A stretch of DNA of 58,107 nucleotides from an uncultured Arcobacter sp. (GTDB lineage: Bacteria > Campylobacterota > Campylobacteria > Campylobacterales > Arcobacteraceae). The DNA lies in NCBI GenBank assembly GCA_964445915.1, contig CAYUNC010000001.1, forward strand, positions 1-58,107, in the 5' to 3' direction. Each line of letters starts with the position of its first letter. Within the stretch, counting starts at the first letter, position 1. The translations under genes and the position numbers were made by a program. Under the pieces are notes generated by a model. That model saw only the letters and a list, made by a program, of their open reading frames with translations, did not search any database and was not told the origin of the DNA. Positions 1-58,107 of this stretch are shown piece after piece.

Positions 1-2
1 GG

Positions 3-455
3 AATGTGTCAAAAGTAATCAATATGGACGGTATGTTTTGTAATGCAACCTCGTTTAACCAAGATATTGGTAGTTGGGATGTGTCTGATGTAACTGATAT
101 GAGTTGGATGTTCTGTAATGCAAATTCGTTTAACCAATATATAGGTAGATGGAATGTGTCAAAAGTAACTGATATGAGATGTATGTTTGAAGGTGCAACA
201 TCATTTGATCAAAATATAGGTAACTGGAACATATCAAATGTAACTAATATGAGTTACATGTTTAAGAATGTTACCCTAAGTACAGCAAATTATGATGCAT
301 TACTAATAGGGTGGGCAGCACAATCAGTTAAACCAGGTGTGAATTTTCATGCTGGTAACAGTAAGTATACACCTGGTGGTGCTGCAGAGGCAGCCAGGAA
401 TATATTAACAGGACCACCTAACAATTGGACTATAACAGATGGGGGTCCTGCATAA
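3..455 (+). CDS. DUF285/BspA-like repeat protein, C-terminal fragment (5' end outside window)
   Basis: Frame is open to the window edge. Contains ~25-aa FNQDIGxWxVSxVTxMxxMF repeats. The last ~285 nt are ~95% identical (hand alignment) to the reverse complement of 41752..42037. Confidence 0.8.
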
Positions 456-536
456 GAAGAGAAAAAAGTAAATATTTAAAAAATCAATTAATCTATCGTA
501 AAGAACGGAATTTACAAAAATTTATGGAGTGTATAT

Positions 537-1043
537 ATGGTAAAAAATGTATTAATATCAATATTTATTTTGGTTTTAGCTTTAATTGGGTGTAATTCTT
601 ATTCAGCTAATAATACCAAGTTTTGTCGAGATGATTATTCTACAGAATATGAGAAAATGATAAAATATGTGATTGGAGAAAACAAAAATATAGAATTTGA
701 CAAAAAGTATATAAATTGTGATTCCATGAAACTTATATATTTAAGAATAAAAGCTTGGGATATTATTGTTTCTAATATTAAATTAGAATTTTGTATAGAA
801 AATAATATTAATCATAATGAAGTTAAAAAATTAAAAACAACTAGTTTTGTTAAAATGTTAGTTACACAAATTGATACAAGTAAAACTGACGGTAATATTA
901 AAAAAGTTAACTGTTATACTTGTGTTGGTGTTATTATAAAATATAATAATATAAGAAGCATTAAATACTTCAATATAGAAGATTGTGTTGAATTTTTGGT
1001 GAGTGACAAGTGTTATATAAAAAATATTATAAAACTATCTTGA
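537..1043 (+). CDS. Putative lipoprotein
   Basis: N-terminal hydrophobic segment ending in the lipobox-like LIGC. GGAG lies ~8 nt upstream of the ATG. Confidence 0.6.
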   Translation: MVKNVLISIFILVLALIGCNSYSANNTKFCRDDYSTEYEKMIKYVIGENKNIEFDKKYINCDSMKLIYLRIKAWDIIVSNIKLEFCIENNINHNEVKKLKTTSFVKMLVTQIDTSKTDGNIKKVNCYTCVGVIIKYNNIRSIKYFNIEDCVEFLVSDKCYIKNIIKLS

Positions 1044-1085
1044 GAAAGAAGAGGTAAACCATTACATTATAAAGGAGTATTTATA

Positions 1086-1280
1086 ATGAAAACAGAAATT
1101 TTCGATTTTAAAAGTAATGGATGGGCTGTATATAACAAAGAAAGAGAATTAGAGTATAATTTTTATAATAATCCTAATAGAATTTCTTTCATTGATTTTC
1201 GTAGAAACAATGTTTGCTTCAATATAAGAATTAACAAAACAACTGGAAACTGGGATAATTTTAATAAGATATGTTGTTAA
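1086..1280 (+). CDS. Hypothetical protein
   Basis: ORF with AAGGAG upstream. No recognisable motif. Confidence 0.5.
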   Translation: MKTEIFDFKSNGWAVYNKERELEYNFYNNPNRISFIDFRRNNVCFNIRINKTTGNWDNFNKICC

Positions 1281-2242
1281 TAAGTGATATTCATATAGGA
1301 TTATGGCGTGATGACAAGAAAGGTCATAATTTGATTATGGACCTGTTTAGAGAAATAGCAGATTTATGCATCAAAAAAGATATTAAAAAAATAGCAATTT
1401 TAGGTGATCTATTTAACAATCGTAAGAGTTTAACATCTAATTCAAAAGACACAGCACTAGAAGTAGTGAATATATTGAAAAACTTTGAGTTAATTATTAC
1501 TAGTGGTAATCATGATATATATTATAATAATTCTTATTCACCAAATTGGTTAGAACTTTTTTATTATTACGATAATATTACTGTAGTCGATAAAGAGCCT
1601 TATTTTATAAATGATTGTTGTTTTGTTCCTTGGGGATATCCTATAGACACTATTGAACATAATGGTTATCTTTTTGGTCATTTTGAGATAAATTCTTTTA
1701 TGATGAACGATAGCTTCGAATGTACCAAAGCTAAATTAAATATCAGTGATTTTAAAAAATTTAAACATGTCTATTCAGGACATTTCCATCATCCATCTAC
1801 AAAAAATAATATAACTTATCTTGGAAGTCCTTTTCAGCATAATTTTGGTGATTGTGAAAGTAAAAGAGGATATTACATATTTATCAATGGTAATATTGAA
1901 TTTATCGAGTTTACTTCTGCACCAAAATTTATTATATTAAAACCAGAGGATAATATAGCAAAAGAAAATATAGAAAACAATTTTGTTAAGATGATTTTTA
2001 ACAGTAATAATGTTAATAAGGCAGACAAACTAATTTCATTGATTGAATCTTTTAAACCGCTATCATTAGATATTAAAGTGATTAAGAATGAAACTGTAAA
2101 TCAAAAAATATTAGAAGAGGAGGGAAAAACTAATAAAGAAATTTATATGGAGTTTGTAGAAAAGAATAAACCGGATTATATAGATTATAAGTTAATAGAT
2201 AAAGTGTTTGATTCAATTCTAAAGGATATTAATTTCGTATGA
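1271..2242 (+). CDS. Mre11/SbcD-type nuclease (T4 gp47-like)
   Basis: Phosphoesterase motifs DIHIG, GDLF, GNHD and GHFH. Overlaps the downstream Rad50-like gene by 4 nt, as in the T4 47/46 pair. Confidence 0.85.
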   Translation: MLLISDIHIGLWRDDKKGHNLIMDLFREIADLCIKKDIKKIAILGDLFNNRKSLTSNSKDTALEVVNILKNFELIITSGNHDIYYNNSYSPNWLELFYYYDNITVVDKEPYFINDCCFVPWGYPIDTIEHNGYLFGHFEINSFMMNDSFECTKAKLNISDFKKFKHVYSGHFHHPSTKNNITYLGSPFQHNFGDCESKRGYYIFINGNIEFIEFTSAPKFIILKPEDNIAKENIENNFVKMIFNSNNVNKADKLISLIESFKPLSLDIKVIKNETVNQKILEEEGKTNKEIYMEFVEKNKPDYIDYKLIDKVFDSILKDINFV

Positions 2243-4332
2243 AAATTATAAAAACTACATTTAGTAATTTTTTGTCATTTGGTAAGAAAAAACAGGAGTT
2301 TAATTTATTAAACGGACTGAACCTTGTCTGTGGTATTGTACCAAATAAATCAAGATCAAATTCTGCCGGAAAAAGTAATTTACTTGCATCTATAACTGTG
2401 TCTTTATATGGCAGGGATATAAAAGGAATTAAACAAGATCAATTAATAAACTGGAAAAATAGAAAAAAATGTGAATTAGAAGTCTTTTTTACTAAAAAAG
2501 ATAATAATTATATTATCAGAAGGGGATTTAAACCAAATTATCTGGAAATATATGAGAATGAAAAATTAATTCCTCATCTTCCTAGTATAAAAGACGATCA
2601 ACAGCAAATCAATGAAATAATAGGGATGAACTTTGATACTTTTGTGTCTTTAGTTTTTTTTAATATAAATCATAGCGTTCCATTTATGCGGATGGGATTA
2701 CCTCAGAAAAGATCTATATTAGAAAAAATTTTTGATCTTGAAGTTTTTACAAGAATGTCATCCGAATTAAATAAAAAAATAAATAATATCAATGTTAATA
2801 TAACGGAATACAAAAATAATATAGATGTATTAGAATTTGCGAACAATGGAATAAATGAGAGTAATACTGAATTAATTAAAAAAATCGCCGGTCTACAAAA
2901 GGAAATTATCATAACAGAGGATGATTTAAATTATTTGAAATTAAGTAAAGAATTAATTGATGTTGAAAGTAAAAAATTAGACTTACTTAAGAAACAAGAA
3001 ATATCCAAACAAAATATTGTCAGAAATATTAAGCAATCCATATTGTATATTTCCAATAAAATTAGAAGTATTAATGAAGAAAAAATAAAAACTGAAAAAG
3101 ATCGTGAGAGAATAAAAAATCTGAAAAATAAGTTACCAAGAGAAAATATTGATTATTCTGTTAAAATAACTGAATTAAATAAGAAAAAAGATGAGTTACA
3201 AATAAAAATAGATAATACTGATAAAAAATTAATGGAGTCGAATAGTGAACTTGCAATATTAAGAAATAACCTAAAAACTAAAAATAATTATCTTAATTTT
3301 ATTAAAAATAATAATCAATGTCCAACATGTAATCAGATTATTACAAACAAAGAAAAAATTATTGAGTCAACAGAAGAAGAGATTGGTAATATTAAAAATA
3401 GTATGCATAAATATGAAGATATCATTTATGATCTTAACAATAAATTAAATTTTTTAAAAAATGAAAAAAGTACAGTAGCAGATGATATTAATTTATTCAA
3501 AGAAAAAATTAATTTAATTATTGATATAGAAAAACAACTTGAATATATTGGTGAACCAAAAGAAATTAATAGTTTTGATGTAAAAAGATATGAATCTGCT
3601 TTGATCAAATTAAAAAATATTAAATTAGAAGATTTCAGTGATGACATTAATGAATTAGAACATAAAATAAATTCTATTATTGACAAATCCAAAAAAATTG
3701 AAAAGAAAATAATGGCAAAAGAATATCAGGATAAGATGAAATGTGAATTAGAAGACATGATTAAAAAGAACAAAAAAGATAAGGCAAAAAATGAAATAAA
3801 AATTAAAGATATTGAAAAGAAAATTAAAAAATTAAAAATAGCGAAAGATCATTTTGAATTTATGAAAGAAATGTGTAAAGATGATAAAGTAAAACAATAT
3901 GCTATATCATCACAGATACCTTATATTTCGGAAAGAACTAATGAGTATTTAAGTTATGTTGGACATGATTTTTATATAGAGTTGGATAAATTTATGGAGA
4001 TGAGTATAAAAGGACCTGGATTTTATAATTGTAGTTATAAAAGTTTATGTGGTGGTGAATCTAAGAGTGTCGATATAGCGTTACTTATGGCTTTCCATGA
4101 TATTGCTAGAAAAAGGTCTTCAATAAAAACCGATATTTTAGTTCTTGATGAGTTATTGGATACTTCGGTTGATGCTAAATCATTAGATAAGATAGTTGAT
4201 ATAATACGTAAAAAACAGTTAAATGATAATTTGAAAGTTTTTATTATCTCGCATCGTGATGAAATTGATATTGAATTTGATAATGTTTTTACAGTAATAA
4301 AAGAAGATGGTTATTCTAAATTAAAATATTAA
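2239..4332 (+). CDS. Rad50/SbcC-type ATPase (T4 gp46-like)
   Basis: P-loop NSAGKSN, a long K/E/N-rich coiled coil with a central CPTC zinc hook, signature LCGGESKS and Walker B ILVLDE. Confidence 0.85.
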   Translation: MKIIKTTFSNFLSFGKKKQEFNLLNGLNLVCGIVPNKSRSNSAGKSNLLASITVSLYGRDIKGIKQDQLINWKNRKKCELEVFFTKKDNNYIIRRGFKPNYLEIYENEKLIPHLPSIKDDQQQINEIIGMNFDTFVSLVFFNINHSVPFMRMGLPQKRSILEKIFDLEVFTRMSSELNKKINNINVNITEYKNNIDVLEFANNGINESNTELIKKIAGLQKEIIITEDDLNYLKLSKELIDVESKKLDLLKKQEISKQNIVRNIKQSILYISNKIRSINEEKIKTEKDRERIKNLKNKLPRENIDYSVKITELNKKKDELQIKIDNTDKKLMESNSELAILRNNLKTKNNYLNFIKNNNQCPTCNQIITNKEKIIESTEEEIGNIKNSMHKYEDIIYDLNNKLNFLKNEKSTVADDINLFKEKINLIIDIEKQLEYIGEPKEINSFDVKRYESALIKLKNIKLEDFSDDINELEHKINSIIDKSKKIEKKIMAKEYQDKMKCELEDMIKKNKKDKAKNEIKIKDIEKKIKKLKIAKDHFEFMKEMCKDDKVKQYAISSQIPYISERTNEYLSYVGHDFYIELDKFMEMSIKGPGFYNCSYKSLCGGESKSVDIALLMAFHDIARKRSSIKTDILVLDELLDTSVDAKSLDKIVDIIRKKQLNDNLKVFIISHRDEIDIEFDNVFTVIKEDGYSKLKY

Positions 4333-4398
4333 CTGTATATGATCACAATTGGTATATCTGGTATTTTAGTATATGTCTGGTAATTACATTTCTAATAG

Positions 4399-4455
4399 AA
4401 AGGAGGGATGCTGTTTTCTTTTCAGTATTTATACTGAAGTCTCCACGGCATATAT
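4399..4455 (+). promoter_or_regulatory. Split-SD leader hairpin L1
   Basis: AAAGGAGG at 4399..4406. Helices GCTGT/ACGGC (one G:U) and TTCAGTA/TACTGAA. CATATATATG precedes the start at 4456. Confidence 0.6.
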
Positions 4456-5562
4456 ATGATAGAAGTTATTAATAAAGATTGTATGATAGGATTAAAGGAA
4501 TTATCAGATAATTCTGTTGATAGTGTTGTTACTGATCCACCCTATGGTATGAAATTTATGAACAAAAAATGGGACTATAATGTTCCTGGTATAGAAATGT
4601 GGAAGGAATGTTTAAGAATTTTAAAACCAGGTGGTCATATTTTAGTAGCATGCGGTACAAAAACACAACATAGGATGGCTATTAATATAGAAAATGCTGG
4701 TTTTGAAATAAGAGATTTAATTGCTTGGATATATAGTCAAGGGTTTCCAAAAAACACAAATGTAAGTAAAAAAATTACTAAAAATATGAATCAAAATAAG
4801 GCAAGACAATGGGAAGGATGGGGAACTGCGTTAAAACCTGCATTAGAATTATGGACTTTAGCTAGAAAACCATTATCAGAAAAAACAATTGCTGATAATA
4901 TATTAAAATGGGGTACTGGTGGATTAAATATTGATAAGACCAGAGTTCCAGTAAATGAAAAACTTGATAGTGAAGAAAACTTGAAAACTAGCGATGTTGT
5001 TCTGTCTTCTAAAAAAGGTAGGTATCCATCTAATGTTATTCATGATGGATCCGATGACGTGTTTGGACTATTTCCTAAAACAAAAAAAGGATGGGGAAAA
5101 AACACAACTGGCATAAAGAAAGGATTAGGCTCAATATTTGGTATAGGTGGGTATAGTGAAACAGAAAGATATGATTCAGGATCAGGATCAGCAGCAAGAT
5201 TCTTTTACTGTGCTAAACCATCTAAAAGTGAAAGAAATATAGGATTAGATGATTTTCCTGAAAAGATAGTTACAGATGGTTCAACAAGAAAAAATAAAAA
5301 AACAGCAGCGAAATATCAGGCAAATTCAGCTAAAAGAAAAAATATTCATCCGACTGTTAAGCCAGTTAAACTAATGAGATATCTATGTAAATTAGTAACA
5401 CCTCCTAATGGTATAGTTGTTGATCCATTTATGGGCAGTGGCAGCACAGGTATAGCTGCGTTAGTAGAAGGTTTTAATTTCATAGGATTTGAAATAGAGA
5501 AAGAATATTTTAATTTAGCTAAAGCTAGAATAGACTATTTAGTATTTCAGTTAGGTAATTGA
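4456..5562 (+). CDS. DNA N6-adenine/N4-cytosine methyltransferase
   Basis: DPPYG near the N-terminus and FMGSGSTG near the C-terminus (beta-class motif order). Preceded by leader copy L1. Confidence 0.85.
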   Translation: MIEVINKDCMIGLKELSDNSVDSVVTDPPYGMKFMNKKWDYNVPGIEMWKECLRILKPGGHILVACGTKTQHRMAINIENAGFEIRDLIAWIYSQGFPKNTNVSKKITKNMNQNKARQWEGWGTALKPALELWTLARKPLSEKTIADNILKWGTGGLNIDKTRVPVNEKLDSEENLKTSDVVLSSKKGRYPSNVIHDGSDDVFGLFPKTKKGWGKNTTGIKKGLGSIFGIGGYSETERYDSGSGSAARFFYCAKPSKSERNIGLDDFPEKIVTDGSTRKNKKTAAKYQANSAKRKNIHPTVKPVKLMRYLCKLVTPPNGIVVDPFMGSGSTGIAALVEGFNFIGFEIEKEYFNLAKARIDYLVFQLGN

Positions 5563-5599
5563 AACATAAACAAAACAATAAAATTGAAAGGAGTTTATT

Positions 5600-5776
5600 A
5601 TGGAACTACAAAAATTTAATCCAAATTCAATAGAATTTGTAAATGCTTGGGCTGCAGCAATTAAAGAAGCATGCCAAAAACTTAATTTTGATGTTCGATG
5701 TATTGATTGGTTTAGCTACACTCCTGATTTTTTTATCAAACAAAAAAATCTTTTGTCTACTCATAACTATAATTAG
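5600..5776 (+). CDS. Small hypothetical protein (58 aa, below the ORF-track cutoff)
   Basis: AAAGGAG lies 8 nt upstream of the ATG. Fills an otherwise empty gap between genes. Confidence 0.5.
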   Translation: MELQKFNPNSIEFVNAWAAAIKEACQKLNFDVRCIDWFSYTPDFFIKQKNLLSTHNYN

Positions 5777-5814
5777 TCAATTTTAAATAAAGCTTATCAA
5801 AACAAGGAGAATTT

Positions 5815-6042
5815 ATGTCTAAGTTAGCTTTTAATGGTGTAATAAGTGGTGATGGTGAGTGTTTTTGTTTCTTAGTTGACAGAAAAACTTTCGTTGAAAT
5901 AATTAAAAAGGAACCAAGAAAGTATGACAAATCACACAAAAAGGATTATTACAAGTTATACCCAGATGATGTGTTTAAAAATATTTTAGGATCATATTCC
6001 AATAGAGAAGATTTAAAAATCAGTATTGAGGTTGAACAGTGA
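5815..6042 (+). CDS. Hypothetical protein
   Basis: AAGGAG upstream. GTGA start/stop overlap with the next ORF. Confidence 0.55.
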   Translation: MSKLAFNGVISGDGECFCFLVDRKTFVEIIKKEPRKYDKSHKKDYYKLYPDDVFKNILGSYSNREDLKISIEVEQ

Positions 6043-6236
6043 ATAATAAATATTTCAAAACTTATAGACAAATTGTGTTGTCTTATCCGTTGTTTGAAGA
6101 TTATTTAAATAATATTTTAGGTCCTGATGGTAAATACTTTGGCTGGTATTTAGTTTCTGTACATTCATTTGAACATTTAAATGGGTCTTGTAAATATGTA
6201 GCTACTATAGCTAAAGAAGTTTTTTATGAGAATTAA
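6039..6236 (+). CDS. Hypothetical protein
   Basis: GTG start overlapping the preceding stop codon. Confidence 0.5.
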   Translation: MNNKYFKTYRQIVLSYPLFEDYLNNILGPDGKYFGWYLVSVHSFEHLNGSCKYVATIAKEVFYEN

Positions 6237-6265
6237 AAAATCAAAATTAATTATATTTCTAGTAG

Positions 6266-6322
6266 AAAGGAGGGATGTTGTTTTTATTTCGGTATTCATA
6301 CCGGAATGAAAACGACGTATAT
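6266..6322 (+). promoter_or_regulatory. Split-SD leader hairpin L2
   Basis: AAAGGAGG at 6266..6273, loop GGTATTCATACC, then ACGACGTATATATGATG. Confidence 0.6.
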
Positions 6323-6640
6323 ATGATGAAAATTTCATTTGTAAAAAATAAATCACCAGTTTTAGTAAAAGGTAATTACAAAAATTATAAAATTGGGTTT
6401 TTAGGTCGATGGAGTAATTGGTGCTTTGTTGCCTCAAAAAATCAAGATATAGATGTTATATTAAATAAGTTTGGTATTGTATCTGATCTTGATGGTGATA
6501 TGAAGCTTTATGGTTATTGGGATTTCAAAGATAAAAGTGGATATGGGTCTTCTTATATGCCAAAAAGGATAGCTGTAAAATTAATTAAAAAATGTTTACG
6601 TCAGTTTGTAAAAGAGCAAATGTTAAAATTAAACAGTTAG
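6323..6640 (+). CDS. Hypothetical protein (start moved to ATGATG after leader L2)
   Basis: The ORF-track start at 6275 lies inside the leader hairpin. The conserved CATATATGATGAAA places the start at 6323. Confidence 0.6.
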   Translation: MMKISFVKNKSPVLVKGNYKNYKIGFLGRWSNWCFVASKNQDIDVILNKFGIVSDLDGDMKLYGYWDFKDKSGYGSSYMPKRIAVKLIKKCLRQFVKEQMLKLNS

Positions 6641-6681
6641 TGTTTACGTAATTTGTATTACCCGTTTATGGAGATTAATTG

Positions 6682-7803
6682 ATGTCAACATTTAGTGATT
6701 TAAGAAGAAAGATTGATAAATCAGTCAAAGGCGTTCATATATCAATTCTAGCTGATAGTGAAATTGCAAAAATTGATCAATGGATACAAGCACCAACATA
6801 CGATTTTAATAGAATTTTGTCTGGGTCATTGAAAAAAGGTATTCCTGTTAAATCTCATGTAGTAATGGTTGGACCAGAAGCATCATTTAAAACAAGCTAT
6901 ATATGTCTTTTATTAGTTGATGCCTTAAGAAAAGGGCTAAAACCGGTTATTATAGATACTGAAGGATCATGGACTAATTCTTTTGTAGAAAGATGGGGTT
7001 TAGATCCAAGAAAGGTACTTTATATTTATACTCCTTTCACAACAGAAGCTATGACAGTGCTTAGCACCATAAGAGAATCAGATGAAGAAGGATTTGCTAT
7101 CGCTGTTGATTCTATAGGAGGTTTAGAGAGAAAAAAGTTGTTTGATGATACTCTAAGAGGAGATCATAAAGCAGATCAAGGTATCCTACAAAAAGAAATA
7201 AAACAGTTATTGAAAATGTTAGTTAATATTTGCAAATCTAAAAAATCAATAGCATTTTCTTCTGCACATTATTATGGTGATCCATCTGGTTATGGTTCAC
7301 CTGAAAAAGTTGGTGGTGGAAAATACTTAAAGTTATCGGCCGATATTCTTATTAGTCTTAAAAAATATGATATAAAGGAAATAATTGATGGTAAAAGTGT
7401 CATAACTGGAACTGGTTTGACAGCTTGTACTCTAAAAAACAGATTCTATCCTCCATTTAATGAAACTGAGATTGAAATAAACTATATTAGCGGTATAAAT
7501 AAGTACGTTGGTTTATTGAATATTTGTAAAACTGCTGGTATTATCGAACAAAAAGGAGCTTGGTATACATATCTCAAAACTGGTTGCAAATTTTGTGGTG
7601 TTAAAGAAGTAATGAAATTCTTTGAGTCAAATAAAGATATTATTGATGAAATTGATGAATATGTTAAAAATACTGGTTATAGTAATATAAATTATGAAGC
7701 TGCCAAGTTATATAATAAAGAATCGAAAAAAAATGATGACGAGAAAGAAGAAGAAAAAATAAGAATCAAAAAAATAAAAAAAGATAAAGAAGGAGTAGAT
7801 TAA
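6682..7803 (+). CDS. uvsX: RecA/UvsX-family recombinase
   Basis: Walker A GPEASFKTS, Walker B-like AIAVDSIGG, and RecA-like length. Confidence 0.7.
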   Translation: MSTFSDLRRKIDKSVKGVHISILADSEIAKIDQWIQAPTYDFNRILSGSLKKGIPVKSHVVMVGPEASFKTSYICLLLVDALRKGLKPVIIDTEGSWTNSFVERWGLDPRKVLYIYTPFTTEAMTVLSTIRESDEEGFAIAVDSIGGLERKKLFDDTLRGDHKADQGILQKEIKQLLKMLVNICKSKKSIAFSSAHYYGDPSGYGSPEKVGGGKYLKLSADILISLKKYDIKEIIDGKSVITGTGLTACTLKNRFYPPFNETEIEINYISGINKYVGLLNICKTAGIIEQKGAWYTYLKTGCKFCGVKEVMKFFESNKDIIDEIDEYVKNTGYSNINYEAAKLYNKESKKNDDEKEEEKIRIKKIKKDKEGVD

Positions 7804-8258
7804 TGTTAATAAGAAAAATGAAGTTCAGATTAATTAAAGTAGATTATGATATTGTTCGTGATAATAATATTAATACTTTTACTGCTTGTATTTTAGCTAG
7901 GAACCAAGAAGAAATCTTAAAATTTCTTAGGCAAAGGGTATCTCCTAATATAAGAATTATTTCATTGTCTGATCAAGGAATAGTTGACGCATTAGCAACT
8001 GATTTTGAAAAATACATGGAAAATGTTATAGTAAAATCTTTATTAGAGCAAGGCAAAATTGAAATAAAGAAACCATCAGAACAAAAGGATGTATCAGAGC
8101 AGGATAAAATTGAAGTAAATAAACCATCAGAACAAAAGGATGTATCAGAGCAGAATAAAATTGAAATAAATGAACCATCAGAAACAAAGGATATATCAGA
8201 GCATGAAGAAGCCATCAGAAAAAGTAAACAACTTAAAAAAATTAGAAATATTAAGTAA
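7803..8258 (+). CDS. Hypothetical protein with 3 x 17-aa acidic repeats
   Basis: TAATG overlap with the upstream gene. Contains KIE(I/V)xKPSEQKDVSEQ repeats. Confidence 0.6.
   Translation: MLIRKMKFRLIKVDYDIVRDNNINTFTACILARNQEEILKFLRQRVSPNIRIISLSDQGIVDALATDFEKYMENVIVKSLLEQGKIEIKKPSEQKDVSEQDKIEVNKPSEQKDVSEQNKIEINEPSETKDISEHEEAIRKSKQLKKIRNIK
8055..8207 (+). repeat. 3 x 51-bp tandem coding repeat
   Basis: Units at 8055, 8106 and 8157, starting AAAATTGAA. Confidence 0.85.
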
Positions 8259-8424
8259 TATAAAAGTATAAAATATTTTTTGGTTATAATGTAAACTATT
8301 TTTAGTTTACTATAAATTTTGCTACGATGTACAGAATAAAGCTTAACAGAGGTCACATCAATGGCTGAATAAGTTTGAATTTTAATCTTGAGCAACCAAT
8401 TTCAAATATTAGGAGATATACTAT

Positions 8425-8628
8425 ATGTTGATGGAATATTTTGATATTAAAAAAATTGTTTATTATGATCTGATAGACGTTAATATTACTAAATTTACTG
8501 ATGATATTATTGTTTCTTTTTATCCAATTGAAGATAAAGTAATTATGAGATATTCTATTAACAGCGATGATATTAATTTTATTCAAGTAAGTTATGAAGA
8601 TTTTCAAGCATATCTTGATGTAAACTAA
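8425..8628 (+). CDS. Hypothetical protein
   Basis: AGGAG lies 9 nt upstream of the ATG. Confidence 0.5.
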   Translation: MLMEYFDIKKIVYYDLIDVNITKFTDDIIVSFYPIEDKVIMRYSINSDDINFIQVSYEDFQAYLDVN

Positions 8629-8637
8629 CTTCAGTCT

Positions 8638-8708
8638 GTCGTAAACTTCATCACTTTATGGTGAATATTAGGCATCTTGCGAAAATAGAAAAAAATTAAG
8701 GTTGTCTC
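8638..8708 (+). ncRNA. 5' module (hairpin and junction) of the second copy of the structured element
   Basis: Homologous to 12672..12741: GTCG(T/C)AAAC..TCA(T/C)CAC..; AATTAA(G/T)GTTGTCTC. Confidence 0.4.
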
Positions 8709-8839
8709 CAATATAGATGAGATATCAAACTTATTTAGACTACGGTAAGAAGTACAAACCCAAAAGATTTTCAATCAGATGGTACTCTGCAAAAAATCAC
8801 ATCACTTTAGTGCAAACGAAGTATTATGTCACTATAGTC

Positions 8840-8848
8840 TGGTATAAT
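8840..8848 (+). promoter_or_regulatory. Possible extended -10 promoter
   Basis: TGGTATAAT, identical to the -10 region at 8941..8949. No good -35. Confidence 0.3.
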
Positions 8849-8919
8849 AAAATATGTCGGCCATATTCTGGCTAAATAAAGATTGCCCATGAAAACAGCA
8901 AAAAAATATATTATTTTTA

Positions 8920-8949
8920 TTTACATTATCCATATTTTTGTGGTATAAT
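8920..8949 (+). promoter_or_regulatory. Sigma70-type (early) promoter
   Basis: TTTACA, 18-nt spacer, TGgTATAAT (extended -10). A/T-rich UP-like region upstream. Confidence 0.5.
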
Positions 8950-9005
8950 AAAATCAAAAAAAGGAGATGCCAATGTAAAACTTAAATTTATTAATTTTAA
9001 ACACC

Positions 9006-9154
9006 TTAAATACCAGGGTCTTCAGTAATTAATTGTAACAACATCATTCAACCAGGACATAGGTATCTAATGTAACTAATATGAGTTGGATGTTCTGCAA
9101 CGCAACTTTATTCAATCAAGATATTAGTTCAAATTAGAAGACCCTGGTATTTAA
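9006..9154. repeat. 18-bp perfect inverted repeat enclosing a 113-nt loop
   Basis: TTAAATACCAGGGTCTTC (9006..9023) pairs with GAAGACCCTGGTATTTAA (9137..9154). Confidence 0.85.
9039..9130 (+). pseudogene. Isolated, frame-disrupted DUF285 repeat unit
   Basis: Reads SFNQDIG then (frame break, ~9 nt missing) [22 protein letters not shown]. Closest by eye to repeats at 60..150. Confidence 0.6.
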
Positions 9155-9213
9155 TCGTGATGGAAACCGAAAACAACAAAAAAGGAGATAACATGTTACA
9201 GAAAGGTTATATC

Positions 9214-9495
9214 TAACACTTATTCAAACTATAATAATAGACACAAACACAAGGGACGTATATACTCACTGTCCGGCTTGTAAGTTTCAGTCTTATTGTA
9301 ACATAGTTGATTAAGTAATTATGAATAACCAGATAAAATTCCTGCTTCGTAGATCACCAAGCATCGTATCCTGTATCTTACAGGTTATGCGTAGACGCCG
9401 GGACACCGGCCAAGGAACTCTCAGTCAGAGGGTACCCCTTGTAGCTTGCAGATGTTTGCAAGAAGCCGCATCACTTTAGTGAGAGCGGAGTGTCA
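9214..9495 (+). ncRNA. 3' body of the second copy of the structured element
   Basis: About 75-80% identical (hand alignment) to 12736..13006. Hairpins are conserved. Confidence 0.5.
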
Positions 9496-9602
9496 CGATA
9501 ATTTCTACTATGTCGGCAAGAATGGTGCAGTCAGAGTCGGCAAAAACATCAGAGAATCAGTATCATTGACAGATTTCTTTAAGAAAAAATTAGGGGGCTA
9601 AT

Positions 9603-9791
9603 ATGTTAAAATATCACAAAAAATCATGTCATACGTGTAAGCACTACAGAAGTGATCGTAAATATCATGATTGCTTAATTCTAGGTCGTGTTCTTAGTAC
9701 TGAAGATGTAGATGTAATGCAGTATTGTAGGTACTGTCATCTTTGGGAAGAAAAACCAAATAATCAGGAAATTAAAATTCAAGCATCTTAA
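9603..9791 (+). CDS. Cys/His-rich small protein
   Basis: GGGGG upstream. CxxC...C...CxxC pattern. Confidence 0.5.
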   Translation: MLKYHKKSCHTCKHYRSDRKYHDCLILGRVLSTEDVDVMQYCRYCHLWEEKPNNQEIKIQAS

Positions 9792-9829
9792 TTGACCAAT
9801 GCTATCACATCGGTCGGAAAGGAAATAGA

Positions 9830-10054
9830 ATGTATAATACATTTTTTTCAGTAACAACCGATACTCTCCTAGACAGAATCAAAACTCTTCAAAAGATGAT
9901 AAATTGCTGCCTTTCGCTAATCGAGTGTTATCGGTCGGTTAGAAGGTATAACATACAGATAGATGACATCGAGAAAGTATCATCTATCTTAGAAGACATT
10001 CAAAGAGAAACCAAAAAACATATATCTGAATTAGTAACGAGGGATGTTTACTAA
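9830..10054 (+). CDS. Hypothetical protein
   Basis: AAGGAAA upstream. Followed by a 17-bp perfect hairpin. Confidence 0.5.
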   Translation: MYNTFFSVTTDTLLDRIKTLQKMINCCLSLIECYRSVRRYNIQIDDIEKVSSILEDIQRETKKHISELVTRDVY

Positions 10055-10067
10055 ATAATTGAAATAT

Positions 10068-10110
10068 ACTGTCTTGTTAGTGTTAAACACTAACAAGACA
10101 GTTTATTATG
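10068..10110 (+). terminator. Intrinsic terminator-like hairpin
   Basis: Arms ACTGTCTTGTTAGTGTT and AACACTAACAAGACAGT (17 nt each, near-perfect), followed by TTATTAT. Confidence 0.55.
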
Positions 10111-10225
10111 TAATGTCATTTAGCCAAGACATAAATCAACCTGAAAACACCACAAGATTTTGATGGAAACTCTGGTATTTAATAAATTAATAATCTGAAA
10201 ACAGCAAGTACATTATTTTTTTTTA

Positions 10226-10254
10226 TTTACATCATTTATTTTGTACGATATTAT
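10226..10254 (+). promoter_or_regulatory. Sigma70-type (early) promoter
   Basis: TTTACA, 17-nt spacer, TATTAT. The upstream CTGAAAACAGCAA...ATTATTTTT block is shared with the promoter at 8920. Confidence 0.5.
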
Positions 10255-10314
10255 TAATTTACTCCGGATTTGTTACATAAAATTTTGGGAAAACAGTATA
10301 TAAAACAATGGAAC

Positions 10315-10346
10315 ACTGTCTTAGTGTTAAACACTAGTAAGACAGT
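10315..10346 (+). promoter_or_regulatory. 5'-UTR stem-loop homologous to the hairpin at 10068
   Basis: ACTGTCTTAGTGTT..AACACTAGTAAGACAGT. Lies ~60 nt downstream of the promoter at 10226 and 40 nt upstream of the gene at 10386. Confidence 0.45.
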
Positions 10347-10385
10347 ATTTGGCTAAACAATATATATCAATGGAAAGGACTTAAA

Positions 10386-11048
10386 TTGTTAGAAATGGAT
10401 GAAAAACAACTTTTCAAGAAAATGATGTTACTGGTGCATCCGGATATTTCAGATCATCCAGATGCAAATAGAAGAGCACAAATGGTTATAGAAGCTAAGG
10501 ATAGCATAGCAAAAATGCTATCCTTAGCTAAAAAGTGGATGTTAAATATAAATATAGACTTAAAAGATGTTCCCACTGATATGATAGGATATGAATGTCA
10601 GTGTATGGCTAATGGTCGTTTGATTAGCGGTATTTACTGCTGTAACAAAAGTATAAAGAAAGGTCGTTATCGTGGTTATAAAAAATACTATTTGTATAAT
10701 ACCAATACAAATAGAATTCATGCATTAATAATGCGTAATGACTCTAATATAAAGCCTATTAGAAAAGTTGATAAAGATACATTTGAAAAAATATTGAAAA
10801 TTTTTTATGAAAGTAGAATTATTAAACCTGCACCAACTTATGGGTTTAAGAAATGGAAGTTGAAAGCCAACACTATATATAATCTTAATCGAATGGCATA
10901 CTACAAAGGTCGTTGGTTTTATATTTCCAGAACAACCAGTAAAATGGTTGTTTTGGCTGATATGTCTGGAAAAGAGTATTGTAGAACATACCCAGAGAAA
11001 ATACTTAATGTTGTTATAACTGATTCCTCATATTACCAAAAATACTAG
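10386..11048 (+). CDS. Hypothetical protein with a possible N-terminal J-domain
   Basis: LVHPDISDHPDANRRAQ contains an HPD tripeptide in a J-domain-like context. The TTG start is uncertain (alternative ATG at 10395). Confidence 0.45.
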   Translation: MLEMDEKQLFKKMMLLVHPDISDHPDANRRAQMVIEAKDSIAKMLSLAKKWMLNINIDLKDVPTDMIGYECQCMANGRLISGIYCCNKSIKKGRYRGYKKYYLYNTNTNRIHALIMRNDSNIKPIRKVDKDTFEKILKIFYESRIIKPAPTYGFKKWKLKANTIYNLNRMAYYKGRWFYISRTTSKMVVLADMSGKEYCRTYPEKILNVVITDSSYYQKY

Positions 11049-11068
11049 TGGATAATAAAAGAATCAAT

Positions 11069-11145
11069 GCCGTCGTGGTGGTAATTGGAAACACAAGGGT
11101 CTTGTAAACCCTCTAATGCAGGTTCGAGTCCTGCCGACGGCTCCA
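11069..11145 (+). tRNA. tRNA-Thr (anticodon UGU), CCA encoded
   Basis: Hand fold: acceptor GCCGTCG/CGACGGC; anticodon arm AGGGT-CTTGTAA-ACCCT; T arm GCAGG-TTCGAGT-CCTGC; 5-nt variable loop. Confidence 0.85.
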
Positions 11146-11150
11146 TATAT

Positions 11151-11245
11151 GCCCCTGTAGTTTAACGGTAAAACACCCGGCTTATACCCGGCATCAGGCT
11201 CCAGATTAGAGCGTATTCTTGGTTCGAATCCAAGCGGGGGCACCA
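11151..11245 (+). tRNA. Atypical 92-nt tRNA (+CCA), best read as anticodon UAU (Ile, AUA) with a 25-nt extra arm
   Basis: Acceptor GCCCCTG/CGGGGGC, D arm GTTT-AACGGTA-AAAC and T arm CTTGG-TTCGAAT-CCAAG. Two successive 4-bp/7-nt-loop hairpins have loops CTTATAC and CAGATTA. Confidence 0.6.
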
Positions 11246-11258
11246 GATTTAAAAAAAG

Positions 11259-11318
11259 AAAGGAGGATCGTCGTTTTCTCTCCAACATTCATACCAGAGA
11301 GAAAACGACGCATATGTA
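11259..11318 (+). promoter_or_regulatory. Split-SD leader hairpin L3
   Basis: AAAGGAGG followed by a perfect 14-bp stem (11269..11282 with 11297..11310). The ATG is 8 nt after the stem. Confidence 0.7.
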
Positions 11319-12188
11319 ATGAATATTATTGTAACTGGTAGTTCTGGTTTAATTGGTAGTCATATAGTTAAAATTTTAAGTGAACATGAAGTAAAAAAAG
11401 TTGATATTAAAGAAAATACCAGTATTATGGATTTAAAAAAAGATGATTTTAAAAGTGCTGATAGTATTATTCATCTAGGTGCTATATCAGGAATAAAAAA
11501 TTGTAGTGATAATGTAGAAGATGCTATATTATACAATATAATATCAACAAACCATATTTTTTATAATGCATTTAAGTATAATGTTAAAGTTATTGCTGCA
11601 TCGTCAATGGCAATAAAAAGTGCTGCTAGTTTAGTTGGTATAAATTTTAAAAACTGGAAACACGATATAGCTGATTTTTTTGTAAGAAAATTTTCGTCAT
11701 TACCGGATGTGAATAAATTAATATATGGTTTAACAAAATTATCAAATGAATATAACGCTTTCAAATATAATATAAATGGTGCTAAAATAATTATATTAAG
11801 ATTAAGTAATGTTTGGGATACTAGCAGTTATTATCTTGAAAATAAGAATACTGTAATTAGTAATGCAATTAAATGTTATCTTAATAAAAAAGTTATGACT
11901 ATTAATGGTGATGGTCATCAAGAAAGGGATTTTATACACCTCTATGATGTTTGTAATGCATTTTATGCTGCTTTACATTATAAACATAATGTTAATAACA
12001 TACCTATTGAGATTGGAACAGGTAAAGGAACAAGCATATTAGAGTTAGCATCAATACTTGGTATTGATTACAAACTCAGACCAGATGTAGATCCAGGTGC
12101 TACTAGCATTGCAAATATAGAAGCAGCTAAAAATTTGTTTGGTTTCAAGCCGTCAATTGAAATAAAAAATATTAAAGATCTCATTTAA
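11319..12188 (+). CDS. NAD-dependent epimerase/dehydratase family protein
   Basis: Rossmann GSSGLIGS and YGLTK (YxxxK). Preceded by leader L3. Confidence 0.7.
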   Translation: MNIIVTGSSGLIGSHIVKILSEHEVKKVDIKENTSIMDLKKDDFKSADSIIHLGAISGIKNCSDNVEDAILYNIISTNHIFYNAFKYNVKVIAASSMAIKSAASLVGINFKNWKHDIADFFVRKFSSLPDVNKLIYGLTKLSNEYNAFKYNINGAKIIILRLSNVWDTSSYYLENKNTVISNAIKCYLNKKVMTINGDGHQERDFIHLYDVCNAFYAALHYKHNVNNIPIEIGTGKGTSILELASILGIDYKLRPDVDPGATSIANIEAAKNLFGFKPSIEIKNIKDLI

Positions 12189-12215
12189 AATATATTTAAA
12201 TTGAAGGAGGTTTCG

Positions 12216-12671
12216 GTGGAAAACAGAAAACTTCTAATGGTAGTTGAAAATGTTTTATACGATATAGTTGATGTCGATACAAAAAATCCATATCTTGATG
12301 TTGTTATTACCAATTCAGGTTTAAAGTTTATGGTGTCTCCTCTTGAAAATTCAGATGATAGATATAATGCAGTATCATTTTATTGGTATGAAATGATAGA
12401 AAATAATCCGGAAAAATTTGTAGAAATAGTAGGTATCGATAGATTACTGAGTTGGGCTATGAGAGAAAACATTATTGATGATGATTTTTGCACTAGTGGC
12501 GATAATATTGATGATTGGATATATAATATGGAACCCTCTTTTTTGTTCGATGTAGAAAAAAAAGAAAGAAAATGTATAATGAATAACTGGCTTAAAGAAG
12601 AGTTATCTTTTGACTTAAAATGTAATTTTTTTATTGCTTATTTAATTGAAAATGATAGAAATTGGCTTTAG
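12216..12671 (+). CDS. Hypothetical protein (GTG start 5 nt after AAGGAGG)
   Basis: The ORF-track TTG start at 12201 overlaps the SD itself. The GTG at 12216 has normal spacing. Confidence 0.55.
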   Translation: MENRKLLMVVENVLYDIVDVDTKNPYLDVVITNSGLKFMVSPLENSDDRYNAVSFYWYEMIENNPEKFVEIVGIDRLLSWAMRENIIDDDFCTSGDNIDDWIYNMEPSFLFDVEKKERKCIMNNWLKEELSFDLKCNFFIAYLIENDRNWL

Positions 12672-13006
12672 CCCGTCGCAAACCTCACCACTAAAGTGGT
12701 AGAGGTTAGGAAGCGGACGGAATTAATGTTGTCTCTAACACTTACTATAGTAATAGACACTATATACCCACTGTCTGGCTTGTAAATTTCAGTCTTATTG
12801 TGACATAGTTGGTCAAATAATTTATAAATATGAGTAACCAGGTAAAATTTCTGTTATGTTAAAATTATTAAGCATCGTATCCTGTATCTTACAGGTTATG
12901 AGTAGACGTCAGGACACCGACCAAGGGACCTTTATTCAGAGAACATCCCTTGTAGTTTGCAGATGTTTGCAAGAAACCGCATCACTTTAGTGAGAGCGGA
13001 GTGTCA
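12672..13006 (+). ncRNA. Unclassified structured RNA element, uninterrupted copy (~335 nt)
   Basis: ORF-free. Nested hairpin at 12673..12720, followed by a body alignable to 9212..9495 with compensatory changes. Confidence 0.5.
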
Positions 13007-13041
13007 TGAATATCTTTAATAACAAATAGAGGAGGTGTAGT

Positions 13042-13881
13042 GTGAGTCAACTCAAGTATATGCATGAAACTTTTTTATACCCAGTAGTAAGAGTAGGATG
13101 TAAAGGAGTAGGTGGAAGTGGTACTCTAATATATTCTAAACTAACTGAAGACGGCGATGATTGCCATAGTTTTGTATTGACGAATCATCATGTTATAGAT
13201 AAATGTATTAATATTAAAAAAGAATGGAATTCTATTGTAAGGAAAGAAGTTAAAGTTGATGTTAAAGAAGCTTGTTCTGTTGAAGTATTTCAATATGTTA
13301 GATTATCAGAGGTTAATTCATCTAATAGATACAGAGCTGACATTATAGCATATGATGCTAATCATGATCTAGCAGTTTTAAAAATTGATAGTCCTTTGAA
13401 ATTTGAATATGTATCTAAAATTATTCCTGAGGAAAGAATAAAAGAGTTAAAGTTATATATGGATGTTGTCTTGACTGGATGTTCTTTATCACATGATCCT
13501 TTTAGTAATTTTGGTCAAATTACATATTTAAATGAAATCATAGAACAAAAGCAATATATCATGACGAATGCATCCAGTATTTTTGGTGTATCTGGTGGTG
13601 CATTGTTTTTAAAAGAAACAGGTGAATTAATTGGAGTTCCAAGTAGAGTTCAAGGAATGCAATTAGGATTTGGTGTTAGTATTGTAGATTTCATGGGTTT
13701 TGCCGCGCACCCTGGAAGAATCTATGAATTTATAAAAGATCAAGAGTTACACTTCTTAGTTGATCCAACAGATACATATGAAAAAGCAATGGAAAGAAGA
13801 AAAAAACGTGAAAAAGATTATTTACTACAAACTGAAAATACTGAAGAAATGGAACAAGTTAAACCAGTAGAAACAAATTAA
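13042..13881 (+). CDS. Trypsin-like serine protease
   Basis: Catalytic-triad contexts TNHHV (His), DLAVLKI (Asp) and GVSGGALF (Ser). AGGAGG lies 6 nt upstream of the GTG. Confidence 0.75.
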   Translation: MSQLKYMHETFLYPVVRVGCKGVGGSGTLIYSKLTEDGDDCHSFVLTNHHVIDKCINIKKEWNSIVRKEVKVDVKEACSVEVFQYVRLSEVNSSNRYRADIIAYDANHDLAVLKIDSPLKFEYVSKIIPEERIKELKLYMDVVLTGCSLSHDPFSNFGQITYLNEIIEQKQYIMTNASSIFGVSGGALFLKETGELIGVPSRVQGMQLGFGVSIVDFMGFAAHPGRIYEFIKDQELHFLVDPTDTYEKAMERRKKREKDYLLQTENTEEMEQVKPVETN

Positions 13882-13905
13882 CTATCTTATTTTATTGTCA
13901 ATTGA

Positions 13906-13936
13906 TGTCTTGCTGGTATTAAATACCAGCAAGACA
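13906..13936 (+). terminator. Hairpin after the protease gene (no U-tract)
   Basis: 14-bp stem TGTCTTGCTGGTAT/ATACCAGCAAGACA. Confidence 0.35.
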
Positions 13937-13938
13937 AT

Positions 13939-13989
13939 AAAGGAGAATTGTCGTTTTCCTAATATCAGATTTTTTACGGCATATATATA
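13939..13989 (+). promoter_or_regulatory. Split-SD leader hairpin L4 (reduced version)
   Basis: AAAGGAGA, a 6-bp basal helix TGTCGT/ACGGCA, then CATATATATAATG. Confidence 0.5.
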
Positions 13990-15414
13990 ATGACTAAATT
14001 TTCTAAATTTTTAAATGAAGAAGAAAATTTTTTAAAAAGATGGATAGAATATTGTAAAAATATGCCAATGTTAAAGTATGCTGTTGAAATTTTAAAGAAA
14101 ATTGAATCTAAAAAATATCGTGCTTATATTGTTGGTGGTTGTGTACGAGATATTGTTTTAGGTAAAAAACCTAAAGATATTGATATAGCTACTAACTGTC
14201 CTGTAGAAATATTAGAGGATTTATTTAAGGTATATGATATTGGTAAGTCAAGAGATTTTGGTATAGTAACAACTAACTTAGGAGGTTTTTCTTATGAAAT
14301 AGCTCAGTTTCGTCAGGATGGAAATTATACTGATGGCAGAAGACCAGAATCAGTTGAAATTTGTCAATCATTTAAACAAGATGCATCTCGTAGAGATTTT
14401 TGTTTAAATGCAATGGCAATTGACAGTAAAGGCAATATTATTGATTATTTTGATGGTCAACGAGACATTAAAAATAAGATAATAAGAGCTGTTGGCAATC
14501 CACATGATCGATTTGAGGAAGATCGACTTAGAATGTTAAGAGCAATAAGATTTTCATCAAGACTAGGTTTTGATATTGAAAAAGAAACTGCTGCTGCAAT
14601 AAAATTTAATAAAGAGAAAATAAAATCTTTAGCGCCGGAGAGAATAAGAGATGAATTGGTAAAAATGGCATCATCTTCTGGTGATAAATTTGCTGATGCT
14701 ATTTTGAAAATGGATGAACTCGGAATATTGGAAATAATATTACCAGAAGTTGTTAAAATGAAAGATTTTGAACAAAATATTGACCATCATCCAGAAGGTA
14801 ATGTTTTTGATCATGTAATAGCTGCATTAAAAGCAAATAAAATAGCGGATCCGTTACTTAATCTAAGTATACTCTTGCATGATATTGGTAAAATAACAAC
14901 TTATAAATTTGATAAAGAAAAAGGACATACATTTTACGGACATGCTGAGGCTGGAAAAGAGTTAATTGATATTATTGCTAAAAGACTAAGATTATCAAAT
15001 AAAGAAAAAGAAGCATTAATTTTTGTTGCCGTAAATCATATGAAATTACATAAAGCAACAGAAATGAAACCTTCAAAGTTAATTAAAATCATTACAGATG
15101 AAAATTGGGAGTTACTCAAAGCTGCAACTTACTGTGATAAAGCAGCAAGAGGAAAATTATTTGATAAAAAAAGATGGGATGAAATTCTAAGCTACATTGA
15201 TGATATTAAAAATAAATGGGGAAATTCTGTAACTAATAATGCTATTAAGCTAATTGATGGAAATAAAGTCATGAAATTAACCGGGTTGAAACCTGGTAAA
15301 AAAGTTGGTTATATAATTAAACATGTTACCAAAAAAATATTAGATTATGGTATAACTAATGAAAAAGATATCGAAAAAGAAATAATGTCTGCTTATCAGG
15401 ATGTTCTTTTATAA
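13990..15414 (+). CDS. cca: tRNA nucleotidyltransferase (CCA-adding enzyme) with C-terminal HD domain
   Basis: GGCVRD...DIDIAT head domain, RRDF motif and HDIGK HD motif. Preceded by leader L4. Confidence 0.85.
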   Translation: MTKFSKFLNEEENFLKRWIEYCKNMPMLKYAVEILKKIESKKYRAYIVGGCVRDIVLGKKPKDIDIATNCPVEILEDLFKVYDIGKSRDFGIVTTNLGGFSYEIAQFRQDGNYTDGRRPESVEICQSFKQDASRRDFCLNAMAIDSKGNIIDYFDGQRDIKNKIIRAVGNPHDRFEEDRLRMLRAIRFSSRLGFDIEKETAAAIKFNKEKIKSLAPERIRDELVKMASSSGDKFADAILKMDELGILEIILPEVVKMKDFEQNIDHHPEGNVFDHVIAALKANKIADPLLNLSILLHDIGKITTYKFDKEKGHTFYGHAEAGKELIDIIAKRLRLSNKEKEALIFVAVNHMKLHKATEMKPSKLIKIITDENWELLKAATYCDKAARGKLFDKKRWDEILSYIDDIKNKWGNSVTNNAIKLIDGNKVMKLTGLKPGKKVGYIIKHVTKKILDYGITNEKDIEKEIMSAYQDVLL

Positions 15415-15420
15415 TGCTTA

Positions 15421-15439
15421 CATAACAAGTAAATTATTA
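15421..15439 (+). repeat. 19-bp direct repeat, left copy (CATAACAAGTAAATTATTA)
   Basis: Perfect second copy at 16042..16060. Confidence 0.9.
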
Positions 15440-15445
15440 AGGTAA

Positions 15446-15994
15446 ATGAAAAGAATTAAGAAAGTTGCAATAATTCTAAGATTAATTGACAGACTGAGAG
15501 AAAAAGGAAGTTGGTGCGGAGAGATACATATTCAGAATAATATATTCTTTCTTCAGGAACTTATACAGGTTCCTATAGTATTTAAATTCATTTTATACAA
15601 ACGTGGACCTTTCTCATTTGACTTACGGGATGAGCTTACTTCTATTCGAGCAGACGGTCTTATTGAACTCGAACCGCATTACTCCTTTAGTCCAAAAATC
15701 GTTCCAACTAACCAAAGCGAATATATCCAGAAAATATGTTCAAAAACACTTGCCAAGTATGATGATCAAATTTCTTTTGTAGCAAATAATTTTGGAGAGA
15801 AGGATGTGGTAGATCTCAGACATTTGGCTACCGCCCTTTATATCATCAAGAACACAACCTTGGATACCAATATTGAAGAAAGATTTCAGGAACTCACACG
15901 ACTGAAGCCCAACATTGGGCTGGAAAGCGCCAAGACTGTATTTGAGGAAATTTATAAGATTGCCGAAAAGGCAAATATATTTATTAATTATTAA
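15446..15994 (+). CDS. Hypothetical protein, possibly a Panacea/SocA- or YwgA-like domain
   Basis: The segment FILYKRGPFSFDLRDEL...GLIELE resembles those families (from memory only). The gene is flanked by 19-bp perfect direct repeats. Confidence 0.4.
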   Translation: MKRIKKVAIILRLIDRLREKGSWCGEIHIQNNIFFLQELIQVPIVFKFILYKRGPFSFDLRDELTSIRADGLIELEPHYSFSPKIVPTNQSEYIQKICSKTLAKYDDQISFVANNFGEKDVVDLRHLATALYIIKNTTLDTNIEERFQELTRLKPNIGLESAKTVFEEIYKIAEKANIFINY

Positions 15995-16041
15995 TATTCA
16001 GTACGAATTGTTGTTGAATTATGTTTATCATAAAGTTTAAT

Positions 16042-16060
16042 CATAACAAGTAAATTATTA
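16042..16060 (+). repeat. 19-bp direct repeat, right copy
   Basis: Perfect copy of 15421..15439. Together they bracket the gene at 15446..15994. Confidence 0.9.
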
Positions 16061-16121
16061 CTACATATATTAACAAATTAAATTAATTATTTTATAATTA
16101 AAACTGAAGGATAACATTTTA

Positions 16122-16403
16122 ATGGCAAAATATCGAAAAAAACCAGTAATAGTGGAGGCAGTTCAGTGGAAACAAATGGGGGATCATCCTGCTGTGTCAC
16201 CATTTGAAAGTGATAATCCTAGTGTTCTTTGTAAACATTGTTCACATTATTTTAGTGAACATGGTCAATGTTTAACTCTGGAGGGTAAACATATTGTTTG
16301 CCCAGGAGATTGGATAATAACTGGTGTTAAAGGAGAACTTTATCCCTGCAAACCGGATGTTTTTGAAGCAACTTATAGTTCTTTAGATGAAGAGGAAGAC
16401 TAA
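16122..16403 (+). CDS. Small phage protein (KKPVxVEAxQ...GDWIITG...YPCKPDxFExTY type)
   Basis: AAGGA upstream. The motif recurs in many phage ORFans (from memory). Confidence 0.55.
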   Translation: MAKYRKKPVIVEAVQWKQMGDHPAVSPFESDNPSVLCKHCSHYFSEHGQCLTLEGKHIVCPGDWIITGVKGELYPCKPDVFEATYSSLDEEED

Positions 16404-16425
16404 AAATGTTTACAAAGGAGGACTT

Positions 16426-16947
16426 ATGAAAATAAGGTTAAATCCATTTAACCGAAGTGAATTGCGAAAAGCATTTTCTTTTCTACTAAAAAACAGAGAA
16501 ATCTCAGCTGCTCTCGAGAGCGCTGAGTGGTGTTACATTAAGAAGGCTGACGAGGACTTTTTGGAAAGCAAGCCTCCCACGATAAGATCGTGGGAGGGAA
16601 GGAAAGGAAAAACATATAGTGCGACAAGCACTTGGTTTATACATAATGATCAAATCCTCTCTGGCGCCGTTGAAGCACCTGAGGAGATTTGGTCTACATA
16701 CCTGTGCTCCCAATCCCAAAAATGGGGAGAAAGATATATTGATGCTGTGGGACGGCACGGTGTGCCTCTATACATCTTAACATTTCATAAGCATTTCTTC
16801 TCCTGGGAAGGAGATCAGGAAAAGAATGAGAAGTGGATTGAGATCCGAAAGCTCGGTGAAAGTGCTAAGCTTGTTCTCAAGGAGCTTCAGCTCAACAAGG
16901 ACGAGGCTGTCAGACAAGTAATGGTGGCCTTGTCCGAGTTGGACTAA
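16426..16947 (+). CDS. Hypothetical protein (GC-rich island)
   Basis: The internal ATG at 16426 has AAAGGAGG 5 nt upstream and is preferred over the track start at 16387. Confidence 0.55.
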   Translation: MKIRLNPFNRSELRKAFSFLLKNREISAALESAEWCYIKKADEDFLESKPPTIRSWEGRKGKTYSATSTWFIHNDQILSGAVEAPEEIWSTYLCSQSQKWGERYIDAVGRHGVPLYILTFHKHFFSWEGDQEKNEKWIEIRKLGESAKLVLKELQLNKDEAVRQVMVALSELD

Positions 16948-16959
16948 AGGGAGGATTAA

Positions 16960-17655
16960 ATGATGGAGGAAATGAAAATCTATAAGGAGGACGGAAGTGA
17001 GATTCCATCATATCCAATGGAAATGACAATTACAGCAGAGGAAGTTCGGGTAGTTGGTCGGCTAAGGTCGACCGTCTCTGGGCTTAACTATTCTTGGAAG
17101 TCGAACGTGAGAGAAACGATCTCTTCTCGTTCACCATTCCAGCCATTTGTTGACCTTACCTTTTCGGGTGAGGTCATTATAAGGTTTCTGGGGTGGCACA
17201 AACCGCCCGAGGAACTTATTCCTGAACAGTGGGAGAGTTGGAAATTCCTTTCCTGGGGTGGAAGTCTTGTAAATGCTCCCGTCCAGGTCATGGCCCGAGA
17301 AGTTAAGGACAATACTCAAAGACCAGAACGAGAGGCTCTGTTTGAGCTCTGTGAGAAGGCCAGAGAATACCACACCACAGCCTCTATGAACAAGTTGTGG
17401 GCATGGCATCTCTACAGTGAGCATGGAGTTTCTGAAGAGTTTGAAAAGTTAGGCCGCTTTAACTTTCGCCCAATATACTTGGGTGAATATTGTATCTTTT
17501 CCCCAGCGGGGATTCGCTGGGCAGGTTCGGATCACAAGAAGGTAATCTGGTCATGGGATCAGATTACTATATATCCTCTCGACCAAAAAGAAAGTCCACG
17601 AACTTTAGGAGCCAAAAAGTATTGGCTTCTAAAGGCAGAGCCAAAAGTAAAATAG
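16960..17655 (+). CDS. Hypothetical protein (GC-rich island)
   Basis: GGGAGG upstream. No recognisable motif. Confidence 0.55.
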   Translation: MMEEMKIYKEDGSEIPSYPMEMTITAEEVRVVGRLRSTVSGLNYSWKSNVRETISSRSPFQPFVDLTFSGEVIIRFLGWHKPPEELIPEQWESWKFLSWGGSLVNAPVQVMAREVKDNTQRPEREALFELCEKAREYHTTASMNKLWAWHLYSEHGVSEEFEKLGRFNFRPIYLGEYCIFSPAGIRWAGSDHKKVIWSWDQITIYPLDQKESPRTLGAKKYWLLKAEPKVK

Positions 17656-17723
17656 CCGGAATCGTAAGTTCCGGTCATATGAACCACTTTAATTGTTGCT
17701 AATAAATTAGAGGAAAAAATGAA

Positions 17724-19097
17724 ATGATCCGAACGCACGTTATACCTTGCAATCTGTCTAAAACAAAGGACAGCCAGCAGTTCTTTGCAGCCGGAGCATG
17801 GAGGCCATCCACACTCCATTCTTTTTCTTGGATCCCCCAAAAGACTGAACCTAAGATGGTGGCAGTAGAGCTCTGTTGTGGAATGGGAGGGATCAGTATT
17901 GGCCTTCGTTCGCTTGGATTTCGTACTGTGGGAGCATATGACTCTTGGGATCGGGCAGTAAAGATTTATAATCACAATGCGCCTGAGCCTGTTGCAGTCC
18001 AGTGTGACTTGCTGGATGATGCAGGATACAAGAGGGTTGTATCAGAGTGCCGCAAAATAGGCGGAATAGATCTTCTCGCTGCCGGTCCGCCATGCAAGGG
18101 ATTCAGCCAGTTAGTAAATGGCAAGCATCACATGCCTAATCCACATAATCGTGTTCTCGAGGTTATTCCCGAGTATGTCGCCGCCCTAAAACCAGAACGT
18201 GTACTTATTGAGAATGTACCGAATTTGATTCGCCATGCTAAGGGGCAAACTTTTGCTGATTTTATAAGACGGTTGCAAGCGCCGGGTCCTAAATGTCTCA
18301 AATATTACGTGAGCTACCAGATTTACGACGCTGCGTTATTTGGAACTCCACAAGCTCGAAAACGATTGCTAATCCTTGCTGTCAAGGATAGCAGTGAACA
18401 ACTTCCCTCTCCTGGACCTAATCTTAGTTCTCTTTACACTGCCATACGACGTAACGGTAGAATTTCTTCTTTGCTACAGAAATACATGAATATCCTGCAG
18501 GATGATTGGGATGCGAGAATAGTTTCAGCAAGACAGGCTCTCTCTGATATTCCTTCTCTTGATCCTGGTGTAGAGGAAATTCCACGCCCGTATGCATCGG
18601 AGCCTAAGAGCGCCTTTCAGCAAATCATGCGTGTCGGCTCCCCGAAGATGAAGATGTTGGAGAATACAAAAACACCAGCTGTACGAACAGAGACATTAGA
18701 ACGCCTTCGTCATATTCCACCAGGTGGAAATGTGTGTGATATTCCCGAAAAGTATTTAAACGGTCTTTCACGAAGATTTGGATCTGCATACCGACGATTG
18801 CATCCTGATGCTCCGGCGACTACTCTGTCCACAAAATATGATTGTGTCTATCACTTTGCTTTCCATCGTTCGCTATCAGTACGAGAGTACGCACGAATCC
18901 AAGGAATTCCCGATTTCGTGACGTTTCCCGATAAACTTGCCAACAGATGTAACGCTTATGAAATGATAGGCAACTCCGTACCCCCTCTCTTGGTGCGTGC
19001 AGTTATCGGAAATGTATTGGCTTGTGGGAATAGAGATTCGGTGATAGAAATTGGCTCTAGCTCACCTGCTAATAAATTATCAAATGAAAATTATTGA
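17724..19097 (+). CDS. DNA cytosine-5 methyltransferase
   Basis: Motifs CCGMGG (I), GPPCKGFS (IV), ENV (VI), QARKR (VIII) and GNSVPP (X). About 45% GC in two hand-counted 60-nt lines. Confidence 0.85.
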   Translation: MIRTHVIPCNLSKTKDSQQFFAAGAWRPSTLHSFSWIPQKTEPKMVAVELCCGMGGISIGLRSLGFRTVGAYDSWDRAVKIYNHNAPEPVAVQCDLLDDAGYKRVVSECRKIGGIDLLAAGPPCKGFSQLVNGKHHMPNPHNRVLEVIPEYVAALKPERVLIENVPNLIRHAKGQTFADFIRRLQAPGPKCLKYYVSYQIYDAALFGTPQARKRLLILAVKDSSEQLPSPGPNLSSLYTAIRRNGRISSLLQKYMNILQDDWDARIVSARQALSDIPSLDPGVEEIPRPYASEPKSAFQQIMRVGSPKMKMLENTKTPAVRTETLERLRHIPPGGNVCDIPEKYLNGLSRRFGSAYRRLHPDAPATTLSTKYDCVYHFAFHRSLSVREYARIQGIPDFVTFPDKLANRCNAYEMIGNSVPPLLVRAVIGNVLACGNRDSVIEIGSSSPANKLSNENY

Positions 19098-19434
19098 ACT
19101 ATATGAATATAATACCAAGTTTATTAATGGTAAAGCTATCAGTATTGTAAAAATGCCAAAAGTAGTTCACTGTAAAAAAGACAACTATGATGTTTATATA
19201 GGACGTCCATCCAAATGGGGTAATCCATTTATTATTGGTAAAGATGGTGACAGAAAGGAAGTAATAAATAAATATAAAATATGGATATTAAAACAGAGAA
19301 GTTTGTTAGATTCCCTGCCAGAATTAAAAGATAAAATTTTAGGATGTTGGTGTGCTCCAAAAAAATGTCATGGGGATGTATTAGTAGAACTTTACGAAAA
19401 AATAGTTGGAAAAGATAAATTTAGCTTTTTTTAA
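19084..19434 (+). CDS. DUF4326-like protein
   Basis: YIGRPSKWGNPF and GCWCAPKKCHGDVL motifs. The start is uncertain (19051, 19084 or the internal MPKVV). Confidence 0.6.
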   Translation: MKIIELYEYNTKFINGKAISIVKMPKVVHCKKDNYDVYIGRPSKWGNPFIIGKDGDRKEVINKYKIWILKQRSLLDSLPELKDKILGCWCAPKKCHGDVLVELYEKIVGKDKFSFF

Positions 19435-19467
19435 ATAAAAGAATAATAGTTTTTCTGGAGATTTGAT

Positions 19468-19836
19468 TTGGGTAATTATAATGACTTAATTGCCAGCAAA
19501 ATAATGGGATGGAAACTAAAAAGTAGATTTAGTATTGATGGTGAAGAAATTGATTTAGAGAAAGTTAACGAAGGTAAAGATTTATTAACATATTGTTGGT
19601 GTGATTCCAGCAATAAACCAATTTGTTATAGAGACATGTTTAACCCTGTTAGAAATAAAAATCAGTTAGATTATATAAAAGAAAAATTAAGTATAGACAA
19701 CTTAATTTTTTTTTGTATGAACGGTACAACAAAAATAATTATAAAAAGTAATGGTAAAACTTATAAAGCTTTGGATAAAGATATATCCAAAGCTTTTTAT
19801 TTTGCTCTTTTAAAAATTACAAAAAATTATAACTAA
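19468..19836 (+). CDS. Hypothetical protein
   Basis: TTG start after GGAG. Confidence 0.45.
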   Translation: MGNYNDLIASKIMGWKLKSRFSIDGEEIDLEKVNEGKDLLTYCWCDSSNKPICYRDMFNPVRNKNQLDYIKEKLSIDNLIFFCMNGTTKIIIKSNGKTYKALDKDISKAFYFALLKITKNYN

Positions 19837-19869
19837 ATATATAAATTAAAAAAAAGAAGGATAATTTTT

Positions 19870-20721
19870 ATGAAAGAAATTGATGTTTTAGTAATGTCAA
19901 GTAGTCGACCAGCTCTTATACCATATACAATAAATTCATTCAAGCGATTTGTTGACAGTCAATGTCATTGTAAATTAAGATATTTATTACATGAAGATTT
20001 TGTTTTTCCTGAATCTAGTAATGATGTAATAAAATGGGCTGTAAATAGTGGTGTCTTTGATGTTATAGAAAAACATAATCCTAAAATCGGACTAGGTCCT
20101 GCAATGAGTTATATGTTTAAAAAACATATTAGAACAAAATATATGTTTTATTTACAAGATGATTGGGAATTTGAACGTACTGGTATTGATCTAGATCGTA
20201 TTTTGTGGATAATGGATAGACATCCAGAAATAAATCTTATTTTGTTTAACAAGTACAAAAATATGGGTAGTTATGCTGGATTTTCATCAGTACTTCGTGA
20301 ATTTGATGGAATGAAATTAAAGACATACAATGGCTGGTCTTTTATTCCTGGTATATGGAGAATGAATTTTATTAGAAATAAATGGGTTACAAGTAAAGAA
20401 AAACCTGAAGCTTATTTAAATAGTCATCTTGATAAAAAGAATATTGGTATTTATTTTTATGGCGGTGATGGTGAAAATAGATGGGTAAGACATTTAGGAA
20501 ATAGTTTTAGAATGGCCGCTTGGCAGTTAAAAAATGGAAAACCGGGGGGATCACTAAATTACGAGTGTAGAGAAATAGAAACTGGTGGGTATTATAGAGC
20601 GCCTTGGCTTCCAAAAATAAAAGCAAGACCTACTTATATTGGTAGTGGTGATTGGGGTAATGACGTATCAAAAGAAACAATAGAGAAATTAAAAAAAGTT
20701 GGTATAAATAATATTAGATAA
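19870..20721 (+). CDS. Hypothetical protein, possibly GT-A-like glycosyltransferase
   Basis: AAGGA upstream. The YLQDDWEF acidic motif is the only hint. Confidence 0.35.
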   Translation: MKEIDVLVMSSSRPALIPYTINSFKRFVDSQCHCKLRYLLHEDFVFPESSNDVIKWAVNSGVFDVIEKHNPKIGLGPAMSYMFKKHIRTKYMFYLQDDWEFERTGIDLDRILWIMDRHPEINLILFNKYKNMGSYAGFSSVLREFDGMKLKTYNGWSFIPGIWRMNFIRNKWVTSKEKPEAYLNSHLDKKNIGIYFYGGDGENRWVRHLGNSFRMAAWQLKNGKPGGSLNYECREIETGGYYRAPWLPKIKARPTYIGSGDWGNDVSKETIEKLKKVGINNIR

Positions 20722-20846
20722 ATTAAATAAATACTCCGTCATAATGTGTTAGTAAGAGCTTAAATACTAGCTTCAGTATCAACATATTTTATACGGATAA
20801 CAAAAAAATTTAGAGATGTGTTTATTATAAACCATATTTCTAGTAA

Positions 20847-20903
20847 AAAGGAGGGTTGCCGTCTTCTCTCCGGTATAAATACCAGAGTTTTCACGGCATA
20901 TAT
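20847..20903 (+). promoter_or_regulatory. Split-SD leader hairpin L5
   Basis: AAAGGAGG, basal helix TGCCGT/ACGGCA, and loop GGTATAAATACC (contains TATAAATA at 20874..20881). Confidence 0.65.
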
Positions 20904-21887
20904 ATGATGAAATTATTAGTTACTGGTGGTTGTGGTTTTATCGGAACAAATTTTATAAAATATTGGTTTGATTATTATCCAGAAGATACTATAATAAATT
21001 TAGATTTATTAACATATGCTAGTTGTAAAAATAATCATAATGATACTGTTAATGATTATATTTTTGTAGAGGGGGATATATGTAATTACCACTTAGTAAA
21101 AAATTTAGTTAATGTATTTCAACCAGATATAATTATAAATTTTGCAGCTGAATCACACAATGATAGAGCTATAATTAATCCAACAATATTTTACAGAACA
21201 AATGTACTAGGAACACAAAACTTACTGGAGGTCTGTCGAGAAACTAAAATTAGATTTCATCATATTTCTACATGCGAAGTTTATGGAGATATGGAACTGG
21301 ACGCAGATTATAAATTTAATGAAGATCATCCATTAAAACCCAATACTCCTTATAGCTCATCTAAAGCTGCATCTGACTTAGTTGTTTTAGCTTATTACAA
21401 AACTTTTGGTTTACCAATAACTATATCAAGATGTTGTAATAATTATGGTCCATATCAATTTACAGAAAAAATGATACCATTATTCATATACAACTTAATT
21501 AACTACAAAAAAATAGTATTATTCGAAAATAGTAATTATGTACGGGAATGGATACATGTTTTAGACCACTGTACAGCAATAAATACAATAATAAAGAAAG
21601 GAAAAATAGGAGAAGTATATAATATAGGAACAGGAGACGAAAAATCCATAGAAGAAATAGCTGATATATTATTATCTATATTTAATGAAAAAAATGATTT
21701 TAAAGAATATGTTTCTGATCGGTTAGGACATGATAAAAGATATTTATTAGATAGTAATAAAATAAAAAGTTTAGGATGGTCACCTTCAGTTACTTTTGAT
21801 AGTGGAATTAAAAATACTATTATATGGTATTTAAATAGAATTGATTCATGGGAACCATTAATAAAAGATAAAAGCGAAGCATTATAA
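20904..21887 (+). CDS. rfbB: dTDP-glucose 4,6-dehydratase-like
   Basis: GGCGFIG Rossmann motif and YSSSK (YxxxK). Start placed at the ATGATG after leader L5; the track start at 20856 lies inside the hairpin. Confidence 0.8.
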   Translation: MMKLLVTGGCGFIGTNFIKYWFDYYPEDTIINLDLLTYASCKNNHNDTVNDYIFVEGDICNYHLVKNLVNVFQPDIIINFAAESHNDRAIINPTIFYRTNVLGTQNLLEVCRETKIRFHHISTCEVYGDMELDADYKFNEDHPLKPNTPYSSSKAASDLVVLAYYKTFGLPITISRCCNNYGPYQFTEKMIPLFIYNLINYKKIVLFENSNYVREWIHVLDHCTAINTIIKKGKIGEVYNIGTGDEKSIEEIADILLSIFNEKNDFKEYVSDRLGHDKRYLLDSNKIKSLGWSPSVTFDSGIKNTIIWYLNRIDSWEPLIKDKSEAL

Positions 21888-21921
21888 AAAGTATTCATTA
21901 TTAATAACATTTAATGTCAGC

Positions 21922-21946
21922 AATACAGGGCTGGTTGTATTTTTTT
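21922..21946 (+). terminator. Weak intrinsic terminator candidate
   Basis: AATACAG-GGCTGG-TTGTATT followed by TTTTTT. Confidence 0.35.
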
Positions 21947-21953
21947 AAATAAA

Positions 21954-21994
21954 AAAGGAGGGATGCTGTTTTTTAACACAAATGCAGCGTATAT
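21954..21994 (+). promoter_or_regulatory. Split-SD leader hairpin L6 (short version)
   Basis: AAAGGAGG, helix GCTG/CAGC, then GTATATATGATG. Confidence 0.5.
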
Positions 21995-22690
21995 ATGATG
22001 AAACTAAGGGATTTTATAAAAGAAAGTATTGATTTTAATAATCCGTATAATACCGATAAAAAAATAAAAAGTCTTTATAAAAAACTGACTGGTAAAACAA
22101 CTAGAAAAAAAGTTAGAAATATGGGTAGTTATATAATATTAAATTCAGATGGTGATAAAATAGGTGCTTATAAAAATGGTAAATTATGGATTGTTATTGA
22201 TCGCCCAGGTAATACTGGTCTTAAAAAAATAAAAAAGGTAGTATATGATTTAGTAAAAAAAGAAAATTTTATAATTGATATAGAAGATGATCGTTTTCCT
22301 GATGATCAATATAATGTAGTATTGAAATTTAAAAAAGAAAAGACAACAAAAGATATAGAAAAACCATTACCAAAAATAACTCCCATTAAGTTAGAATTTT
22401 TTAATAAAATGAAGAAAACTGAATTTTTAAGTAAAGCTAGAAACATAATTCATAACAGAAAAATAATTATTGATGAATATAATGGTGTACCAAAATTTGA
22501 AAAAATATATAATTATAATTCTTATGTATTTGGTAAAATGATCGAACCGTATAAGAATACTTTTATAGTATATGATGGCTTTGATTTATATCATGTTAAA
22601 AATGAAAAAGATGGTAATGATTTAATTAAACTAATGATGTTAAGAGACAAAATGGTAAGAAGCGCTGAAATATCCAGTTGGAATTTATAG
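21995..22690 (+). CDS. Hypothetical protein
   Basis: Preceded by leader L6. Starts MMKL. Confidence 0.6.
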   Translation: MMKLRDFIKESIDFNNPYNTDKKIKSLYKKLTGKTTRKKVRNMGSYIILNSDGDKIGAYKNGKLWIVIDRPGNTGLKKIKKVVYDLVKKENFIIDIEDDRFPDDQYNVVLKFKKEKTTKDIEKPLPKITPIKLEFFNKMKKTEFLSKARNIIHNRKIIIDEYNGVPKFEKIYNYNSYVFGKMIEPYKNTFIVYDGFDLYHVKNEKDGNDLIKLMMLRDKMVRSAEISSWNL

Positions 22691-22783
22691 GTAATAGACA
22701 ATATATTTTTTGGAAAAATTCGTTATTTTTTTAAATTGTTAAAATTTTTAAAAGAGATTTTATCAAGTGAGGAGGTAGTCTTT

Positions 22784-23968
22784 GTGATAAAAGATAAAAT
22801 TTTTAATGAATCTATCGAACTTCTTACTACATTAGGTTTTGCATGTAAAAATGAAGAAGTTGGTAAAATCTTTGAAAATACTGGTCAAGCTTATTTCATT
22901 AGAGAAAATGAAAGAGTTATTCTAACACCAGATTTAATTACAAATTCTTTATCAATGGCTCCTACTAGAGATTATTTTATTGAAAAATATGGTGTTCCAG
23001 AAAAATCTTTTGGTGGTGGAGGTACTGCAACCATTATATCTGATAAAAATGGTGTTCAAAGGGAACCAACCAAAGAAGATGTTATTAATATTATGAAAAT
23101 TGCAGACAAACATAAAATTCCTTTTATGTTTAGAGGTGTAGGACCAATGCATAATGAATATCAAGATGTAAATCAGATTCGCTGGATGCGGGATAACTAT
23201 AATGGATATATATATGTATACTCATCAACAAAAAAAGGAATTCAAGCTGCAGCTGATGAATACAAGAACGATCCGAGAATTGCTACTTGTCACTCCATTT
23301 TTTACTCTCCATTATCTTTAAACGATAATGGAACTAATTTAGAAGTTTTCAAGGAGGCGTGTAAGCTTAATACTCCATTATTTTTAACTGTCATGCCAAT
23401 CTCATACACAACTGCTCCTGCAACTATATATGGTTTAGCCTTACAGGCAGTTGCAGAAAATATTTGTGGTATTGTATTTGCTCAAATACTACAACCAGGA
23501 ATTGTTTGTATTCCATCTGCTTTTCCTCTATTTGGAGATCCAAGAGAAAGTTACAGAATATCATTTGGTTCTATTTACCATCAAGTAGTAAATCTTTTAT
23601 GCGCAAGAACTTTTAAGTATATGAATTTACCTTCTAACCAAGATGGATGTTCTGCTGGTCATCATTATGGTGATGATACAAAAGATGATATTAGAAGATC
23701 TTTTCAGGGATGGTATTCTGCTAACGATTGGCATCAAGTAAGACATTGTTTTGGATTTTCTGAGGAGCAAATGTGTTATTCAATCGAACAAATGAAAAGA
23801 GATATCGCTATTATGGAATCTGTAAAAGAGAATAACGAAACTTTTGAATTTCCAAATCCTGAATACGATCCAGAAGCTAAAGATGTAATTTGGGATGTGT
23901 GTCTTAATTTTGGTGGAAATTTTATGAATCATTGGCATACTTTAAAACATAGTGTTCCTGTGGAATAA
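22784..23968 (+). CDS. MttB-superfamily-like (quaternary-amine methyltransferase-like) protein
   Basis: The N-terminal ILExxG-type segment and the core TAPATIYGLALQAVAENICGIVFAQILQPG resemble the MttB family (from memory). GTG start 8 nt after GAGGAGG. Confidence 0.45.
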   Translation: MIKDKIFNESIELLTTLGFACKNEEVGKIFENTGQAYFIRENERVILTPDLITNSLSMAPTRDYFIEKYGVPEKSFGGGGTATIISDKNGVQREPTKEDVINIMKIADKHKIPFMFRGVGPMHNEYQDVNQIRWMRDNYNGYIYVYSSTKKGIQAAADEYKNDPRIATCHSIFYSPLSLNDNGTNLEVFKEACKLNTPLFLTVMPISYTTAPATIYGLALQAVAENICGIVFAQILQPGIVCIPSAFPLFGDPRESYRISFGSIYHQVVNLLCARTFKYMNLPSNQDGCSAGHHYGDDTKDDIRRSFQGWYSANDWHQVRHCFGFSEEQMCYSIEQMKRDIAIMESVKENNETFEFPNPEYDPEAKDVIWDVCLNFGGNFMNHWHTLKHSVPVE

Positions 23969-24059
23969 AAAAATACTTTAATAAAAGGCAGGTAGAGTAC
24001 TACTGAAATAACTGGTGATAAATTATGTGGTTTTAACTCCGTATTTTACGGAGAAATTG

Positions 24060-24632
24060 TTAACAATATTTTTCTTTAAATTTTTTGTTATAAAGTTCCT
24101 TACAAGACTTCAAGGAACTTTCTTCATGATAAAAGTTTAGTTTTTCTTTATGCATCACTTTCAATACCCATTTTCTATTATTATTTCTAAATATCTCAGC
24201 TGGAAAATTTTCTGACTTAAATACATATTTGTCATTTTCTTTTTTCCACGCTGTAGTTTCCATGCTGTCGATCTCCTTTTTGATTTGTGTTATTTTCCAT
24301 TTTGATATAGTGCCATTTTCGATATATTTAGTTAAAATTGATTTTATTTGTATGATTTTCGAATAAACTTCCTCATTTTTAATTGAATTAGGTATACCTG
24401 ACATATCTAATTCAGTCGTAAAATTTTTATGATTTGATATAATTGTTTCTTTGGTTTTATTTTTTTTACCTTTTAAGTGCTTCTCAAATATTTTTATATA
24501 AAACACAAGGTGATTATATTCACCACTTTCAGACGTTATATTAGATAATATAATACGATCACTTTTCGAGTATGGTAAACCATCGTCTAAAAGAATATAT
24601 GGCTTTCCACTTGTAGAAATTTCTAATTTCAT
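24060..24632 (-). CDS. Hypothetical protein
   Basis: Lone minus-strand gene in the plus-strand block. Preceded by leader L9 and an extended -10 promoter. Confidence 0.6.
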   Translation of the reverse strand: MKLEISTSGKPYILLDDGLPYSKSDRIILSNITSESGEYNHLVFYIKIFEKHLKGKKNKTKETIISNHKNFTTELDMSGIPNSIKNEEVYSKIIQIKSILTKYIENGTISKWKITQIKKEIDSMETTAWKKENDKYVFKSENFPAEIFRNNNRKWVLKVMHKEKLNFYHEESSLKSCKELYNKKFKEKYC

Positions 24633-24685
24633 CACATATGCGCTGTATAAACTTTATTGTTTAAAAAAACAGCGTCCCTCCTTCT
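24633..24685 (-). promoter_or_regulatory. Split-SD leader hairpin L9
   Basis: Reverse complement reads GAAGGAGGGACGCTGT...ACAGCGCATATGTGATG. Confidence 0.6.
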
Positions 24686-24698
24686 TTTTTTTAAAAAA

Positions 24699-24727
24699 AT
24701 TATATCAGAAATTTTTTTTAATGTAAA
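24699..24727 (-). promoter_or_regulatory. Sigma70-type promoter (leftward member of a divergent pair)
   Basis: Reverse complement reads TTTACA, 17-nt spacer, TGaTATAAT. Directly upstream of leader L9. Confidence 0.5.
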
Positions 24728-24740
24728 TAAAAATTTTTTA

Positions 24741-24769
24741 TTTACATTATTTAATTTATGTGATATAAC
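24741..24769 (+). promoter_or_regulatory. Sigma70-type promoter (rightward member of a divergent pair)
   Basis: TTTACA, 17-nt spacer, TGaTATAAC. Confidence 0.5.
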
Positions 24770-24807
24770 ATAATTAAAAATAAATATTCAGGTTGAAAGG
24801 AGTTTTA

Positions 24808-24948
24808 ATGTTTTTCTTGCTGTCTGTTTTTCTATCTGTTTCTATATCATTTTTTTCATCACTTTTGATTTTATCAATTGTGTTTCCTTTTTTGTATAAA
24901 TTTTTGGATCTATTGTTAACTAAAATAATTTGTAATGAGGAGTTATAA
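24808..24948 (+). CDS. Small hydrophobic (membrane) protein, 46 aa, below the ORF-track cutoff
   Basis: GAAAGGAG lies 6 nt upstream. TAATG overlap with the next gene. The sequence is almost entirely hydrophobic. Confidence 0.5.
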   Translation: MFFLLSVFLSVSISFFSSLLILSIVFPFLYKFLDLLLTKIICNEEL

Positions 24949-25205
24949 TGATATCATATTATATCTTATCAGAAAAAGAAGAAAAGAAGATTGGAGTTGG
25001 AGTATCCAGGGCGGAAGCAATAAAAAATTTAAAAAAGATATTTCATCATATTAGTAATGATGATATTGTTATCTCCAAACGAAAGTTACAATATGTTAGT
25101 AGCATTATTAATTATAGAGTTTTTAGTGTAATTGGGTATGTAGCAAGAAGAAAAGAAGATTGTTCATTTATCAACACGGCTAAAGCCGGGAAATTGGAAG
25201 TCTGA
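24948..25205 (+). CDS. Hypothetical protein
   Basis: GAGGAG upstream. Confidence 0.5.
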   Translation: MISYYILSEKEEKKIGVGVSRAEAIKNLKKIFHHISNDDIVISKRKLQYVSSIINYRVFSVIGYVARRKEDCSFINTAKAGKLEV

Positions 25206-25232
25206 GGTTAATTAGCCTCAGCTAGAAAGGAA

Positions 25233-25255
25233 AACAATATGGAAAAAACTCAAAT
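25233..25255 (+). repeat. 23-bp direct repeat, left copy (AACAATATGGAAAAAACTCAAAT)
   Basis: Perfect second copy at 25733..25755, exactly 500 bp away. Confidence 0.9.
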
Positions 25256-25688
25256 GAAAACCGTTGCTATTTATCCTATCGTTGCTTGCAACGATAATGG
25301 AGAAGAAGTTTTGTCCGGGTGGAAAGTCAATAACTATACCTTTAAAAAAATAAAATTCAAAGAATCTTACACCCTGACCTTACCGGTCTTAATTGAATCG
25401 GATAGTGCCTATTTGGAGGCGAGATACTCCGATACATGGACATTCCACCGAAAAGGAACAATATATCACGAGGGATGTGATTGTGTTGGCGTAAAACACC
25501 AAGTCACTCCCTGCATCGTTCCTTGTTATATTAATACAAGGGTGGGCCAGGCGAAACTCGAAAAACCTGGTGATTGCGTAAAGGAGTACTGTCCGTATTG
25601 TGGTAAAGATACTCTTGTGGCAATATGGACACAAAAGTCAATAAGAAGTACCATCAAGCCTGTTTTGACAACATACAAACGGAAGTAA
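25239..25688 (+). CDS. Hypothetical Cys-rich protein
   Basis: AAAGGAAA upstream and a CPYCG zinc-ribbon-like motif. Flanked by 23-bp direct repeats. Confidence 0.55.
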   Translation: MEKTQMKTVAIYPIVACNDNGEEVLSGWKVNNYTFKKIKFKESYTLTLPVLIESDSAYLEARYSDTWTFHRKGTIYHEGCDCVGVKHQVTPCIVPCYINTRVGQAKLEKPGDCVKEYCPYCGKDTLVAIWTQKSIRSTIKPVLTTYKRK

Positions 25689-25732
25689 ACTACCCTAAAT
25701 ATTTAAATGTTGTTCATATTATAAATAAGGAG

Positions 25733-25755
25733 AACAATATGGAAAAAACTCAAAT
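25733..25755 (+). repeat. 23-bp direct repeat, right copy
   Basis: Covers the RBS spacer and the first 5 codons (MEKTQ) of the next gene. Confidence 0.9.
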
Positions 25756-26008
25756 CAATTACAGAAAATCAGACCAACTAAACTTTCTGCAAACCTGCCA
25801 AGAAATTGATCAGCTTGATGGTATCGGTATTAACGAGAGAGAGTACCGAAAGCTGGTAAAAGAAACTTATAAAGCTTGTAGATATATTTGTGATTTGGAA
25901 ACCTGTTTAACTAATTTGAATATTTTAACTGATTCAAATCAAATTTACTTGAATCAGTTAAGAAATGATATAGTAAATTTGTGGGAATCTTTCACAAAAG
26001 CTAATTAG
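25739..26008 (+). CDS. Hypothetical protein (start moved to MEKTQ)
   Basis: AAGGAG lies 6 nt upstream of the ATG at 25739. The RBS and first 5 codons are identical to those of the gene at 25239. Confidence 0.55.
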   Translation: MEKTQINYRKSDQLNFLQTCQEIDQLDGIGINEREYRKLVKETYKACRYICDLETCLTNLNILTDSNQIYLNQLRNDIVNLWESFTKAN

Positions 26009-26067
26009 CTTTAACCACAAATTTCTGGTTTTTAATCAAAAACAATTTAAATATTTCATGTTAGTCA

Positions 26068-26124
26068 AAAGGAGGATCGTCGTTAAGACTTCGGTGTTCA
26101 TGTCGGAGTCTTAACGATGTATAC
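26068..26124 (+). promoter_or_regulatory. Split-SD leader hairpin L7
   Basis: AAAGGAGG, a perfect 10-bp helix CGTTAAGACT/AGTCTTAACG plus flanking pairs, then GTATACATGATG. Confidence 0.65.
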
Positions 26125-26829
26125 ATGATGAAGGTAACTCTGTATAAAATTACTGATTCGAATGGACAGACATATGGCGGATGTCAATGGGGTGAAGGGG
26201 TACAGCATGAAACCAGCGGAGAAGGTTATTTATGTGGTCCTGGATGGACCCATTGGTATGTTAATCCAGTATTGGCAGTCATGCTTAATCCAATTCATGG
26301 TGGTTATGATTTAAAGACCGCCATAATGTGGAAAGGCGAAGGAAGTATTGGTATAGATGATTTTGGTCTTAAAGTAGGATGTCGGGATGGCAAAACTTTG
26401 GAGAAAATTGAATTACCTAGTGTTACTATAAATCAGCGAATTGCTTTTGGAATTCTTTGCGCAATGGAAGTTTATCAAAAACCAGAATTTATCAGATGGG
26501 CTAAAAATTGGTTATCAGAAAAAAAGACCAATATAACAGAAAAAATGTACACACATTGGTTGCTGCCTGATTCAATGAGACCTTTTTTAGAAACTGAAGA
26601 CCCAGAAAAAGCTGCTGCATTATGGGCAGTGAATGCAACAATAAAAGCAGATATAGAAGCAAAGCAAGCACTAGAAACATCTACAACATCAGTAAATATG
26701 AAACTTGCTGAAGAAGCAGCAGCAGAAGCAGCAGCAGAAGCAGTAGAATATGCAGTAGAAGCTGCATCAAATAAAGGAAAAATAATCGATTTAATAACGC
26801 TGGCATACAAAGCATTAGAGATAAAATAA
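26125..26829 (+). CDS. Hypothetical protein with Ala/Glu-rich C-terminus
   Basis: Preceded by leader L7. GC higher than background. Confidence 0.6.
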   Translation: MMKVTLYKITDSNGQTYGGCQWGEGVQHETSGEGYLCGPGWTHWYVNPVLAVMLNPIHGGYDLKTAIMWKGEGSIGIDDFGLKVGCRDGKTLEKIELPSVTINQRIAFGILCAMEVYQKPEFIRWAKNWLSEKKTNITEKMYTHWLLPDSMRPFLETEDPEKAAALWAVNATIKADIEAKQALETSTTSVNMKLAEEAAAEAAAEAVEYAVEAASNKGKIIDLITLAYKALEIK

Positions 26830-26959
26830 AAGTTAATAACCAAAAAAATCAACAATAGGTCGATCAACTAAAACATCGATAGAACCAGCAGACCAAACCG
26901 ATCTGCTGCTTGAACTGTTAATCACTAGATCTAAATTTGGATTTTTATACGGATTTAAT

Positions 26960-27538
26960 ATGACTAATTCCTCAGTAAGGGAACAATTGCTTAAGTTGTT
27001 GCGTCAGGAAGCTTTAGAATTTAAAGATGTTATTTTATCATCAGGCCGACGTAGTAATTATTACATTGATTGTCGTCGGGTAACTCTGTCTGCAATGGGT
27101 GCATATCTAACTGCCAAACTAGTTATGCAGCATTTATCTCCTCAGACGGTGGATGCTATTGGTGGTCTTACTCTGGGTGCAGATCCAATCGTTGCTGCCG
27201 TAGCTGCAATTAGTTATCAGGAAGGTCATCCTATTCATGCCTTTATTGTACGCAAGAAAGCTAAAGACCATGGTCATCAGTACCTAATCGAAGGCTCGTA
27301 TCTGGCACAAAGAGCACGGGTAGCTATTATTGATGATGTTGTTACCAGTGGTAATTCAATCATTAAGGCCATTCGAATAGTACAGCAGCAAACTGATTGG
27401 CAGATTGCCAGAGTAATGTGTCTGGTTGATCGCCAAGAAGGAGCCAGGAAACTTCTGGCTCGAAAAGGTTATGAACTAAGTGTTCTGTTTACTTGGGATG
27501 AACTTATATTTCCTTACCAGATTGATTGGAATAAATAA
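26960..27538 (+). CDS. pyrE: Orotate phosphoribosyltransferase
   Basis: RKKAKDHG and the PRPP loop VAIIDDVVTSGNS. Aligns along its length with E. coli PyrE as remembered. Confidence 0.85.
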   Translation: MTNSSVREQLLKLLRQEALEFKDVILSSGRRSNYYIDCRRVTLSAMGAYLTAKLVMQHLSPQTVDAIGGLTLGADPIVAAVAAISYQEGHPIHAFIVRKKAKDHGHQYLIEGSYLAQRARVAIIDDVVTSGNSIIKAIRIVQQQTDWQIARVMCLVDRQEGARKLLARKGYELSVLFTWDELIFPYQIDWNK

Positions 27539-27590
27539 TTTATTTTTTTTTAGTTTACTTAATTTAATAAATATGATATAAACTTAGCTA

Positions 27591-27875
27591 ATGAAATTAT
27601 TAGTTAACGCTTACAAGAATAAATCTCCATTAGCAATGGCAAATGAAATTGACTGTGAAATTAATGTTTACAGACAGACATCAATTCATGTATTAGTAGA
27701 TAATGATAAGGTAGAATATATTAAAGATATAGATGAAAACACATATCTTGCTGCTGTAAAAATATCTTTGGTAGAAGATCATTATAACTGGTGTGTTATT
27801 GATCTTCCATCTAATTGGCCGGATGTAACAATTGTTGGCGTTGAAAAAAAATATATTATAGAGAAGGAGGAGTAA
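27591..27875 (+). CDS. Hypothetical protein
   Basis: ORF only. Confidence 0.45.
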   Translation: MKLLVNAYKNKSPLAMANEIDCEINVYRQTSIHVLVDNDKVEYIKDIDENTYLAAVKISLVEDHYNWCVIDLPSNWPDVTIVGVEKKYIIEKEE

Positions 27876-27880
27876 AAAAA

Positions 27881-28063
27881 ATGGAAAAAAAATACGTAGA
27901 AACTGTTGGTTCTCCCAATTCAGTAACATTATCCGTATCCACAAAGGATGTCTATACCTGGGACATCAAAATTTACTTTGGGGATGGTGTCGATGAAATC
28001 GATACTGCTTTGACAAAAATCAAATATATCGATGAACAACTCAAAAAAACATATAGAAAATAA
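27881..28063 (+). CDS. Hypothetical protein
   Basis: AAGGAGGAG upstream. Confidence 0.5.
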   Translation: MEKKYVETVGSPNSVTLSVSTKDVYTWDIKIYFGDGVDEIDTALTKIKYIDEQLKKTYRK

Positions 28064-28102
28064 AAATCTGTTAAGTAATCAAAAAATGTGGAGGGAAAAG
28101 AT

Positions 28103-28924
28103 ATGGATCATGTGAATCCTTTTTTTAAAGTAGAAAAAGTTCCTGTTCAAACAATCATGGGAAACACAATTCGCAACAAGTATGCATTAGTGAATTGTGA
28201 AAATGGAGAAACTCTCGGTTTAGTGGACAGGAAGTACAAATTGGTAACAAATCGGCAAATTGCTGATTTGTTCTACGAATTTACTAATCGTTATGATGTT
28301 AATGTTGTTAAAGATTTTGTTGACTCAATCGGAAAACGTTGGAAGCGATGGGTAGTATTCAAGGGTGATAATAAAATTTATAATATTGATGGTCGTAATG
28401 ATACTATTAATATTATGATAGAAATTTTTAACTCATATACCGGAAAAAGCTCTTTTGGGTATGAAATAATGGCATACAGATCGTATTGCAATAACGGATG
28501 TGTGTTTGGGAAACGTTCCTTATTAAAAGTTAACTATCATCACTTCCATGGTAATCCAGACAAACTTATGCTTGATTTTGATAGCCGTATGAACGTTTGT
28601 CATGATAATATCAACATTTGGAGAAGTTGGGTCGGCAAAAAAATAACGATTAACGATTTTTATAAATTTGCAGAAAAAAAAGTCAATGAAAGACTATTAA
28701 CAAAAATCATTTCCAAATGGAAAACGGAACTTGGAAATGATACCAATATGTGGTATGCCTATAACATGATTACAGCTATGGCTACACATGAAACTAAGGC
28801 ACGTAAGGGTAGCCACATATTCTCTAACGGTTATAAAAACTTAATAGAGCTGGCTGAAAATTTTCATAATATTAAAATAGAAACTATAAAACCAGTCGTT
28901 GTACCTGAACAACTAACCACTTAA
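28103..28924 (+). CDS. DUF932-like phage/plasmid protein
   Basis: GGAGGG lies 8 nt upstream of the ATG at 28103. The N-terminal YALVNxENGETLGLVDRKYKLVTNRQ pattern resembles DUF932 (from memory). Confidence 0.45.
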   Translation: MDHVNPFFKVEKVPVQTIMGNTIRNKYALVNCENGETLGLVDRKYKLVTNRQIADLFYEFTNRYDVNVVKDFVDSIGKRWKRWVVFKGDNKIYNIDGRNDTINIMIEIFNSYTGKSSFGYEIMAYRSYCNNGCVFGKRSLLKVNYHHFHGNPDKLMLDFDSRMNVCHDNINIWRSWVGKKITINDFYKFAEKKVNERLLTKIISKWKTELGNDTNMWYAYNMITAMATHETKARKGSHIFSNGYKNLIELAENFHNIKIETIKPVVVPEQLTT

Positions 28925-28940
28925 ATAACATTAAACAAAA

Positions 28941-28972
28941 ATGCTAGCTAGTGTATCTAGCTAGCATTTTTT
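28941..28972 (+). terminator. Intrinsic terminator
   Basis: 11-bp perfect stem ATGCTAGCTAG/CTAGCTAGCAT, 5-nt loop, T6 tract. Confidence 0.7.
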
Positions 28973-29007
28973 ATCCATTTTAGTAATAATTGAAGAAAGG
29001 ATATACA

Positions 29008-29325
29008 ATGTATACTTATATCGATAACTCTATTCTTAATTATTATAATAAATTTAAAAAGATAGTCGATTTAGATGATACTGAAAGAGATTGTTTTAAG
29101 ACTATTCTTAGCAAAGACGGGTATGATTTTTTTGTTGTGGATAAAAATAAAAAGATATATGGTGCTGACAATTCTAACAAAATTGCTGTAAAACTTGGCG
29201 ATTCAAGAGATCTTGACATGATTTTTGAACAAAGACTTCAAGATTTCAATTTAAATAAAGAGGAAAAATTTTTTCTTAGAAGTTTATATATAGCTAGTAT
29301 TTTTAGTCCCACTAAAGAAGAATAA
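29008..29325 (+). CDS. Hypothetical protein
   Basis: The ATG at 29008 follows AAAGGA. The track TTG start at 28990 is less likely. Confidence 0.45.
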   Translation: MYTYIDNSILNYYNKFKKIVDLDDTERDCFKTILSKDGYDFFVVDKNKKIYGADNSNKIAVKLGDSRDLDMIFEQRLQDFNLNKEEKFFLRSLYIASIFSPTKEE

Positions 29326-29344
29326 AAATATACTGGAGGTATCA

Positions 29345-29941
29345 TTGAAATTAGGATTTGATTTTGATGGTGTTATATGTGATATAAGTGAATATTTAAT
29401 CAAAAAGGTTTCTGAAAAGTTACAAAGAGATATTACCAAAGATGACTTTAAAAAATATCATTTGAACAAATCTTTTCCAGATGAGTTAAGTAAAACTGAT
29501 GTCACAGAAATTATAAAAGAGGTTATTGAGTATGATAAACACCCATTAATTGATGGTGCTCGTTATTTTTTTGATAATTTTTATAATAAAGAATTTGGTA
29601 AACAAATTAATATAATTACAGGCAGGCCATCTTGGTCTACTTCAATATCTAAATTTATGTTTAACCATTTTCCTGATTTTAAAATATCCATAATTCATGT
29701 TAATAATATGGAAAAAGGATTGCCTGCTAAAAAAATTGGTATTACTCACTTTGTAGAAGATAATTTATATGCTTCCATTGATCTTGCTAATCATGGCATT
29801 GTTCCTATAATTTTTAATCAGCCATGGAATAAAGTTTCAGAAAGAACACTTTTAAATAATGTTGCAATTAGAGTAAGAACATGGAAAGAAATTGAAAAAT
29901 ATATAACAGAAAGGAGGAACGTCGTTTCTTCTCTGGTATGA
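29345..29941 (+). CDS. HAD-family 5'(3')-deoxyribonucleotidase-like
   Basis: Motif I DFDGV at residues 6-10. TTG start 5 nt after GGAGG. The last 10 codons are encoded by leader L8. Confidence 0.55.
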   Translation: MKLGFDFDGVICDISEYLIKKVSEKLQRDITKDDFKKYHLNKSFPDELSKTDVTEIIKEVIEYDKHPLIDGARYFFDNFYNKEFGKQINIITGRPSWSTSISKFMFNHFPDFKISIIHVNNMEKGLPAKKIGITHFVEDNLYASIDLANHGIVPIIFNQPWNKVSERTLLNNVAIRVRTWKEIEKYITERRNVVSSLV

Positions 29942-29969
29942 ATACCAGAGTTTCCACGGCGCATATGTG
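29910..29969 (+). promoter_or_regulatory. Split-SD leader hairpin L8 (overlaps the 3' end of the HAD gene)
   Basis: AAAGGAGG at 29910..29917, loop GGTATGAATACC, then CGGCGCATATGTGATG. Confidence 0.6.
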
Positions 29970-30137
29970 ATGAAATTAAGTTTAGAAGTAAGTAGTGATC
30001 TTCTTGTTGATGTTTTTGAAGACATAAAAACCAAAATTTTAAGTGGTAAATATAATAATAGTATTTCCGATAAATTTCTATTAAATATAGTTAATGCGTT
30101 GATTAGTAAAAAGAAAGAAATATTCTTAACAAGATAA
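29970..30137 (+). CDS. Small hypothetical protein (55 aa, below the ORF-track cutoff)
   Basis: Found because leader L8 ends in GCATATGTGATGAAA at 29961..29975. Open for 55 codons. Confidence 0.55.
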   Translation: MKLSLEVSSDLLVDVFEDIKTKILSGKYNNSISDKFLLNIVNALISKKKEIFLTR

Positions 30138-30207
30138 ATTAATAAAATTATAAAATACGATATTTATTATTAATTAGATTATATATTAACAAGGAGGATC
30201 TTTAAAA

Positions 30208-30936
30208 TTGAATTGTCTAAATTGTAAGTTTTTTCTGCATGAAGAAATAAAAACTATTACTAATGGTAAATGTACTAAACATACTTCATATTTTGCATGT
30301 AAACATGAAAAAGCCGAAAGAAGAGGAATTGCTTTTCTAGGAAAATCAATTTCTCCAGGAGATATACCATATGCATGTCCATTGATTAATACACCAATAT
30401 TAATTGGATTATGTGGTGATCCAGGTAGTGGAAAAGATACTGTAGCTAAAATACTTCGTGATAAATATAAGTTTATGAATTTATCTTTTGCTGAAAGAGG
30501 AAAAAAAATAATTAATGAAATTTTTGACTTAGATTCAGATCAATTATGGGGTAATAAAAAAGAAATTATTGATGAAAGATATAATAAAACACCAAGACAA
30601 ATAATGCAAATAATTATTCATGGGTTTCGTAAAGTTAATGAAGATGTTTGGATCAATTATATAAGGAAAGAAATGAAAAATTATTATTTTAATTTATTTG
30701 TAATTTCTGATGTTAGAATGAAAAACGAATTTAAATTTATTAAAGAAAATAACGGAATAATAATTAAAGTTGTAAGACCAGATTTAAATTTTACACCAAG
30801 TCATATAACTGATACAGATATAAAAGATGAAAAACCTGATTATATTATTATTAACAATAAAAATGTATCAGATCTCGAAGAAAATGTAATTTCTTTAATG
30901 GAATCTATCAAAAAGGAGTGTATAAAGAATGTTTAA
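30208..30936 (+). CDS. P-loop kinase, dNMP-kinase-like, with N-terminal Cys cluster
   Basis: GDPGSGKDT P-loop. Adjacent to dUTPase. TTG start after AAGGAGG. Confidence 0.5.
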   Translation: MNCLNCKFFLHEEIKTITNGKCTKHTSYFACKHEKAERRGIAFLGKSISPGDIPYACPLINTPILIGLCGDPGSGKDTVAKILRDKYKFMNLSFAERGKKIINEIFDLDSDQLWGNKKEIIDERYNKTPRQIMQIIIHGFRKVNEDVWINYIRKEMKNYYFNLFVISDVRMKNEFKFIKENNGIIIKVVRPDLNFTPSHITDTDIKDEKPDYIIINNKNVSDLEENVISLMESIKKECIKNV

Positions 30937-31375
30937 TATAAAATTGTGTCATCCGGATGCAATAATTCCTGATAAAGCGTATGATGGTGATGCAGGATAT
31001 GACTTGTATGCTTGTGAAGATATCAAAATTTTACCAAACAAAAGATATTTTGTTCCAGTTGGAATAAAAACCGAATTTCCAGCTAATTATGTATGTCTCA
31101 TAAAAGACAGAAGCAGCACAACAAAAAATTATTTTTGTGTCGCTGGTGTTATTGATTCAGGTTTTCGTGGTAGTTGGTTAGTACAAATAATAGGTAGAAA
31201 AAAATATGCTATTAAAAAGGGTGAAAAAATTGCTCAATTTTTAGTATTACCATGTTGGAATGGTAAACTAAATATTGTAGATGAAGTTAGTGATTCTGAA
31301 CGTGGTAATAAAAAACTTGGAAGCAGTGGAAAACACAGGAGAAAAAAATATGATAGACAGAATAACACAAAATGA
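30929..31375 (+). CDS. dut: dUTPase
   Basis: Motifs AGYDL, RSS and GVIDSGFRG. Confidence 0.85.
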   Translation: MFNIKLCHPDAIIPDKAYDGDAGYDLYACEDIKILPNKRYFVPVGIKTEFPANYVCLIKDRSSTTKNYFCVAGVIDSGFRGSWLVQIIGRKKYAIKKGEKIAQFLVLPCWNGKLNIVDEVSDSERGNKKLGSSGKHRRKKYDRQNNTK

Positions 31376-31517
31376 ATTTGACAAAATTTTATTTAAAATC
31401 TTGTCAAAAAAAAGTATTAATGACATCATAAAAATACCTGGTATTTACGATATACTATCAGATTTTTATATTAATGATATTTTTGATTTTTGGGAAAAAG
31501 ACAAAAAGAAAAACTAA
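31350..31517 (+). CDS. Small hypothetical protein (start moved to MIDRIT)
   Basis: CAGGAG lies 8 nt upstream of the ATG at 31350. Confidence 0.45.
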   Translation: MIDRITQNEFDKILFKILSKKSINDIIKIPGIYDILSDFYINDIFDFWEKDKKKN

Positions 31518-32431
31518 AAAATATTTTTAAGAGCAGCTTTTAATATATCTGTGTATTTTATATTTTTCTTTATGTCTTCATAAGCGTTTAAGGCAAACTC
31601 TTTTCTTTCGTTGTCATGTTTTAAATAATAATCAAATTTATCTACCATATCAGTTTTATTCTTAAATTCTATAAAATGTTTACCAGAAATAAATGGACCA
31701 TATCCACCACTGGTCTTTTCACATAACAAAAATTTTTTCTTACATTGAATCATAAGTGATCTAAGTGGTGTATAAAACCATTTATCATGTGCTTTAATGT
31801 TAATATTTATTTTAGCTCTTAGAATATTTATATCTCTTTCTTTTCCCCAAATTGCTTTGGGTGTATATATATTATACTTATTATGAAGTATATTAAGAAA
31901 ATTATTTCTCCTTTTTGTTATGCTACCAAAAAAGAATCCATCAAGATCTTCGTCGATTTCTAAATTAGATTCAAATACAGAAGAGTAACCTAAAGGACAG
32001 AAAATAACATTGTTGGTTCCCTGTTTTATTTTGGTATTCTCTTCATATAATTCAAGACAAATATCATACCAACTGCTAAGATCGTAAAATCCTCTTTCTC
32101 TTCTATTCCATAATTCCTCTGCTTGTACCAATATCCTATATCCATTATTGGATGGTCTGTAGTTTTTTAAAGCGGGAAACACAAAACATAGATCAGCAGA
32201 TATATCCTCTTTTTTATTAGTTATGTTAATGTATCTGAATCCAATTTCCTTTAATGAAAATTTTAAAGCTTCTGCCCATTCATCAAACACTGCCGCTATC
32301 AACAATATACAAACTCTTGCTTCTGGTGGATGTATCTTAAATTTTCCTTGTTTTATTAATTCTCTTTTTTTGTTTTTTAGTAAACTGTCTGGTGTTTTTA
32401 AATTTCTAAATGATTTTTTCTTTGCCATCAT
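31514..32431 (-). CDS. Hypothetical protein, possibly CgeB/GT1-like glycosyltransferase C-domain
   Basis: The C-terminal segment GKHFIEFKNKTDMVDKFDYYLKHDNERKEFALNAYE resembles that family (from memory). Confidence 0.35.
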   Translation of the reverse strand: MMAKKKSFRNLKTPDSLLKNKKRELIKQGKFKIHPPEARVCILLIAAVFDEWAEALKFSLKEIGFRYINITNKKEDISADLCFVFPALKNYRPSNNGYRILVQAEELWNRRERGFYDLSSWYDICLELYEENTKIKQGTNNVIFCPLGYSSVFESNLEIDEDLDGFFFGSITKRRNNFLNILHNKYNIYTPKAIWGKERDINILRAKININIKAHDKWFYTPLRSLMIQCKKKFLLCEKTSGGYGPFISGKHFIEFKNKTDMVDKFDYYLKHDNERKEFALNAYEDIKKNIKYTDILKAALKNIF

Positions 32432-32508
32432 ATATATGTTATGAAAATTTCAGTATTTATTTCGGTGATGAAATAGTAATTTTACTTTAATACATAAAAT
32501 TTAACTTT

Positions 32509-33225
32509 TTAATGATATGCCTGCTCAATTTCATCAACTACCAATTTTGCTGCTTCGACTGGATTATTTGCTTGGCGTATAGGTCTACCAACTACAATAT
32601 AATCAGCTCCAGCCTGAATCGCTTTATAAGGTGTAACTACTCGCTTTTGATCGTCAGCTGCTACTCTACTCCAATTCGGGCGAATTCCAGGACAGATAAC
32701 CAAAAAATCAGAACCAAAACACTCTTTAACCATCTTAACTTCTTGACCAGAACATATTACTCCACTACATCCAGCTGCTTTAGCAAGTCTTGCATGTAAT
32801 AGCACTAGTTTGATGGGGTTCAAAGCGTAATGGCGGTCATATCCCATGGTCAACAAATTATCACTGGAAAAACTAGTAAGCACAGTAACAGCCAAGAACT
32901 TAACCCTATTTTGCAAAACATCTATAGTTTCTTGTAGCATTTGTTGATCATGGTTACAATATACTGTAAAAAAATTTACATTTTTGAACAAATGATGATG
33001 AGCTGCCTTCAATGTAGTTGGAATGTCATTAAACTTAAGATCCAGAAAATAACCATCAGGTAATACATCAGCAAGAGTATTTAAAAATGATAATCCTTCA
33101 GCTACAAATAACTCCAGTCCTACCTTGAACATTCCTACCTGATCATAAAGCAGCTCAATCCAATTTAAAGCTGCTTGTCGGCTTGAAACATCCAAAGGAA
33201 ATATTAAACGATCTCTAGGATTCAC
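32509..33225 (-). CDS. pyrF: Orotidine-5'-phosphate decarboxylase
   Basis: DLKFNDIPTT and VGRPI motifs. GC higher than background. Confidence 0.9.
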   Translation of the reverse strand: MNPRDRLIFPLDVSSRQAALNWIELLYDQVGMFKVGLELFVAEGLSFLNTLADVLPDGYFLDLKFNDIPTTLKAAHHHLFKNVNFFTVYCNHDQQMLQETIDVLQNRVKFLAVTVLTSFSSDNLLTMGYDRHYALNPIKLVLLHARLAKAAGCSGVICSGQEVKMVKECFGSDFLVICPGIRPNWSRVAADDQKRVVTPYKAIQAGADYIVVGRPIRQANNPVEAAKLVVDEIEQAYH

Positions 33226-33242
33226 AATTATCTAAATTATAA

Positions 33243-33635
33243 TTATTCGTTTTTCTTTTTTAAAAATGAATAATCAATACCATGTTCACTATCATTATTA
33301 AATAAATGTTGATTATTATATAAAATATCTTTTATTTCACTATGTTTTTTCTGTTTATTAATATAGTTCATGAAACTTCGTTGACATATTGTCGTCACAT
33401 ATGCAAAAGCATTATCAGATTTATCCAAATTAAAGTTTTTGATATACTTAACACATGTTAAAACAGCGTCGCCAATCATATCATCAACCCATGTATAACC
33501 TGAAAAGTTTCCCTTGTTGGCATAATTTTTGGCTATATTCAATATCAGTTCACCTAATTTTTCTGAAAAAATACCGCTCTTTTTTAAATAATCTATTTGT
33601 TCTATTAATTCATCATTATTAATATAGTCACTCAT
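33243..33635 (-). CDS. Late-transcription sigma factor (T4 gp55 family)
   Basis: NFSGYTW...NAFAYVTTICQRSFMNYINKQKK aligns with T4 gp55 as remembered. Start placed after leader L10; the track start at 33665 lies inside the hairpin. Confidence 0.8.
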   Translation of the reverse strand: MSDYINNDELIEQIDYLKKSGIFSEKLGELILNIAKNYANKGNFSGYTWVDDMIGDAVLTCVKYIKNFNLDKSDNAFAYVTTICQRSFMNYINKQKKHSEIKDILYNNQHLFNNDSEHGIDYSFLKKKNE

Positions 33636-33698
33636 TATATATATGTGCCGTAGATACTTCAGCATTTATACCAAATGAAAAACAGCACACCTCCTTTT
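33636..33698 (-). promoter_or_regulatory. Split-SD leader hairpin L10 (gp55 gene)
   Basis: Reverse complement reads AAAGGAGGTGTGCTGT...GGTATAAATGC...ACGGCACATATATATAATG. Confidence 0.6.
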
Positions 33699-33720
33699 TG
33701 CTATAGTTGACGTAAATTTT

Positions 33721-35496
33721 TTATGGGGTAGATTTCATTAAACCATTGTTTCTTAAAATTTTTAATATAAAGTTTACCTTTTCCTCTAAATCTAAAAGTG
33801 TATCATAAACATCACTTCTAATTGTTTCATTTTTCGGTCCTGCTGCACTGACCGGTACAGTTACTGTAGCATCTTCTATGTAGTGATATGGATATAATTT
33901 AACAACATTTCCTTCTGACATCATAAAATGCGGACAATCATAACCACCACCAGCTGAAACTACATCAGAATACATTATAAATTCATCTGCATTACTACCT
34001 GTTGGTGCAACAGATGCACTTTTCATAAATAATGCTCCACTGACATCAACAGGATCTAATGCACCATTTATTAAAATATTGCTTAATTCATCAATTTTTA
34101 AAGTAGTGGAACTTCCTTCTTTAAATGTTATACCACCGTTTATTGATCTAATTTCATCTGTATCTATTTCAGTGAATGTTGCCGATGTTGGAATATTTTT
34201 TCCTATAATAGTATTATCTATCTTACCGCCATAAATGTAAACGTCATTTATAATAGCTGCTGATGCTTCCATTGTATCAACAATAATATCAGTAAATGTT
34301 GCTGATGCTGGTGTAGTTATTCCTATAACAGTGTTATCTATCTTACCGCCATAAATGTAAACGTCATTTATAATAGCTGCTGATGCTTCCATTGTATCAA
34401 CAATAATATCAGTAAATGTTGCTGATGCTGGTGTAGTTATTCCTATAACAGTGTTATCTATATTACTATCTTTTATAATACTATCAGTTATATCAACACT
34501 ATTTAAAATACCATTAAGAACTGTAATATCAGCAGCATCTAAATATGTAAAAGAACCGGCAGCCGGTACGACATCACCTATGACAGTATTTTCTATTCTA
34601 CCACCACTTATTATTGCAGTTGAATTAACAAGTAGTGTATCTGTCTCTATATCAGTAAAACTACCATTAGTAGCATTGTAAGTTGTAGCAGTAATTGTTG
34701 TAAATGTACCAGCAGCAGGCACACTGCCTCCTATTACAGTACCATCAATATAACCACCATCAACATTAACATTATCAATTTCTACCTCACCACCATCTTT
34801 TATAATTAATCCTAAACTGGCTGAATCATCCAAAAGACTTAATCCTTCAGAATCTCTAGCTTGAATATATTCAGCCTCAATTTTTTTATTTTCACCTATA
34901 TCCCAGTTGCCTGTTAATTCTCTGGTACCATCAGTTTTAATATATTGAGAATGATCATCATCTCTTGGTGATAAATTATTCCAATGTCTATATGCATCAT
35001 AAATCAATCTATTACTTACAAGTTTATTCTTGGTTGTATTGGTATTAGACTCATCAACTGATGATATATTATGTGGAGAATCAGAATAAGTCGAATCAAC
35101 ATGATCTTGCCATTCCTTTGCATTAGCATTACTTATACTTCTTATTTTTAATGTATTTGTATCCGATACATTGACTTCATAATGTTCACCAAATATTTGA
35201 ACATTATCAATTTCACCTGAATCTATACCAGCTTTAGCCCATGTTACTTTAAACTCCTGATTATATTCATAACCATAAGTCGAACTTTCAGCTTTATCAG
35301 CAACATAAAAATAAAATTTACCACTAGAATCAGTTGTAATAGAAACATTTGCTGTAGTATTAAAACTGGATGTCTTTGATGGATATCTTATATATGCATA
35401 AGTGCTTGTTCCAGCTAAATATACATTTATAGTAGCACCAGAAATAGGAATTCCTGTTTGATCAACTAAATACTGCCAAAAAATTCTATTTGCCAT
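33721..35496 (-). CDS. Tail fibre-like protein with ~40-aa NTVIG...PAxGxFT repeats
   Basis: Five degenerate 40-aa repeats, two of them identical at nucleotide level. TATAAATA lies 30 nt upstream. Confidence 0.65.
   Translation of the reverse strand: MANRIFWQYLVDQTGIPISGATINVYLAGTSTYAYIRYPSKTSSFNTTANVSITTDSSGKFYFYVADKAESSTYGYEYNQEFKVTWAKAGIDSGEIDNVQIFGEHYEVNVSDTNTLKIRSISNANAKEWQDHVDSTYSDSPHNISSVDESNTNTTKNKLVSNRLIYDAYRHWNNLSPRDDDHSQYIKTDGTRELTGNWDIGENKKIEAEYIQARDSEGLSLLDDSASLGLIIKDGGEVEIDNVNVDGGYIDGTVIGGSVPAAGTFTTITATTYNATNGSFTDIETDTLLVNSTAIISGGRIENTVIGDVVPAAGSFTYLDAADITVLNGILNSVDITDSIIKDSNIDNTVIGITTPASATFTDIIVDTMEASAAIINDVYIYGGKIDNTVIGITTPASATFTDIIVDTMEASAAIINDVYIYGGKIDNTIIGKNIPTSATFTEIDTDEIRSINGGITFKEGSSTTLKIDELSNILINGALDPVDVSGALFMKSASVAPTGSNADEFIMYSDVVSAGGGYDCPHFMMSEGNVVKLYPYHYIEDATVTVPVSAAGPKNETIRSDVYDTLLDLEEKVNFILKILRNNGLMKSTP
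34201..34440 (-). repeat. Near-exact 120-bp tandem duplication inside the fibre gene
   Basis: 34201..34320 versus 34321..34440 differ only in the first ~15 nt. Encodes the 40-aa IDNTVIGITTPASATFTDIIVDTMEASAAIINDVYIYGGK twice. Confidence 0.9.
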
Positions 35497-35526
35497 TTAA
35501 AAAATCTCCTGATAACTTCTTACATA

Positions 35527-35534
35527 TATTTATA
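35527..35534 (-). promoter_or_regulatory. T4-type late promoter motif TATAAATA
   Basis: Exact TATAAATA on the - strand 30 nt upstream of the fibre-gene ATG at 35496. A gp55 homologue is present in the window. Confidence 0.45.
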
Positions 35535-35540
35535 ATTTTT

Positions 35541-38500
35541 TTATTCTATACCAACTCTACATAAATAAGTATCCTCTAAATAATAATATATAAAAATACA
35601 TTTGCCGTTACTTACAACCATACCTTCACCCAAATCATCATAATATAACGGATATGACCAGCCAACCCATTCACCGATTTCAGGAAACTGATCATCAAAA
35701 TCAGTACTTTTAATCCAAGTTTTACCATAATCAGTAGAATAAAATAATTCACCAGATTCGGACCCAGTTATACTTATACATACACCATTACCTAAATTAC
35801 ATAATTTATATATACTATTAACTCTAGTATCGACATCACCGGTTTTAGTCCAACTTTCACCATAATCAGTAGATCTGTAAATTTTTGCAGGATAATATTC
35901 ACCTCCACATATAATTACTCCATTACCAAGACTAATCATATCATCTATTACACCAGTACCAATTGGATCATATAATATAGACCAACTTTCTCCGTAATCA
36001 GTAGATTTGTATATATCAGATGGATACTTCACAGCTAAAACAATACCATTTCCACAATATATTGCTGATGAAATACTAATGTAACCAGTAAAAGGCAATA
36101 CACCACTCCAGCTTTCTCCGTAATCAGTAGATCTCATAATATTATAATCACCATCATTGGAAAATAGTATACATATACCATTTTCCAGATAAATAATTCG
36201 CTCGACACAAGTTGATGATCCATTTATTGTTCCAGAACTAACCCATGTTTCACCATAATCAGTTGATCTATAAACTTCAGGATCATAATAATAAGAAAAA
36301 GCTAAAATTTTACCGTCACCCATATTCACAAAATCATAATAATATGATGTATGAAAATAAGGACTTAAAGATTCCCATGTATCGCCATAATCAGTAGATA
36401 AATACATATTATAATCTACATCAACAACTATAATATGATCATTACCAACATAATACATATACCAAGGATTAATATAACCACCACTAATTGATTTAAAATA
36501 ATTCCAGGTTATGCCGTTATCATCTGACTTCCAAATATGTTTATTAACTGCTGATTTACATATGGCTAATAATTGGTTATCCTTACCCTTCATAACATTC
36601 CTAAAATAAAGATTTTTTTCTTTTAATCCTTCAAGATGATTATCTGTCCATGTTGAACCACCATCATTAGAAATTCTAACACTACCAAAAGTTCCATAAT
36701 CAGAACCAGCAAAAACTTTTCCGCTTCCATATGATAATTTTCCTAAATCGTCAACTTGAGATAAAGCATTCCATGTTTCACCATAATCAGTTGATTCTCT
36801 AATATAATAATAAGGAGAATTATATTGATAAGCTAAAACTTTACCACCCCCAAGATTACAGTATGATCTCGGTTTTTTATTCAAACTACACATTATTCCT
36901 TTATCAATCCAAGTAACACCATAATCAGTAGATTTAAAATAATGATATGTATTCGATGGTGATTCTATTGTTGCAATACAGTGACCATTGTCTAAATAAG
37001 CTATTTCTTCTACCTCAAAATAAGTTCCGCTGGATGGTAATGTTAAAGTCCACGTATCACCATAATCAGTAGATCTCCATATACGATCTTTAAATGATGA
37101 TTCTTCAAAAGCTGCTATACATATACCATTACCTAGATAAACTGGTGATTCATTTGTTAACTTTTCACTAACACTATCAACTATACTCCAAGAAGTACCA
37201 CCATCAGTAGATTTTATTAAAAAATTGTCTCCACTTAATCCTAAAAATATACTATCTGTTAAGTACGTAAAAGATGGTGAGCTACTATTATCGCCTAAAA
37301 GAAGTGGATCTTCAGTTAAATTCCATGTATTACCATAATCAGTAGATATATAAACACCTTCATCTTCATACCATGTACCTAAAAATATAACACCGTTATT
37401 CATATATGATATTCTGACATAATTAGTACCTTTACTGGCTTTAAATATACTCTCCCATGTATTTCCAGCATCATTTGATCTTAACACGTGACCGAGCCAG
37501 CAATCACAAAAAACAACATCATTGTCAGCATAAATTATTTGATACACATCACCATAATAATTATATCTATTAACGTTTAAGAAAAATTCTGGTGCGGAAG
37601 GTGGAACAACCAACAATGCTCTACCTTTAGTTTTATATTCAAAATCTATCTTAACAATGTTTTCATCAATTATAGTTGTTGTTTTTGGTCTTAAAAGATA
37701 GTAATCATTGTCATAACATTGTATAATTAAATCTGTTGTATTAAGATTATGTGCTATAGTCCAGGATAAAGAATTAACAGGTGTGTAATAATTTACAGCA
37801 CATAGACCATTTAAACTATGATCAATACTCCAAGTATCAGTTGGATCTACTTGTTCATGAATATAAGTACCACTTACAGCTGTACTAACCGTGTATAAGT
37901 TACCAGCATTAGTATCACATTCTATTATTGCTGTATTACTACCAGATGGTGCTATAGACAATGGTACAATAGCTGTTTGTACATATCTATCTTCTAATGA
38001 ATATAAATCAACATCTTTTGTACTATCTAATATTTTTTTTTGTATTTCTATTATTGGTGCTTCTTGATTTCTATTATGATAGAACAATAAGTTATAATCA
38101 TTACTTATATAATACACTTCTGGTTTTATTATAAAAACATAACCAGTACAAGTTGTATTAAATTCCAGTATTACTTTATAATAAATATGTGAATCACCAT
38201 CACCATCTACATAAATTAAAGTATCATTTTTAATACTTTTTGGTACTAATAAATTGTAATTGATATCATAACATTGGACTATAGGATTTTTAGTATCTAA
38301 ACCATGTACTATATACCAAGTACTCTTTGGTATATATTGCATATAAATGTAACAACCGTCTTCTGGTATTGCAAACCCACCTATAGATACAGTAGAGCAA
38401 TTTGTATATCCAGGATCTGAGCAAGAACTAGGGCATACTGAATAGCAATATAAATAATTATAGTCTATAAAGTGTGGTAAAGGTGGTCCTGTTATATTCT

Positions 38501-39326
38501 TGTCATGCCATCTTTCATATATGTTTACGCCATTTTTTGTATTAAAAACAATATTTTTAAAATTTACAAAAATGGATGAATAAGTACCAACTCTTTTTAA
38601 GTAATTAATGTGGTTTGCGGTCAAACTTCTTTTTATTATTTCAGGTAACTCATTATCAACAGTCATTTTATAAGTAGAGTCAATATAAGCTAGGTGGTGT
38701 TCATTGACTTCATATGGATCAAAAAGGGTAAATACGTTCTTCTGTTGGTTGTATACTTCATTATATACCTTATCAAAAAATACACTAAATAATTCTTTCA
38801 ACCTTGTTGTTCTATTATGTTCTGGTAAACAACTTAAAGCATATTCATCCATTCCTCTGTAACGTACTTTATAAATATTTGATGAATTTGTAGGATGTAT
38901 TTCACCAAAGTACAAAAACACCTTCTCCATATTAACAAAATTTTCTACGTTGTGACTGTAATTACCAGCTTCATAATCAGTTTGTCTGGACTCTAAATAA
39001 TTATAAAACTCACTGTTTTTCATAAAGTAAGCTTTATCACCATAATCAATAGCAAATCCAGATGTGGACGCTGTCTCACTACTGGTAACTCTTTCAAAAT
39101 AAAACCACTCACTGTTATTTCCGTAGTTATACTTAGTAAAAGGTATTACATAGAAACCAGCTGTATTACCATTCTCATCTATATCAAATATGGTCATATT
39201 AAATACAGACCACCTGTTGGTAACAATACCTGTTGTTTGACCACGTAAGTAATTATCACCTGCTTCAGCATCAATGATAGATATAAAATCTTCTATTAAG
39301 AACCTAGGTATATCTGAAAACTTCAT
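35541..39326 (-). CDS. Baseplate/fibre protein, paralogue A: shared N-terminal module plus Asp-box (BNR) beta-propeller repeats
   Basis: The first 574 aa are identical to the gene at 41752..45642. The C-terminal half has about 14 S(T/N)D(Y/G)GxTW Asp-box motifs. Confidence 0.75.
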   Translation of the reverse strand: MKFSDIPRFLIEDFISIIDAEAGDNYLRGQTTGIVTNRWSVFNMTIFDIDENGNTAGFYVIPFTKYNYGNNSEWFYFERVTSSETASTSGFAIDYGDKAYFMKNSEFYNYLESRQTDYEAGNYSHNVENFVNMEKVFLYFGEIHPTNSSNIYKVRYRGMDEYALSCLPEHNRTTRLKELFSVFFDKVYNEVYNQQKNVFTLFDPYEVNEHHLAYIDSTYKMTVDNELPEIIKRSLTANHINYLKRVGTYSSIFVNFKNIVFNTKNGVNIYERWHDKNITGPPLPHFIDYNYLYCYSVCPSSCSDPGYTNCSTVSIGGFAIPEDGCYIYMQYIPKSTWYIVHGLDTKNPIVQCYDINYNLLVPKSIKNDTLIYVDGDGDSHIYYKVILEFNTTCTGYVFIIKPEVYYISNDYNLLFYHNRNQEAPIIEIQKKILDSTKDVDLYSLEDRYVQTAIVPLSIAPSGSNTAIIECDTNAGNLYTVSTAVSGTYIHEQVDPTDTWSIDHSLNGLCAVNYYTPVNSLSWTIAHNLNTTDLIIQCYDNDYYLLRPKTTTIIDENIVKIDFEYKTKGRALLVVPPSAPEFFLNVNRYNYYGDVYQIIYADNDVVFCDCWLGHVLRSNDAGNTWESIFKASKGTNYVRISYMNNGVIFLGTWYEDEGVYISTDYGNTWNLTEDPLLLGDNSSSPSFTYLTDSIFLGLSGDNFLIKSTDGGTSWSIVDSVSEKLTNESPVYLGNGICIAAFEESSFKDRIWRSTDYGDTWTLTLPSSGTYFEVEEIAYLDNGHCIATIESPSNTYHYFKSTDYGVTWIDKGIMCSLNKKPRSYCNLGGGKVLAYQYNSPYYYIRESTDYGETWNALSQVDDLGKLSYGSGKVFAGSDYGTFGSVRISNDGGSTWTDNHLEGLKEKNLYFRNVMKGKDNQLLAICKSAVNKHIWKSDDNGITWNYFKSISGGYINPWYMYYVGNDHIIVVDVDYNMYLSTDYGDTWESLSPYFHTSYYYDFVNMGDGKILAFSYYYDPEVYRSTDYGETWVSSGTINGSSTCVERIIYLENGICILFSNDGDYNIMRSTDYGESWSGVLPFTGYISISSAIYCGNGIVLAVKYPSDIYKSTDYGESWSILYDPIGTGVIDDMISLGNGVIICGGEYYPAKIYRSTDYGESWTKTGDVDTRVNSIYKLCNLGNGVCISITGSESGELFYSTDYGKTWIKSTDFDDQFPEIGEWVGWSYPLYYDDLGEGMVVSNGKCIFIYYYLEDTYLCRVGIE
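35640..37470 (-). repeat. About 14 Asp-box (SxDxGxTW) propeller-blade coding repeats
   Basis: Motifs STDYGxTW, SNDAGNTW, SDDNGITW and similar, at 40-50-aa spacing. Boundaries approximate. Confidence 0.75.
37603..39326 (-). repeat. 1,724-bp direct repeat, copy A
   Basis: No difference from 43919..45642 seen in the stretches compared by eye. The encoded 574 aa are identical. Confidence 0.85.
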
Positions 39327-39405
39327 TTATATAGCAGCTCCAATATAAGCATCAGAGAAAAAATAGATTTTCCCTTTGTTTTAATTTTTATGACGTAATG
39401 ATTGA

Positions 39406-41748
39406 TTAATTTTTTCTTATTATATAATGAACTGAAAATTCAACTTCTTTTGGTTTAAACAATTCACCATTTATATAAGTATAAAATAACATTGTATCAA
39501 ATTCATCAAATATTCCTATTTCTGTAATTTTTCTGTCATTTCTATCACATAAAATTGTTCCGTCTATATAGTAATTGTCTTCACATAAATTTTTTGTCAA
39601 TTTAGTCGTTAAAGCTACTTCATTTTTTAAACCAGAACCATTCCAATAAGGACCAGTAGTGCCTGTTCCAATTCTTATACTTTCTGCTCTTAAATACAAA
39701 GTACTTTGAGTATCTAAAGCACCAACTGCTTTAACTATAGCATATCCGCTTTCCGAATTATCAAAATAAATCTTACATTGGTTACTACTCACTAGAACAA
39801 TTCTATTTGGTATTAACATATTATCGTCGTTATAAGTTTGAACTATAACACCACGATAACCAAGATTATGTCTGACTGTCCATGTTGCTGTCGGTGAACT
39901 TTGTGTATGTAAATAATCATTATCTGATATATAAACTTTGCCTAATGCTTGAACATAAAGTTCTGCTTTTATATGATTATTATCTATAATTTCAACATTT
40001 TCAGGTAAAAACTGTTTTTCATATAAATCAAAATAATCAGATAAAACTTCTTCACCTATATTATGTTCAATATTACCCCATGTAGCTGATGCTTCAACTG
40101 TATTTGTATCAAAATCAGTAAAACCATATATTGACTTAGCGATCAAAACTACTCCAGATACAGCTTCCTTAAAATAAATTTTTATTCTATTATTAGATAC
40201 TATCAATATTTTATCAGGATATACTATTTCATACCCACTACCGGTCTTGCTGTAGCATTGAACTAAAATGTTATTTGTTAATAAATCATGATTTATATCC
40301 CATAAATTACTTTCTGTTAAGATAGGTTCGATATAATGAGCACTTAGTGTTACCGTTGTTGTATCTACACAACATTTAGTATATATATTTACAGGTGATT
40401 CAACATCATACAATGGTATGTATTCTTTACTAAAATCTGTGGTCGGTGATACTAGCCAGTGATAATGAGAATATTTACAAGCAGGTCTTGTTTCTTCCCA
40501 TGATTCAATTAATTGATTAGCATATTTTTCATTAATAATAAACTTATCAGAAGTTATTCCTTTATTATTAAGAGATATACATAACGGTTCACAAGAAAGG
40601 TCCAACTCCACTTTATAATGTGGTGACATTATTAGATTACCATGATATGGCAAAGAACTGACTTTTTTTAAACATGCAACACCATCAATATTTTCACTAA
40701 AAGTTGCTATACAGTTATTACTGTTTACTGTCTTATGAGTTTTTGGATAAGCTCTTTGTAATCCCCATCCAATATAAGTTGCTTTTTTACAAACTATATA
40801 GCCTTTTGTATCTCTAGCAAAAGTTACTGTAATGTTATTTTTATCTGTCAGTTGTAATGTTTTTGGTTCTTCTTTTTCACCAACCATTCCAACAACATCA
40901 GCTATTCTTACTAAAGCTATTCCAGTACAAGCATGATCAAGAGAAATTTTTACTATATCTTTACTAATATGTGTTATATTTGGATTTGATATTTTTACAT
41001 AACCAGCGCCGGACGTTTCATAAGTTTCCACAATAATATCATGATTTTCTAAATAGTGTTCAACATACCAAGTATTACTACTAACACTTTGTGTATGTAT
41101 TACATTACCTCTAAGAATATGCATATAGCCTTCTTTAGCAGAATCAAATTCTAAAGTAACACTATTTTTATCATTTAAATATATTTTATTTGGTTTAATT
41201 ATTGCGTCATTAGAATCTCTAGCTTGAACTATTATATCCCAGGTATTAAGATTGTGAGTTTCATTCCAAGTTGTTGAGCTGGATTCAGCAGAATAATAAG
41301 TAGCTTCTGCTATATGAACAGTACCTTTTTCTTCACCATCAAATCCAATATTTATATAGTTTTCATCAATAGATGCTGCTGACGGTGATATTACATTGTA
41401 TTCCGTATCATAACATTGAAATACAATATTTTTTGTATTAAGCCCATGGTAAATATACCAATTAGTACTTTTTCTAGGAACGTATACTTGCGTAATCAAA
41501 TGTCTATAATCTAAATTATGTTCTATATTCCATGTTGTACTAATTTCATCTATTCTTTCTTCATAATCAGCAGAAATAGCAAGAAAAGTTATATTACTAT
41601 AATCATCATTATACGTTTCTATATAAGTAGAATCAGCCGTATCAGTAAATTCCAAATTTATAGAAAACTGTTCTTTGTCACCAGTACTTTCATCGTAGTA
41701 ATCTGTTACTAAAAAATAACTATTAAGGTAATGCTCAATTAGTTTCAT
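39406..41748 (-). CDS. Fibre/baseplate protein built of repeated W-x-I-x-H-N-L beta-sandwich-like modules
   Basis: At least 7 repeats of the (S/T)xWx(I/V)xH(N/G)L...(I/V)VQxY... module. Confidence 0.65.
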   Translation of the reverse strand: MKLIEHYLNSYFLVTDYYDESTGDKEQFSINLEFTDTADSTYIETYNDDYSNITFLAISADYEERIDEISTTWNIEHNLDYRHLITQVYVPRKSTNWYIYHGLNTKNIVFQCYDTEYNVISPSAASIDENYINIGFDGEEKGTVHIAEATYYSAESSSTTWNETHNLNTWDIIVQARDSNDAIIKPNKIYLNDKNSVTLEFDSAKEGYMHILRGNVIHTQSVSSNTWYVEHYLENHDIIVETYETSGAGYVKISNPNITHISKDIVKISLDHACTGIALVRIADVVGMVGEKEEPKTLQLTDKNNITVTFARDTKGYIVCKKATYIGWGLQRAYPKTHKTVNSNNCIATFSENIDGVACLKKVSSLPYHGNLIMSPHYKVELDLSCEPLCISLNNKGITSDKFIINEKYANQLIESWEETRPACKYSHYHWLVSPTTDFSKEYIPLYDVESPVNIYTKCCVDTTTVTLSAHYIEPILTESNLWDINHDLLTNNILVQCYSKTGSGYEIVYPDKILIVSNNRIKIYFKEAVSGVVLIAKSIYGFTDFDTNTVEASATWGNIEHNIGEEVLSDYFDLYEKQFLPENVEIIDNNHIKAELYVQALGKVYISDNDYLHTQSSPTATWTVRHNLGYRGVIVQTYNDDNMLIPNRIVLVSSNQCKIYFDNSESGYAIVKAVGALDTQSTLYLRAESIRIGTGTTGPYWNGSGLKNEVALTTKLTKNLCEDNYYIDGTILCDRNDRKITEIGIFDEFDTMLFYTYINGELFKPKEVEFSVHYIIRKN

Positions 41749-41751
41749 TTC

Positions 41752-44700
41752 TTATGCAGGACCCCCATCTGTTATAGTCCAATTATTAGGTTCTCCTGTT
41801 AATGTATTCCTAGCTGCCTCTGCAGCACCACCAGGTGTATACTTACTGTTACCAGCATGAAAATTTACGTTTGGTTTAACTGATTGTGCTGCCCACCCTA
41901 TTAGTAATGCATCATAATTTGCTGTACTTAGGGTAACATTCTTAAACATATAACTCATATTAGTTACATTTGATATGTTCCAGTTACCTATGTTCTGATC
42001 AAATGATGTCGCATCTTCAAACATACATCTCATATTGGTTACACTGGATACATCCCAATTACTAATATCCTGGTTGAATGATGATGCATTTTTAAACATA
42101 TAACTCATATTGGTTACACTGGATACATCCCAATTACTAATATCCTGGTTGAATGATGTCGCACTTTCAAACATATAACTCATATTAGTTACACTGGATA
42201 CATCCCAATTACTAATATCCTGGTTGAATGATGATGCAATTTTAAACATACTATTCATATTAGTTACACTGGATACATTCCAGCTACCTATATTCTGATT
42301 GAACATTACTGCATTTCGAAACATACAGCTCATATTTGTTACTTTGGATACATTCCAGCTACCTATATCTTTATTAAATAAATCTGTGTACTGAAACATT
42401 CCGCACATATTTGTAACATTAGATACATTCCAGATACCTATATCTTGATTAAAACTATCTGCATTATAAAACATATAGCTCATATCTGTCACGTTGGATA
42501 CATTCCAGCTACTAATATCTTGATTAAATGCCGTCGCATCTTGAAACATATATCTCATATCGGTTACACTGGATACATCCCAGCTACCTATATCTTGATT
42601 AAAATTTTTTGCACCATTAAACATGTTATGCATATCAATTACACTGGATACATCCCAGCTACCTATATCTTGATTAAAATCTTGCGCACCATTAAACATA
42701 CTATCCATATCTATCACATTGGATACATTCCAGCTACCTATATTTTTATTAAATGATCTTGCATTATTAAACATACTACTCATATTGGTTACACTGGATA
42801 CATCCCAGTTATTAATATCTTGATTAAACGATGTTGCGTAATAAAACATCAACCTCATATTGGTTACACTGGATACATCCCAGCTACCTATGTTTTGATT
42901 AAATGACGTTGCATGATTGAACATACTACTCATATTGGTTACACTGGATACATCCCAGTTATTAATATCTTGATTAAACAATCTTGCGTAACAAAACATA
43001 TTATTCATATCTGTTACTTTTGACACATCCCAGCTGCCGATATCTTGATTAAATGATTTTGCATCATAAAACATTAAACTCATGTCAGTTACATTAGACA
43101 CAATCCAGCTACCTATGTCTTGATTAAAATCATCTGCACCACAGAACATATTATGCATATCAGTTACACTGGATACATCCCAGCTGCCGATATCTTGATT
43201 AAACTTATCTGCCTCATTAAACATACCACTCATATCAGTTACATTAGACACATCCCAACTACCAATATCTTGATTAAATGATCTTGCAAGACTAAAAACA
43301 GCAACAGCAAAAATAAGTGACTTAGTATTCCAGCTACTAATATTACCATTAAATTTCGATGAATCAAATAAATAATCCATATTAGTTACATTAGATACAT
43401 CCCAGTCATTAATATTAGGTATGTCAATTAGATCATCACATTTAAAAAACATGGAATATAAACTAGTCATATTAGATGTATTAGGAGTATCTGTTGCCGT
43501 CAGTATACCTGATGTATCTAAACCTAAATTAGTACAGTGACTAAAATAATATTTTTTGTGATTATTTGTTTCTAATATAACATTACCCCATTTTAGTATA
43601 TCTATCAGTTTTCTACTTTCTCCTAAACGTTCAAAATTGATACCTTTAATACCATTACCACCACTTTCTTCTAAATTTTCTCTTAATGTTACAACATACT
43701 TACCAGGTGTGTCATATGTATGAACTAATTTATTCTCATCATATCCGTTAAATTCTGTTGTACTATTATCACCCCAGTCTACTGTCATTATATAAGTACC
43801 ATCATCAACAAGAGGAAGTCTAAATTGATCACTATTACTACTACCGTAAAATGTCTTTGTTGTATCTATGTACATAATAAATTCAATAGGTGGAACAGGT
43901 GCTTCACCAGAAGGAGAAGGAACAACCAACAATGCTCTACCTTTAGTTTTATATTCAAAATCTATCTTAACAATGTTTTCATCAATTATAGTTGTTGTTT
44001 TTGGTCTTAAAAGATAGTAATCATTGTCATAACATTGTATAATTAAATCTGTTGTATTAAGATTATGTGCTATAGTCCAGGATAAAGAATTAACAGGTGT
44101 GTAATAATTTACAGCACATAGACCATTTAAACTATGATCAATACTCCAAGTATCAGTTGGATCTACTTGTTCATGAATATAAGTACCACTTACAGCTGTA
44201 CTAACCGTGTATAAGTTACCAGCATTAGTATCACATTCTATTATTGCTGTATTACTACCAGATGGTGCTATAGACAATGGTACAATAGCTGTTTGTACAT
44301 ATCTATCTTCTAATGAATATAAATCAACATCTTTTGTACTATCTAATATTTTTTTTTGTATTTCTATTATTGGTGCTTCTTGATTTCTATTATGATAGAA
44401 CAATAAGTTATAATCATTACTTATATAATACACTTCTGGTTTTATTATAAAAACATAACCAGTACAAGTTGTATTAAATTCCAGTATTACTTTATAATAA
44501 ATATGTGAATCACCATCACCATCTACATAAATTAAAGTATCATTTTTAATACTTTTTGGTACTAATAAATTGTAATTGATATCATAACATTGGACTATAG
44601 GATTTTTAGTATCTAAACCATGTACTATATACCAAGTACTCTTTGGTATATATTGCATATAAATGTAACAACCGTCTTCTGGTATTGCAAACCCACCTAT

Positions 44701-45642
44701 AGATACAGTAGAGCAATTTGTATATCCAGGATCTGAGCAAGAACTAGGGCATACTGAATAGCAATATAAATAATTATAGTCTATAAAGTGTGGTAAAGGT
44801 GGTCCTGTTATATTCTTGTCATGCCATCTTTCATATATGTTTACGCCATTTTTTGTATTAAAAACAATATTTTTAAAATTTACAAAAATGGATGAATAAG
44901 TACCAACTCTTTTTAAGTAATTAATGTGGTTTGCGGTCAAACTTCTTTTTATTATTTCAGGTAACTCATTATCAACAGTCATTTTATAAGTAGAGTCAAT
45001 ATAAGCTAGGTGGTGTTCATTGACTTCATATGGATCAAAAAGGGTAAATACGTTCTTCTGTTGGTTGTATACTTCATTATATACCTTATCAAAAAATACA
45101 CTAAATAATTCTTTCAACCTTGTTGTTCTATTATGTTCTGGTAAACAACTTAAAGCATATTCATCCATTCCTCTGTAACGTACTTTATAAATATTTGATG
45201 AATTTGTAGGATGTATTTCACCAAAGTACAAAAACACCTTCTCCATATTAACAAAATTTTCTACGTTGTGACTGTAATTACCAGCTTCATAATCAGTTTG
45301 TCTGGACTCTAAATAATTATAAAACTCACTGTTTTTCATAAAGTAAGCTTTATCACCATAATCAATAGCAAATCCAGATGTGGACGCTGTCTCACTACTG
45401 GTAACTCTTTCAAAATAAAACCACTCACTGTTATTTCCGTAGTTATACTTAGTAAAAGGTATTACATAGAAACCAGCTGTATTACCATTCTCATCTATAT
45501 CAAATATGGTCATATTAAATACAGACCACCTGTTGGTAACAATACCTGTTGTTTGACCACGTAAGTAATTATCACCTGCTTCAGCATCAATGATAGATAT
45601 AAAATCTTCTATTAAGAACCTAGGTATATCTGAAAACTTCAT
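41752..45642 (-). CDS. Baseplate/fibre protein, paralogue B: shared N-terminal module plus ~20 DUF285/BspA-like repeats
   Basis: The ATG at 45642 overlaps the gp6-like stop (TGATG). Contains 25-aa [16 protein letters not shown] repeats and the C-terminal [10 protein letters not shown] tail. Confidence 0.8.
41960..43440 (-). repeat. About 20 tandem 75-bp (25-aa) DUF285 coding repeats
   Basis: Periodic [25 protein letters not shown] units. Boundaries approximate. Confidence 0.8.
43919..45642 (-). repeat. 1,724-bp direct repeat, copy B
   Basis: See copy A. Identity ends exactly at the ATG on one side and after codon ~574 (..ALLVVP) on the other. Confidence 0.85.
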
Positions 45643-47369
45643 CAACTCTCAACTTCAATTATACAATCATCAATAGATATATATGGAAATTGATTATAAT
45701 TTATAATAATACTTCTCAATACATTCTCATCCCAGTCTGAATCAGTAGATCTAGCCCATTGTGGATATTTTTCTGATTTATAACTATATGGATCTAACCA
45801 AGAGTTAGAGTTAAAATCCCAAAAATCAATATTTCTTACAATCATAGCAGTTATACCTTTTACATTAGAAAAATTATCAGTGTCTGAAACTTCTGATGCA
45901 TCCTTTATGTAGTTTTCTATCTCATAAAAATTTAATGTTTCACCAAAATCTCTTGAAGATACACTAAAATAATATACTAATTTATTTTTTACATCATTAA
46001 TAACTTTTGCAGATTTATAATTACTCTTGATTTTTAAACCTATATCTATTCTAAAATATATAATTTCTGGTAGAGTATAGACTTCCCATGCACATAACAT
46101 TTTTCTTAATTCTAAATATTCCGCAATTTCTTGTACCCAATCTGGATTATATGCTATAGGCATAACTCTTTCTGTATTAGGATCGGACGCTGATGGTGAA
46201 TAACTGAGAGTATTGCTTCCCCATTCAGTAGGAATTAAACTAACGTAAACTTTATTATAATTGTCAATATCACCAGAAGGAGCAATTTCTTTTTCACCCC
46301 ATACATTAGCTTTAGCTATATCACTTCTTAGTTCTAAATAACTAACATAATCATTTTTAGTAACATTACGGTACTGTGCGTGTAATATTGCTGGTGCATT
46401 ATTTTTAATTTCGGTTATGCTCTCTGGATCCGATCCACCGGTTGCTTCAGTATAATTAGTTATAGTATAATATTCGCTATTTATAGTAATTCCTTTAGTA
46501 TTATTAGTTAACAAATCGTTATCTGGATATATTATAGTATTTTTAGCTACATTACCATTAGAACCTAAACTTTCTACAGCTGTTATTTTTATTGAGTCTG
46601 TGAAAGAAGGTACATTACGTGTATCTGAAAATTCAATTATATATCTTTTATACTTATCATATCTTAAAATATATACATTGTCTTCATCACTTAATCCAGA
46701 TAATTCATCATAAAAATCTGATATTCTAGTCCACTCTTCATCGTTAACTTCTACTTTTAAACTTGGATAATCATCATCAATGTTATCATCATATCCAAAA
46801 TTAATAAATGGCAAAACAATTTTATTATCTATTAAATCACTTCCAGTATATGTATATTCTTTTAATTTTCCTTGTCTAACTGGAATATCTGTTATAGTAA
46901 ATGTACCATAACTATTAACTGTACTGTCTATTGGATTAGTAGTTACAAAAGATATATTTTCATTATTATAGTTTTTTGTTGAAAGTAACTCCTTCCATGG
47001 TTCAACTCTTAAAATATCGTCTATATCAACTTCCCCTGCTGCTGATGCTGCTGATGTTATTAATGATAAAGTTATTGTTGTTCTAGATGACCTGTAACCA
47101 GCTGGATAATAACCAATTAAATTAACCAATCTACTAACAGTTTCATATAAATCAGCAGTATCTATATAACAATTCTTAGCTAATTTATTAATATAATAAG
47201 TACTTAATTCACCTAAATATGCCATCAATTCAATAAGAATTGTTATATTAGCACCTTCATAATTATAATCAGTAAAAACATCACTTTCACTCAGCTGGTC
47301 TATTATTTTCTGTTTTATAGTATTAAAATCAATATTTAAATAATCTGGAACGAGCGTGTTATTGCTCAT
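45642..47369 (-). CDS. Baseplate wedge protein (gp6/Baseplate_J-like)
   Basis: Size and position between the gp25-like gene and the fibre genes. No sharp motif. Confidence 0.55.
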
Positions 47370-47379
47370 ATCATTCTCC

Positions 47380-47766
47380 TTATAACTGCTTTAAAATAAA
47401 GTTAACCTCACGAAAACTTTCAGATGAACCAAAACCTTTTATTGTAAAATTACAAGTTACGTCATATCTATTATAATCATGATTCGCAACAACTAACATT
47501 CTATCTATTATTATTCTGTCATCCCATGTTTCAATTGCTGATATTAAATGATGACCAAGTTTTTCAGCTGTTTTGCTATCTATTGGCTCAAAAAGAAGAT
47601 CATAACCATCAAATGCAAAAGTAGGAAGCATTCTTCTACTACCAGGTATAGTTAGTACTATGTTTGTTAAAGAATTAATAATAGCATCAACATCAGTATC
47701 TAACAACACATCACCATCTGATTGTTGTTTCAAATTAATATCTACATCTGCATAAATATTATTCAT
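47380..47766 (-). CDS. Baseplate wedge protein gp25/GPW-like
   Basis: 128 aa, with LTNIVLTIPGSRRMLPTFAF typical of the gp25/W family. Preceded by leader L11. Confidence 0.7.
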   Translation of the reverse strand: MNNIYADVDINLKQQSDGDVLLDTDVDAIINSLTNIVLTIPGSRRMLPTFAFDGYDLLFEPIDSKTAEKLGHHLISAIETWDDRIIIDRMLVVANHDYNRYDVTCNFTIKGFGSSESFREVNFILKQL

Positions 47767-47828
47767 AAATGTGTACGCTGTGAATACTACGATATAAGTA
47801 TCGAAGAAAAAACAGCTTTCCTCCTTTT
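47767..47828 (-). promoter_or_regulatory. Split-SD leader hairpin L11 (gp25-like gene)
   Basis: Reverse complement reads AAAAGGAGGAAAGCTGT...CGATACTTATATCG...ACAGCGTACACATTTATG. Confidence 0.6.
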
Positions 47829-47879
47829 TACCAAAGATATAATTAGTACTGCCAGAGTGGGGTAGTTAACAAATATCTC

Positions 47880-48869
47880 TTATAATCTAGTAAAACATCT
47901 TTTACCTTTAATAGGTCTATAGATATTTTTAAAATCAATACTGTAATCAAAATCATCTTTTTCAAATTCTTTTTGTTCTTTAATTCCCAAGTTATGAACA
48001 ATTAACAATTCTTCATTAACATTAGAACCTTGAATTAATTTTATTCCAGAGGGCGCCCATATTCCAGATCCACCCCAAAAGACAGCTTTACTTATAGGAT
48101 GAATACCAACTGCATTACAAGCAATGATCCATACTTGATTAGTTACACTTCTTGAAGATGCCAACAAATCCCATAAAAAACCATAATATTGATCAGTAGC
48201 TACATTCATACCAGGATAGTCTCTTTCAGCAGTTCCTCGCCATGAAGCAATTTGAATCACTGCATCAACTTTATCAATTAAACTATATTCTTGATACAAT
48301 TGACTAAAACACATATCATAACAACTAGTTGTAGCAAATTTTCCCCATTCTGTTTCAATAATCAATCTGTCATCCTGTCCTGTTTCTGTATAAATCTTTT
48401 CAATACCAGGTAACATTATTTTGTCATATATCATGTTTTCTTTAAAATAATCTACTTTTTTGTTCACTATATAAGTACTGTTCATATATTTCTTATTAGG
48501 ACCTTTTCTAATATTATTAAACAATATAAATTGGAAATTATTGTCTAACATTGATTCTAAATTATTTTTCACCCAATCTTTATGTTCTTCAATAACAGCC
48601 TTATTCATATAAGACCAACACGATTTTTGATCTTCCCAAAAGTAGCCAGCTAAACAAAATTCTGGAAATACAGCCATATTACAGCCTTTATCTTTAAATA
48701 TTTTACAAGCTTTTTCTATTTTAGTTTTATTCTCTTCTATTCCTGGTACTGCAGCGTGAATATTAGCTAATCCCACGGATAAATTTTTTTCATTTTTAGA
48801 ATAAAATCTTTCTAATAAATTAAATCCGTCTGATTTACTTTCTGTTATATATTTTCTAAAATTCATCAA
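47880..48869 (-). CDS. Carbon-nitrogen hydrolase (nitrilase superfamily)
   Basis: Glu context VFPEFCLAGY and Cys context TTSCYDMCF. Confidence 0.65.
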   Translation of the reverse strand: MMNFRKYITESKSDGFNLLERFYSKNEKNLSVGLANIHAAVPGIEENKTKIEKACKIFKDKGCNMAVFPEFCLAGYFWEDQKSCWSYMNKAVIEEHKDWVKNNLESMLDNNFQFILFNNIRKGPNKKYMNSTYIVNKKVDYFKENMIYDKIMLPGIEKIYTETGQDDRLIIETEWGKFATTSCYDMCFSQLYQEYSLIDKVDAVIQIASWRGTAERDYPGMNVATDQYYGFLWDLLASSRSVTNQVWIIACNAVGIHPISKAVFWGGSGIWAPSGIKLIQGSNVNEELLIVHNLGIKEQKEFEKDDFDYSIDFKNIYRPIKGKRCFTRL

Positions 48870-48875
48870 TTTCTC

Positions 48876-49595
48876 CTAATAAAGTTCTTCTGGTACATTA
48901 GAAGCAGAATGTTCAGTAGTTTTCTTAATACTTCTAAATATTTCTAAAAAATCATTTTTTAAATTTTCCATTCTGGTGTTTATATCTAATAAATTAGCTT
49001 TAATAGAATCTCCTATAGATCCCATACCTGATATAGCGTCATCAATAAAACTTTCAATATCATACTCACCTTGATCACCAAGCCCGACATCAGTTAAAAA
49101 ACCATTAACATAATCTATATATTGTTGCATTTCATCTAAACTTAAACATTCTGCATCAGATAAACAACCAAGCTTTTCATCTATTAAACCAATAATATTA
49201 GGTATTTGCAAACCACCAATACCTAAAGTATTACTTAATACTTTAACAGCATCTAAAACATCAATTTGATTAATAATACTTATCAGTGGTTCTAAAACTC
49301 TATCAATTAAATCTTCTAATGAAACAGCAATACCACTAACAGCATCAAAAATTCCATCCAAACAAGAACCAGTAAACTGATGAATTAATGATCTTACTTC
49401 TGTTATTTCACTTAAAACATTTTCAACTTGTTCTTCAACAGCATTTCGAGCGTCATCCAGCGGATCATTAAGTTCATGAATTTTCTCGTTAAATTTATTG
49501 ACAGCATCTAAAATATCATATTTTATTGATTCAAGATATTCCAGCTGATCTCTTAATGCGTCAGTTATACCGTCGCATATTAATGAGTAGCTCAT
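48876..49595 (-). CDS. Hypothetical acidic virion-module protein
   Basis: ORF translationally coupled to its neighbours. Confidence 0.55.
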   Translation of the reverse strand: MSYSLICDGITDALRDQLEYLESIKYDILDAVNKFNEKIHELNDPLDDARNAVEEQVENVLSEITEVRSLIHQFTGSCLDGIFDAVSGIAVSLEDLIDRVLEPLISIINQIDVLDAVKVLSNTLGIGGLQIPNIIGLIDEKLGCLSDAECLSLDEMQQYIDYVNGFLTDVGLGDQGEYDIESFIDDAISGMGSIGDSIKANLLDINTRMENLKNDFLEIFRSIKKTTEHSASNVPEELY

Positions 49596-49948
49596 TTAAA
49601 TACCTCGTATTTTTTACTACATATTTTATACATGCACACTTCATCAAACTTATCAAGAAATTTTTTTATTAATTTACTTTTCATTTTTTCACATTTATAA
49701 TCAACACAAACAATTTTATTATTTTTAATATCTATAAAAGTCGATCCTTTTATCCAGCCATTTTTTACTAAAGATATAGAAGATTTTTCTTTTATTACAT
49801 TGTCATTAATTAAATCTTCTATCATGTTACTATGATTTAATATATAAGGAGTCATATATACTAAATCATTTGGTGATATAAAAAAACTACTTCTAAATGG
49901 TATTTCGCATAAATTAACTATACTGTACTTACTACGATTGAACAACAT
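49592..49948 (-). CDS. Hypothetical protein
   Basis: 4-nt overlap with the downstream gene. Confidence 0.5.
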   Translation of the reverse strand: MLFNRSKYSIVNLCEIPFRSSFFISPNDLVYMTPYILNHSNMIEDLINDNVIKEKSSISLVKNGWIKGSTFIDIKNNKIVCVDYKCEKMKSKLIKKFLDKFDEVCMYKICSKKYEVFK

Positions 49949-50914
49949 TTAGTTTAAAAATATATCACTTCCTTTAATCTTTATAGTACTACCTGCCTTA
50001 ACTGTTCTACTTCCTTTTATATTTATGTTTTCATCTCCACCAACTTTTCGACAGTAATTACTTTCTATCTGATTTGTACTTCTACCACCTATTTTTTCTT
50101 TTTTTTCATTATCTATTGTAGTGGTACTGTTTTCAGCTATATGAGTATACTTGCTTTTCTTTATAATTTCATATTTGTCATTATCATTTCTGATAATCAT
50201 TTTGCCATCTTTACTTATTTCTATATAAGTATTAGACGGATGATATATATGTAATCTTTGTGCTTTTGGCGTTGTATCAAATTCAACTAATATACCACCT
50301 AAAGTAACAACAGTATTATATGGATATTTTTCGTTTGAATCGTAAAAAAATGGTTGTGGTTCACTCCATGTCTCATCATCGTCATTACAGCTAGCAATAC
50401 TAACATCCTCATCTAAATGTTCTTTTTTATATTTTAGAATAGTATTGTTTTTTGCTTCATCATCTTTTTCATTATCATCCGTAAACAACGGATGATGATC
50501 TTGTCTTTTCTCTCTTACAGTTGTTGGATATATACCCTCTGGATCACTAAATCCCTTGTTCTTATCCGGTTTTTCCATTTCAATACCAGGGGATGAAGCA
50601 AAGTATCTTGGTTGTGTTATATTTCCGTTTTCAAAAAATACATACACATGAGATCCTTGAAGTGGTACTGTCCAACTACCGAAACCACTAATATTACCAC
50701 CAAATAATGATAACGCTGGTTCAAACCACGGTAGATTAGATACAGGTATTCCATCTGTTGCATCAGAACTTCTATTTTCAGAATGCAAACCAAATACCCT
50801 TACTTGAACACGACCTCTCTTTTCTGGATCAAATCTATTTTCCACTACACCACGATAGATACCATAAAATTTATCACTTCGTGGAAATATATGAGAAATT
50901 TTAAAATCTTTCAT
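49949..50914 (-). CDS. Baseplate central spike (gp5-like OB-fold, no lysozyme domain)
   Basis: GVVENRFDPEKRGRVQVRVFGLH, PWFEP and GSHVYVFFENGNITQPRYF match the gp5/VgrG OB-fold N-domain. Confidence 0.7.
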   Translation of the reverse strand: MKDFKISHIFPRSDKFYGIYRGVVENRFDPEKRGRVQVRVFGLHSENRSSDATDGIPVSNLPWFEPALSLFGGNISGFGSWTVPLQGSHVYVFFENGNITQPRYFASSPGIEMEKPDKNKGFSDPEGIYPTTVREKRQDHHPLFTDDNEKDDEAKNNTILKYKKEHLDEDVSIASCNDDDETWSEPQPFFYDSNEKYPYNTVVTLGGILVEFDTTPKAQRLHIYHPSNTYIEISKDGKMIIRNDNDKYEIIKKSKYTHIAENSTTTIDNEKKEKIGGRSTNQIESNYCRKVGGDENINIKGSRTVKAGSTIKIKGSDIFLN

Positions 50915-52137
50915 AAGATACCTGATAAATTTTTTAATTTTGGTTTAGATAATTTTATACTATCTATATCTTCATATCCAGTTTTACAACAGACCATCTT
51001 TTGCAAAAAAGTTGGTATAGTTTCATTTGAAAAATGACTGGTTATACCTCTAACCAAATAAAGACCAGACATCATTTTATTAAAAATTTCATCAACAGAT
51101 GACGGCCATTCCACTTCAATAATCATTCCTGGATATCGCTTTTCATTACCAATAACAACCGGCATGAAAGTATTTTGATTAATATAATTTTTAATAAAGT
51201 CATTATAATGAATATTAGCTAGTATAGAAGTATTGGCATCACCCTCTAAAGAATAAGAAGAAGTTATATTGTCTATATCATTTTTAAATAAAGCTCTTCT
51301 ACCTAAAGATGTAAATTTTTGAACACTATCACTATACTTATTTTTGCTAAATACTAATTTTTTAGTATAAGGATCAAAACCCATTCTTGTTGTTCCTGCA
51401 ATATCTCTTAAAGTAGTTCTATCAACACCTGAATGATCCCAACTAATAATTTTATTTGCATAAAAGAGATTTTCACATTCAAATAGATAGTTTTCATTTT
51501 CAGCTTTCTTTTTTCTCAAAAGCGACTCTATTGTGACAAAATTAAATTTTCCTTGCGACGTATACAAGACATATCCGGGTGTTCTAGTTACTTTACTTGA
51601 ACATCTTCTCATAAGCCAAGTTAAAGCTTCACCAGGAGTCCAAAAAGGCATTATAAAATTTTCTAATGTTTCACAGGTTTCTTCAAAATTATCAAATTTA
51701 TCTATTCCAATCATATTTTTAGCTATATCATCAACAATTTCACTGTATTTTTTATTAACCCATGACTTAGAGAATCTTTTCAAGGAAACATTTTCTAAAT
51801 GTTTTTCAGCAAAAATTAAATCTGTAACAAAAATATTTCCAGAATTAACAGTAGATGCAGTATAATTTTTATTTATTTTAACAATATAAAAAGTTCTTTC
51901 AATTATTTCATCATTACCATAAGATATAACTATTTTTTCATCACCTTCTAGTGGACCTAATTCTTTAAGACCGTATTTATCAATTATTGTTAGCCTACCA
52001 ATAGAACCATATAAAAATATATCTTCTAACCACATACATGTCTTTATATCATTAAGATCTATATTGACATCACCTCCTGTTGAAAACTCTATGTACACAC
52101 CAAAATTAATTAACTTAAAAGAATCATTATTTATCAT
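50911..52137 (-). CDS. Baseplate hub protein (gp27-like)
   Basis: About 400 aa, immediately upstream of the spike gene and overlapping it. Confidence 0.5.
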   Translation of the reverse strand: MINNDSFKLINFGVYIEFSTGGDVNIDLNDIKTCMWLEDIFLYGSIGRLTIIDKYGLKELGPLEGDEKIVISYGNDEIIERTFYIVKINKNYTASTVNSGNIFVTDLIFAEKHLENVSLKRFSKSWVNKKYSEIVDDIAKNMIGIDKFDNFEETCETLENFIMPFWTPGEALTWLMRRCSSKVTRTPGYVLYTSQGKFNFVTIESLLRKKKAENENYLFECENLFYANKIISWDHSGVDRTTLRDIAGTTRMGFDPYTKKLVFSKNKYSDSVQKFTSLGRRALFKNDIDNITSSYSLEGDANTSILANIHYNDFIKNYINQNTFMPVVIGNEKRYPGMIIEVEWPSSVDEIFNKMMSGLYLVRGITSHFSNETIPTFLQKMVCCKTGYEDIDSIKLSKPKLKNLSGIL

Positions 52138-52277
52138 TTCTTTAAAAAAAACCTTTGTTTATTCAATTAAAATTTATTTTTAGACCAGATCATATACAAC
52201 CAATTTTGTAGTAACAATAAATTCTTGCTTTTATTAACTATAAATTTTTAGTACAGTCTTATTGAACTAAAAAACTA

Positions 52278-52661
52278 TTATAAATCTTTTAATGAATGCA
52301 TCTCTTTTACAATTTGATAAATATACTTGGGTTTAAGTATTTTTAAAAAATCCCCTGGTGATATTTCTTCAAACGGATTTAAAATATTGTTCATCATTGG
52401 TATTAACCACCACAATTCTGCATTTTTGTAATAATAATATGAAGTGTTGTCATAAAATTCATCATTACTTATATTGTGAGTAATATAAAATAATACAGAA
52501 CTACTAACATCTTTATTTATTTCATATGATTTAAATATATTCAATAACTTAGTACCATCTACAGAATCCTCTAATACATCAAACATATTTAATTGAGAAG
52601 AGTTAGATATTCTATTTCCTGTTGCTTCATAAAAAGATTCATCTGTCTTTTTACAAGTCAT
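52278..52661 (-). CDS. Hypothetical virion-module protein
   Basis: GGAG upstream. Confidence 0.5.
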   Translation of the reverse strand: MTCKKTDESFYEATGNRISNSSQLNMFDVLEDSVDGTKLLNIFKSYEINKDVSSSVLFYITHNISNDEFYDNTSYYYYKNAELWWLIPMMNNILNPFEEISPGDFLKILKPKYIYQIVKEMHSLKDL

Positions 52662-52673
52662 TTTTATCTCCTT

Positions 52674-53450
52674 CTAAAATTTACCATGTACAATTGATGT
52701 TTTTGTATCTGGTTTTATCATTACTCCACCACTTACTTCACGTACATCAACTTTACTGCGACCAGAAAATGTATTTTTAAAAGTTGGTTCTACTGAAGTA
52801 AATTGTAATGTTAATTCGCATTTACTTGGATAACCACTTGTAAATGGTGCATAATAAGTCGGTTGAACAGATGTTAAAGCTGCATTTTCTATGTATATAT
52901 AGTTGGTATTCGGATGTGATCTTACTTTAAAAATGCATGGTGGAATTAAATTAGTTATATCTATTTGATCAGAAGCAAAATCAGGACTACTAAGTTCTAA
53001 AAGCTTCATTATTGGTTCTGTTATTTCATGCTCATTGTCAACTTTATATGAAATATCAAAATTAAAGATATAATTTAATCTTTCTGAATCAACATAAACC
53101 AAAGGAGTGTCTACTCTACCCCAAACAACTTTACCACTTCCTGTTGCTGTAGAATAAAGATCATAAACATTTTGTTTAGCTTTTAAAACTACCCCGGCAA
53201 ATCTACTAATAATAGATTCATATGGTTCCCATGTATGAGACATAGATACAGCAAATGTAACTGGAGCTAAAAATACAAATTCTGATATTAGTGAACTTTT
53301 TTCTACTGGTTTTTTGTTCCTAGAATTAGTCTTTTGACTTGTTAACTTATATGCTTCTATTACAATCCATAAAGCATCAGTAAATTCATTATATGGACTA
53401 AATGATGGTATTTTATAAGATTTTTTAGTTTCTGATGTTATTTCACTCAT
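52674..53450 (-). CDS. Hypothetical virion-module protein
   Basis: Preceded by leader L12, with ATG at 53450. Confidence 0.55.
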   Translation of the reverse strand: MSEITSETKKSYKIPSFSPYNEFTDALWIVIEAYKLTSQKTNSRNKKPVEKSSLISEFVFLAPVTFAVSMSHTWEPYESIISRFAGVVLKAKQNVYDLYSTATGSGKVVWGRVDTPLVYVDSERLNYIFNFDISYKVDNEHEITEPIMKLLELSSPDFASDQIDITNLIPPCIFKVRSHPNTNYIYIENAALTSVQPTYYAPFTSGYPSKCELTLQFTSVEPTFKNTFSGRSKVDVREVSGGVMIKPDTKTSIVHGKF

Positions 53451-53509
53451 CAACGTATATACCGTAAATAATCCAGCAATTAGACCGGAAAAACGGCATT
53501 CCTCCTTCT
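53451..53509 (-). promoter_or_regulatory. Split-SD leader hairpin L12
   Basis: Reverse complement reads GAAGGAGGAATGCCGT...ACGGTATATACGTTGATG. Confidence 0.55.
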
Positions 53510-53575
53510 TTACCAGAAATGTAATCAGTTATTGACAATATATCTATCTTACAGCGTCACAGTGATAGAAATGTT

Positions 53576-55828
53576 TTACGCTATACCTACTGAATAATAA
53601 TTCATCACTAGTGATGCGAAATCATCCAACACTGGTATATCAACAGATGTTTTTAATGCTGAAACTTCTTTTAATTTTTCTATCTTACCTGTTTTATCAC
53701 TAGTAACAGCCTCAGATTTTTTAGTTTCAGACATCTTTTTAATACTCCATACCATATCTTTTGTTACTTCTCTTGCTTCCTCTTCTTTTCGTCTTTGTGA
53801 TTCTAATATCTTTTTTTCTGTATCAGCTATTAATTCTGTTGGTTTTATTTTTCCACTTACTACCGATCCTAATGATTTCTGTTTTGAATCAGCTTTTTCA
53901 GATTCTAACATTTTTAATGCTAATAAAGGCTCTGTCTCTTTTAATCTTTTTTGAACACTAGCAAACACGCTTTCTCCGAGCTTTGCTCTATCAAAATGTC
54001 TAGAACTAAGTAAATAAACATCTTTTATGAACTGCTTTTCATCAAAATCTTTACTACTTTTTTTCTGCATCTCATATGCTTTTTCAAAATCCTTACTAGC
54101 AAATTTTCCAGTATGCACTGCTCTTGACCATAATACATTTTGCAGTGTTTTTGACTTTAATATCTTTTGTTGTAAATCCTCAGTAAGTTTCATAAACTCA
54201 GGTTTAAAATGAGTTTCTCTTATAAATTCATGTTCCAATGGTTGTATTTTACCCTCAGCAGCTAACGATTTCCAAGTTCTAGCAAAATCACCACTAGGAT
54301 CATACATTGATTCTTTTTTAGACATCAATTGATTATAAACTTCTGGATTTTTGTTTTTAATAAACCTAAGAAATTTATCCATTGTACCAGTTTGAGTTGC
54401 TATTTGATAAGCGCCATAGGAAGCACCTCCAGCTTTATCATATCCTATGGCAAAAGATCCTTTTTCGCCGGATTCATATCTTGATGATAAAAAACCAATT
54501 TTTTTAGGGGTGATTTTTGGTGCTATTTTTTCATACATTTTTTTAGAAAATTCAATATTTTGTCTAATTCTTTCCATAGCACCTTCTGCAGTTTCTCCTA
54601 TTTTTGGTAAATATACACCAATTCTACTGCCGATTTTTAATAGCTTTTTATTTAAATCTTTAAATAAATATTCAATTTTTTCAAAAAAATCTTTAAATAG
54701 TTTTTTAAAACAATTCTCCAAAAAATCAATTAAATCGTCACTAATTTTTTTAAAATAATTAGTGAAATTGGTTTTGAATGATTTAATAGACTTACTAATT
54801 TTGTTATAAAGATTTGTTATATCATCTTCAACAATATTCCAGCCTCCTCTTAGTGCTTTTTCAAAATCAAATTTAAATTTATACCCAAGTTTTTTCAGTA
54901 TAAAATTAGCAGGTTTTTCTATTAACGACAGCAAACCAGAACCAAAACCAATAACACCCTCTTTTATCTTTCCATATACTGTTGATTCTTTTTCAATATT
55001 TTTAATAGCACTCTTAATACCTTCAAAAAGTGATGCTACAACAGCAATAGGACCTACTTTCTTACCAATAAACTTAATAGATTTAAAAATTTTAAAAAAA
55101 GATTTGGATAATACTCTAAAAAATCCTTTTATATATTTTTCAAAAATGATCGTCCAAATACCGACATCACTTAAACCTATTTCTCCATCTCCACTTCCAA
55201 AAAATGATGATACTCTATCTAACCATGTTTTTTTATCTTTTGCTTCTTCACGTATGTCACGTTTTTTACTTTTCTTAAAATGATCAAATATTTTATTTAA
55301 AAGTTTCGTTTGTTTGACTTCTTCTTTTAATTCAGGACTTTTTTTACTAAACAACCCTGAATAATTCAAAAATTTTTCAACCCCTCCTCTAACAGCAACA
55401 AATGAATTATAAGCCAGTGTTATATATTCTTTAGTTGGTCCCAATATTTCATCAAATTTATCCTTAAAGAAACCAGTAACATCGTTTAATTTTTCTTTAT
55501 AATAAATCATACGTTCATGTTCAGCATCAATTAGTTTTTGTTCAATATCAATTAATTTGTCTGCAAATCCATCAGTAAGTCTTTTGACTATTTTTTTTGA
55601 AGAAACTATATCATCTTTAGCAAACTCATCTAATGTTTTATCCAATGAAGAAAGTATCTTCTTTTCTTTTTTTTCTCTTTCTTGTTCTCTCTTAGCACTC
55701 TTTTTAATTGTCTTCAGTAAATTATTATTTACATCTAATATTTTATTATCTCTGGCAAAACCATTTTTAAGTATTTCTAGTATTTCATTACTTTTGTTTT
55801 CTTCTGGTAATTTAAATTCCTTCATCAC
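53576..55828 (-). CDS. Tape-measure-like protein with an internal lysozyme-like segment
   Basis: 750 aa and K/E-rich helical. Lies downstream of the tube and chaperone genes. The segment GGASYGAYQIATQTGTMDKFL resembles a tail lysozyme domain (from memory). Confidence 0.6.
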   Translation of the reverse strand: MMKEFKLPEENKSNEILEILKNGFARDNKILDVNNNLLKTIKKSAKREQEREKKEKKILSSLDKTLDEFAKDDIVSSKKIVKRLTDGFADKLIDIEQKLIDAEHERMIYYKEKLNDVTGFFKDKFDEILGPTKEYITLAYNSFVAVRGGVEKFLNYSGLFSKKSPELKEEVKQTKLLNKIFDHFKKSKKRDIREEAKDKKTWLDRVSSFFGSGDGEIGLSDVGIWTIIFEKYIKGFFRVLSKSFFKIFKSIKFIGKKVGPIAVVASLFEGIKSAIKNIEKESTVYGKIKEGVIGFGSGLLSLIEKPANFILKKLGYKFKFDFEKALRGGWNIVEDDITNLYNKISKSIKSFKTNFTNYFKKISDDLIDFLENCFKKLFKDFFEKIEYLFKDLNKKLLKIGSRIGVYLPKIGETAEGAMERIRQNIEFSKKMYEKIAPKITPKKIGFLSSRYESGEKGSFAIGYDKAGGASYGAYQIATQTGTMDKFLRFIKNKNPEVYNQLMSKKESMYDPSGDFARTWKSLAAEGKIQPLEHEFIRETHFKPEFMKLTEDLQQKILKSKTLQNVLWSRAVHTGKFASKDFEKAYEMQKKSSKDFDEKQFIKDVYLLSSRHFDRAKLGESVFASVQKRLKETEPLLALKMLESEKADSKQKSLGSVVSGKIKPTELIADTEKKILESQRRKEEEAREVTKDMVWSIKKMSETKKSEAVTSDKTGKIEKLKEVSALKTSVDIPVLDDFASLVMNYYSVGIA

Positions 55829-55840
55829 TAAATCTCCGAA

Positions 55841-55890
55841 AAAAATTAAAAAAGGGTCTAAAGAATCATATACTGTCCTTTAGACCCTTT
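55841..55890 (-). terminator. Intrinsic terminator between the chaperone and tape-measure genes
   Basis: 13-bp perfect stem AAAGGGTCTAAAG/CTTTAGACCCTTT, followed on the - strand by TTTTTAATTTTT. Confidence 0.6.
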
Positions 55891-55933
55891 TTAAAGATCC
55901 ATTTGATAAAATAATATCAAAGCGAGACCAAAA

Positions 55934-56868
55934 CTAAGCAAATCTTGTTTTAATTTTGCTATTTAAATCTTTAATTATTAAATTTAACACAGCATCTACC
56001 TCAAATATTGGCATTAAATTACTTTCCATTATTGAAACACCAGCTTTTTTAGACAGATAGTACTGCTCTTCTATAATGTTTTCTAAAGTAGTGTAACTAT
56101 ATAGGGATTTGATTAATAGAAAAAATTTTCTATTGGTACCTCTATCTTATCTTCTAAATTACAATGTGGACATTTTATTTCATATTCCAAATCAATTCCA
56201 AAATCATAATTATCAAACCAATCTCTGATTTTATTAAACATAAAGTCATAACAATTTTTTACAAATTCATAAGCATCTTCAAAAGGAGGATCTTTAATTG
56301 ATCCTTCCGGTAACATTATTTCTTTAATACAAAAAGCATAAGTTACTATAACTCTTTCTATATTTTTATCTGCATCATTAATATCTTTAATTTTATCGGC
56401 AGCTTTCTTTTGTATACGTCTAGTAAGAGGTGTTAATCTAACTGATATATTTTCATCTAGTTTTACTATATCCCTGCCTTTAGATAAATCAAGTTTTTTA
56501 ACATTCAATTTATTTAAATCAATCTTTTGTATAGACTGACTTTCACATTTTTTGCAATCATAAGTAAATTCAATAAAACTACCCTTTGATTTTTTTCTTA
56601 TCTCAATTAAAAGATATAATCTATCAGCAATATATAAATCATCAATAGAAAAGTCAACATCAGTTATACAATCAGTAATAAGATTATCTAATGCATTCTC
56701 TACCGAAACATCATTATCATTCCAAGATGACAATAGTTTTTTCATAGCTAGAGTAGTAACTGGTTTAAAAGTAACACTTTTACCACTGCCAGGTAACGTA
56801 GTGGTAAATTCATACCCATTCAGATATCTTTTAAAATCTACAACTTCCTTTTTTAAAATTTTTGACAT
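55934..56868 (-). CDS. Predicted -1 frameshift-extended chaperone product
   Basis: The -1 frame is open for 66 codons from the heptamer at 56125..56119 to the TAG at 55936..55934. No independent start or RBS. Confidence 0.45.
56113..56868 (-). CDS. Tail assembly chaperone candidate (zero-frame product)
   Basis: Lies between the tube and tape-measure genes. Has two CxxC pairs and ends in the slippery sequence T_TTT_TTC. Confidence 0.5.
   Translation of the reverse strand: MSKILKKEVVDFKRYLNGYEFTTTLPGSGKSVTFKPVTTLAMKKLLSSWNDNDVSVENALDNLITDCITDVDFSIDDLYIADRLYLLIEIRKKSKGSFIEFTYDCKKCESQSIQKIDLNKLNVKKLDLSKGRDIVKLDENISVRLTPLTRRIQKKAADKIKDINDADKNIERVIVTYAFCIKEIMLPEGSIKDPPFEDAYEFVKNCYDFMFNKIRDWFDNYDFGIDLEYEIKCPHCNLEDKIEVPIENFFY
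56119..56125 (-). promoter_or_regulatory. Candidate -1 slippery heptamer T_TTT_TTC
   Basis: Zero-frame codons are AAT TTT TTC TAT TAA. The heptamer sits 2 codons before the stop. Confidence 0.45.
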
Positions 56869-56893
56869 ATTTCACTCCACTTATCTTAAAAAA

Positions 56894-57460
56894 TTAACCA
56901 ACTTTACTTTGTAAATTAGCATATCCTATAGTATCATATTTAGGAATAACAACATGATACTGATACGAAAAAGTAACATCAAATTGAGCGACATCACTAG
57001 TTGCGTAATCTAATGTGATATCAGCAATACTTTTAGGCCACGCTCCTATTAATTTATATTTTACTAAATTATTACCATTTCCATCTAGTAATATTATATG
57101 CTGGTCAGATAAATATCTATCAGGCGCACCATGAACATTACTAGTAGGATCTAAAATAACCCTTTCCCATGTTTTAAATGTAGATAAAATTTTCGCCATT
57201 CTATCAACATTGAAAGTAACAGTCCAATCAGCATAAACACGCTTGCCAGCAATCTTATAGTCATATCCTTGCCAGTTAGTTATGATTTCTTCAAAATCTG
57301 AACCAGGCAATGTAGTTGATCTTACCAAATAAGTAGGTGATAGATCAGATCCTTTAAGTACTCCCGTTGGAAAAGATGGTGCGAAATAAAATAAGTATTG
57401 TCTAGCACCACCCTTAAAATGAGCAACGTAATCATTTAAATTAAAACCAATATCAGGCAT
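56894..57460 (-). CDS. Tail tube protein (T4 gp19-like)
   Basis: 188 aa. N-terminal GGARQYLFY and LVRSTTLPG, and C-terminal FDVTFSYQY, match the gp19 pattern. Confidence 0.75.
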   Translation of the reverse strand: MPDIGFNLNDYVAHFKGGARQYLFYFAPSFPTGVLKGSDLSPTYLVRSTTLPGSDFEEIITNWQGYDYKIAGKRVYADWTVTFNVDRMAKILSTFKTWERVILDPTSNVHGAPDRYLSDQHIILLDGNGNNLVKYKLIGAWPKSIADITLDYATSDVAQFDVTFSYQYHVVIPKYDTIGYANLQSKVG

Positions 57461-57473
57461 TGCTTAACCTCCA

Positions 57474-58107
57474 TTATTTTTTATAGTAAAAAACATAATT
57501 ACCACAGTCCCATATTCTATCGTATTCATTATTTTTCATATTTTCCCACTCAGATATTAACATATTATAGTTGTTTAGTTTATTTTTTAATTTATGCTTT
57601 TGCCACTTAACTCGGTGTTCTCTAATATTATTTATAATATACCAATAATTAGGTTTTGATATATGATCTAAATTAAAACCCAGTTTTTTATAAAAAATTC
57701 CATCTGAAAATCTTCTATCAGCATATGACACTATTTCTGAAAAGTTGTATAAATTAACAAAAAATTTAAACAATTTTGATGCACCACCAACAACTTGAGT
57801 ATTTAAAGCTGTAGCATATCTTATTAATTCTGTTTTTGGTTGTGCTCCAGTGATTTTTCTTTTGCCAAAAGTCATTACTGACACTAATTTTTCTTTATTA
57901 AATAAACCTAATTTTACAGAACTATTATCTTTTCCTTGCAAATGATTATTTTCAAGAAAAGAATTTTTTGTTGTATTATCAATTTCCTTTATTACACAAT
58001 TTTTAGCATATACTCTTTCTTTATAAATACCCATTTTACTCAACAAAATAGATTTCACAATATCCTGCTTATATATCCACTCATCCTCAAATATCTGTAT
58101 AAGTCTT
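57474..58107 (-). CDS. Hypothetical protein, probably 5'-truncated by the window edge
   Basis: The frame stays open upstream of the GTG at 58058 to position 58107 (..RLIQIFEDEWIYKQDIV..). Confidence 0.55.
   Translation of the reverse strand, partial: RLIQIFEDEWIYKQDIVKSILLSKMGIYKERVYAKNCVIKEIDNTTKNSFLENNHLQGKDNSSVKLGLFNKEKLVSVMTFGKRKITGAQPKTELIRYATALNTQVVGGASKLFKFFVNLYNFSEIVSYADRRFSDGIFYKKLGFNLDHISKPNYWYIINNIREHRVKWQKHKLKNKLNNYNMLISEWENMKNNEYDRIWDCGNYVFYYKK

What the first reader, a model, noticed from the sequence alone, without database searches (positions are those of the whole stretch)
4399..53509. Twelve copies of a conserved leader that puts AGGAGG 45-60 nt upstream of the ATG and bridges the gap with a covarying hairpin
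Twelve genes share this leader: starts 4456, 6323, 11319, 13990, 20904, 21995, 26125 and 29970 on +, and 24632, 33635, 47766 and 53450 on -. In each, the only Shine-Dalgarno-like sequence (AAAGGAGG) lies far upstream of the start codon. The spacer always folds into a hairpin. Its basal helix changes sequence but keeps pairing: CGTCGTT/AACGACG in L3, TGCCGT/ACGGCA in L5, GCTGT/ACAGC in L9 and L11, GTGCTGT/ACGGCAC in L10, and TGCCGT/ACGGTA with a G:U pair in L12. With the helix closed, the SD ends 2-3 nt before it and the ATG begins 8-10 nt after it, which restores a normal SD-AUG spacing. The 3' flank is conserved (CATAT(A/G)T(G/A)ATG), and six of the genes begin (A/G)TG-ATG-AAR. From memory, hairpin-bridged SDs are known as isolated cases in T4 genes 38 and 25. 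Here the gp25 homologue has one too, but the same cassette also precedes a methylase, an epimerase, the CCA enzyme, a dehydratase, the late sigma factor gp55 and virion genes, on both strands. That pattern fits a genome-wide, possibly mobile, translation-control module. Five loops are the near-palindrome GGTATNNATACC. Two of them read TATAAAT(A/G), the T4-type late -10 motif. Late transcripts could therefore start inside the hairpin and lack the SD arm; this is speculation. Several copies also share upstream sequence (ATTTCTAGTAGAAAGGAGGG).
Basis: partly seen in the sequence, partly recalled or inferred. Interest (0 to 1): 0.85.

Follow-up and report, generated by a model that had tools for sequence, protein, structure and literature searches.

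The report
Repeated hairpin-bridged ribosome-binding leader in phage
Twelve genes of this uncultured T4-like phage start behind the same ~66-nt RNA leader, in which a strong ribosome-binding site sits about 50 nt before the start codon and a conserved, covarying hairpin folds the gap away; the same leader occurs in other uncultured phages and one bacterium and is in no RNA family database.

Summary
A covariance model built from the 12 copies finds exactly those 12 in the window (49-84 bits). The next hits are two decayed copies (23.5 and 17 bits).

None of the 12 genes has an SD-like tetramer within 22 nt of its AUG. AAAGGAGG lies 36-54 nt upstream. Both helices covary: 90-92% of cells pair, 12 of 14 pairs show double changes, 0/500 shuffles reach the observed covariation score or percentage paired, and slid controls pair at 26-47%.

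The geometry at the helix base is fixed: GGAGG-N3-[GYYGU...ACRRC]-N9-11-AUG. The hairpin interior varies from 14 to 33 nt.

Eleven more copies lie on two IMG/VR T4-like contigs. Single cousins occur in phage contigs of 28-54% GC and before a TetR gene in an Anaerolineaceae MAG. Rfam and GenBank phages give nothing.

Syntenic relatives (36-60% identical gp25 or gp6) have compact canonical SDs at the orthologous genes, so the leader is a derived insertion that replaces an ordinary RBS.

The best explanation is a structure-bridged (split) translation initiation region, as in T4 genes 38 and 25, here as a dispersed, portable family. This rests on sequence analysis only. The late-promoter-in-loop idea is unsupported. 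It is a new variant of a known kind.

The parts
4399..4464 (+). Leader L1. AAAGGAGG at 4399-4406, two-tier hairpin, AUG at 4456. Gene: N6/N4 DNA methylase.
   Evidence: R1 79.7 bits; fold -15.7 kcal/mol; Pfam PF01555
6266..6331 (+). Leader L2. Fully paired 20-bp hairpin variant; AUG-AUG at 6323/6326. Gene: 104-aa ORFan.
   Evidence: R1 79.5 bits; fold -24.0 kcal/mol, z -7.0
11259..11324 (+). Leader L3. Starts 15 nt after tRNA-Ile. AUG-UAA-UG start-stop overlap; real AUG at 11319. Gene: NAD-dependent epimerase.
   Evidence: R1 67.9 bits
13939..13995 (+). Leader L4, shortened variant. SD is AAAGGAGA; only the 5-bp basal helix GUCGU/ACGGC remains; AUG at 13990. Gene: CCA-adding enzyme. Preceded by hairpin 13905-13939.
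   Evidence: R1 55.9 bits; MFE prefers SD pairing; Pfam/PHROG
20847..20912 (+). Leader L5. AUG-AUG at 20904/20907. Gene: GDP-mannose 4,6-dehydratase family.
   Evidence: R1 83.6 bits
21954..22003 (+). Leader L6. Upper hairpin deleted (14-nt interior); basal helix and flanks kept. AUG at 21995/21998; a sister strain has AAG for the first AUG.
   Evidence: R1 48.8 bits; strain L007
26068..26133 (+). Leader L7. Fully paired variant; AUG-AUG at 26125/26128. Gene: 233-aa ORFan.
   Evidence: R1 66.7 bits; fold -23.7 kcal/mol. Strain L007 has a U-to-C change that turns a U.G pair into C-G.
29910..29975 (+). Leader L8. Upstream ORF 29345-29941 reads through the SD and 5' arm and stops in the hairpin loop. 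AUG-UGA-UG; AUG at 29970. Gene: 55-aa ORF.
   Evidence: R1 80.7 bits
24627..24684 (-). Leader L9, shortened upper hairpin; AUG at 24632. A sigma70-like promoter lies at 24727-24699 (- strand), about 14 nt upstream of the SD.
   Evidence: R1 63.5 bits; promoter scan, 11 of 12 matches, TG before the second hexamer
33632..33697 (-). Leader L10; AUG at 33635. Gene: gp55-like late sigma factor.
   Evidence: R1 69.0 bits; PHROG 234, E 3e-31
47762..47827 (-). Leader L11; AUG at 47766. Gene: gp25 baseplate wedge. It follows a CN-hydrolase gene (47880-48869) that is absent from the closest relative.
   Evidence: R1 70.4 bits; Pfam PF04965; relative L198 has a canonical SD and no leader
53446..53508 (-). 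Leader L12; AUG at 53450. Gene: 258-aa virion-module protein. The intergenic gap is 125 nt here against 9 nt in relative L198.
   Evidence: R1 57.9 bits; strain variant keeps the pairing, U-A to U.G
39318..39377 (-). Decayed copy before the 1261-aa gene (AUG at 39326). Weak AAAGGGAA, basal helix lost, and the GGAG of the former upper 3' arm now lies 12 nt from the AUG.
   Evidence: R1 23.5 bits, E 0.006
32423..32488 (-). Decayed copy before the glycosyltransferase-like gene (AUG at 32431). The 3' half and the CAUAUAUAUGAUG flank are kept; the SD and basal helix are lost.
   Evidence: R1 17.2 bits
4385..4397 (+). Upstream extension TAYATTTCTRRTA, directly 5' of the SD. Also at 6252-6264 (+), 20833-20845 (+), 53511-53523 (-), and in weaker form at 47829-47841 (-). 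Function unknown; a promoter -10-like role is possible.
   Evidence: All three zero-mismatch hits in the window are leader-linked; upstream alignment
13905..13939 (+). Hairpin CTTGCTGGTATTAAATACCAGCAAG upstream of L4. It is 100% identical to L047:1056-1090, where it also precedes a leader. Terminator-like or PeSL-like.
   Evidence: blastn

Best explanation
The element is a portable, structured translation-initiation region on the sense-strand mRNA.

**Proposed mechanism.** A near-perfect Shine-Dalgarno (AAAGGAGG, single-stranded) is followed after exactly 3 nt by a two-tier hairpin. The hairpin has a basal helix GYYGU/ACRRC, a 5x5 pyrimidine-rich internal loop (or paired equivalent), and an 8-bp upper helix with a tetraloop. 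After a further 9-11 unstructured A/U-rich nt comes the AUG. When the hairpin is closed, the 30S subunit bound at the SD finds the AUG about 8-13 single-stranded nt away instead of 36-57. Initiation can then occur at a gene that has no SD of its own.

**Origin.** The module has been copied to many unrelated genes. There it replaces ordinary compact RBSs, sometimes arriving together with an inserted gene.

**Shown by sequence analysis:**
- conservation, covariation, fixed helix-base geometry and absence of a local SD;
- substitution for canonical RBSs in relatives;
- wide distribution.

**Inferred, not shown:** that the hairpin is required for, and enhances, initiation; and that it couples translation to RNA folding (temperature, helicases, upstream ribosomes).
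For: **Family and position**
- Exactly 12 high-scoring copies, each ending at an ORF start.
- Eleven more copies in L034 and L047, each also ending at an ORF start; these genes include gp15, the gp21 protease and the gp22 scaffold.
- No SD-like tetramer within 22 nt of any of the 12 AUGs, while other genes have AAGGAG or AGGAGG at 4-11 nt.

**Structure**
- Covariation on structure-independent MAFFT alignments. With 12 sequences, 13 of 20 pairs show double changes and 0/500 shuffles reach the observed covariation score or percentage paired.
- With 26 sequences including distant members, 90.4% of cells pair, 64 cells show double changes against 17 +/- 4 in shuffles, and slid controls pair at 29-42%.
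- G:U pairs number 39 against 14 A.C, and reverse-strand hits score far lower. Both point to sense-strand RNA.
- SD and AUG are predicted unpaired (P > 0.65) in about 20 of 25 copies. In the MFE structures x is 1-4 nt and y is 6-10 nt.

**Selection on the helix base**
- The SD-to-helix distance is 3 nt in all 33 copies that could be parsed, and helix-to-AUG is 9-11 nt in 31/34. The interior ranges from 14 to 33 nt through deletions of the upper hairpin (L4, L6, L9, L047:9792). This pattern is what selection on closure of the helix base would give.
- Strain-level changes in helices preserve or improve pairing: U-A to U.G, and U.G to C-G.

**Replacement of ordinary RBSs**
- Syntenic relatives have AGAGGA-N8-AUG, AGGAG-N7-AUG and AAGGAG-N7-AUG at the orthologous genes, and no leader.

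**Precedent**
- In T4 genes 38 and 25 an intervening hairpin reduces SD-AUG spacing from 22 to 5 nt and from 27 to 11 nt. Destabilising mutations lower translation (PMC3014915).
Against: - There are no expression or structure-probing data.
- The bridged hairpin (40-44 nt, two-tier) is larger than in the T4 cases. With only the 5-bp core helix closed, the single-stranded spacing is 12-14 nt, at the long end of what works.
- L4 and two other copies are predicted to pair their SD in the minimum-energy fold.
- The decayed copy at 32423-32488 has lost its SD entirely yet still precedes an intact 305-aa ORF. The A/U-rich start region may therefore support some SD-independent initiation.
- The 5' strand of the internal loop (UUUYY; UUCCUCC in GC-richer members) stays conserved even when the 3' strand changes from unpaired to complementary. 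The bridging model does not explain this; it hints at a bound factor or an alternative SD:CCUCC pairing.
- In L188 and L190 the leader precedes ORFs of only 19 and 35 aa.
Confidence: 0.6

Rival explanations
1. 5' stabiliser or standby-site model. The strong SD plus hairpin recruits a 30S subunit, blocks 5'-end-dependent RNases, or both (compare the cryIIIA STAB-SD of Bacillus; from memory). Initiation at the AUG would be SD-independent, driven by the unstructured A/U-rich CAUAUAUGAUGAAA region, or would follow sliding or scanning after the hairpin opens.
For: - The 8-nt perfect SD is stronger than most genic SDs in the window.
- At L9 a sigma70-like promoter would place the transcript 5' end a few nt before the SD.
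- The conserved upstream TAYATTTCTRRTA abuts the SD.
- The 3' flank is conserved and predicted unpaired.
- The SD-less decayed copy still precedes an intact gene.
Against: - Several leaders sit inside operons, 15-30 nt after a co-directional gene or tRNA, or overlap the upstream ORF (L2, L3, L8, L10). They are therefore not generally at 5' ends.
- STAB-SD elements coexist with a separate genuine RBS, and none is present here.
- The invariant N3 and N9-11 distances around the helix base are not required by a stabiliser.
Confidence: 0.15
2. Operator model. The hairpin, and especially the conserved 5' strand GYYGU-UUYYU/CCUCC and the tetraloop, is the binding or cleavage site of a trans-acting factor. 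Candidates are a translational repressor or activator, an SD-specific RNase of the RegB type, or RNase III. The factor would put all leader-bearing genes under one post-transcriptional control. This could coexist with SD bridging.
For: - Sequence, not only pairing, is conserved in the 5' strand of the internal loop across phages of 28-54% GC.
- The fully paired 20-bp variants (L2, L3, L7, L188) and the variants with an internal loop resemble RNase III substrates (the resemblance to T7 sites is from memory).
- T4 RegB cuts GGAG in early-gene SDs (PMC3014915).
- The leader-bearing genes span metabolic, regulatory and virion classes.
Against: - No candidate factor was identified. No protein is shared between the window and the distant leader-bearing loci, apart from a methylase fragment.
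- The element also occurs before a TetR gene in a cellular genome, so a phage-encoded factor cannot be general.
- Cleavage in or next to the hairpin would separate the only SD from the AUG.
Confidence: 0.15
3. DNA-level cassette. The repeats are primarily recombination or regulatory DNA modules of the PeSL type (promoter plus stem-loop). Their spread and conservation would reflect gene shuffling or protein binding to the palindrome, with the RNA fold incidental.
For: - Dispersed 66-110-bp repeats lie in intergenic DNA on both strands, with copies about 65-70% identical within and between contigs.
- They are inserted relative to relatives, once together with an extra gene.
- Upstream ORFs run into the leader in L8, L026 (an HNH gene) and L190.
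- PeSLs are known to mediate such shuffling in T4-type phages (PMC2839356, PMC4122927).
Against: - Both helices covary rather than conserve sequence, and G:U pairs outnumber A.C by 39 to 14. This is strand-specific and so points to RNA.
- Orientation is always that of the gene, and distances to the SD and AUG are fixed.
- A sigma70 consensus is found upstream of only one copy, and promoter-like hits do not exceed shuffles.
- In PeSLs the stem-loop lies in or before the promoter, and the SD-AUG spacing is normal.
Confidence: 0.07
4. The hairpin region is coding. Translation would start at the AUG or UUG immediately after the SD (for example AGGAGGGAUG), giving a 16-codon N-terminal extension or a leader peptide.
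For: In-frame upstream starts with open frames exist for L2 (6275), L5 (20856) and L10 (33665).
Against: - The SD-to-start spacing would be only 1-3 nt.
- In-frame stops interrupt the hairpin in 10 of 25 copies.
- The substitution pattern is covariation of paired positions, not codon-like.
- Gene callers on public contigs chose the downstream AUG.
Confidence: 0.02

Closest known systems
Split (hairpin-bridged) translation initiation regions of phage T4 genes 38 and 25 (Nivinskas 1999; Malys & Nivinskas 2009; reviewed in PMC3014915)
   Same: The SD is too far from the AUG in linear sequence. An intervening hairpin reduces the spacing to a functional distance (22 to 5 nt and 27 to 11 nt in T4; 36-57 to about 8-13 nt here). 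The SD and AUG themselves are unpaired. One of the genes concerned here is a gp25 homologue.
   Different: - The T4 cases are single, gene-specific sites restricted to close T-even phages. Here one homologous about 66-nt module serves at least 23 unrelated genes and recurs in unrelated phages and in a bacterium.
- The hairpin is larger and two-tiered, with a conserved internal-loop strand.
- It is not inherited from the T4 gene 25 arrangement, because closer relatives have canonical SDs.
PeSL promoter-early stem-loop cassettes of T4-type phages (PMC2839356, PMC4122927)
   Same: Short composite regulatory repeats lie dispersed in intergenic regions of T4-like genomes and end in the SD and start codon of the downstream gene. 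They are associated with indels and gene insertion relative to close relatives.
   Different: - PeSLs are defined by a sigma70 consensus promoter with a terminator stem-loop placed between or over the -35 and -10 boxes. Their SD-AUG spacing is normal.
- Here the stem-loop lies between the SD and the AUG. A promoter consensus is seen at only one copy, and the copies also sit before core virion genes.
Start-Associated Sequences (SAS/ESAS) of Cluster K mycobacteriophages (PMC3203893)
   Same: A repeated, oriented, SD-containing sequence lies before the starts of many unrelated genes of one phage group. It is rare elsewhere and is suspected to act in translation initiation. About half of the SAS sites have an associated inverted repeat.
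   Different: - SAS sits 3-7 bp from the start codon.
- The ESAS inverted repeat lies upstream of the SD, and its authors found no support for RNA pairing.
- Here the inverted repeat lies between the SD and the AUG and covaries strongly.
STAB-SD 5' mRNA stabiliser (cryIIIA, Bacillus thuringiensis; from memory)
   Same: A very strong GAAAGGAGG lies far upstream of the start codon.
   Different: STAB-SD coexists with a separate genuine RBS next to the start codon. These genes have none.

Membership tests
Split/bridged TIR (T4 gene 38/25 type), mechanism class | SD lies beyond functional linear distance from the start codon | tested here: met
   The linear gap from GGAGG to AUG is 36-57 nt, mostly 49-54.
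Split/bridged TIR (T4 gene 38/25 type), mechanism class | No alternative SD at canonical distance | tested here: met
   No SD-like tetramer lies within 22 nt of any of the 12 AUGs.
Split/bridged TIR (T4 gene 38/25 type), mechanism class | Intervening sequence forms a stable structure that brings the SD to within about 5-13 nt of the AUG | tested here: met
   MFE hairpin in 11 of 12 copies, with x of 1-4 nt and y of 6-10 nt. Covariation supports the helices.
Split/bridged TIR (T4 gene 38/25 type), mechanism class | Destabilising the structure lowers translation; compensatory changes restore it | not testable with these tools
   This needs reporter, toeprint or probing experiments.
T4 gene 26-25 junction TIR (homology) | Inherited with gene 25 among relatives | tested here: not met
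   gp25 of relatives L198, L001, L004 and L005 has a canonical SD and no leader.
PeSL cassette | Sigma70 consensus early promoter within the repeat | tested here: not met
   Only L9 has an 11-of-12 promoter match. Promoter-like hits do not exceed shuffles.
PeSL cassette | Stem-loop acts as a terminator in or over the promoter, upstream of a normally spaced SD | tested here: not met
   The hairpin lies between the SD and the AUG and is not followed by a U-tract.
PeSL cassette | Dispersed intergenic repeats associated with indels between related phages | tested here: met
   The L11 and L12 sites are insertions relative to L198, and L11 came with an extra CN-hydrolase gene.
SAS/ESAS (Cluster K mycobacteriophages) | 13-bp GGGATAGGAGCCC motif 3-7 bp upstream of start codons | tested here: not met
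   The motif differs, and the SD lies 36-57 nt from the AUG.
SD-sequestering RNA thermometer or riboswitch expression platform | SD or AUG base-paired in the regulatory hairpin | tested here: not met
   The SD and AUG are predicted unpaired in most copies. An alternative GGAGG:CCUCC pairing is possible in the GC-richer members but is much weaker than the main fold.
Any Rfam 15 family | Match at the gathering score, or a suggestive sub-threshold match | tested here: not met
   Only two tRNAs reach the gathering score. The best sub-threshold hits over two leaders are miRNA or snoRNA noise.
RNase III processing site (T7 type) | About 20 bp of dsRNA with or without an internal loop, cleaved by RNase III | not testable with these tools
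   The shape is compatible, but cleavage cannot be assessed. The position of the SD 5' of the hairpin argues against productive processing.

The most novel reading that the evidence does not exclude
The leader is a horizontally spreading, self-contained ribosome-entry cassette that makes translation of any gene it lands in front of conditional on an RNA fold.

- Its conserved 5' internal-loop strand (UUCCUCC, an anti-SD look-alike next to the SD) would be read by a host or phage factor, or would toggle with the SD.
- The roughly 20% of genes carrying it in this phage would then form a post-transcriptional regulon. These include the late sigma factor, baseplate, head-assembly and nucleotide-sugar genes.
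- The switch could respond to temperature, helicase activity or upstream translation.
- The same device would be shared across unrelated phages and bacteria.
Probability: 0.2. Interest if true: 0.85.

Novelty: new variant of a known kind. Interest (0 to 1): 0.68.

Why it matters
Hairpin-bridged Shine-Dalgarno sites have been treated as curiosities of two T4 genes. This case differs in several ways.

- **A conserved, multi-copy family.** The architecture occurs as one RNA family with at least 23 copies on three contigs of low-GC T4-like phages. Cousins occur in phages of 28-54% GC and in a bacterial MAG.
- **Natural mutational series.** The copies include compensatory pairs, fully paired and internal-loop forms, upper-hairpin deletions and decayed copies. 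Together they make the mechanism directly testable.
- **Annotation.** Gene callers that look for an SD near the start will mis-score these genes, and they split between the adjacent start codons: public calls took the second AUG in the AUG-AUG copies, while the longest-ORF lists extend several copies to an upstream in-frame codon.
- **Genome evolution.** A structured RBS can replace a compact one and can travel with inserted genes. This adds a translation-level counterpart to the promoter/terminator (PeSL) cassettes thought to drive modular shuffling in T4-like genomes.
- **Applications.** If folding gates initiation, this is a compact natural part for fold-dependent translation control.

Tried and rejected
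- **Rfam.** A gathering-score scan of the window and permissive scans of two leaders gave nothing but two tRNAs.
- **GenBank phages.** Megablast of 14 kb and blastn of two leaders found no match. The gp6-like protein is at most 25% identical to isolates.
- **Exact 20-mer ATTTCTAGTAGAAAGGAGGG in IMG/VR.** No match.
- **Relatives found through gp6 and gp25 (L001, L004-L006, L198-L201).** None carries a leader. This turned out to be informative, because it shows the leader is derived.
- **Homologues of the L6 gene.** The search found only the phage itself.
- **Late promoter in the loop.** Rejected, because TATAAATA is at chance frequency.
- **GGTATNNNATACC as a genome-wide protein-binding palindrome.** Four hits against 1.9 expected.
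- **Sigma70 promoter and terminator scans.** Not above shuffles, except the single promoter before L9.
- **Coding or N-terminal-extension reading.** Rejected.
- **Pattern AGGAGGNNNGYYGTTTCCTCC in IMG/VR.** It added only four chance hits without the architecture.
- **Genome-contig scan.** Only one of the 117 returned loci (L122) has the full architecture, so the frequency in bacteria is unknown.
- **Shared trans-acting protein.** tblastx among all leader-bearing loci found none.
- **Extra copies elsewhere.** Model R2 found no second copy in any of the distant leader-bearing loci.

Full report
**Source.** The window is a complete public contig of 58,107 nt, 29.6% GC. It comes from an uncultured T4-like myovirus. 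It encodes gp25, gp6-like and gp5-like baseplate proteins, a gp19-like tube protein, a gp55-like late sigma factor, an SbcC-like nuclease, DNA methylases, a CCA-adding enzyme and two tRNAs. It has no near relative among GenBank phages. Near-identical strains occur in two ENA metagenome assemblies (L002, L003, L007).

**1.
- Reading the 12 sites shows the same layout each time. It runs (A/G)AAGGAGG, 3 nt, GYYGU, a U-rich stretch, an upper hairpin, a pyrimidine-rich stretch, ACRRC, a (C/U)AUAU-rich stretch and then AUG.
- A covariance model built from the 12 copies (R1) and run without filters over both strands returns exactly these 12 at 48.8-83.6 bits. Weak reverse-strand echoes of the palindromes follow.
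- Two further forward hits lie at 39318-39377 (-) and 32423-32488 (-). Both sit directly before ORF starts and read as decayed copies.
- A crude detector of the architecture finds 13 sites, against 0.85 on average in shuffled windows.
- None of the 12 AUGs has any SD-like tetramer within 22 nt upstream. Most other genes show AAGGAG or AGGAGG 4-11 nt upstream.

**2. The hairpin is a selected RNA structure.**
- Eleven of 12 leaders fold into the hairpin as their minimum-energy structure, at -8.4 to -24 kcal/mol. L4 retains only the basal helix.
- On the MAFFT alignment of the 12, the basal helix pairs in essentially every sequence, with CG/UA/UG alternation. Thirteen of 20 pairs show double changes, and no shuffle of 500 reaches the observed covariation score or percentage paired.
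- With 25 or 26 sequences, including distant members, 90-92% of cells pair and 12 of 14 pairs carry double changes. Partner-slid controls pair at only 26-47%.
- G:U pairs (39) far outnumber A.C (14), and the leader always points the same way as its gene. The structure therefore belongs to the sense RNA.
- Between near-identical strains, the two substitutions that fall in helices keep or improve pairing.

**3. What is constrained is the geometry at the helix base.**
- GGAGG is followed by exactly 3 nt before GYYGU in all 33 copies that could be parsed. ACRRC is followed by 9-11 nt before the AUG in 31/34.
- The interior ranges from 14 to 33 nt, because several copies have lost part or all of the upper hairpin.
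- In predicted structures the SD ends 1-4 nt before the outermost pair and the AUG starts 6-10 nt after it. Both are mostly unpaired.
- Where two AUGs are adjacent, the second is the conserved one. One strain has AAG for the first AUG of L6. In L3, L8 and L9 the first AUG is an out-of-frame AUG-stop.
- The hairpin is not coding: in-frame stops occur in 10 of 25 copies.

**4. Distribution.**
- A pattern scan of IMG/VR found two contigs from one metagenome. L047 is 10 kb and carries gp18 and gp15. L034 is 5.9 kb and carries the gp20 portal, gp21 protease and gp22 scaffold.
- Together they hold 11 further copies, each ending at an ORF start.
- With the window they share only the leader, two other short intergenic hairpins and a faint tail-tube similarity.
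- A stricter two-gap pattern returned 14 loci, all with the complete architecture, from phage contigs of 28-54% GC. These include a 281-kb contig.
- Their consensus is AAAGGAGG-NN-NGYYGU-UUCCU-CCCnnnnn-UAAA-nnnnnGGG-UnUCC-ACRRCN-N8-9-AUG. The downstream genes are unrelated: a membrane protein, a nucleoside deoxyribosyltransferase, ORFans and two very small ORFs.
- One bacterial locus, L122, carries the leader before a TetR gene next to cheB and cheR in an Anaerolineaceae MAG.
- These other loci each hold a single copy. The expansion is so far seen only in the window contig and the two low-GC T4-like contigs L034 and L047.

**5. The leader is derived and replaces ordinary RBSs.**
- The closest relative found is L198, syntenic from the sheath gene to gp6, with gp25 60% identical. 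It has no leader in 18 kb.
- Its gp25 has AGAGGA 8 nt from the AUG. The orthologue of the L12 gene has AGGAG 7 nt from the AUG, after a 9-nt intergenic gap.
- The window instead has 125 nt with leader L12 at that site. Before gp25 it has an extra CN-hydrolase gene followed by leader L11.
- More distant relatives also have canonical gp25 SDs.
- In L8, L026 (an HNH gene) and L190 the upstream ORF runs into the leader.
- The module is thus gained at intergenic sites, sometimes at the 3' side of an inserted gene, and takes over the RBS function of the downstream gene.

**6. Mechanism.**
- The best-supported reading is a structure-bridged (split) initiation region. T4 genes 38 and 25 work this way: spacing falls from 22 to 5 nt and from 27 to 11 nt, and stem mutations lower translation (PMC3014915).
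- What is shown is conservation, covariation, fixed linkers, absence of a local SD, and substitution for canonical RBSs. That the fold is required for initiation is inferred.
- Three points remain unexplained by simple bridging. The 5' strand of the internal loop stays conserved whether or not it is paired, and in GC-richer members it contains CCUCC. The decayed copy without an SD still precedes an intact gene. The upstream TAYATTTCTRRTA extension occurs in about half of the copies.
- These points leave room for a bound factor, an alternative SD:CCUCC pairing, a 5'-stabiliser role or an attached promoter. The rivals are listed with their tests.

**7. Speculation not supported.** TATAAATA is at chance frequency (19 observed, 21.6 expected) and is not a conserved loop feature.

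**8. Comparison with known systems.**
- In mechanism class the element matches the T4 split TIRs. It is not homologous to the T4 gene 25 site.
- It is not a PeSL: it has no promoter consensus, and the stem-loop is in a different place.
- It is not an SAS/ESAS.
- It is not a STAB-SD, because there is no second RBS.
- It is not an SD-sequestering thermometer, because the SD is unpaired.
- It is not in Rfam.
- Full-text searches found no description of a repeated bridged-SD leader.

I rate it a new variant of a known kind, with moderately high interest.

Noticed in passing
window 11069-11245: tRNA-Thr(UGU) is followed by a tRNA called Ile(UAU) that is unusually long: 95 nt by ARAGORN and 92 nt by Rfam. 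Leader L3 begins 15 nt after it, and a CCA-adding enzyme with an HD domain lies 2.7 kb downstream, behind leader L4.
   Followed up: no
window 35541-39326 and 41752-45645 (- strand): Two giant paralogous genes (1261 and 1297 aa) share at least 300 nt at 100% identity (37603-37902 = 43919-44218). The second contains about 20 tandem 75-nt (25-aa) repeats at 41867-43366. They are probably fibre or adhesin genes undergoing recombination.
   Followed up: partly
window 12655-12710; L034:5592-5654: A second conserved intergenic hairpin, AACCUCACCAC-UAAA-GUGGUAGAGGUU, lies at the 3' end of unrelated genes in the window and in the IMG/VR contig. The two are 86% identical and differ by a compensatory C:G to U:A change. 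It may be a terminator or a small RNA.
   Followed up: partly
window 13905-13939; L047:1056-1090: A 35-nt hairpin centred on GGTATTAAATACC is 100% identical between the window and L047. In both it lies directly upstream of a leader. With the TTGTCA 17 nt upstream it resembles a PeSL-like promoter/terminator module.
   Followed up: partly
window 10068-10102, 19765-19796, 28937-28971: Long perfect palindromes (13-16 bp stems) with T-runs on both strands look like bidirectional intrinsic terminators between gene blocks.
   Followed up: no
window 22736-23968: This ORF carries a precomputed Pfam hit to the MTTB (trimethylamine methyltransferase) family, which is unusual cargo for a phage. Nearby are OMP decarboxylase, a glycosyltransferase, DNMK and dUTPase.
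   Followed up: no
window 29345-29941 with leader L8; L026:76-780; L190:188-334: Upstream ORFs read through the SD and the 5' arm and stop inside the hairpin, giving C-termini such as ...(I)ERRxxV.... Ribosomes finishing the upstream gene would unwind the leader, which could couple or inhibit downstream initiation. In L026 the upstream gene is an HNH endonuclease.
   Followed up: partly
window 11314-11321, 29965-29972, 24637-24630 (-): AUG-UAA-UG or AUG-UGA-UG start-stop mini-ORFs overlap the real start codon in L3, L8 and L9, and also in L047:4890.
   Followed up: no
window 24699-24727 (-): The only strong sigma70-like promoter next to a leader is TTTACA-17-TATAAT, with TG flagged before the second hexamer. 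Its -10 hexamer ends about 14 nt upstream of the L9 SD, so the transcript 5' end would fall a few nt before the SD. It lies in a divergent intergenic region.
   Followed up: partly
L122 (Anaerolineaceae MAG 4572_78) and ENA record DOMB18-1_SAMN06251742: The record names suggest, from memory only, that the sister strain of this phage and the single bacterial carrier of the leader both come from Guaymas Basin hydrothermal sediment assemblies. This is a possible host or environment link.
   Followed up: no
L188:3367-3432 and L190:303-368: These are apparently orthologous leaders in two related large phages, with shared flanking sequence (one short 35-aa tblastx match upstream). They show compensatory changes in the upper helix. 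They precede non-homologous ORFs of 19 and 35 aa, so the leader is better conserved than what follows it.
   Followed up: partly

Follow-up and report, generated by a model that had tools for sequence, protein, structure and literature searches.

Repeated hairpin-rich noncoding elements of about 300 nt in an uncultured T4-like phage

The window, by which we mean the whole stretch of 58,107 nt analysed here, comes from an uncultured, AT-rich, T4-like phage, whose genome has a noncoding element in three or more full copies and in one decayed copy. The GC content of the phage genome is 29.6%. The copies are spread over about 16 kb and all share the orientation of the surrounding genes. Copies 0, 1 and 2 lie in the window, and the other full copy (copy 3) is found 2.3 kb upstream of it, about 20 nt past a tRNA-Pro gene. 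Copy 2 is flanked by the stop codon of a 151-aa ORF on its 5' side and by the ribosome binding site (RBS) of a trypsin-like protease gene (13042-13881) on its 3' side; the genes adjoining this copy were annotated by Pfam matches. The features of the locus are as follows.

8639-8836, plus strand: copy 0, a decayed, internally deleted relic (12.4 bits with covariance model R1)
8639-8682, 8694-8763 and 8776-8836, plus strand: parts of copy 0, namely the weak hairpin H0, the element 5' end AATTAAGGTTGTCTCC and a degenerate 3' hairpin region
9180-9198, plus strand: left gene remnant, RBS AAAGGAG and ATGTT of an 86-aa gene that is intact in sister-strain contig L002
9199-9496, plus strand: copy 1, 298 nt, 5'-truncated relative to copies 2 and 3
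9359-9496, plus strand: 3' domain of copy 1, hairpins A 9365-9389, B 9397-9410, C 9411-9441, D 9445-9462 and E 9466-9488, GC 52.5%
9497-9601, plus strand: right gene remnant, last 34 codons and stop of the 86-aa gene (tblastn over 41 aa, 85% identity, E 8e-19)
11069-11145 and 11151-11245, plus strand: tRNA-Thr(tgt) and tRNA-Ile(tat), separated by about 1.5 kb from copy 1 on one side and from copy 2 on the other
12673-12720, plus strand: nested hairpin H2, after a TAG stop (12669-12671) and adjoining copy 2, -23.1 kcal/mol, z -4.3
12721-13007, plus strand: copy 2, 287 nt, from AATTAATG to AGTGTCAT, nhmmer E=6e-108
12870-13007, plus strand: 3' domain of copy 2, hairpins A 12876-12900, B 12908-12921, C 12922-12952, D 12956-12973 and E 12977-12999, GC 45%

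A preliminary description of this DNA had proposed two paralogous copies of about 300 nt. This was borne out by an alignment of 9190-9520 with 12715-13030 and by the 23-mer CCGCATCACTTTAGTGAGAGCGG, which occurs twice against zero expected occurrences. The column identity of the two copies is 87-88%, higher than the 75-80% given at first, and the indels fall at four sites (6, 14, 7, and 2 nt, all within the 5' half) instead of two. The copies differ by transitions of all four kinds. The boundaries of copy 1 were set by contig L002, where identity ends after 9197/9198 and restarts at 9497. Homology of copy 1 to copy 3 begins at GGTTATATC (about 9205), identity being 97.5% over the 5' domain and 90% over the 3' domain, and a 14-nt segment is common to these two copies. 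The mosaic similarity among the copies implies recombination. Copy 0 was found by nhmmer, its 3' part with E=0.0017 and its 5' part with E=0.2. The repeat family and its boundaries are established by these comparisons. The invariant blocks, which measure 31, 19, and 18 nt, are clustered above chance (p 0.003-0.01), suggesting uneven constraint. Between near-identical strains, copy 2 has a SNP density of about 1.3% vs. 0.35% overall, which argues against strong constraint; the strain SNPs in its 3' domain are at 12917, 12920, 12973, and 12978. Eleven nt (AAACACAAGGG) of the 14-nt segment in copies 1 and 3 are identical to part of tRNA-Thr, a match attributed to chance given the search space.

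The site of copy 1 is polymorphic between strains. The sister strain (contig L002) is 99.5% identical and lacks copy 1. At this site it has 151 nt instead of about 300 nt, and these complete an intact 86-aa gene. Thus, copy 1 overwrote coding sequence, namely the 5' two-thirds of this gene. The replacement, which the preliminary description had missed, points to a recombining or mobile repeat. The right gene remnant is fused in frame with the open frame that exits copy 1 (ORF 9446-9601). No target duplication was visible at the junctions of copy 1, and homology of the element to the replaced 151 nt was not significant (p 0.07-0.1). The 86-aa protein had zero homologues among 5.8 billion proteins, and a search for further strains with four other proteins of the window returned the same contigs only. 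Given a sister strain without copy 1 and one decayed copy, individual copies are dispensable.

The 3' 139 nt of the element consist of five consecutive hairpins (A to E), and in copy 1 the domain ends with the 8-nt tail AGTGTCAC past hairpin E. The GC content of this domain in the three full copies is 52.5%, 48%, and 45%, the level of tRNA genes, and only two GC peaks of the 58 kb are higher than that of copy 1. Both the GC anomaly and the propensity to form hairpins are established. The consensus fold gave z-scores of -3.1 to -3.4 against column-shuffled alignments, of which 0-1 were equally stable. Single-copy folds gave -4.3, -4.7, and -2.0, the last being that of copy 2 and marginal over shuffles. 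The minus strand folds equally well (z -3.4 to -4.6). Local folds of the 5' domain vary with the presence or absence of the 14-nt segment. An alternative long-range helix of 9270-9277 with 9397-9405 is kept in 3/3 full copies, and hairpin B accumulates mismatches across copies. The hairpins CCTGTA-TCT-TACAGG and CCGC-A-TCAC-TTTA-GTGA-GA-GCGG (the terminal one) are unchanged between copies, as the preliminary description had noticed.

The same description had placed a hairpin before each copy. This is correct for copy 2, which is adjoined by H2, but the hairpin assigned to copy 1 (H0, 8639-8682) lies about 520 nt upstream of it and heads copy 0. H0 is weak (-9.1 kcal/mol, z -0.8). Compared by eye from the sequence, H2 and the terminal hairpin E are of the same build: an outer stem, a bulged A, YCAC, a 4-nt loop UWWA, GUGR, a 2-nt bulge, and the outer stem again. 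Their stem sequences differ and complementarity is retained. The H2 core CCACTAAAGTGG is at most two mismatches away from TCACTTTAGTGA. Among the related-phage loci, the hairpin motif AYCAYTWYAGTGRKA was present only in this phage. H2 and E were also considered as intrinsic terminators and rejected, neither having a T run behind it.

Differences between the copies had been taken as compensatory substitutions that preserve RNA helices. Hairpin D does show a pair-preserving series, C-G to U.G to U-A, over copy 1, copy 2 and the strain variants. A C-G to U-A change is seen in the long-range helix 84-219 and an A-U to G-C change in helix 110-122. The change from GCCGG/CCGGC to GTCAG/CCGAC contains one compensatory change, as had been proposed, but it also creates an A.C mismatch that had been omitted, and the change from CTCT..AGAG to CTTT..AGAG preserves pairing only with a shifted pairing register. 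As a set, these substitutions show no excess over shuffled controls. With three copies and two strain variants, four double changes were observed vs. 1.9 in column shuffles (p ~0.11), and in 161/500 and 117/500 shuffles at least as many pairs had changes on both sides as in the real alignment. One-sided stem transitions compatible with plus-strand G.U vs. minus-strand G.U pairs stand at about 8:6 by a hand tally. We regard an RNA with compensatory substitutions as not established. Of the "structured RNA" originally claimed, the fold z-scores and the tRNA-level GC content are in favor, whereas the covariation test and the equal folding of the minus strand are not. Thermodynamics and composition weakly suggest that the element may be structured.

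Rfam 15 at gathering thresholds matched the two tRNAs only. At E<=10, searches with 4.7 kb of the locus and with each copy alone gave chance-level matches (11-16 bits) to snoRNA, miRNA and CRISPR-repeat models. Group I and II introns, T-box, tmRNA, 6S RNA and ribozymes were among the families without a match. The label "unclassified" therefore fits both copies, and the suggested link to GOLLD, ROOL, HEARO or group I introns is removed by the same negatives. GenBank phages and PLSDB plasmids gave no blastn match to any of the three full copies, and cultured phages gave no tblastn match to the protease. Conserved-block DNA patterns, scanned as exact or gapped patterns, gave zero matches in IMG/VR (five patterns), JGI metagenomes (one) and GTDB genomes (two). 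Homologues of the protease led us to 160 related-phage loci (1.1 Mb of related-phage DNA), over which nhmmer and covariance model R1 detected the element in this phage only. In these loci the protease gene abuts its upstream neighbour, and the related phages also lack the neighbouring small genes. The family is an orphan, seen in one sparsely sampled lineage. Outside this phage lineage, homologues and covariation beyond the copies, on which the preliminary description had staked its reading, were largely lacking. Transposase, HUH, Y1, TnpB, recombinase and homing-endonuclease domains were absent from the scanned genes (about 68 kb of the incomplete genome). The copies were also compared with the repeat pair of a diversity-generating retroelement; their differences are not confined to adenines and no reverse transcriptase domain is found in the neighbours.

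The presence of two tRNA genes within 2 kb of the elements was confirmed. A promoter-like site is found at 10226-10254, and the only terminator-like sites in the scan are 10068-10102 and 13153-13165. Because no terminator is predicted between the 10226 site and copy 2, this copy and the two tRNAs are probably one transcription unit. We found no credible promoter conserved between copies. The ORFs that precede copies 0 and 2 showed no significant paralogy in either protein or DNA comparisons.

Neither window copy contains a convincing gene, in agreement with the original view of ORF-free elements, and the gene callers of the assemblies placed zero genes within the body of any copy. It had been argued that the 52-codon ORF of copy 1 is cut to 10 codons in copy 2. 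This is true when counted from the homologous ATG, but the frame reopens in copy 2 over the conserved 3' domain (12856-12990, 44 aa) and ends at the stop of the copy 1 ORF, so the argument against coding was incomplete. The conclusion it served, that the conservation is non-coding, is supported by a dN/dS of 0.83 in the frame of the 52/44-aa ORF, where 13/27 differences fall at codon position 2. Purifying selection is absent in every frame (dN/dS 0.6-0.9) and stops occur in all frames. A hand count over aligned copies and strain SNPs gave 5 nonsynonymous vs. 0 synonymous differences for the peptide frame exiting the element. Stop-masked plus-strand translations reached best E values of 0.02-0.3 with Pfam and PHROG, below curated cut-offs. 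The lack of coding constraint is established, and on these sequence comparisons a protein-coding role of the element is rejected.

The copies could still be decayed paralogues of a gene for a small, possibly Cys-rich protein, with incidental hairpins. In copy 1 a frame of some 95 codons is interrupted by one stop only (THCPACKFQSYC...SIVSCILQVM...CRCLQEAASL), and copy 2 also has one in-frame stop, though at a different position; its insertions of 7 and 2 nt add up to 9 nt, so that the frame is restored on both sides. The open frame exiting at the 3' end joins downstream ORFs in copy 1 (9446-9601) and copy 3 (a 143-aa ORF, L165 7119-7550). Chance alone, however, yields long open frames at 50% GC, and the 6-nt and 14-nt indels interrupt the longer frames. 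The dN/dS of 0.6-0.9 in all frames, the position-2 changes that dominate the main frame, the lack of any significant Pfam or PHROG match or called gene, and a hairpin content well above shuffles, which is unusual for coding DNA, make this origin quite improbable. An intervening sequence such as a self-splicing group I or II intron would explain why ORF fragments adjoin both ends of copy 1 and why the upstream ORFs of copies 0 and 2 extend a few codons into the repeat unit, and about 300 nt is the size of ORF-less phage group I introns. Excision of 9199-9496, however, fuses ATGTT to GATAAT out of frame and leaves the 151 nt of L002 coding sequence still absent. Copy 2 sits between two complete genes, and the Rfam intron models had no match at E<=10. 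The intron explanation is essentially refuted.

The main rival is that the element is a functionless or selfish DNA repeat, either a non-autonomous hairpin-bounded element or a mosaic patch spread by recombination. It would proliferate and decay in the hyperplastic small-gene region of the phage, like a MITE, a PATE or a mobile intergenic cassette of the T4 type, and its hairpins would reflect the ends or the origin of the element and have no RNA function. Several copies in unrelated contexts, their mosaic similarity, the raised SNP density of copy 2, equal folding of both strands and the absence of the family from the 160 related-phage loci all fit such a repeat. So do the presence or absence of a copy between strains 99.5% identical, the filled allele being the one that breaks the intact 86-aa gene, and the decayed copy, which has lost its interior and retains its two ends only. 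With IS200/IS605-type PATEs, REP/BIME-like repeats and MITEs the element shares its short, ORF-free and multi-copy nature, an internally deleted derivative and the strain-level polymorphism. Similar hairpins are found on the same strand at the 5' side (H2 and H0) and at the 3' end (E), the two subterminal positions of copies 0 and 2. Terminal inverted repeats and target duplications are lacking, and on the right the element stops abruptly 8 nt after its hairpin; together these traits recall IS200/IS605-type architecture. Unlike such elements, the allele difference here is a replacement (300 nt for 151 nt) rather than a precise insertion, and copies 1 and 3 lack the left hairpin. Cleavage and guide tetranucleotides of the IS200/IS605 type could not be identified in the element, the genes scanned in about 68 kb encode no transposase, HUH, recombinase or homing endonuclease, and the other genomes searched have zero copies. 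The polymorphism is recent, yet copy 1 differs by 12-15% from copy 2 and, in the 3' domain, by 10% from copy 3, and so was not newly copied from either. Neutral junk at 30% GC would also not be expected to be GC-rich or to have its invariant blocks clustered. On this balance a plain DNA repeat is possible but somewhat doubtful. A function in cis at the DNA level is very improbable; examples would be a signal for replication or priming, a hotspot of recombination, or clustered binding sites of a dimeric DNA-binding protein. It would be consistent with the near-palindromic TCACTTTAGTGA, whose core occurs within the 58 kb only in the H and E hairpins beyond chance-level matches, with equal hairpin propensity on both strands, and with the use of several origins by T4-like phages. 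Against it, the outer stems are divergent yet complementary, a better fit to a folded single strand than to a duplex operator, one copy is dispensable in the sister strain, and the copies lack iterons and an AT-rich unwinding element.

The reading we tentatively prefer, while giving it less than an even chance, is a lineage-specific RNA-level module that is transcribed together with tRNAs and mRNAs and has been propagated through recombination. From the common orientation of the copies and the adjoining tRNA or hairpin, both established, and from the other features above, we infer transcription, processing, RNA stability and any function. The element, with no promoter or terminator of its own, would be passively transcribed from the plus strand in early or middle operons bearing tRNA genes. 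A stable structure upstream, either the post-stop-codon hairpin (copies 0 and 2) or tRNA-Pro (copy 3), would be followed by a single-stranded AAUUAA stretch in three of the four copies. Endonucleolytic processing at the AAUUAA region, for which tRNA 3'-end trimming enzymes or RNase E/III-type enzymes are candidates, may release the 5' end of the element. The GC-rich five-hairpin 3' domain, with its sharp end 8 nt past the terminal hairpin, may then persist as a stable small RNA, or alternatively act as a protective structured leader of the downstream cistron. The family would have multiplied in the genome via duplication and recombination between copies.

GOLLD, ROOL and HEARO are two to three times longer than the present element, conserved in many genomes, and show strong covariation. 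The element resembles GOLLD (RF01998), ROOL (RF03087) and HEARO in its phage setting, tRNA proximity, lack of ORFs and multiple hairpins, but it has no covariance-model match at E<=10, is confined to one lineage and shows no significant covariation. The promoter-early stem-loops (PeSLs), mobile regulatory cassettes of T4-type phages, and the intercistronic RNase III hairpins of T7-type phages are repeated intergenic stem-loop modules that have been tied to module shuffling. They stand directly after stop codons in polycistronic units and are far shorter, each being recognised by a promoter or by one processing hairpin. The element is like them in being a repeated intergenic stem-loop unit in a plastic early region of a T4-like genome, and unlike them in its length of about 300 nt, its GC-rich domain of five hairpins and its lack of a credible conserved promoter.

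A bolder version of the RNA-level module, which we consider unlikely as a whole, sees in the elements a new class of stable phage RNA, about 300 nt long and trans-acting, that is kept as several paralogues. Cleavage beside a tRNA or a tRNA-like hairpin would release these RNAs from operon transcripts that contain tRNAs. They might, for instance, be decoys or cofactors connected with the tRNA and RNA-repair genes nearby (CCA-adding enzyme, RlaP and NADAR), and would be a larger, multi-copy counterpart of T4 rnaC and rnaD. If the element is a processed RNA, it would be a second example for the 50-year-old puzzle of the stable RNAs of the T4 tRNA cluster and would tie such RNAs to tRNA-repair and CCA-adding functions of phages. 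If it is a mobile or recombining repeat, it would be a noncoding module that, in a natural phage population, overwrote the beginning of a gene, and would inform the turnover of plastic regions in T4-like genomes.

T4 rnaC and rnaD, also called species 1 and 2, are stable RNAs whose expression has been shown and whose function is unexplained (PMC9697503). Like them, the present elements are noncoding, occur as more than one unit per genome and belong to a contractile-tailed phage, and copy 3 shares their same-strand position 3' of a tRNA gene, about 20 nt past tRNA-Pro. Local alignments of the element with T4 rnaC and rnaD did not score above shuffles (p 0.05-0.84), and covariance model R1 found nothing in the T4 tRNA region. 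The T4 RNAs are 119 and 139 nt long and restricted to the tRNA cluster, whereas the elements here are about 300 nt and dispersed, two copies following hairpins and one overwriting a gene. The order in T4 is tRNA-Arg, 1 nt, rnaD, 6 nt, and rnaC.

The element, an ~300-nt hairpin-rich repeat, is a true orphan family of noncoding repeats, and its hairpin content is real. The repeat reported in the preliminary description was confirmed and is conserved more strongly than was estimated there, copies 1 and 2 showing 87-88% column identity across ~300 nt; their indels, counted too low before, fall at four sites (6, 14, 7, and 2 nt), all within the 5' half. The copies and two further genes are as follows.

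9199-9496, + strand: copy 1
12721-13007, + strand: copy 2
8694-8836: copy 0, decayed and internally deleted (nhmmer E=0.0017)
L165 6864-7169: copy 3, full, on the contig that extends upstream of the window, 2.3-2.6 kb before position 1 (nhmmer E=1.5e-100; covariance model 145.9 bits)
L002 51-311: 86-aa ORF (MFGTYNTYKKGCRKGQCK...DNFYYVGKNGAVRVGKNIRESVSLTDFFKKKLGG) on a sister-strain contig, allele of window 9194-9601
13990-15414: CCA-adding enzyme gene

The right end of the element is sharp, as the sequences of copies 1, 2, and 3 cease to agree exactly 8 nt (AGTGTCAY) past the foot of the terminal hairpin. The left end is less sharp: AATTAA is common to copies 0, 2, and 3, coming after a hairpin placed immediately 3' of a stop codon in copies 0 and 2 and after a tRNA in copy 3, and copy 1 is truncated. 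The hairpin at 8639-8682 had been taken to precede copy 1; it exists, but it lies ~520 nt upstream and belongs to the decayed copy. Copy 3 starts ~20 nt 3' of a tRNA-Pro(tgg) gene, which is preceded by an RlaP-family RNA-repair-type gene. An ORF of 143 codons (L165 7119-7550, ~2.3 kb before the window), whose product is rich in S, T, Q, N, and G, starts within the 3' end of copy 3, its ATG being in the loop of hairpin D without a Shine-Dalgarno sequence, and its frame is the one that joins the gene remnant 3' of copy 1. The element either displaced the true start of this ORF or itself provides the start. In-frame junctions at the element 3' ends were found in 2 of 2 cases (copies 1 and 3; p ~0.11).

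The sister-strain contig is 99.5% identical to the window across 6.9 kb and contains copy 2 without copy 1. The window's 300 nt (9197-9496) are replaced there by 151 unrelated nt, with no significant similarity to the element, which complete an intact 86-aa ORF having a strong ribosome-binding site and ending 2 nt before the start of the next gene. The window retains the ribosome-binding site plus ATGTT and the last 34 codons of this ORF. Thus, copy 1 overwrote coding sequence, and by sequence comparison the polymorphism arose by replacement rather than by clean insertion. A search of 5.8 billion proteins gave no homologue of the 86-aa ORF. Identity between copies 1 and 3 is 97.5% in the 5' domain; in the 3' domain it is 88-90% for each of the three copy pairs, and site patterns are mixed. 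This mosaic similarity indicates recombination between copies. Strain SNPs in copy 2 (4 in ~290 nt) are denser than the 0.35% found across 6.9 kb overall.

Several observations favour a structured RNA. The 3' 139 nt of the element (3' domain) form five consecutive hairpins, A-E. The consensus folds better than column-shuffled alignments (z -3.1 to -3.3; 0-1 shuffles as good), and single-copy folding gave z of -4.3, -4.7, and -2.0 for copies 1, 3, and 2, respectively. The GC content of this domain is 45-53%, equal to tRNAs, where the genome averages 29.6% (sd 6.4%), and copy 1 comes third when all 140-nt windows are ranked by GC. Runs without variation (31, 19, and 18 nt) are clustered beyond chance (p 0.003-0.01). 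The closing pair of hairpin D changes from C-G to U.G to U-A across copy 1, copy 2, and copy 2 strain variants, and helix 110-122 changes from A-U to G-C. All copies retain a long-range helix that pairs 9270-9277 with 9397-9405, via one compensatory and one G.U change; the local hairpin B drawn previously gathers mismatches instead. Folding and sequence give an identical build for the post-stop hairpin before copy 2 (12673-12720) and terminal hairpin E, whose stems differ in sequence yet are complementary. Against a structured RNA, the fold of the 5' domain changes depending on the presence of a 14-nt segment.

The earlier central claim, that compensatory evolution proves a structured RNA, fails statistically: 4 compensatory pairs were observed against a mean of 1.9 in column shuffles (p 0.11). 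In pair-count controls, 161/500 and 117/500 shuffles reached the observed counts. Only 9 of 500 shuffles reached the covariation score on one alignment, but in such a comparison related sequences may outscore shuffles even when no structure exists. Folding of the minus strand is just as good (z -3.4 to -4.6). Because the mutation spectrum of this phage is almost all transitions (23/24 strain SNPs), every one-sided stem change is a wobble on one strand or the other, and a hand tally of plus- versus minus-strand wobble gave ~8:6. The folding and covariation results therefore establish hairpin content, not RNA-level selection.

The element was found in this phage alone among all sequences searched. 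In related phages, nhmmer and the covariance model detected no homologue in 160 related contigs (1.1 Mb around homologues of the protease gene next to copy 2), where the protease gene abuts its upstream neighbour. GenBank phages and PLSDB plasmids did not contain it. Exact-pattern scans, eight in total, across IMG/VR, JGI metagenomes, and GTDB genomes gave no match; such scans are blind to diverged copies, thus absence from metagenomes is weakly shown. No Rfam family matched, which excludes GOLLD, ROOL, HEARO, group I/II intron, T-box, and known ribozymes and leaves the suggested GOLLD/ROOL kinship unsupported. A terminator was rejected since the hairpins have no following U run, and a DGR repeat pair was also rejected. 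The closest functional analogy is with T4 rnaC and rnaD, stable RNAs of still unknown function directly after tRNA-Arg (PMC9697503); they are not homologues, and no homology to the element was found.

We tentatively read the element as an RNA-level module, which is quite possible. It would be transcribed within plus-strand operons that also hold tRNAs; copy 1 is downstream of a strong promoter-like site (8920-8949), and no terminator-like site was predicted between the promoter-like site 10226-10254 and copy 2. Beyond transcription, we infer that cleavage beside the upstream tRNA or hairpin, at single-stranded AAUUAA, would free the element, which might persist as a stable RNA or as a structured leader shielding the downstream cistron. 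Its significance would grow if wider homologues or expression data revealed a processed RNA. The main rival, a selfish or neutral DNA repeat, is somewhat unlikely. It draws support from the overwritten gene, a decayed copy of which just the ends are left, the mosaic recombination between copies, the higher density of SNPs, the restriction to one lineage, and an IS200/IS605-like layout with neither inverted repeats nor target duplication, in which copies 0 and 2 have similar hairpins at both ends and copies 1 and 3 lack the 5' one; however, the empty and filled alleles are imprecise, no transposase was found in ~68 kb, and the 3' domain is GC-rich and unevenly conserved.

That the element is a decayed small gene is improbable. 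The preliminary argument against coding, that the 52-codon ORF of copy 1 is cut short in copy 2, was incomplete, as the frame reopens across the conserved domain (12856-12990) with the same stop; coding is still rejected. In this frame dN/dS between copies is 0.83 and 13 of 27 differences fall at codon position 2, dN/dS in other frames is 0.6-0.9, and stop-masked plus-strand translations had no significant match in Pfam or PHROG. A DNA-level site is quite improbable, and an intron is hardly credible: excision shifts the frame and leaves 151 nt of exon missing.

The window is a phage genome segment (29.6% GC) with T4-type tail and baseplate genes (gp19, gp25, gp5, gp6-like), a UvsX/RecA recombinase, an SbcC-like nuclease, DNA methyltransferases, and two tRNA genes. 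Near-identical contigs are in ENA assemblies ERZ27227322 and ERZ23491060 and JGI sample 3300013103. The nearest protease relatives are only ~60% identical at the protein level and come from sediment and groundwater metagenomes; cultured phages searched with the protease gave no match. A GC-rich island (16000-19500; 36-42% versus 29.6% overall), which may be a horizontal acquisition, carries a DNA cytosine methyltransferase and several unknown ORFs. The 410-aa ORF at 22736-23968 matches the trimethylamine methyltransferase (MTTB) family (E 5e-16), an auxiliary gene not expected in a phage. Three tandem 51-nt repeats (8041-8206, 83-89% identical) within a 151-aa ORF (7803-8258) encode a repeated 17-residue peptide. 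The tRNA at 11151-11245, called Ile(tat), is 95 nt long with an encoded CCA end and a ~27-nt variable arm; this length and type II shape are unusual for isoleucine and make its identity questionable.

Just downstream of the promoter-like site 8920-8949 and upstream of copy 1, a 149-nt element (9006-9154) ends in perfect 18-bp inverted repeats (TTAAATACCAGGGTCTTC ... GAAGACCCTGGTATTTAA), has a folding energy of -45 kcal/mol (z -5.3), and matches nothing in Rfam; a further structured leader or sRNA is possible, as is a MITE-like insertion. Intergenic gaps at 10063-10107, 10311-10350, and 13894-13948 hold three long hairpins of near-identical sequence (ACTGTCTTGTTAGTGTTAAACACTAACAAGACAGT and variants), the first having a T-rich tail and scoring as a terminator. 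Promoter-region modules are repeated at 8890-8936 and 10196-10242, and together the two families are reminiscent of the mobile promoter/stem-loop cassettes found in T4-type phages. Right after the promoter-like site 8920-8949, a strong ribosome-binding site is followed by a minimal start-stop ORF (AAAGGAGATGCCAATGTAA; 8958-8980), and its ribosome-binding stretch is similar to that before the overwritten 86-aa gene (9178-9198).

Follow-up and report, generated by a model that had tools for sequence, protein, structure and literature searches.

A GC-rich mosaic island with a Druantia-related C5-methyltransferase gene in an AT-rich T4-like phage contig

Genes and composition of the island

The window, which is the whole stretch of DNA analyzed here (58,107 bp), represents part of the genome of a T4-like myovirus and encodes SbcCD-like proteins, UvsX and a late sigma factor, in addition to baseplate wedge and hub proteins, a tail tube protein, a dNMP kinase and a dUTPase. 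A GC-richer patch of about 2.6 kb is located in this AT-rich contig, and its genes are part of a block of co-oriented accessory genes 3' of a sigma-70-like promoter match. The match (16,070–16,098, plus strand) consists of TTAACA and TATAAT separated by 17 nt and agrees with 11 of 12 consensus positions. It may act as an early promoter from which ORF93 and the island genes are expressed, as judged from the consensus match alone, since sigma-70-like sites are in total no more numerous in the window than in shuffled sequence.

All genes of the block discussed here are on the plus strand. ORF182 (15,446–15,994; GC3 0.32) is located outside the island and resembles the C-terminal part of DarG (PADLOC, 1.2e-07; NCBIfam antitoxin_DarG, 2e-06, which is far under the cut-off of that model). 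The 93-aa gene ORF93 (16,122–16,403) matches phrog_419 (9e-30) and is native in composition, with a GC content of 0.37 and a GC3 of 0.18. It is followed by ORF174 (173 aa; 16,426–16,947), ORF231 (16,960–17,655) and a gene for a C5-cytosine DNA methyltransferase (MTase, 457 aa; 17,724–19,097). The start of the DUF4326 gene (19,084–19,434; PF14216, 2.5e-28), which is also of native composition, overlaps the stop of the MTase gene by 14 nt. ORF93 and DUF4326 are of no help for the analysis of synteny because both families are too widespread, with 830 (tblastn) and 2,331 phage records, respectively. Shine-Dalgarno-like sequences are present 5' of ORF174, ORF231 and the MTase gene, including an AAGGAGG box 5 nt before the ATG of ORF174, in agreement with the strong ribosome-binding sites that a preliminary description had assigned to the first two. 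A GC-rich hairpin with a 6-bp stem (17,656–17,674, plus strand) directly follows the stop codon of ORF231 and has no T-run on the plus strand.

The GC content of 500-bp windows is 0.452–0.466 from 16,501 to 19,000, as compared to 0.198–0.428 in all other windows of the contig. A two-state likelihood fit placed the maximum-likelihood bounds of the island, which has no strand, at 16,503–19,069 (45.9% GC), with a gain of 109 nats relative to an island-free model and 2-log-unit support intervals of 16,483–16,515 for the left edge and 19,041–19,076 for the right. Between 16,450 and 19,050 the GC content is 45.5%, as compared to 28.9% in the rest of the contig and 28.5% in the whole 1.66-Mb bin, for which 5,372 windows of 2.6 kb gave a mean of 0.284 and a standard deviation of 0.024. 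The GC3 values of ORF174 (0.466), ORF231 (0.461) and the MTase gene (0.376) correspond to z-scores of 4.8, 4.8 and 3.3 relative to the other 51 ORFs (0.182 ± 0.059). The tetranucleotide L1 distance of the island was 0.642, whereas 101 background windows showed distances of 0.213 ± 0.048 and a maximum of 0.379. No Rfam match was obtained in 15,400–19,900 at E≤0.1. The only other GC-rich patch in the bin (on contig C18) was expected to be rRNA, which it is not.

The left edge is located inside ORF174, the first 26 or so codons of which are AT-rich. The stop codon of the MTase gene (19,095–19,097) is located beyond the right compositional edge, and the open reading frames are uninterrupted across both junctions. 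The compositional jump given in the preliminary description is thus real, as seen in GC content, GC3 and in the sliding-window and tetranucleotide profiles that it had proposed as a check, and both profiles set the island apart from the contig. However, the island is shorter than the approximately 3 kb of about 45% GC described there. It starts near 16,503 rather than at 16,122 and does not include the 93-aa gene. The AT-rich composition resumes at about 19,045–19,069, which is 15–40 bp ahead of the ATG of the DUF4326 gene (19,084), rather than exactly where this gene overlaps the MTase stop codon.

Two pairs of exact direct repeats flank single genes in the block. Copies of a 19-bp repeat at 15,421–15,439, just 5' of the gene, and at 16,042–16,060 bracket ORF182, and copies of the 13-bp repeat TGCTAATAAATTA are found 14 nt 5' of the MTase start (17,697–17,709) and within the AT-rich 3' end of the MTase ORF (19,067–19,079), all on the plus strand. 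The 13-bp repeat was not relied on as proof of insertion, since recurring exact 13-mers are frequent in the window, with 225 pairs within 5 kb of each other, mostly in repeated fibre genes. Allowing for one mismatch, the repeat has 4 matches as compared to 0.82 expected, a mild enrichment that was reached in 1 of 100 shuffles.

The hyperplastic regions of T4-type phages are described in the consulted part of the relevant paper (PMC2839356) as regions of PeSL-mediated cassette shuffling, in which non-essential genes of unknown function are gained and lost. The locus is similar in that non-essential genes of unknown function are located in a variable T4-like region, in that single genes are found within short exact repeats (13 bp for the methylase, 19 bp for ORF182) and in the promoter match at 16,070. 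It differs in that the repeats are far shorter than a promoter-plus-terminator cassette. The PeSL-type features seen are the one 11/12 promoter match, the hairpin at 17,656 without a T-run and the two repeats. The locus is at most a candidate member of this class of cassettes, because the repeats are short and present in two copies each and 13-mer repeats are common in the window. Searches of phage records, viral contigs and 184 genomes of the family of the bin yielded no relative of the phage close enough to show an empty site. Because no island-free phage relative was found, the order and number of the insertions can only be inferred.

The methyltransferase and its bacterial relatives

The MTase matched PF00145 (1.1e-46) at 160 bits, as compared to a curated cut-off of 22, and the TIGR00675 dcm model at 131.7 bits (cut-off 100.65). 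In PADLOC, the match to MTase_II (1.5e-62) was slightly better than the match to DruM2 (2e-55). Residues C51/G53/G55, P122-P123-C124, E163-N164-V165, Q210/R212/R214 and G416-N417-S418-V419-P420-P421 are invariant in an alignment of 16 sequences. We take these positions to be motifs I (AdoMet binding), IV (PPC, Pro-Cys), VI (ENV), VIII (QxRxR) and X (GNSVPP), in line with the earlier assignment as a Dcm-type methyltransferase with all canonical motifs. The nearest solved structures are DNMT1 catalytic domains (1e-25), which give no target site. The reading frame is full-length and dN/dS is 0.21 relative to its homolog in the metagenome locus L045, showing that the phage MTase is retained under purifying selection. 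The enzyme is presumably active. T4 replaces cytosine in its DNA; if this phage does so, a C5-methylase would be left without a substrate.

A total of 570 relatives of the MTase were identified at E≤1e-10, of which the best was 83% identical (P0021) and most others were 57–69% identical among the 120 listed. The nearest known relative differs at approximately 11% of nucleotides. A core segment (17,752–19,045, plus strand) showed 88.6–89.9% nucleotide identity to the metagenome loci L045–L047, with 86–87% identity at the amino acid level. The alignment to these loci starts at 17,752 or 17,756 and ends at 19,045, and an independent 3,607-bp contig from a sequencing run (X2) aligned with the window over 17,752–19,040 only. 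Homology between the MTase and its relatives does not extend past the gene itself, with limits at 17,752 and 19,045. No close relative was identified among 2.9 million viral contigs with two peptide patterns, and the best match among 50,697 phage records was 32.6% identical.

Nucleotide changes in the MTase gene were polarised with outgroups. On the phage branch there were 35 GC-to-AT changes and 2 in the opposite direction, as compared to 8 and 3 on the L045 branch, which serves as an internal control because the outgroups are all GC-rich and inflate the GC-to-AT counts. The GC3 of the phage gene (0.376) is below that of its nearest relatives (0.49–0.52). In a quick tree, the phage MTase was placed next to L045, with end branches of 0.11 for the phage and 0.023 for L045. 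Since the changes are strongly AT-biased, the motifs are kept and dN/dS is 0.21, we conclude that the MTase gene was captured, though not very recently, and has since been retained and partly ameliorated. The methylase half displays features of an acquired island, namely close relatives in unrelated lineages and homology that ends at the edges. The preliminary description had read the compositional jump as a recent horizontal acquisition. The acquisition is strongly supported by the composition, by the sharp ends of homology to the methylase relatives and by a donor lineage that can be named for the methylase. The word "recent" is apt only in part, given the 11% difference and the AT drift that has already taken place.

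In locus L045, the methylase gene is followed by genes for an HhH-GPD glycosylase, a DruF-like protein, DruL4 (1.2e-26) and DruE4/E2 (3.3e-173). The L045 proteins were searched against 110 loci with a methylase relative (32 from genomes and 78 from metagenomes, L045 itself counted). Among the loci with sufficient downstream DNA, the frequencies were 77/95 for the glycosylase, 45/56 for DruF, 44/54 for DruL and 46/49 for DruE. These four are the true bacterial partners of the methylase. The phage MTase is an orphan copy of the enzyme that heads a bacterial Druantia-like operon of MTase, glycosylase, DruF, DruL and DruE genes. None of the partner genes is present in the window, where no ORF gave a DruE-like match, and neither DruF and DruL (type IV) nor DruF and DruG (type II), the pairs by which a Druantia system is recognized together with DruE, are found beside the methylase. 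The neighbors ORF231 and DUF4326 had no match to a PADLOC family. The 78%-complete bin contained neither a DruE-like match, with the L045 DruE fragment as query, nor a second PF00145 gene.

The phage protein is thus similar to DruM of Druantia type II in its DruM2 match, and the operons of its nearest relatives hold DruF-like, DruL4-like and DruE4/E2-like proteins, as does type IV (DruE-DruF-DruL). The difference is that the phage carries the methylase alone. Type IV is described as being without DruM and DruG in the section of the PADLOC paper at hand (PMC8565338), whereas the bacterial operon has a hybrid make-up, with a methylase and an HhH-GPD glycosylase ahead of DruF, DruL and DruE.

ORF174 and ORF231

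No relative of ORF174 was identified in any search, including viral contigs, the ESM Atlas, Pfam, PHROGs, NCBIfam, PADLOC and PDB profiles, and a 186-aa reading of the gene with a start at 16,387 had no match in viral contigs. ORF231 belongs, as a divergent member, to a small family of phage proteins that has no name, with 17 proteins at E≤0.001, itself included, in a library of 1.84 billion proteins. The description of both as ORFans therefore holds for ORF174 but not strictly for ORF231. The conserved NH, SPDH and HP motifs (His/Asp) of the family are missing from ORF231. Its one close relative (P0002; 87% identity), which is encoded on an 865-bp contig, is the only close relative of the left half of the island in other DNA, and over this divergence the frame of ORF231 is full-length. 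The single-protein search with ORF231 gave no match in viral or metagenome contigs. Its nearest relatives are phage proteins in phages of 42% GC, and an ESM Atlas search with one relative gave only matches of at most 0.83, to hypothetical proteins. Neither ORF174 nor the ORF231 family was matched in Pfam, PHROGs, NCBIfam, PADLOC or the PDB profile search, and none of the first four assigned a nuclease family to ORF174, ORF231 or DUF4326. Single-sequence AlphaFold2 models were unusable, with mean pLDDT values of 35.3 for ORF231 and 33.4 for ORF174.

The ORF231 relatives are found in two distinct phage contexts. In the viral locus L012, the relative directly follows an N6/N4 DNA methylase gene in a cluster with three more methylase genes of the N6_N4 type, whereas in L010/L011 it has no methylase neighbor. 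Both ORFs are thus rare, and one of the two contexts is beside a methylase, so that they do not represent the case of common phage proteins never linked to methyltransferases that the preliminary description had set against its own reading. That description had also proposed to examine the co-occurrence of the three genes in other genomes. Relatives of ORF174 and ORF231 were absent from all 110 methylase loci, and the two are therefore not partners of the methylase. We conclude that the island is a mosaic of two or more foreign cassettes, in which ORF174 and ORF231 are from another source than the methylase.

Origin and possible role of the methyltransferase

The explanation that we favor, with somewhat more than even confidence, is a mosaic of foreign cassettes with a captured Druantia-like methylase that serves self-mimicry against a methylation-marking defence. 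An AT-rich T4-like myovirus would have taken up the methylase of a bacterial Druantia-like operon without any of the partner genes, and the copy would have been kept by purifying selection while drifting towards the AT-rich composition of the phage. The enzyme may methylate phage DNA at the motif that marks host DNA, be it for such operons or for any restriction system with the same site, and the phage genome would therefore be read as self. The left cassette of ORF174 and ORF231, which are tightly spaced, would have come from another source and would not be a methylase partner. Self-mimicry of this kind is the most likely role of the methylase. That the phage stole the self-marking methylase of a Druantia-like operon specifically as a counter-defence is a more tentative proposition, which we consider possible but doubtful.

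Phages are known to carry orphan methylases of bacterial origin, and the MTase could be a generic anti-restriction enzyme of this kind that protects against Type II enzymes with the same site, in which case the origin from a Druantia-like operon would be incidental. We regard this as a minority possibility, and it is compatible with mimicry of a Druantia-like operon. The slightly better MTase_II match and the second DNA methylase of native composition in the phage (4,456–5,562; PF01555, 6e-37) are consistent with it, as is the finding of no Druantia-type operon in the presumed host family. Like the orphan methyltransferases from restriction-modification systems, the phage MTase stands alone, has a clear bacterial ancestry and is presumed to protect phage DNA, with no cognate restriction endonuclease beside it as would be expected of a Type II restriction-modification system. 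The difference is its source, which is a helicase-based Druantia-like operon and not a Type II pair. The whole methylase clade is operon-linked, as seen from DruE (46/49 loci), and such an operon also contains the nearest full-length relative. As the source of the selective pressure, the operon is thus the most direct candidate. It is improbable, on the other hand, that the DNA is a neutral passenger that hitch-hiked into a hyperplastic region without benefit to the phage. Turnover of non-essential genes in such T4-like regions, according to the available text (PMC2839356), and the loss of the conserved His/Asp motifs from ORF231 would fit, whereas a dN/dS of 0.21, motif residues and a full frame kept through a 35:2 AT-biased drift, and the full-length frame of ORF231 at 87% identity argue for retention.

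The preliminary description had suggested that the two ORFs are defence or anti-restriction partners of the methylase or an unusual restriction component. The three genes are co-oriented, closely spaced and all elevated in GC, and the L012 relative of ORF231 adjoins an N6/N4 DNA methylase. However, the 110 loci without co-occurrence, the homology confined to the methylase gene, the Druantia genes as its real partners, the GC3 of 0.46–0.47 in the left half as compared to 0.38 in the methylase, the L010/L011 context and the absence of a nuclease or defence family match for either ORF have already largely refuted a single unit of three genes, which we consider very unlikely. An assembly chimera, with reads from an organism of higher GC content incorporated into the phage contig, is hardly credible. 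The contig does come from a metagenome bin, and the left junction with ORF174 and ORF231 is without cover in two sequencing runs, although these hold only 0.09 and 0.06 of the stretch, and the lack of cover over 16,404–17,504 is neutral either way. The flanks on both sides are from the same phage and on the same strand, with open frames across both junctions, and a 159-bp unitig from run X1, which may be the source sample, is identical to the window and bridges the right junction. Residence in an AT-rich genome is also evident from the methylase itself, the divergence of which from all of its relatives is AT-biased.

The host of the phage is presumed from the binning of the contig with the genome, which is weak evidence. 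In the family of the bin, the best relatives of the methylase are 31–33% identical and found in 5 of 183 other genomes, with no close one, and the DruE4 profile gave only weak matches in 8 of 184 genomes. With neither gene elsewhere in the bin, the system that would be evaded is not seen in the presumed host clade. No experiment in the consulted portion of the literature showed self-marking by the Druantia type II methylase or by that of the operon described here. A related logic, evasion through methylation, is proposed for Druad1, by which a phage is suggested to escape Druantia type I by altering its own m6A methylation, as far as the available part of the preprint goes (10.1101/2024.04.14.589459). 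Druad1 is a 44-aa protein that lacks a methylase domain and targets type I, whereas the gene described here encodes a full C5-methylase that, unlike Druad1, is homologous to the enzyme of the defence operon itself.

The locus provides a clean example of capture and amelioration, in that the donor lineage can be named, the junctions are sharp and the AT drift can be measured. It also points to an operon of five genes (C5 methylase, HhH-GPD glycosylase, DruF, DruL and DruE) that is widespread and outside the published definitions of types II and IV. If the proposed role is true, the block may be an anti-defence island with new inhibitor families, including ORF182, ORF174, the degenerate ORF231, the methylase and DUF4326. 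How Druantia recognizes phage DNA is still being worked out, with recent work on types I and III in the sources consulted. A phage that keeps just the methylase, under purifying selection, would be natural evidence that the mark matters. Methylase-bearing Druantia systems would then tell self from phage by 5-methylcytosine, and the phage gene would be a reagent for testing this.

Extent and setting of the GC-rich island

The GC content was 0.452–0.466 across positions 16,501–19,000, as compared to 0.198–0.428 in all other 500-bp windows of the 58-kb contig. A two-state likelihood fit over 14,000–21,500 placed the island at 16,503–19,069 (45.9% GC), with a gain of 109 nats over a model without an island and with 2-log-unit support intervals of 16,483–16,515 for the left edge and 19,041–19,076 for the right edge. 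The window is all of contig C1 in a bin of 1.66 Mb, 249 contigs and 28.5% GC. Across 5,372 windows of 2.6 kb the bin had a mean GC content of 0.284 (sd 0.024), and at this window size just one other site, on contig C18, was as GC-rich as the island. The GC content at third codon positions (GC3) was 0.466 in ORF174 (16,426–16,947, + strand), 0.461 in ORF231 (16,960–17,655, + strand) and 0.376 in the methylase gene (17,724–19,097, + strand), as compared to 0.182 ± 0.059 in the other 51 ORFs. The tetranucleotide distance between the island and the remaining contig was 0.642, versus 0.213 ± 0.048 (maximum 0.379) for 101 background windows. Thus, the GC jump reported in the preliminary description is real and large by sliding-window GC content, likelihood fit, GC3 and tetranucleotide profile alike, although the extent of 16,122–19,097 given there is not supported.

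The left edge lies inside ORF174, of which the first ~26 codons are AT-rich, and the right edge lies within the last ~17 codons of the methylase rather than exactly where the DUF4326 gene (19,084–19,434) overlaps the methylase stop codon, as had been proposed. The 93-aa gene at 16,122–16,403, previously counted as part of the island, is outside it; with a GC3 of 0.18, it is a member of a widespread phage family (phrog_419, 9e-30; 830 phage records). Since open frames run across both edges, a displaced phage gene may survive in part as the AT-rich first codons of ORF174 and the AT-rich last codons of the methylase. An assembly artefact was rejected, as an identical 159-bp unitig from sequencing run X1, possibly the source sample, bridges the right junction.

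The GC-rich patch on C18 (~2,700–4,650; ~50% GC; L133:1225–3127) was ruled out as rRNA and is an IS200/IS605-type element, with a Y1 transposase (2.7e-42), a TnpB-like OrfB_IS605 protein and glycosyltransferase genes on either side. In the window, a 149-aa ORF at 25,239–25,688 (GC 0.40; GC3 0.393, z = 3.6; no Pfam or PHROG match) is a further foreign-gene candidate.

The contig, a piece of a T4-like myovirus genome, has genes for SbcC/SbcD-like nuclease subunits, a UvsX-like recombinase, a late sigma factor, baseplate wedge and hub proteins, a tail tube protein, a dNMP kinase, a dUTPase, an HNH homing endonuclease and two tRNAs. The island is part of a series of small genes on one strand, with a CCA-adding-enzyme-like gene (PolyA_pol and HD domains) on one side and sugar-nucleotide enzymes on the other; a sigma-70-like promoter match (11 of 12, by consensus only) is located at 16,070–16,098. 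No phage record resembled the island region at the DNA level, and the island was absent from all searched genomes of the bin's family.

A second DNA methylase at 4,456–5,562 (N6_N4_Mtase, 6e-37) has a contig-typical composition (27–34% GC in 500-bp windows), so that the phage encodes methylases of two distinct classes. Close to the left edge of the island, ORF182 (15,446–15,994) resembles the C-terminal region of the DarG antitoxin, outside the macrodomain (PADLOC, 1.2e-07; NCBIfam antitoxin_DarG, 2e-06, far under the cut-off). This ORF has an elevated GC3 (0.32) and is flanked by an exact 19-bp direct repeat; its product may imitate the antitoxin and so counter DarT-type defence. Within a 283-aa gene to the right, 19,874–20,466 matches C18:9367–9962 of the same bin at 76% nucleotide identity; either a surface-sugar gene is common to phage and host, or C18 comes from a related phage. 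Exact repeat blocks of 15–31 bp at 9,285–9,500 and 12,787–13,010, ~3.5 kb apart (3,502–3,511 bp), sit in locally GC-richer non-coding DNA.

The methylase and its relatives in a Druantia-like operon

The methylase matches PF00145 (1.1e-46), and residues at the positions that we take to be motifs I, IV, VI, VIII and X are invariant in a 16-sequence alignment, in agreement with the canonical motifs described earlier. The start at 17,724 is supported by an N-terminal extension common to the phage methylase and its nearest relative. A two-codon mini-ORF (ATG AAA TGA) at 17,719–17,727 overlaps the start codon, which is thereby embedded in ATGAAATGA.

In a large protein collection, 570 relatives were found at E ≤ 1e-10; among the 120 listed, the closest was 83% identical and most others 57–69%. 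Relatives at 53–63% identity occurred in 32 genome loci, all of 59–70% GC, from MAGs labelled as diverse bacteria, including Rhodothermales, Phycisphaerales, Planctomycetota, Myxococcota, Gemmatimonadota, Vicinamibacterales and Bryobacterales. A metagenome scan added 78 loci. Three of these (L045–L047), with the lowest GC content among the 78 (50–53%), were 86–87% identical to the phage methylase in protein and 88.6–89.9% in nucleotide sequence; the nucleotide homology spans 17,752/17,756–19,045 and ends sharply on both sides. Independently, a 3,607-bp contig from run X2 (depth 43) aligned to 17,752–19,040 only, with 137 differences and 6 gaps, and was unlike the window beyond both ends. In a quick maximum-likelihood tree, whose rooting is unreliable owing to a very long outgroup branch, the phage methylase was placed beside L045, with end branches of 0.11 (phage) and 0.023 (L045).

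In L045 the methylase is followed by four co-oriented, tightly packed genes, encoding a 263-aa HhH-GPD glycosylase (NCBIfam monofunctional DNA glycosylase, 1.2e-34), an 898-aa DruF-like protein, a 323-aa DruL4-like protein (1.2e-26) and a DruE4/DruE2-like helicase (3.3e-173; cut by the locus end). The L045 proteins were searched against all 110 methylase loci, L045 included. Where sufficient downstream sequence was available, the partners followed the methylase in 77 of 95 loci (glycosylase), 45 of 56 (DruF), 44 of 54 (DruL) and 46 of 49 (DruE), showing that methylases of this clade belong to a conserved Druantia-like operon of five genes, widespread among these loci (e.g. L045:965–8262). In a few operon loci, a PD-(D/E)XK protein replaces the glycosylase. 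As compared to type IV Druantia, which, as defined in the PADLOC paper (PMC8565338), consists of DruE, DruF and DruL without DruM or DruG, the bacterial operon has an additional methylase and glycosylase. This form may represent an undescribed Druantia subtype.

Separate histories of the two island halves

ORF174 is an open frame with a strong Shine-Dalgarno box, as had been noted. It had no relatives in a collection of 5.8 billion proteins, phage records, the ESM Atlas or viral contigs, the last searched with the longer 186-aa reading from 16,387. ORF231 had one close relative (87% identity, on an 865-bp contig), and an exhaustive HMMER search gave 17 hits including itself, mostly of 221–276 aa and 29–44% identity. 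Thus, of the two ORFs described as ORFans, only ORF174 retains this status. The ORF231 family had no match in Pfam, PHROGs or PDB; its alignment displays the motifs GRLxST, LGWH, SWGG, RxER, NH, GLDN, SPDH and HPxP, of which NH, SPDH and HP are missing from ORF231 and its close relative.

Relatives of ORF231 were located in three viral loci from phages of ~42% GC, with L010 and L011 derived from one phage. Between L011 and L012, DNA matches over the 16.8-kb loci were limited to the ORF231-like gene (83% nucleotide identity) and a nearby ~95-aa gene (90%), at L011:7959–9062 and L012:7986–9442, and the pair is thus a small mobile two-gene module. In L012, a 112-aa ORF is inserted between the two genes. 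The gene immediately before the L012 relative of ORF231 encodes an N6/N4 DNA methylase, and the same cluster contains three further N6_N4-type methylase genes, one of them a weak match, together with genes for an arginine decarboxylase and a DNA polymerase. No methylase gene adjoins the L011 relative. None of the 110 methylase loci contained a relative of ORF174 or ORF231. The two island halves therefore differ in history, and the suggestion that these ORFs are partners of the methylase is not borne out.

Capture, retention and possible role of the methylase

None of the Druantia-like partner genes is present in the phage contig, where the methylase is followed by the gene for DUF4326, and the bin (78% complete) contained neither a match to the L045 DruE-like protein nor a second PF00145 gene. 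Between phage and L045 methylases, dN was 0.071 and dS 0.343 (ratio 0.21); the phage copy is under purifying selection. Differences polarised with seven outgroups gave 35 GC-to-AT and 2 AT-to-GC changes on the phage branch, versus 8 and 3 on the L045 branch. Summed over an 11-kb stretch, the window had A/T where the X2 contigs had G/C at 99 places, and the reverse at 24; the 40 differences individually listed are all in the methylase, on the 3,607-bp contig. GC3 was 0.60–0.67 in distant relatives, 0.49–0.52 in L045 and L046, and 0.376 in the phage. The earlier inference of recent horizontal acquisition is thus strongly supported as to acquisition, but the AT-biased change and lowered GC3 show that the methylase is a retained, partly ameliorated capture and not a fresh insertion.

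Exact direct repeats, each found twice in the window, surround the methylase gene (13 bp; 17,697 and 19,067) and ORF182 (19 bp; 15,421 and 16,042). If a small circle recombined with a genome by one crossover, the resulting single cassette would be left with direct repeats at its two ends. Recombination between short regulatory repeats and mini-circle formation have been described for T4-type hyperplastic regions (in the account drawn on here, PMC2839356). The methylase and ORF182 cassettes could have been inserted by such a crossover. Another T4-type phage study reportedly likewise linked hyperplastic regions to repeat recombination and mini-circles. Repeat-mediated entry is offered as a lead only, and is weakened by the frequent recurrence of exact 13-mers at distances of up to 5 kb in the AT-rich sequence of the window.

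Judged from its relatives, which belong to a bacterial defence operon, the best-supported role of the putative methylase would be protective self-methylation of phage DNA. A phage keeping only the methylase would bear the same mark as its host, which would be the simplest selective reason. For another phage gene, escape from Druantia type I via methylation is proposed in a preprint (as outlined in 10.1101/2024.04.14.589459), and a review passage places Druantia type II among methylase-containing systems, under generalised restriction-modification (PMC10273834). Counting against self-marking, the bin's family contained no close methylase relative (best 31–33% identity, in 5 of 183 other genomes) and only weak matches to the DruE4 profile (8 of 184 genomes). 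Orphan methylases are well known in phages, and the main rival is a generic anti-restriction role of the putative enzyme, which is compatible with protective self-methylation.

A phage copy of the Druantia-like-operon methylase was absent from 50,697 phage records (best 32.6% identity) and, by two peptide patterns, from 2.9 million viral contigs (best 30%), and no report of one was found in open-access papers and bioRxiv.

Follow-up and report, generated by a model that had tools for sequence, protein, structure and literature searches.

The window, i.e., the whole of a 58,107-bp NCBI metagenomic contig, belongs to an uncultivated, low-GC (~29%) phage whose contractile tail is of the T4 type. 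The order of its baseplate genes is gp25-like, gp6-like, B, M, and A (Table 1). Genes A and B, both on the minus strand, begin with the same 574-amino-acid (aa) sequence, referred to here as R, and the two copies of R form direct repeats. A direct string comparison of these copies, both read from this single assembly, gave 0 mismatches over 1,724 nt, synonymous sites included, in agreement with the initial annotation, which had described identical modules of equal length. The identity extends from each ATG through ...KGRALLVVP (residue 574/575), limits that had also been proposed there, and runs 0 nt beyond either end, so that its edges are sharp. An exact repeat of 1.7 kb cannot be due to chance.

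Table 1. Features of the window discussed in the text
Feature	Position	Strand	Description
Recombination genes	1271..7803	+	Mre11-like (1271-2242), Rad50/SMC-like (2239-4332), RecA/UvsX-like (6679-7803); Pfam
D, fibre-like protein, 591 aa	33721..35496	-	Downstream; 120-nt tandem repeats
Gene A, 1,261 aa	35541..39326	-	R plus 14 Asp-box blades; intact ORF
Ac, A-specific C-terminal module	35541..37602	-	14 Asp-box (BNR) blades
R copy 2	37603..39326	-	Codons 1-574 of gene A; 1,724/1,724 identical to copy 1
M-A spacer, 79 nt	39327..39405	-	GGAG 11 nt upstream of the ATG of A; junction made by the duplication
Gene M, 780 aa	39406..41748	-	Between the R copies; starts 3 nt past the TAA stop of B
Gene B, 1,296 aa	41752..45642	-	R, PKD-like linker, ~20 DUF285 repeats, C-terminal cap
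Bc, B-specific C-terminal module	41752..43918	-	Pfam DUF285, E=8e-218; 75-nt periodic array
R copy 1	43919..45642	-	Codons 1-574 of gene B; wedge N-core (aa 1-324) and Ig-like repeats (aa 325-572)
gp6-like wedge subunit	45642..47369	-	Pfam Gp6-like_1st; phrog_219 baseplate wedge subunit, E=7e-56; two-copy trimer partner
gp25-like sheath-initiator/wedge protein	47380..47766	-	Pfam GPW_gp25, phrog_261

The ATG was taken as the start of gene B because it fits the family consensus N-terminus, MxKFSDxP; the mechanical ORF list has a TTG one codon upstream. This ATG overlaps the stop codon of the gp6-like gene by 1 nt (i.e., the TGA shares its A with the ATG), as expected from the previously suggested coupling of the two genes. 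Neither a terminator nor a convincing promoter was found in the spacer between M and A.

In solved baseplates, the wedge is composed of two gp6-like chains and one chain of the gp7/gpI/Tri2 type, the latter being present in six copies per baseplate. The sequence of R identifies it as the N-terminal half of such a single-copy wedge-trimer subunit (T4 gp7/P2 gpI/pyocin Tri2 type), i.e., as more than an adaptor. Genes for R homologues always come immediately downstream of a gp25-like and a gp6-like gene. The N-core profile weakly matched (88 aligned residues) pyocin Tri2 (PA0619) and, with E=4.4e-5, PDB entry 8kea_c, the wedge protein gp32 of phage A-1(L), and the N-core of one family member passed Pfam Tail_P2_I. 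For the AF2 model (pLDDT, 72), the top three Foldseek matches were baseplates of contractile injection systems (CIS), phages, and pyocins (probability, 0.87 to 0.97; E=0.06 to 0.17; TM, ~0.2 to 0.4). These profile and structural matches, together with gene position, support the earlier proposal that the shared part docks to the baseplate. The A-1(L) protein is the single-copy member of a (gp31)2-gp32 wedge (PMC10966104). T4 gp7, P2 gpI, Tri2, and gp32 share with R the position after gp25-like and gp6-like genes, and gp32 and Tri2 resemble it in the helical-core profile, but each is a single chain encoded by one gene; here, the gene is split, its N-terminal half is doubled, and large repeat arrays are fused to it.

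The missing half of the wedge protein appears to be M. Within the M protein, Ig-like repeats are followed by an alpha/beta "SPHY..ELDLS" segment and then by another three Ig-like domains; the last domain resembles tail-fibre N-terminal and tail-collar domains (AF2 pLDDT, 84; BFVD matches over ~105 aa at ~3 A rmsd). When joined, R and M (1,354 aa) aligned end to end, in one HSP, with the single-ORF homologues P0028 (positions 1 to 1295), P0014, and P0026; positions 332 to 722 of the family profile correspond to M residues 372 to 779. The seam between R and M coincides with an Ig-domain boundary, and a collinearity analysis placed Bc exactly where the single-chain homologues enter the next Ig-like domain. 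On the basis of these alignments, we identify M as the C-terminal half that became detached from the ancestral wedge protein. The family comprises 2,618 proteins (E<=1e-3), and all 66 relatives in which both the N-core and the conserved C-terminal part (C-part) were detected carry them in one ORF. Among ~90 related loci, only the window has a split gene, and two N-cores were likewise seen nowhere else. P0028, P0014, P0019, and P0075 from uncultivated phages contain the N-core, the Ig-like repeats ("W.I.H.L....V.VQ.YD"), and the C-part, as does the window, but everything lies in one ORF and in one copy, in contrast to the split and doubled arrangement seen here.

The two C-terminal modules differ completely in their domains. 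Ac contains exactly 14 S-x-D-x-G-x-T/S-W motifs, the number noted in the initial annotation, at intervals of 41 to 48 aa, which is enough for two 7-bladed beta-propellers. Its Pfam matches (Sortilin-Vps10 [E=1e-24], BNR, BNR_2, and BNR_6) were all above the cut-off, BNR_2 being weak; its homologues (<=40% identity) are BNR-propeller proteins annotated as PSII-assembly-factor-like. Bc is an array of 19 clear units and 1 degenerate unit of 25 aa with a strict 75-nt period, preceded by a weak Pfam match to a PKD-like linker; Pfam and periodicity thus agree with the linker and ~20 DUF285 repeats described previously. We know of no demonstrated or assigned function for DUF285. Two further DUF285 proteins of the phage (243 and 250 aa) stand alone and lack an anchor. 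In some family members, an inserted CBM_4_9, Laminin_G_3, or DUF2341 domain separates the N-core from the C-part, and the wedge protein is therefore a recurrent carrier of carbohydrate-binding domains; neither Asp-box nor DUF285 arrays were present in the best 150 family representatives.

Ac and Bc might be enzymes (sialidase- or GH74-like depolymerases) or structural decoration rather than receptor binders, given that sialidases and other glycosidases occur among the Asp-box propellers, that the BNR_2 match is weak, and that DUF285 has no assigned function. We consider this unlikely. The best Pfam match of Ac is of the noncatalytic Sortilin-Vps10 type, its homologues are PSII-assembly-factor-like BNR proteins, and the sortilin-related receptor alone was matched among PDB sequences (E ~3e-3). 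Furthermore, the N-core of family members is followed by CBM and lectin domains, and depolymerase and binder roles are compatible in tail proteins.

The junction between M and the second R copy was observed in four further, independently assembled contigs (L010, L011, L012, and L013) from at least four other samples. The strains concerned diverge from the window by 0.19 to 0.75%, and L013 has 6 SNPs in 769 nt of R. The strain represented by L010 is 100% identical to the window over 11 kb, yet it carries a patch of 14 differences at nt 177 to 219 of R that is linked to copy A. Given this patch, the two R copies may not be strictly identical, and their perfect match may reflect collapse by the assembler. 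A real but very recent duplication, with no contribution from gene conversion, would account for the zero differences even at synonymous sites, and the absence of the duplication from the other ~90 related loci does indicate an event that is young relative to the family. However, the event predates the split of strains 0.19 to 0.75% apart, so that in the absence of homogenization, the 1,724 nt should have accumulated ~4 to 13 differences, and R is not mutation-proof, as the L013 SNPs and the L010 patch indicate; recency by itself is thus quite unlikely. Since the duplication junction is common to strains 0.2 to 0.8% apart while the R copies show no differences, gene conversion is favored over very recent duplication. 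The earlier claim that zero divergence requires one or the other still holds, with strain divergence pointing to conversion.

It is likewise quite improbable that a single paralogue functions in the virion while the other (A being the likelier candidate) is kept as a spare cassette or donor for recombination or encodes a nonstructural secreted or decoy protein. The coupling of B to the gp6-like gene and to M is tight, whereas A stands apart with a weak ribosome-binding site after the 79-nt spacer; no full-length homologue of A with >=90% identity was found in a collection of 15 billion proteins; and the anchorless DUF285 proteins indicate that not every such domain is virion bound. Nevertheless, A is intact over its 1,261 aa with GGAG upstream, and Ac is 100% conserved in an independent assembly. 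A 1.7-kb wedge core would also be costly on a nonstructural protein and would poison assembly if expressed.

Contigs from other assemblies confirmed further junctions of the locus. In one sample, L009 (gp6-like gene to R) and L012 (Bc-M to R) both end 55 nt into R; L096, from an assembly with k=141, begins 141 nt before the end of R and runs on into Ac, confirming the R-to-Ac junction. No assembly other than that of the window yielded the R-to-Bc junction. Only one linear path accommodates every junction observed, and it is the order found in the window. Bc needs an upstream N-terminus and is followed by M and then R, so that any genome with Bc-M-R holds two copies of R. An assembly artefact, in which strain variants were misjoined or one consensus was pasted twice and which would leave one R or nonidentical copies, is suggested by the metagenomic origin of the contig (short reads cannot span a 1.7-kb exact repeat, and the same consensus would fill both copies) and by the copy A-linked patch in L010, a contig that reaches 402 nt into R, beyond k-1, and thus hints at copy-specific differences, but is very unlikely given the M-spacer-R junction in four other samples, the two-copy requirement, and the gp6-to-R and R-to-Ac junctions found elsewhere, with contig ends 55, 55, and 141 nt inside R (i.e., k-1 or k bases), the signature of a genuine graph repeat; the duplication is therefore real.

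The explanation that we favor, and regard as fairly likely as a whole, is that of a split wedge gene with a duplicated R, two binding modules for one wedge position, and homogenization by conversion. In relatives, the protein is a single chain with an N-terminal trimer-forming core, Ig-like repeats, and a conserved C-terminal part. In this lineage, the gene is broken precisely where one Ig domain ends, the back half being made separately as M and the front half being doubled, with the first copy fused to the DUF285 array (B) and the second to the Asp-box propeller (A). With the core in common, A and B should both be able to fill this site, which occurs once in each wedge and thus six times in the baseplate; M would supply the conserved distal part in trans, and virions would display a mix of two different surface-binding modules. 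Of the two options raised in the initial annotation, competition of A and B for one site is more likely than display of both on a common adaptor because R itself is the putative wedge subunit, present in six copies in solved homologous baseplates. Judging from homology, A, B, and M would all be incorporated in the virion. The RecA/UvsX-, Mre11-, and Rad50-like system of the phage may keep the R copies identical by gene conversion. The span holding these recombination genes also contains a DNA methylase gene. Repeat-mediated deletion would be selected against because M, presumably essential, would also be lost, and this penalty probably locks the arrangement in place. If this reading is correct, a single particle could have two different devices for recognizing its host, both placed at one structural position.

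Alternative host-range modules on a constant tail-protein part are known from other phages. In the Mu G segment and the P1 C segment, a constant part (Sc) is joined to alternative Sv or Sv' parts through inversion by Gin or Cin. These systems resemble the window in having a constant N-terminal part and two alternative host-range C-termini per genome, but they have a single constant part, site-specific inversion, and one form per virion; in the present locus, by contrast, there are two copies of the constant part as direct repeats, both genes are intact, and neither an invertase nor flanking inverted repeats were found in the window. Phages with multiple receptor-binding proteins (RBPs) and conserved N-terminal anchors include CBA120 (tailspikes), K1-5 and SP6 (dual tailspikes), and Klebsiella depolymerase phages. 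Swaps of C-termini between genomes are also known, and recombination at domain boundaries (PMC10684548) is a feature in common with the present locus. The anchors of the multi-RBP phages are short and diverged and serve to attach fibres or spikes, either at the periphery of the baseplate or on an adaptor; in contrast, the part shared by A and B comprises 574 aa with 100% DNA identity and is itself predicted to be a core subunit of the wedge, with its stoichiometry fixed at six. Downstream of A, the repeat copy number of D varies among strains, the protein being 551 aa long in L096 and L097.

Genes A and B, two giant genes of the baseplate cluster, begin with the same 574 codons. Direct comparison of their 1,724-bp 5' modules gave 0 mismatches, as the initial annotation had proposed; identity begins at the A of each ATG and stops past ...KGRALLVVP, with 0 bases shared beyond either end. 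The two copies of this module (R) are direct repeats on the minus strand, followed by different C-terminal modules (Ac in A and Bc in B). The window is a complete 58,107-bp NCBI contig (GC content, ~29%) from an uncultivated phage, and the related contigs are metagenomic. Its minus-strand half is a T4-type contractile-tail module that encodes, in order of transcription (i.e., from high to low coordinates), a gp19-like tube protein, a gp48/54-like protein, a VgrG3-C-like 750-aa protein, a gp53-like protein, a gp5-like spike, a CN-hydrolase, the gp25-like and gp6-like wedge proteins, B, a protein designated M, A, and a fibre-like protein (D). The plus-strand half encodes Mre11-like, Rad50/SMC-like, and RecA/UvsX-like recombination proteins, two DNA methylases, a CCA-adding enzyme, and two tRNAs. 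The proposed translational coupling of B to the gp6-like gene also held, the A of B's ATG being the last base of the gp6-like TGA. In a scan of 33 to 48 kb for promoters and terminators, promoter-like sites were less numerous than in shuffled sequence, and the 79-nt spacer between M and A held neither a terminator nor a convincing promoter.

Coordinates of the features discussed in the text (window positions)
Feature	Position	Strand	Length or remark
Arms of the inverted repeat	1-464; 41743-42206		
Truncated DUF285 ORF	3-455	+	window start
~95-nt leader	4379-4473; 6246-6340; 11239-11333; 20827-20921; 26048-26142; 29890-29984	+	before plus-strand genes
~95-nt leader, partial copy	13961-13993		
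~260-nt non-coding repeat	9259-9510; 12761-13021	+	
~260-nt repeat, weaker copy	near 8700-8850		
ORF-free stretch	9012-9155		
Lone DUF285 unit	9063-9128	+	75-nt unit
GC-rich island	16000-19100	+	
C5 cytosine methylase	17724-19097		in the GC-rich island
MTTB-like gene	22736-23968	+	trimethylamine methyltransferase family
D, fibre-like	33721-35496	-	591 aa; 3' of gene A
Tandem repeats in D	34166-34525	-	120-nt (40-aa) units
Gene A	35541-39326	-	1,261 aa
R copy in A	37603-39326	-	codons 1-574
Patch that differs in strain contig L010	39108-39150		R nt 177-219; L010 2813-2855
M	39406-41748	-	780 aa; between B and A
Gene B	41752-45642	-	1,296 aa
R copy in B	43919-45642	-	codons 1-574
gp6-like	45642-47369	-	wedge gene, directly upstream of B
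gp25-like	47380-47766	-	wedge gene, upstream of gp6-like
CN-hydrolase	47880-48869	-	nitrilase superfamily; between spike region and gp25-like gene
Mom-like gene	57474-58058	-	

Two neighbors of these genes deserve mention. The carbon-nitrogen hydrolase gene, in an unusual place for such an enzyme, is kept in the baseplate cluster of a strain contig (L009), and D contains tandem repeats of which two other assemblies of nearly identical strains (L096 and L097) have one unit fewer (551 versus 591 aa).

R had no DNA or protein match among 50,697 sequenced phage records, and none as a single protein in IMG/VR, where relatives were reached only by profile; a protein scan of JGI metagenomes with R and a search there for the exact 30-mer of its 3' end were likewise without a match. 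A word-indexed search with R returned only two homologues (P0001 and P0002; ~730 aa each), both encoded directly downstream of gp25-like and gp6-like genes, an order also present in L009. An exhaustive profile search extended the family to 2,618 proteins (E ≤ 1e-3), and the family profile, mapped onto A and B, divided R into an N-terminal core (residues 1 to 324) and Ig-like repeats (residues 325 to 572). Against the PDB, a core profile built from 24 sequences matched chain c of 8kea ("wedge protein gp32"; E = 4.4e-5; 88 residues) and, more weakly, pyocin R2 Tri2 PA0619 (6u5b_0; E = 0.22). The 8kea entry is the baseplate of the Anabaena myophage A-1(L); each of its six wedges is a (gp31)2-gp32 heterotrimer, where gp32 occurs once, lies at the periphery, and contributes to anchoring of the long fibre (PMC10966104). 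An AlphaFold (AF2) model of the core (pLDDT, 72) had baseplate proteins as its best three Foldseek matches (probability, 0.87 to 0.97; E = 0.06 to 0.17; TM, 0.2 to 0.4), namely, those of a Streptomyces contractile-injection system (9gtp_A), phiCD508 (9gb2_M), and pyocin Tri2 (6u5b_0). Residues 1 to 574 of A and B had no match in Pfam, including Tail_P2_I (PF09684), and the core of another family member, P0019, matched Tail_P2_I at 20.8 bits (cutoff, 20.6). Taken together, the profile match, the Foldseek results, the P0019 match, and the synteny indicate that R is likely the N-terminal half of a gp7/gpI/Tri2-type baseplate wedge subunit. If so, the earlier reading of R as a baseplate-docking adaptor was right about the baseplate and not about the adaptor; R is likely, rather than proven, to be part of the wedge subunit itself.

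The C-terminal modules agreed with their first description. Ac contains exactly 14 S-x-D-x-G-x-T-W motifs (Asp-box blades) spaced 41 to 48 aa apart and exceeded the Pfam cutoffs for Sortilin-Vps10 (87.5 bits; cutoff, 33), BNR (46 bits), BNR_2 (47.7 bits), and BNR_6 (42.5 bits). Bc contains 19 DUF285 units at an exact 25-aa spacing plus one degenerate unit (PF03382; E = 8e-218; 710 bits). In searches of PDB sequences, Ac had only weak matches, to a non-catalytic sortilin-related receptor, and Bc had none. Homologues of Ac (identity, ≤40%) were BNR-propeller proteins found in sediment bacteria, in archaea, and on phage-like contigs. The best homologue (P0159; 1,124 aa) belongs to the region 5047 to 11064 of a phage-like contig (L094), where two further BNR-propeller genes follow it and a glycosyltransferase is close by; such propellers may therefore recur as distal-tail modules among uncultivated phages. 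Among the 150 best representatives of the wedge family, none had Asp-box or DUF285 arrays; several members have CBM_4_9, Laminin_G_3, or DUF2341 inserted between the core and the conserved C-terminal half (C-part). Judged by these domain predictions, members of the wedge protein family carry carbohydrate-binding domains recurrently, so that host recognition by Ac and Bc would be a reasonable, if unproven, role. We regard it as unlikely that the C termini are instead enzymatic or decorative, and Ac could conceivably have depolymerase activity. It is rather improbable that only one of the two paralogues is structural.

DUF285 sequences also occur outside gene B. The truncated ORF at the window start, 85% identical in DNA sequence to the 3' end of Bc, is in its complete form a stand-alone 250-aa protein without R. 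A longer contig of the same phage (L098) encodes tandem stand-alone DUF285 proteins of 243 aa (8285 to 9016) and 250 aa (9167 to 9919), again without R; the window contig breaks within the second of these genes. Both genes are 80 to 86% identical in DNA sequence to gene B at their 3' ends, 9 nt beyond the stop codon included, which suggests sequence exchange among DUF285 genes. In addition, a lone DUF285 unit, 73 to 82% identical to the units of gene B, lies in an ORF-free stretch, enclosed by an ~18-bp stem (ACCAGGGTCTTC...GAAGACCCTGGT; RNA fold z-score, -4.7), with no reverse transcriptase or recombinase nearby.

The conserved C-terminal half of the wedge family was found in M. Positions 332 to 722 of the family profile map to M residues 372 to 779, and M carries extra Ig-like repeats at its N terminus. 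When concatenated (1,354 residues), R and M aligned with the single-ORF homologues P0028, P0014, and P0026 as one collinear HSP (for P0028, residues 1 to 1295; 32% identity over 1,425 columns), and the R/M seam falls at a boundary between two Ig-like domains. Core and C-part were encoded in one ORF at all 66 of the related loci at which both could be scored (IMG/VR core-profile loci and other related loci); the window was the sole split locus and the sole locus with two cores in this set. In the model of the M C-part (pLDDT, 84), an alpha/beta domain is followed by three beta-sandwiches and a last domain, which in BFVD matched tail-collar fibre proteins and proteins named "tail fibre N-terminal domain" (~105 residues; ~3 Å). 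The C-part had no profile match in the PDB, and Foldseek of the multidomain model against the PDB returned no meaningful match. M looks translationally coupled to B, because only GAA separates B's TAA from M's ATG and a G-rich stretch lies immediately upstream. Fusion of B and M by stop codon read-through or recoding was not indicated, since TAA terminates 38 of 58 genes, more than any other stop codon, and the only tRNAs of the contig are Thr(TGT) and Ile(TAT), i.e., there is no suppressor tRNA; that B and M are in frame is a one-in-three chance, and 10 neighboring gene pairs are likewise in frame.

Independent assemblies of close strains were recovered by exact-protein look-ups. Outside R, the other strains differed from the window by 0.19 to 0.64%, and the M-to-R junction is common to all of them, so the duplication predates their divergence. 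Had the copies evolved independently, ~4 to 13 differences would be expected in 1,724 nt; the observed number was 0, synonymous sites included. This comparison favors gene conversion, for which the phage's own recombination genes provide a plausible means and which would fill the whole homologous tract with identity to its edges. Of the two explanations first offered for the zero divergence (i.e., very recent duplication or gene conversion), the second is favored and the first is disfavored by the age of the junction; a simple recent duplication, although it would leave identical copies, is accordingly quite unlikely. The three junctions (R/Bc, Bc/M, and M/R) and the 79-nt spacer were also inspected for microhomology and for flanking repeats; all that emerged were AT-rich chance matches.

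Two strain contigs differ from the window within R. The first (L013; ERZ2433807) starts in the spacer, covers 769 nt of R with 6 differences, and continues into unrelated sequence with no match to the window; we treated it as a low-coverage chimera (coverage, ~2; higher GC content) rather than as an alternative arrangement. The second (L010) comes from a strain in ERZ27227322 (k = 141) that matches the window at 100% identity across 11,043 nt and over the whole of Ac and M. It has 14 substitutions within 43 nt of R, linked to copy A (GGAGATAATAATTCTAATGAA versus AACTACGGAAATAACAGTGAG), which change 10 residues to KYGDNNSNEW. This patch, a serious caveat to the identity of the copies, is either a real difference between the A and B copies that the assembler of the window collapsed or a population polymorphism. 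In appearance it resembles a short tract of recombination within a surface loop of the wedge core.

The ends of the independent contigs bear on the reality of the duplication. In ERZ23491060, one scaffold (L009) spans the tube gene to gp6 and ends 55 nt into R, and another (L012) covers Bc, M, and the spacer and also ends 55 nt into R. A contig from JGI 3300013103 (L011) crosses M and the spacer and ends 120 nt into R. In ERZ27227322, L010 spans Bc, M, and the spacer plus 402 nt of R (i.e., further than k-1), and a 55-kb contig (L096) opens precisely 141 nt ahead of the 3' end of R and extends through Ac and beyond. Contig ends located k-1 or k bases within R, approached from three flanks, are what a de Bruijn graph is expected to give at a genuine repeat. 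Moreover, Bc needs an upstream N terminus and is followed by M and then R, so that any genome with the order Bc-M-R has two copies of R. The R-to-Bc junction was not recovered in the independent assemblies examined, and exact-protein look-ups did not retrieve the B copy of R from ERZ27227322. On the strength of the contig ends and the Bc-M-R order, we conclude from the assembled sequences that the duplication is real, and an assembly collapse or mis-join, to which the patch in L010 might point, is improbable.

We propose a mechanism that we consider moderately probable as a whole. A and B, both with the wedge core, would compete for six single-copy wedge positions, so that baseplates would display both Ac and Bc; the conserved distal half would come in trans from M. 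The cores would be held identical by gene conversion, so that both fit the gp6-like partner equally well. A deletion between the two R copies would take out Bc together with M, and deletants are probably inviable because the segment homologous to M was present in every relative scored. More doubtful, and put forward tentatively, is the idea of mosaic baseplates in which the six positions are filled at random by the two paralogues, an arrangement stabilized by conversion and by an essential M between the repeats. If so, one burst would yield virions of varied receptor valencies (i.e., host-range bet-hedging), the position of M, an essential detached C-terminal half, would make repeat-mediated deletion lethal, and the phage's own recombination machinery would make the core evolve in concert, keeping both paralogues compatible with the gp6-like protein.

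Known routes to altered host range are C-terminal receptor-binding swaps between genomes, several fibres on adaptors, and DNA inversion. This locus suggests a fourth layout, in which a core wedge subunit of fixed stoichiometry is duplicated and each copy bears a different binding domain; it would predict compositionally heterogeneous baseplates from a single genome. The closest functional analogies are the Mu G and P1 C segments, with one constant N terminus and two alternative C termini, and multi-RBP phages with conserved anchors. In contrast to these, the constant part here, likely a core subunit of the wedge and not a fibre, is physically duplicated as perfect direct repeats; no invertase was found, and the ancestral gene is split. 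An invertible tail-fibre segment (Mu Gin/P1 Cin type) was rejected: the R repeats are direct, and no recombinase or invertase was found among the Pfam-scanned ORFs; the only long inverted repeat in the window pairs Bc with the stand-alone DUF285 gene 41 kb away. A diversity-generating retroelement was also rejected, with no reverse transcriptase in the scanned ORFs of the contig and no difference between the R copies. C-terminal domain swaps between genomes behind near-identical N termini are well documented (PMC10684548), and our literature search, of incomplete coverage, found no report of a duplicated gp7-type subunit. The locus would also offer natural examples of a large structural protein that was divided between two domains with its pieces still collinear with single-chain relatives, of apparent concerted evolution of a 1.7-kb repeat in a recombination-proficient phage, and of an essential gene placed so as to guard a perfect direct repeat against deletion. 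For phage engineering, the Ig-domain boundary after residue 574 in this family would be a tolerated fusion point for foreign binding modules.

Several other features were observed in the contig. A conserved ~95-nt leader precedes at least six plus-strand genes and consists of an invariant AAAGGAGG, an ~42-nt hairpin with compensatory changes in 6 of 14 pairs, and ATATATGATG with the start codon. The element resembles a split ribosome-binding site (folding would bring the SD near the AUG; cf. T4 gene 38) or a shared regulatory element. A ~260-nt non-coding repeat (86 to 89% identity between copies), rich in potential stems and without a match in Rfam, is present in two copies and a weaker third copy, as well as at 6877 to 7169 and 18723 to 18959 of L098. 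The plus-strand half also carries an MTTB-like gene, and a Mom-like gene lies on the minus strand. Finally, a GC-rich island (GC fraction, 0.42 to 0.46 versus a background of 0.29) that holds the C5 cytosine methylase gene is probably a recent acquisition.
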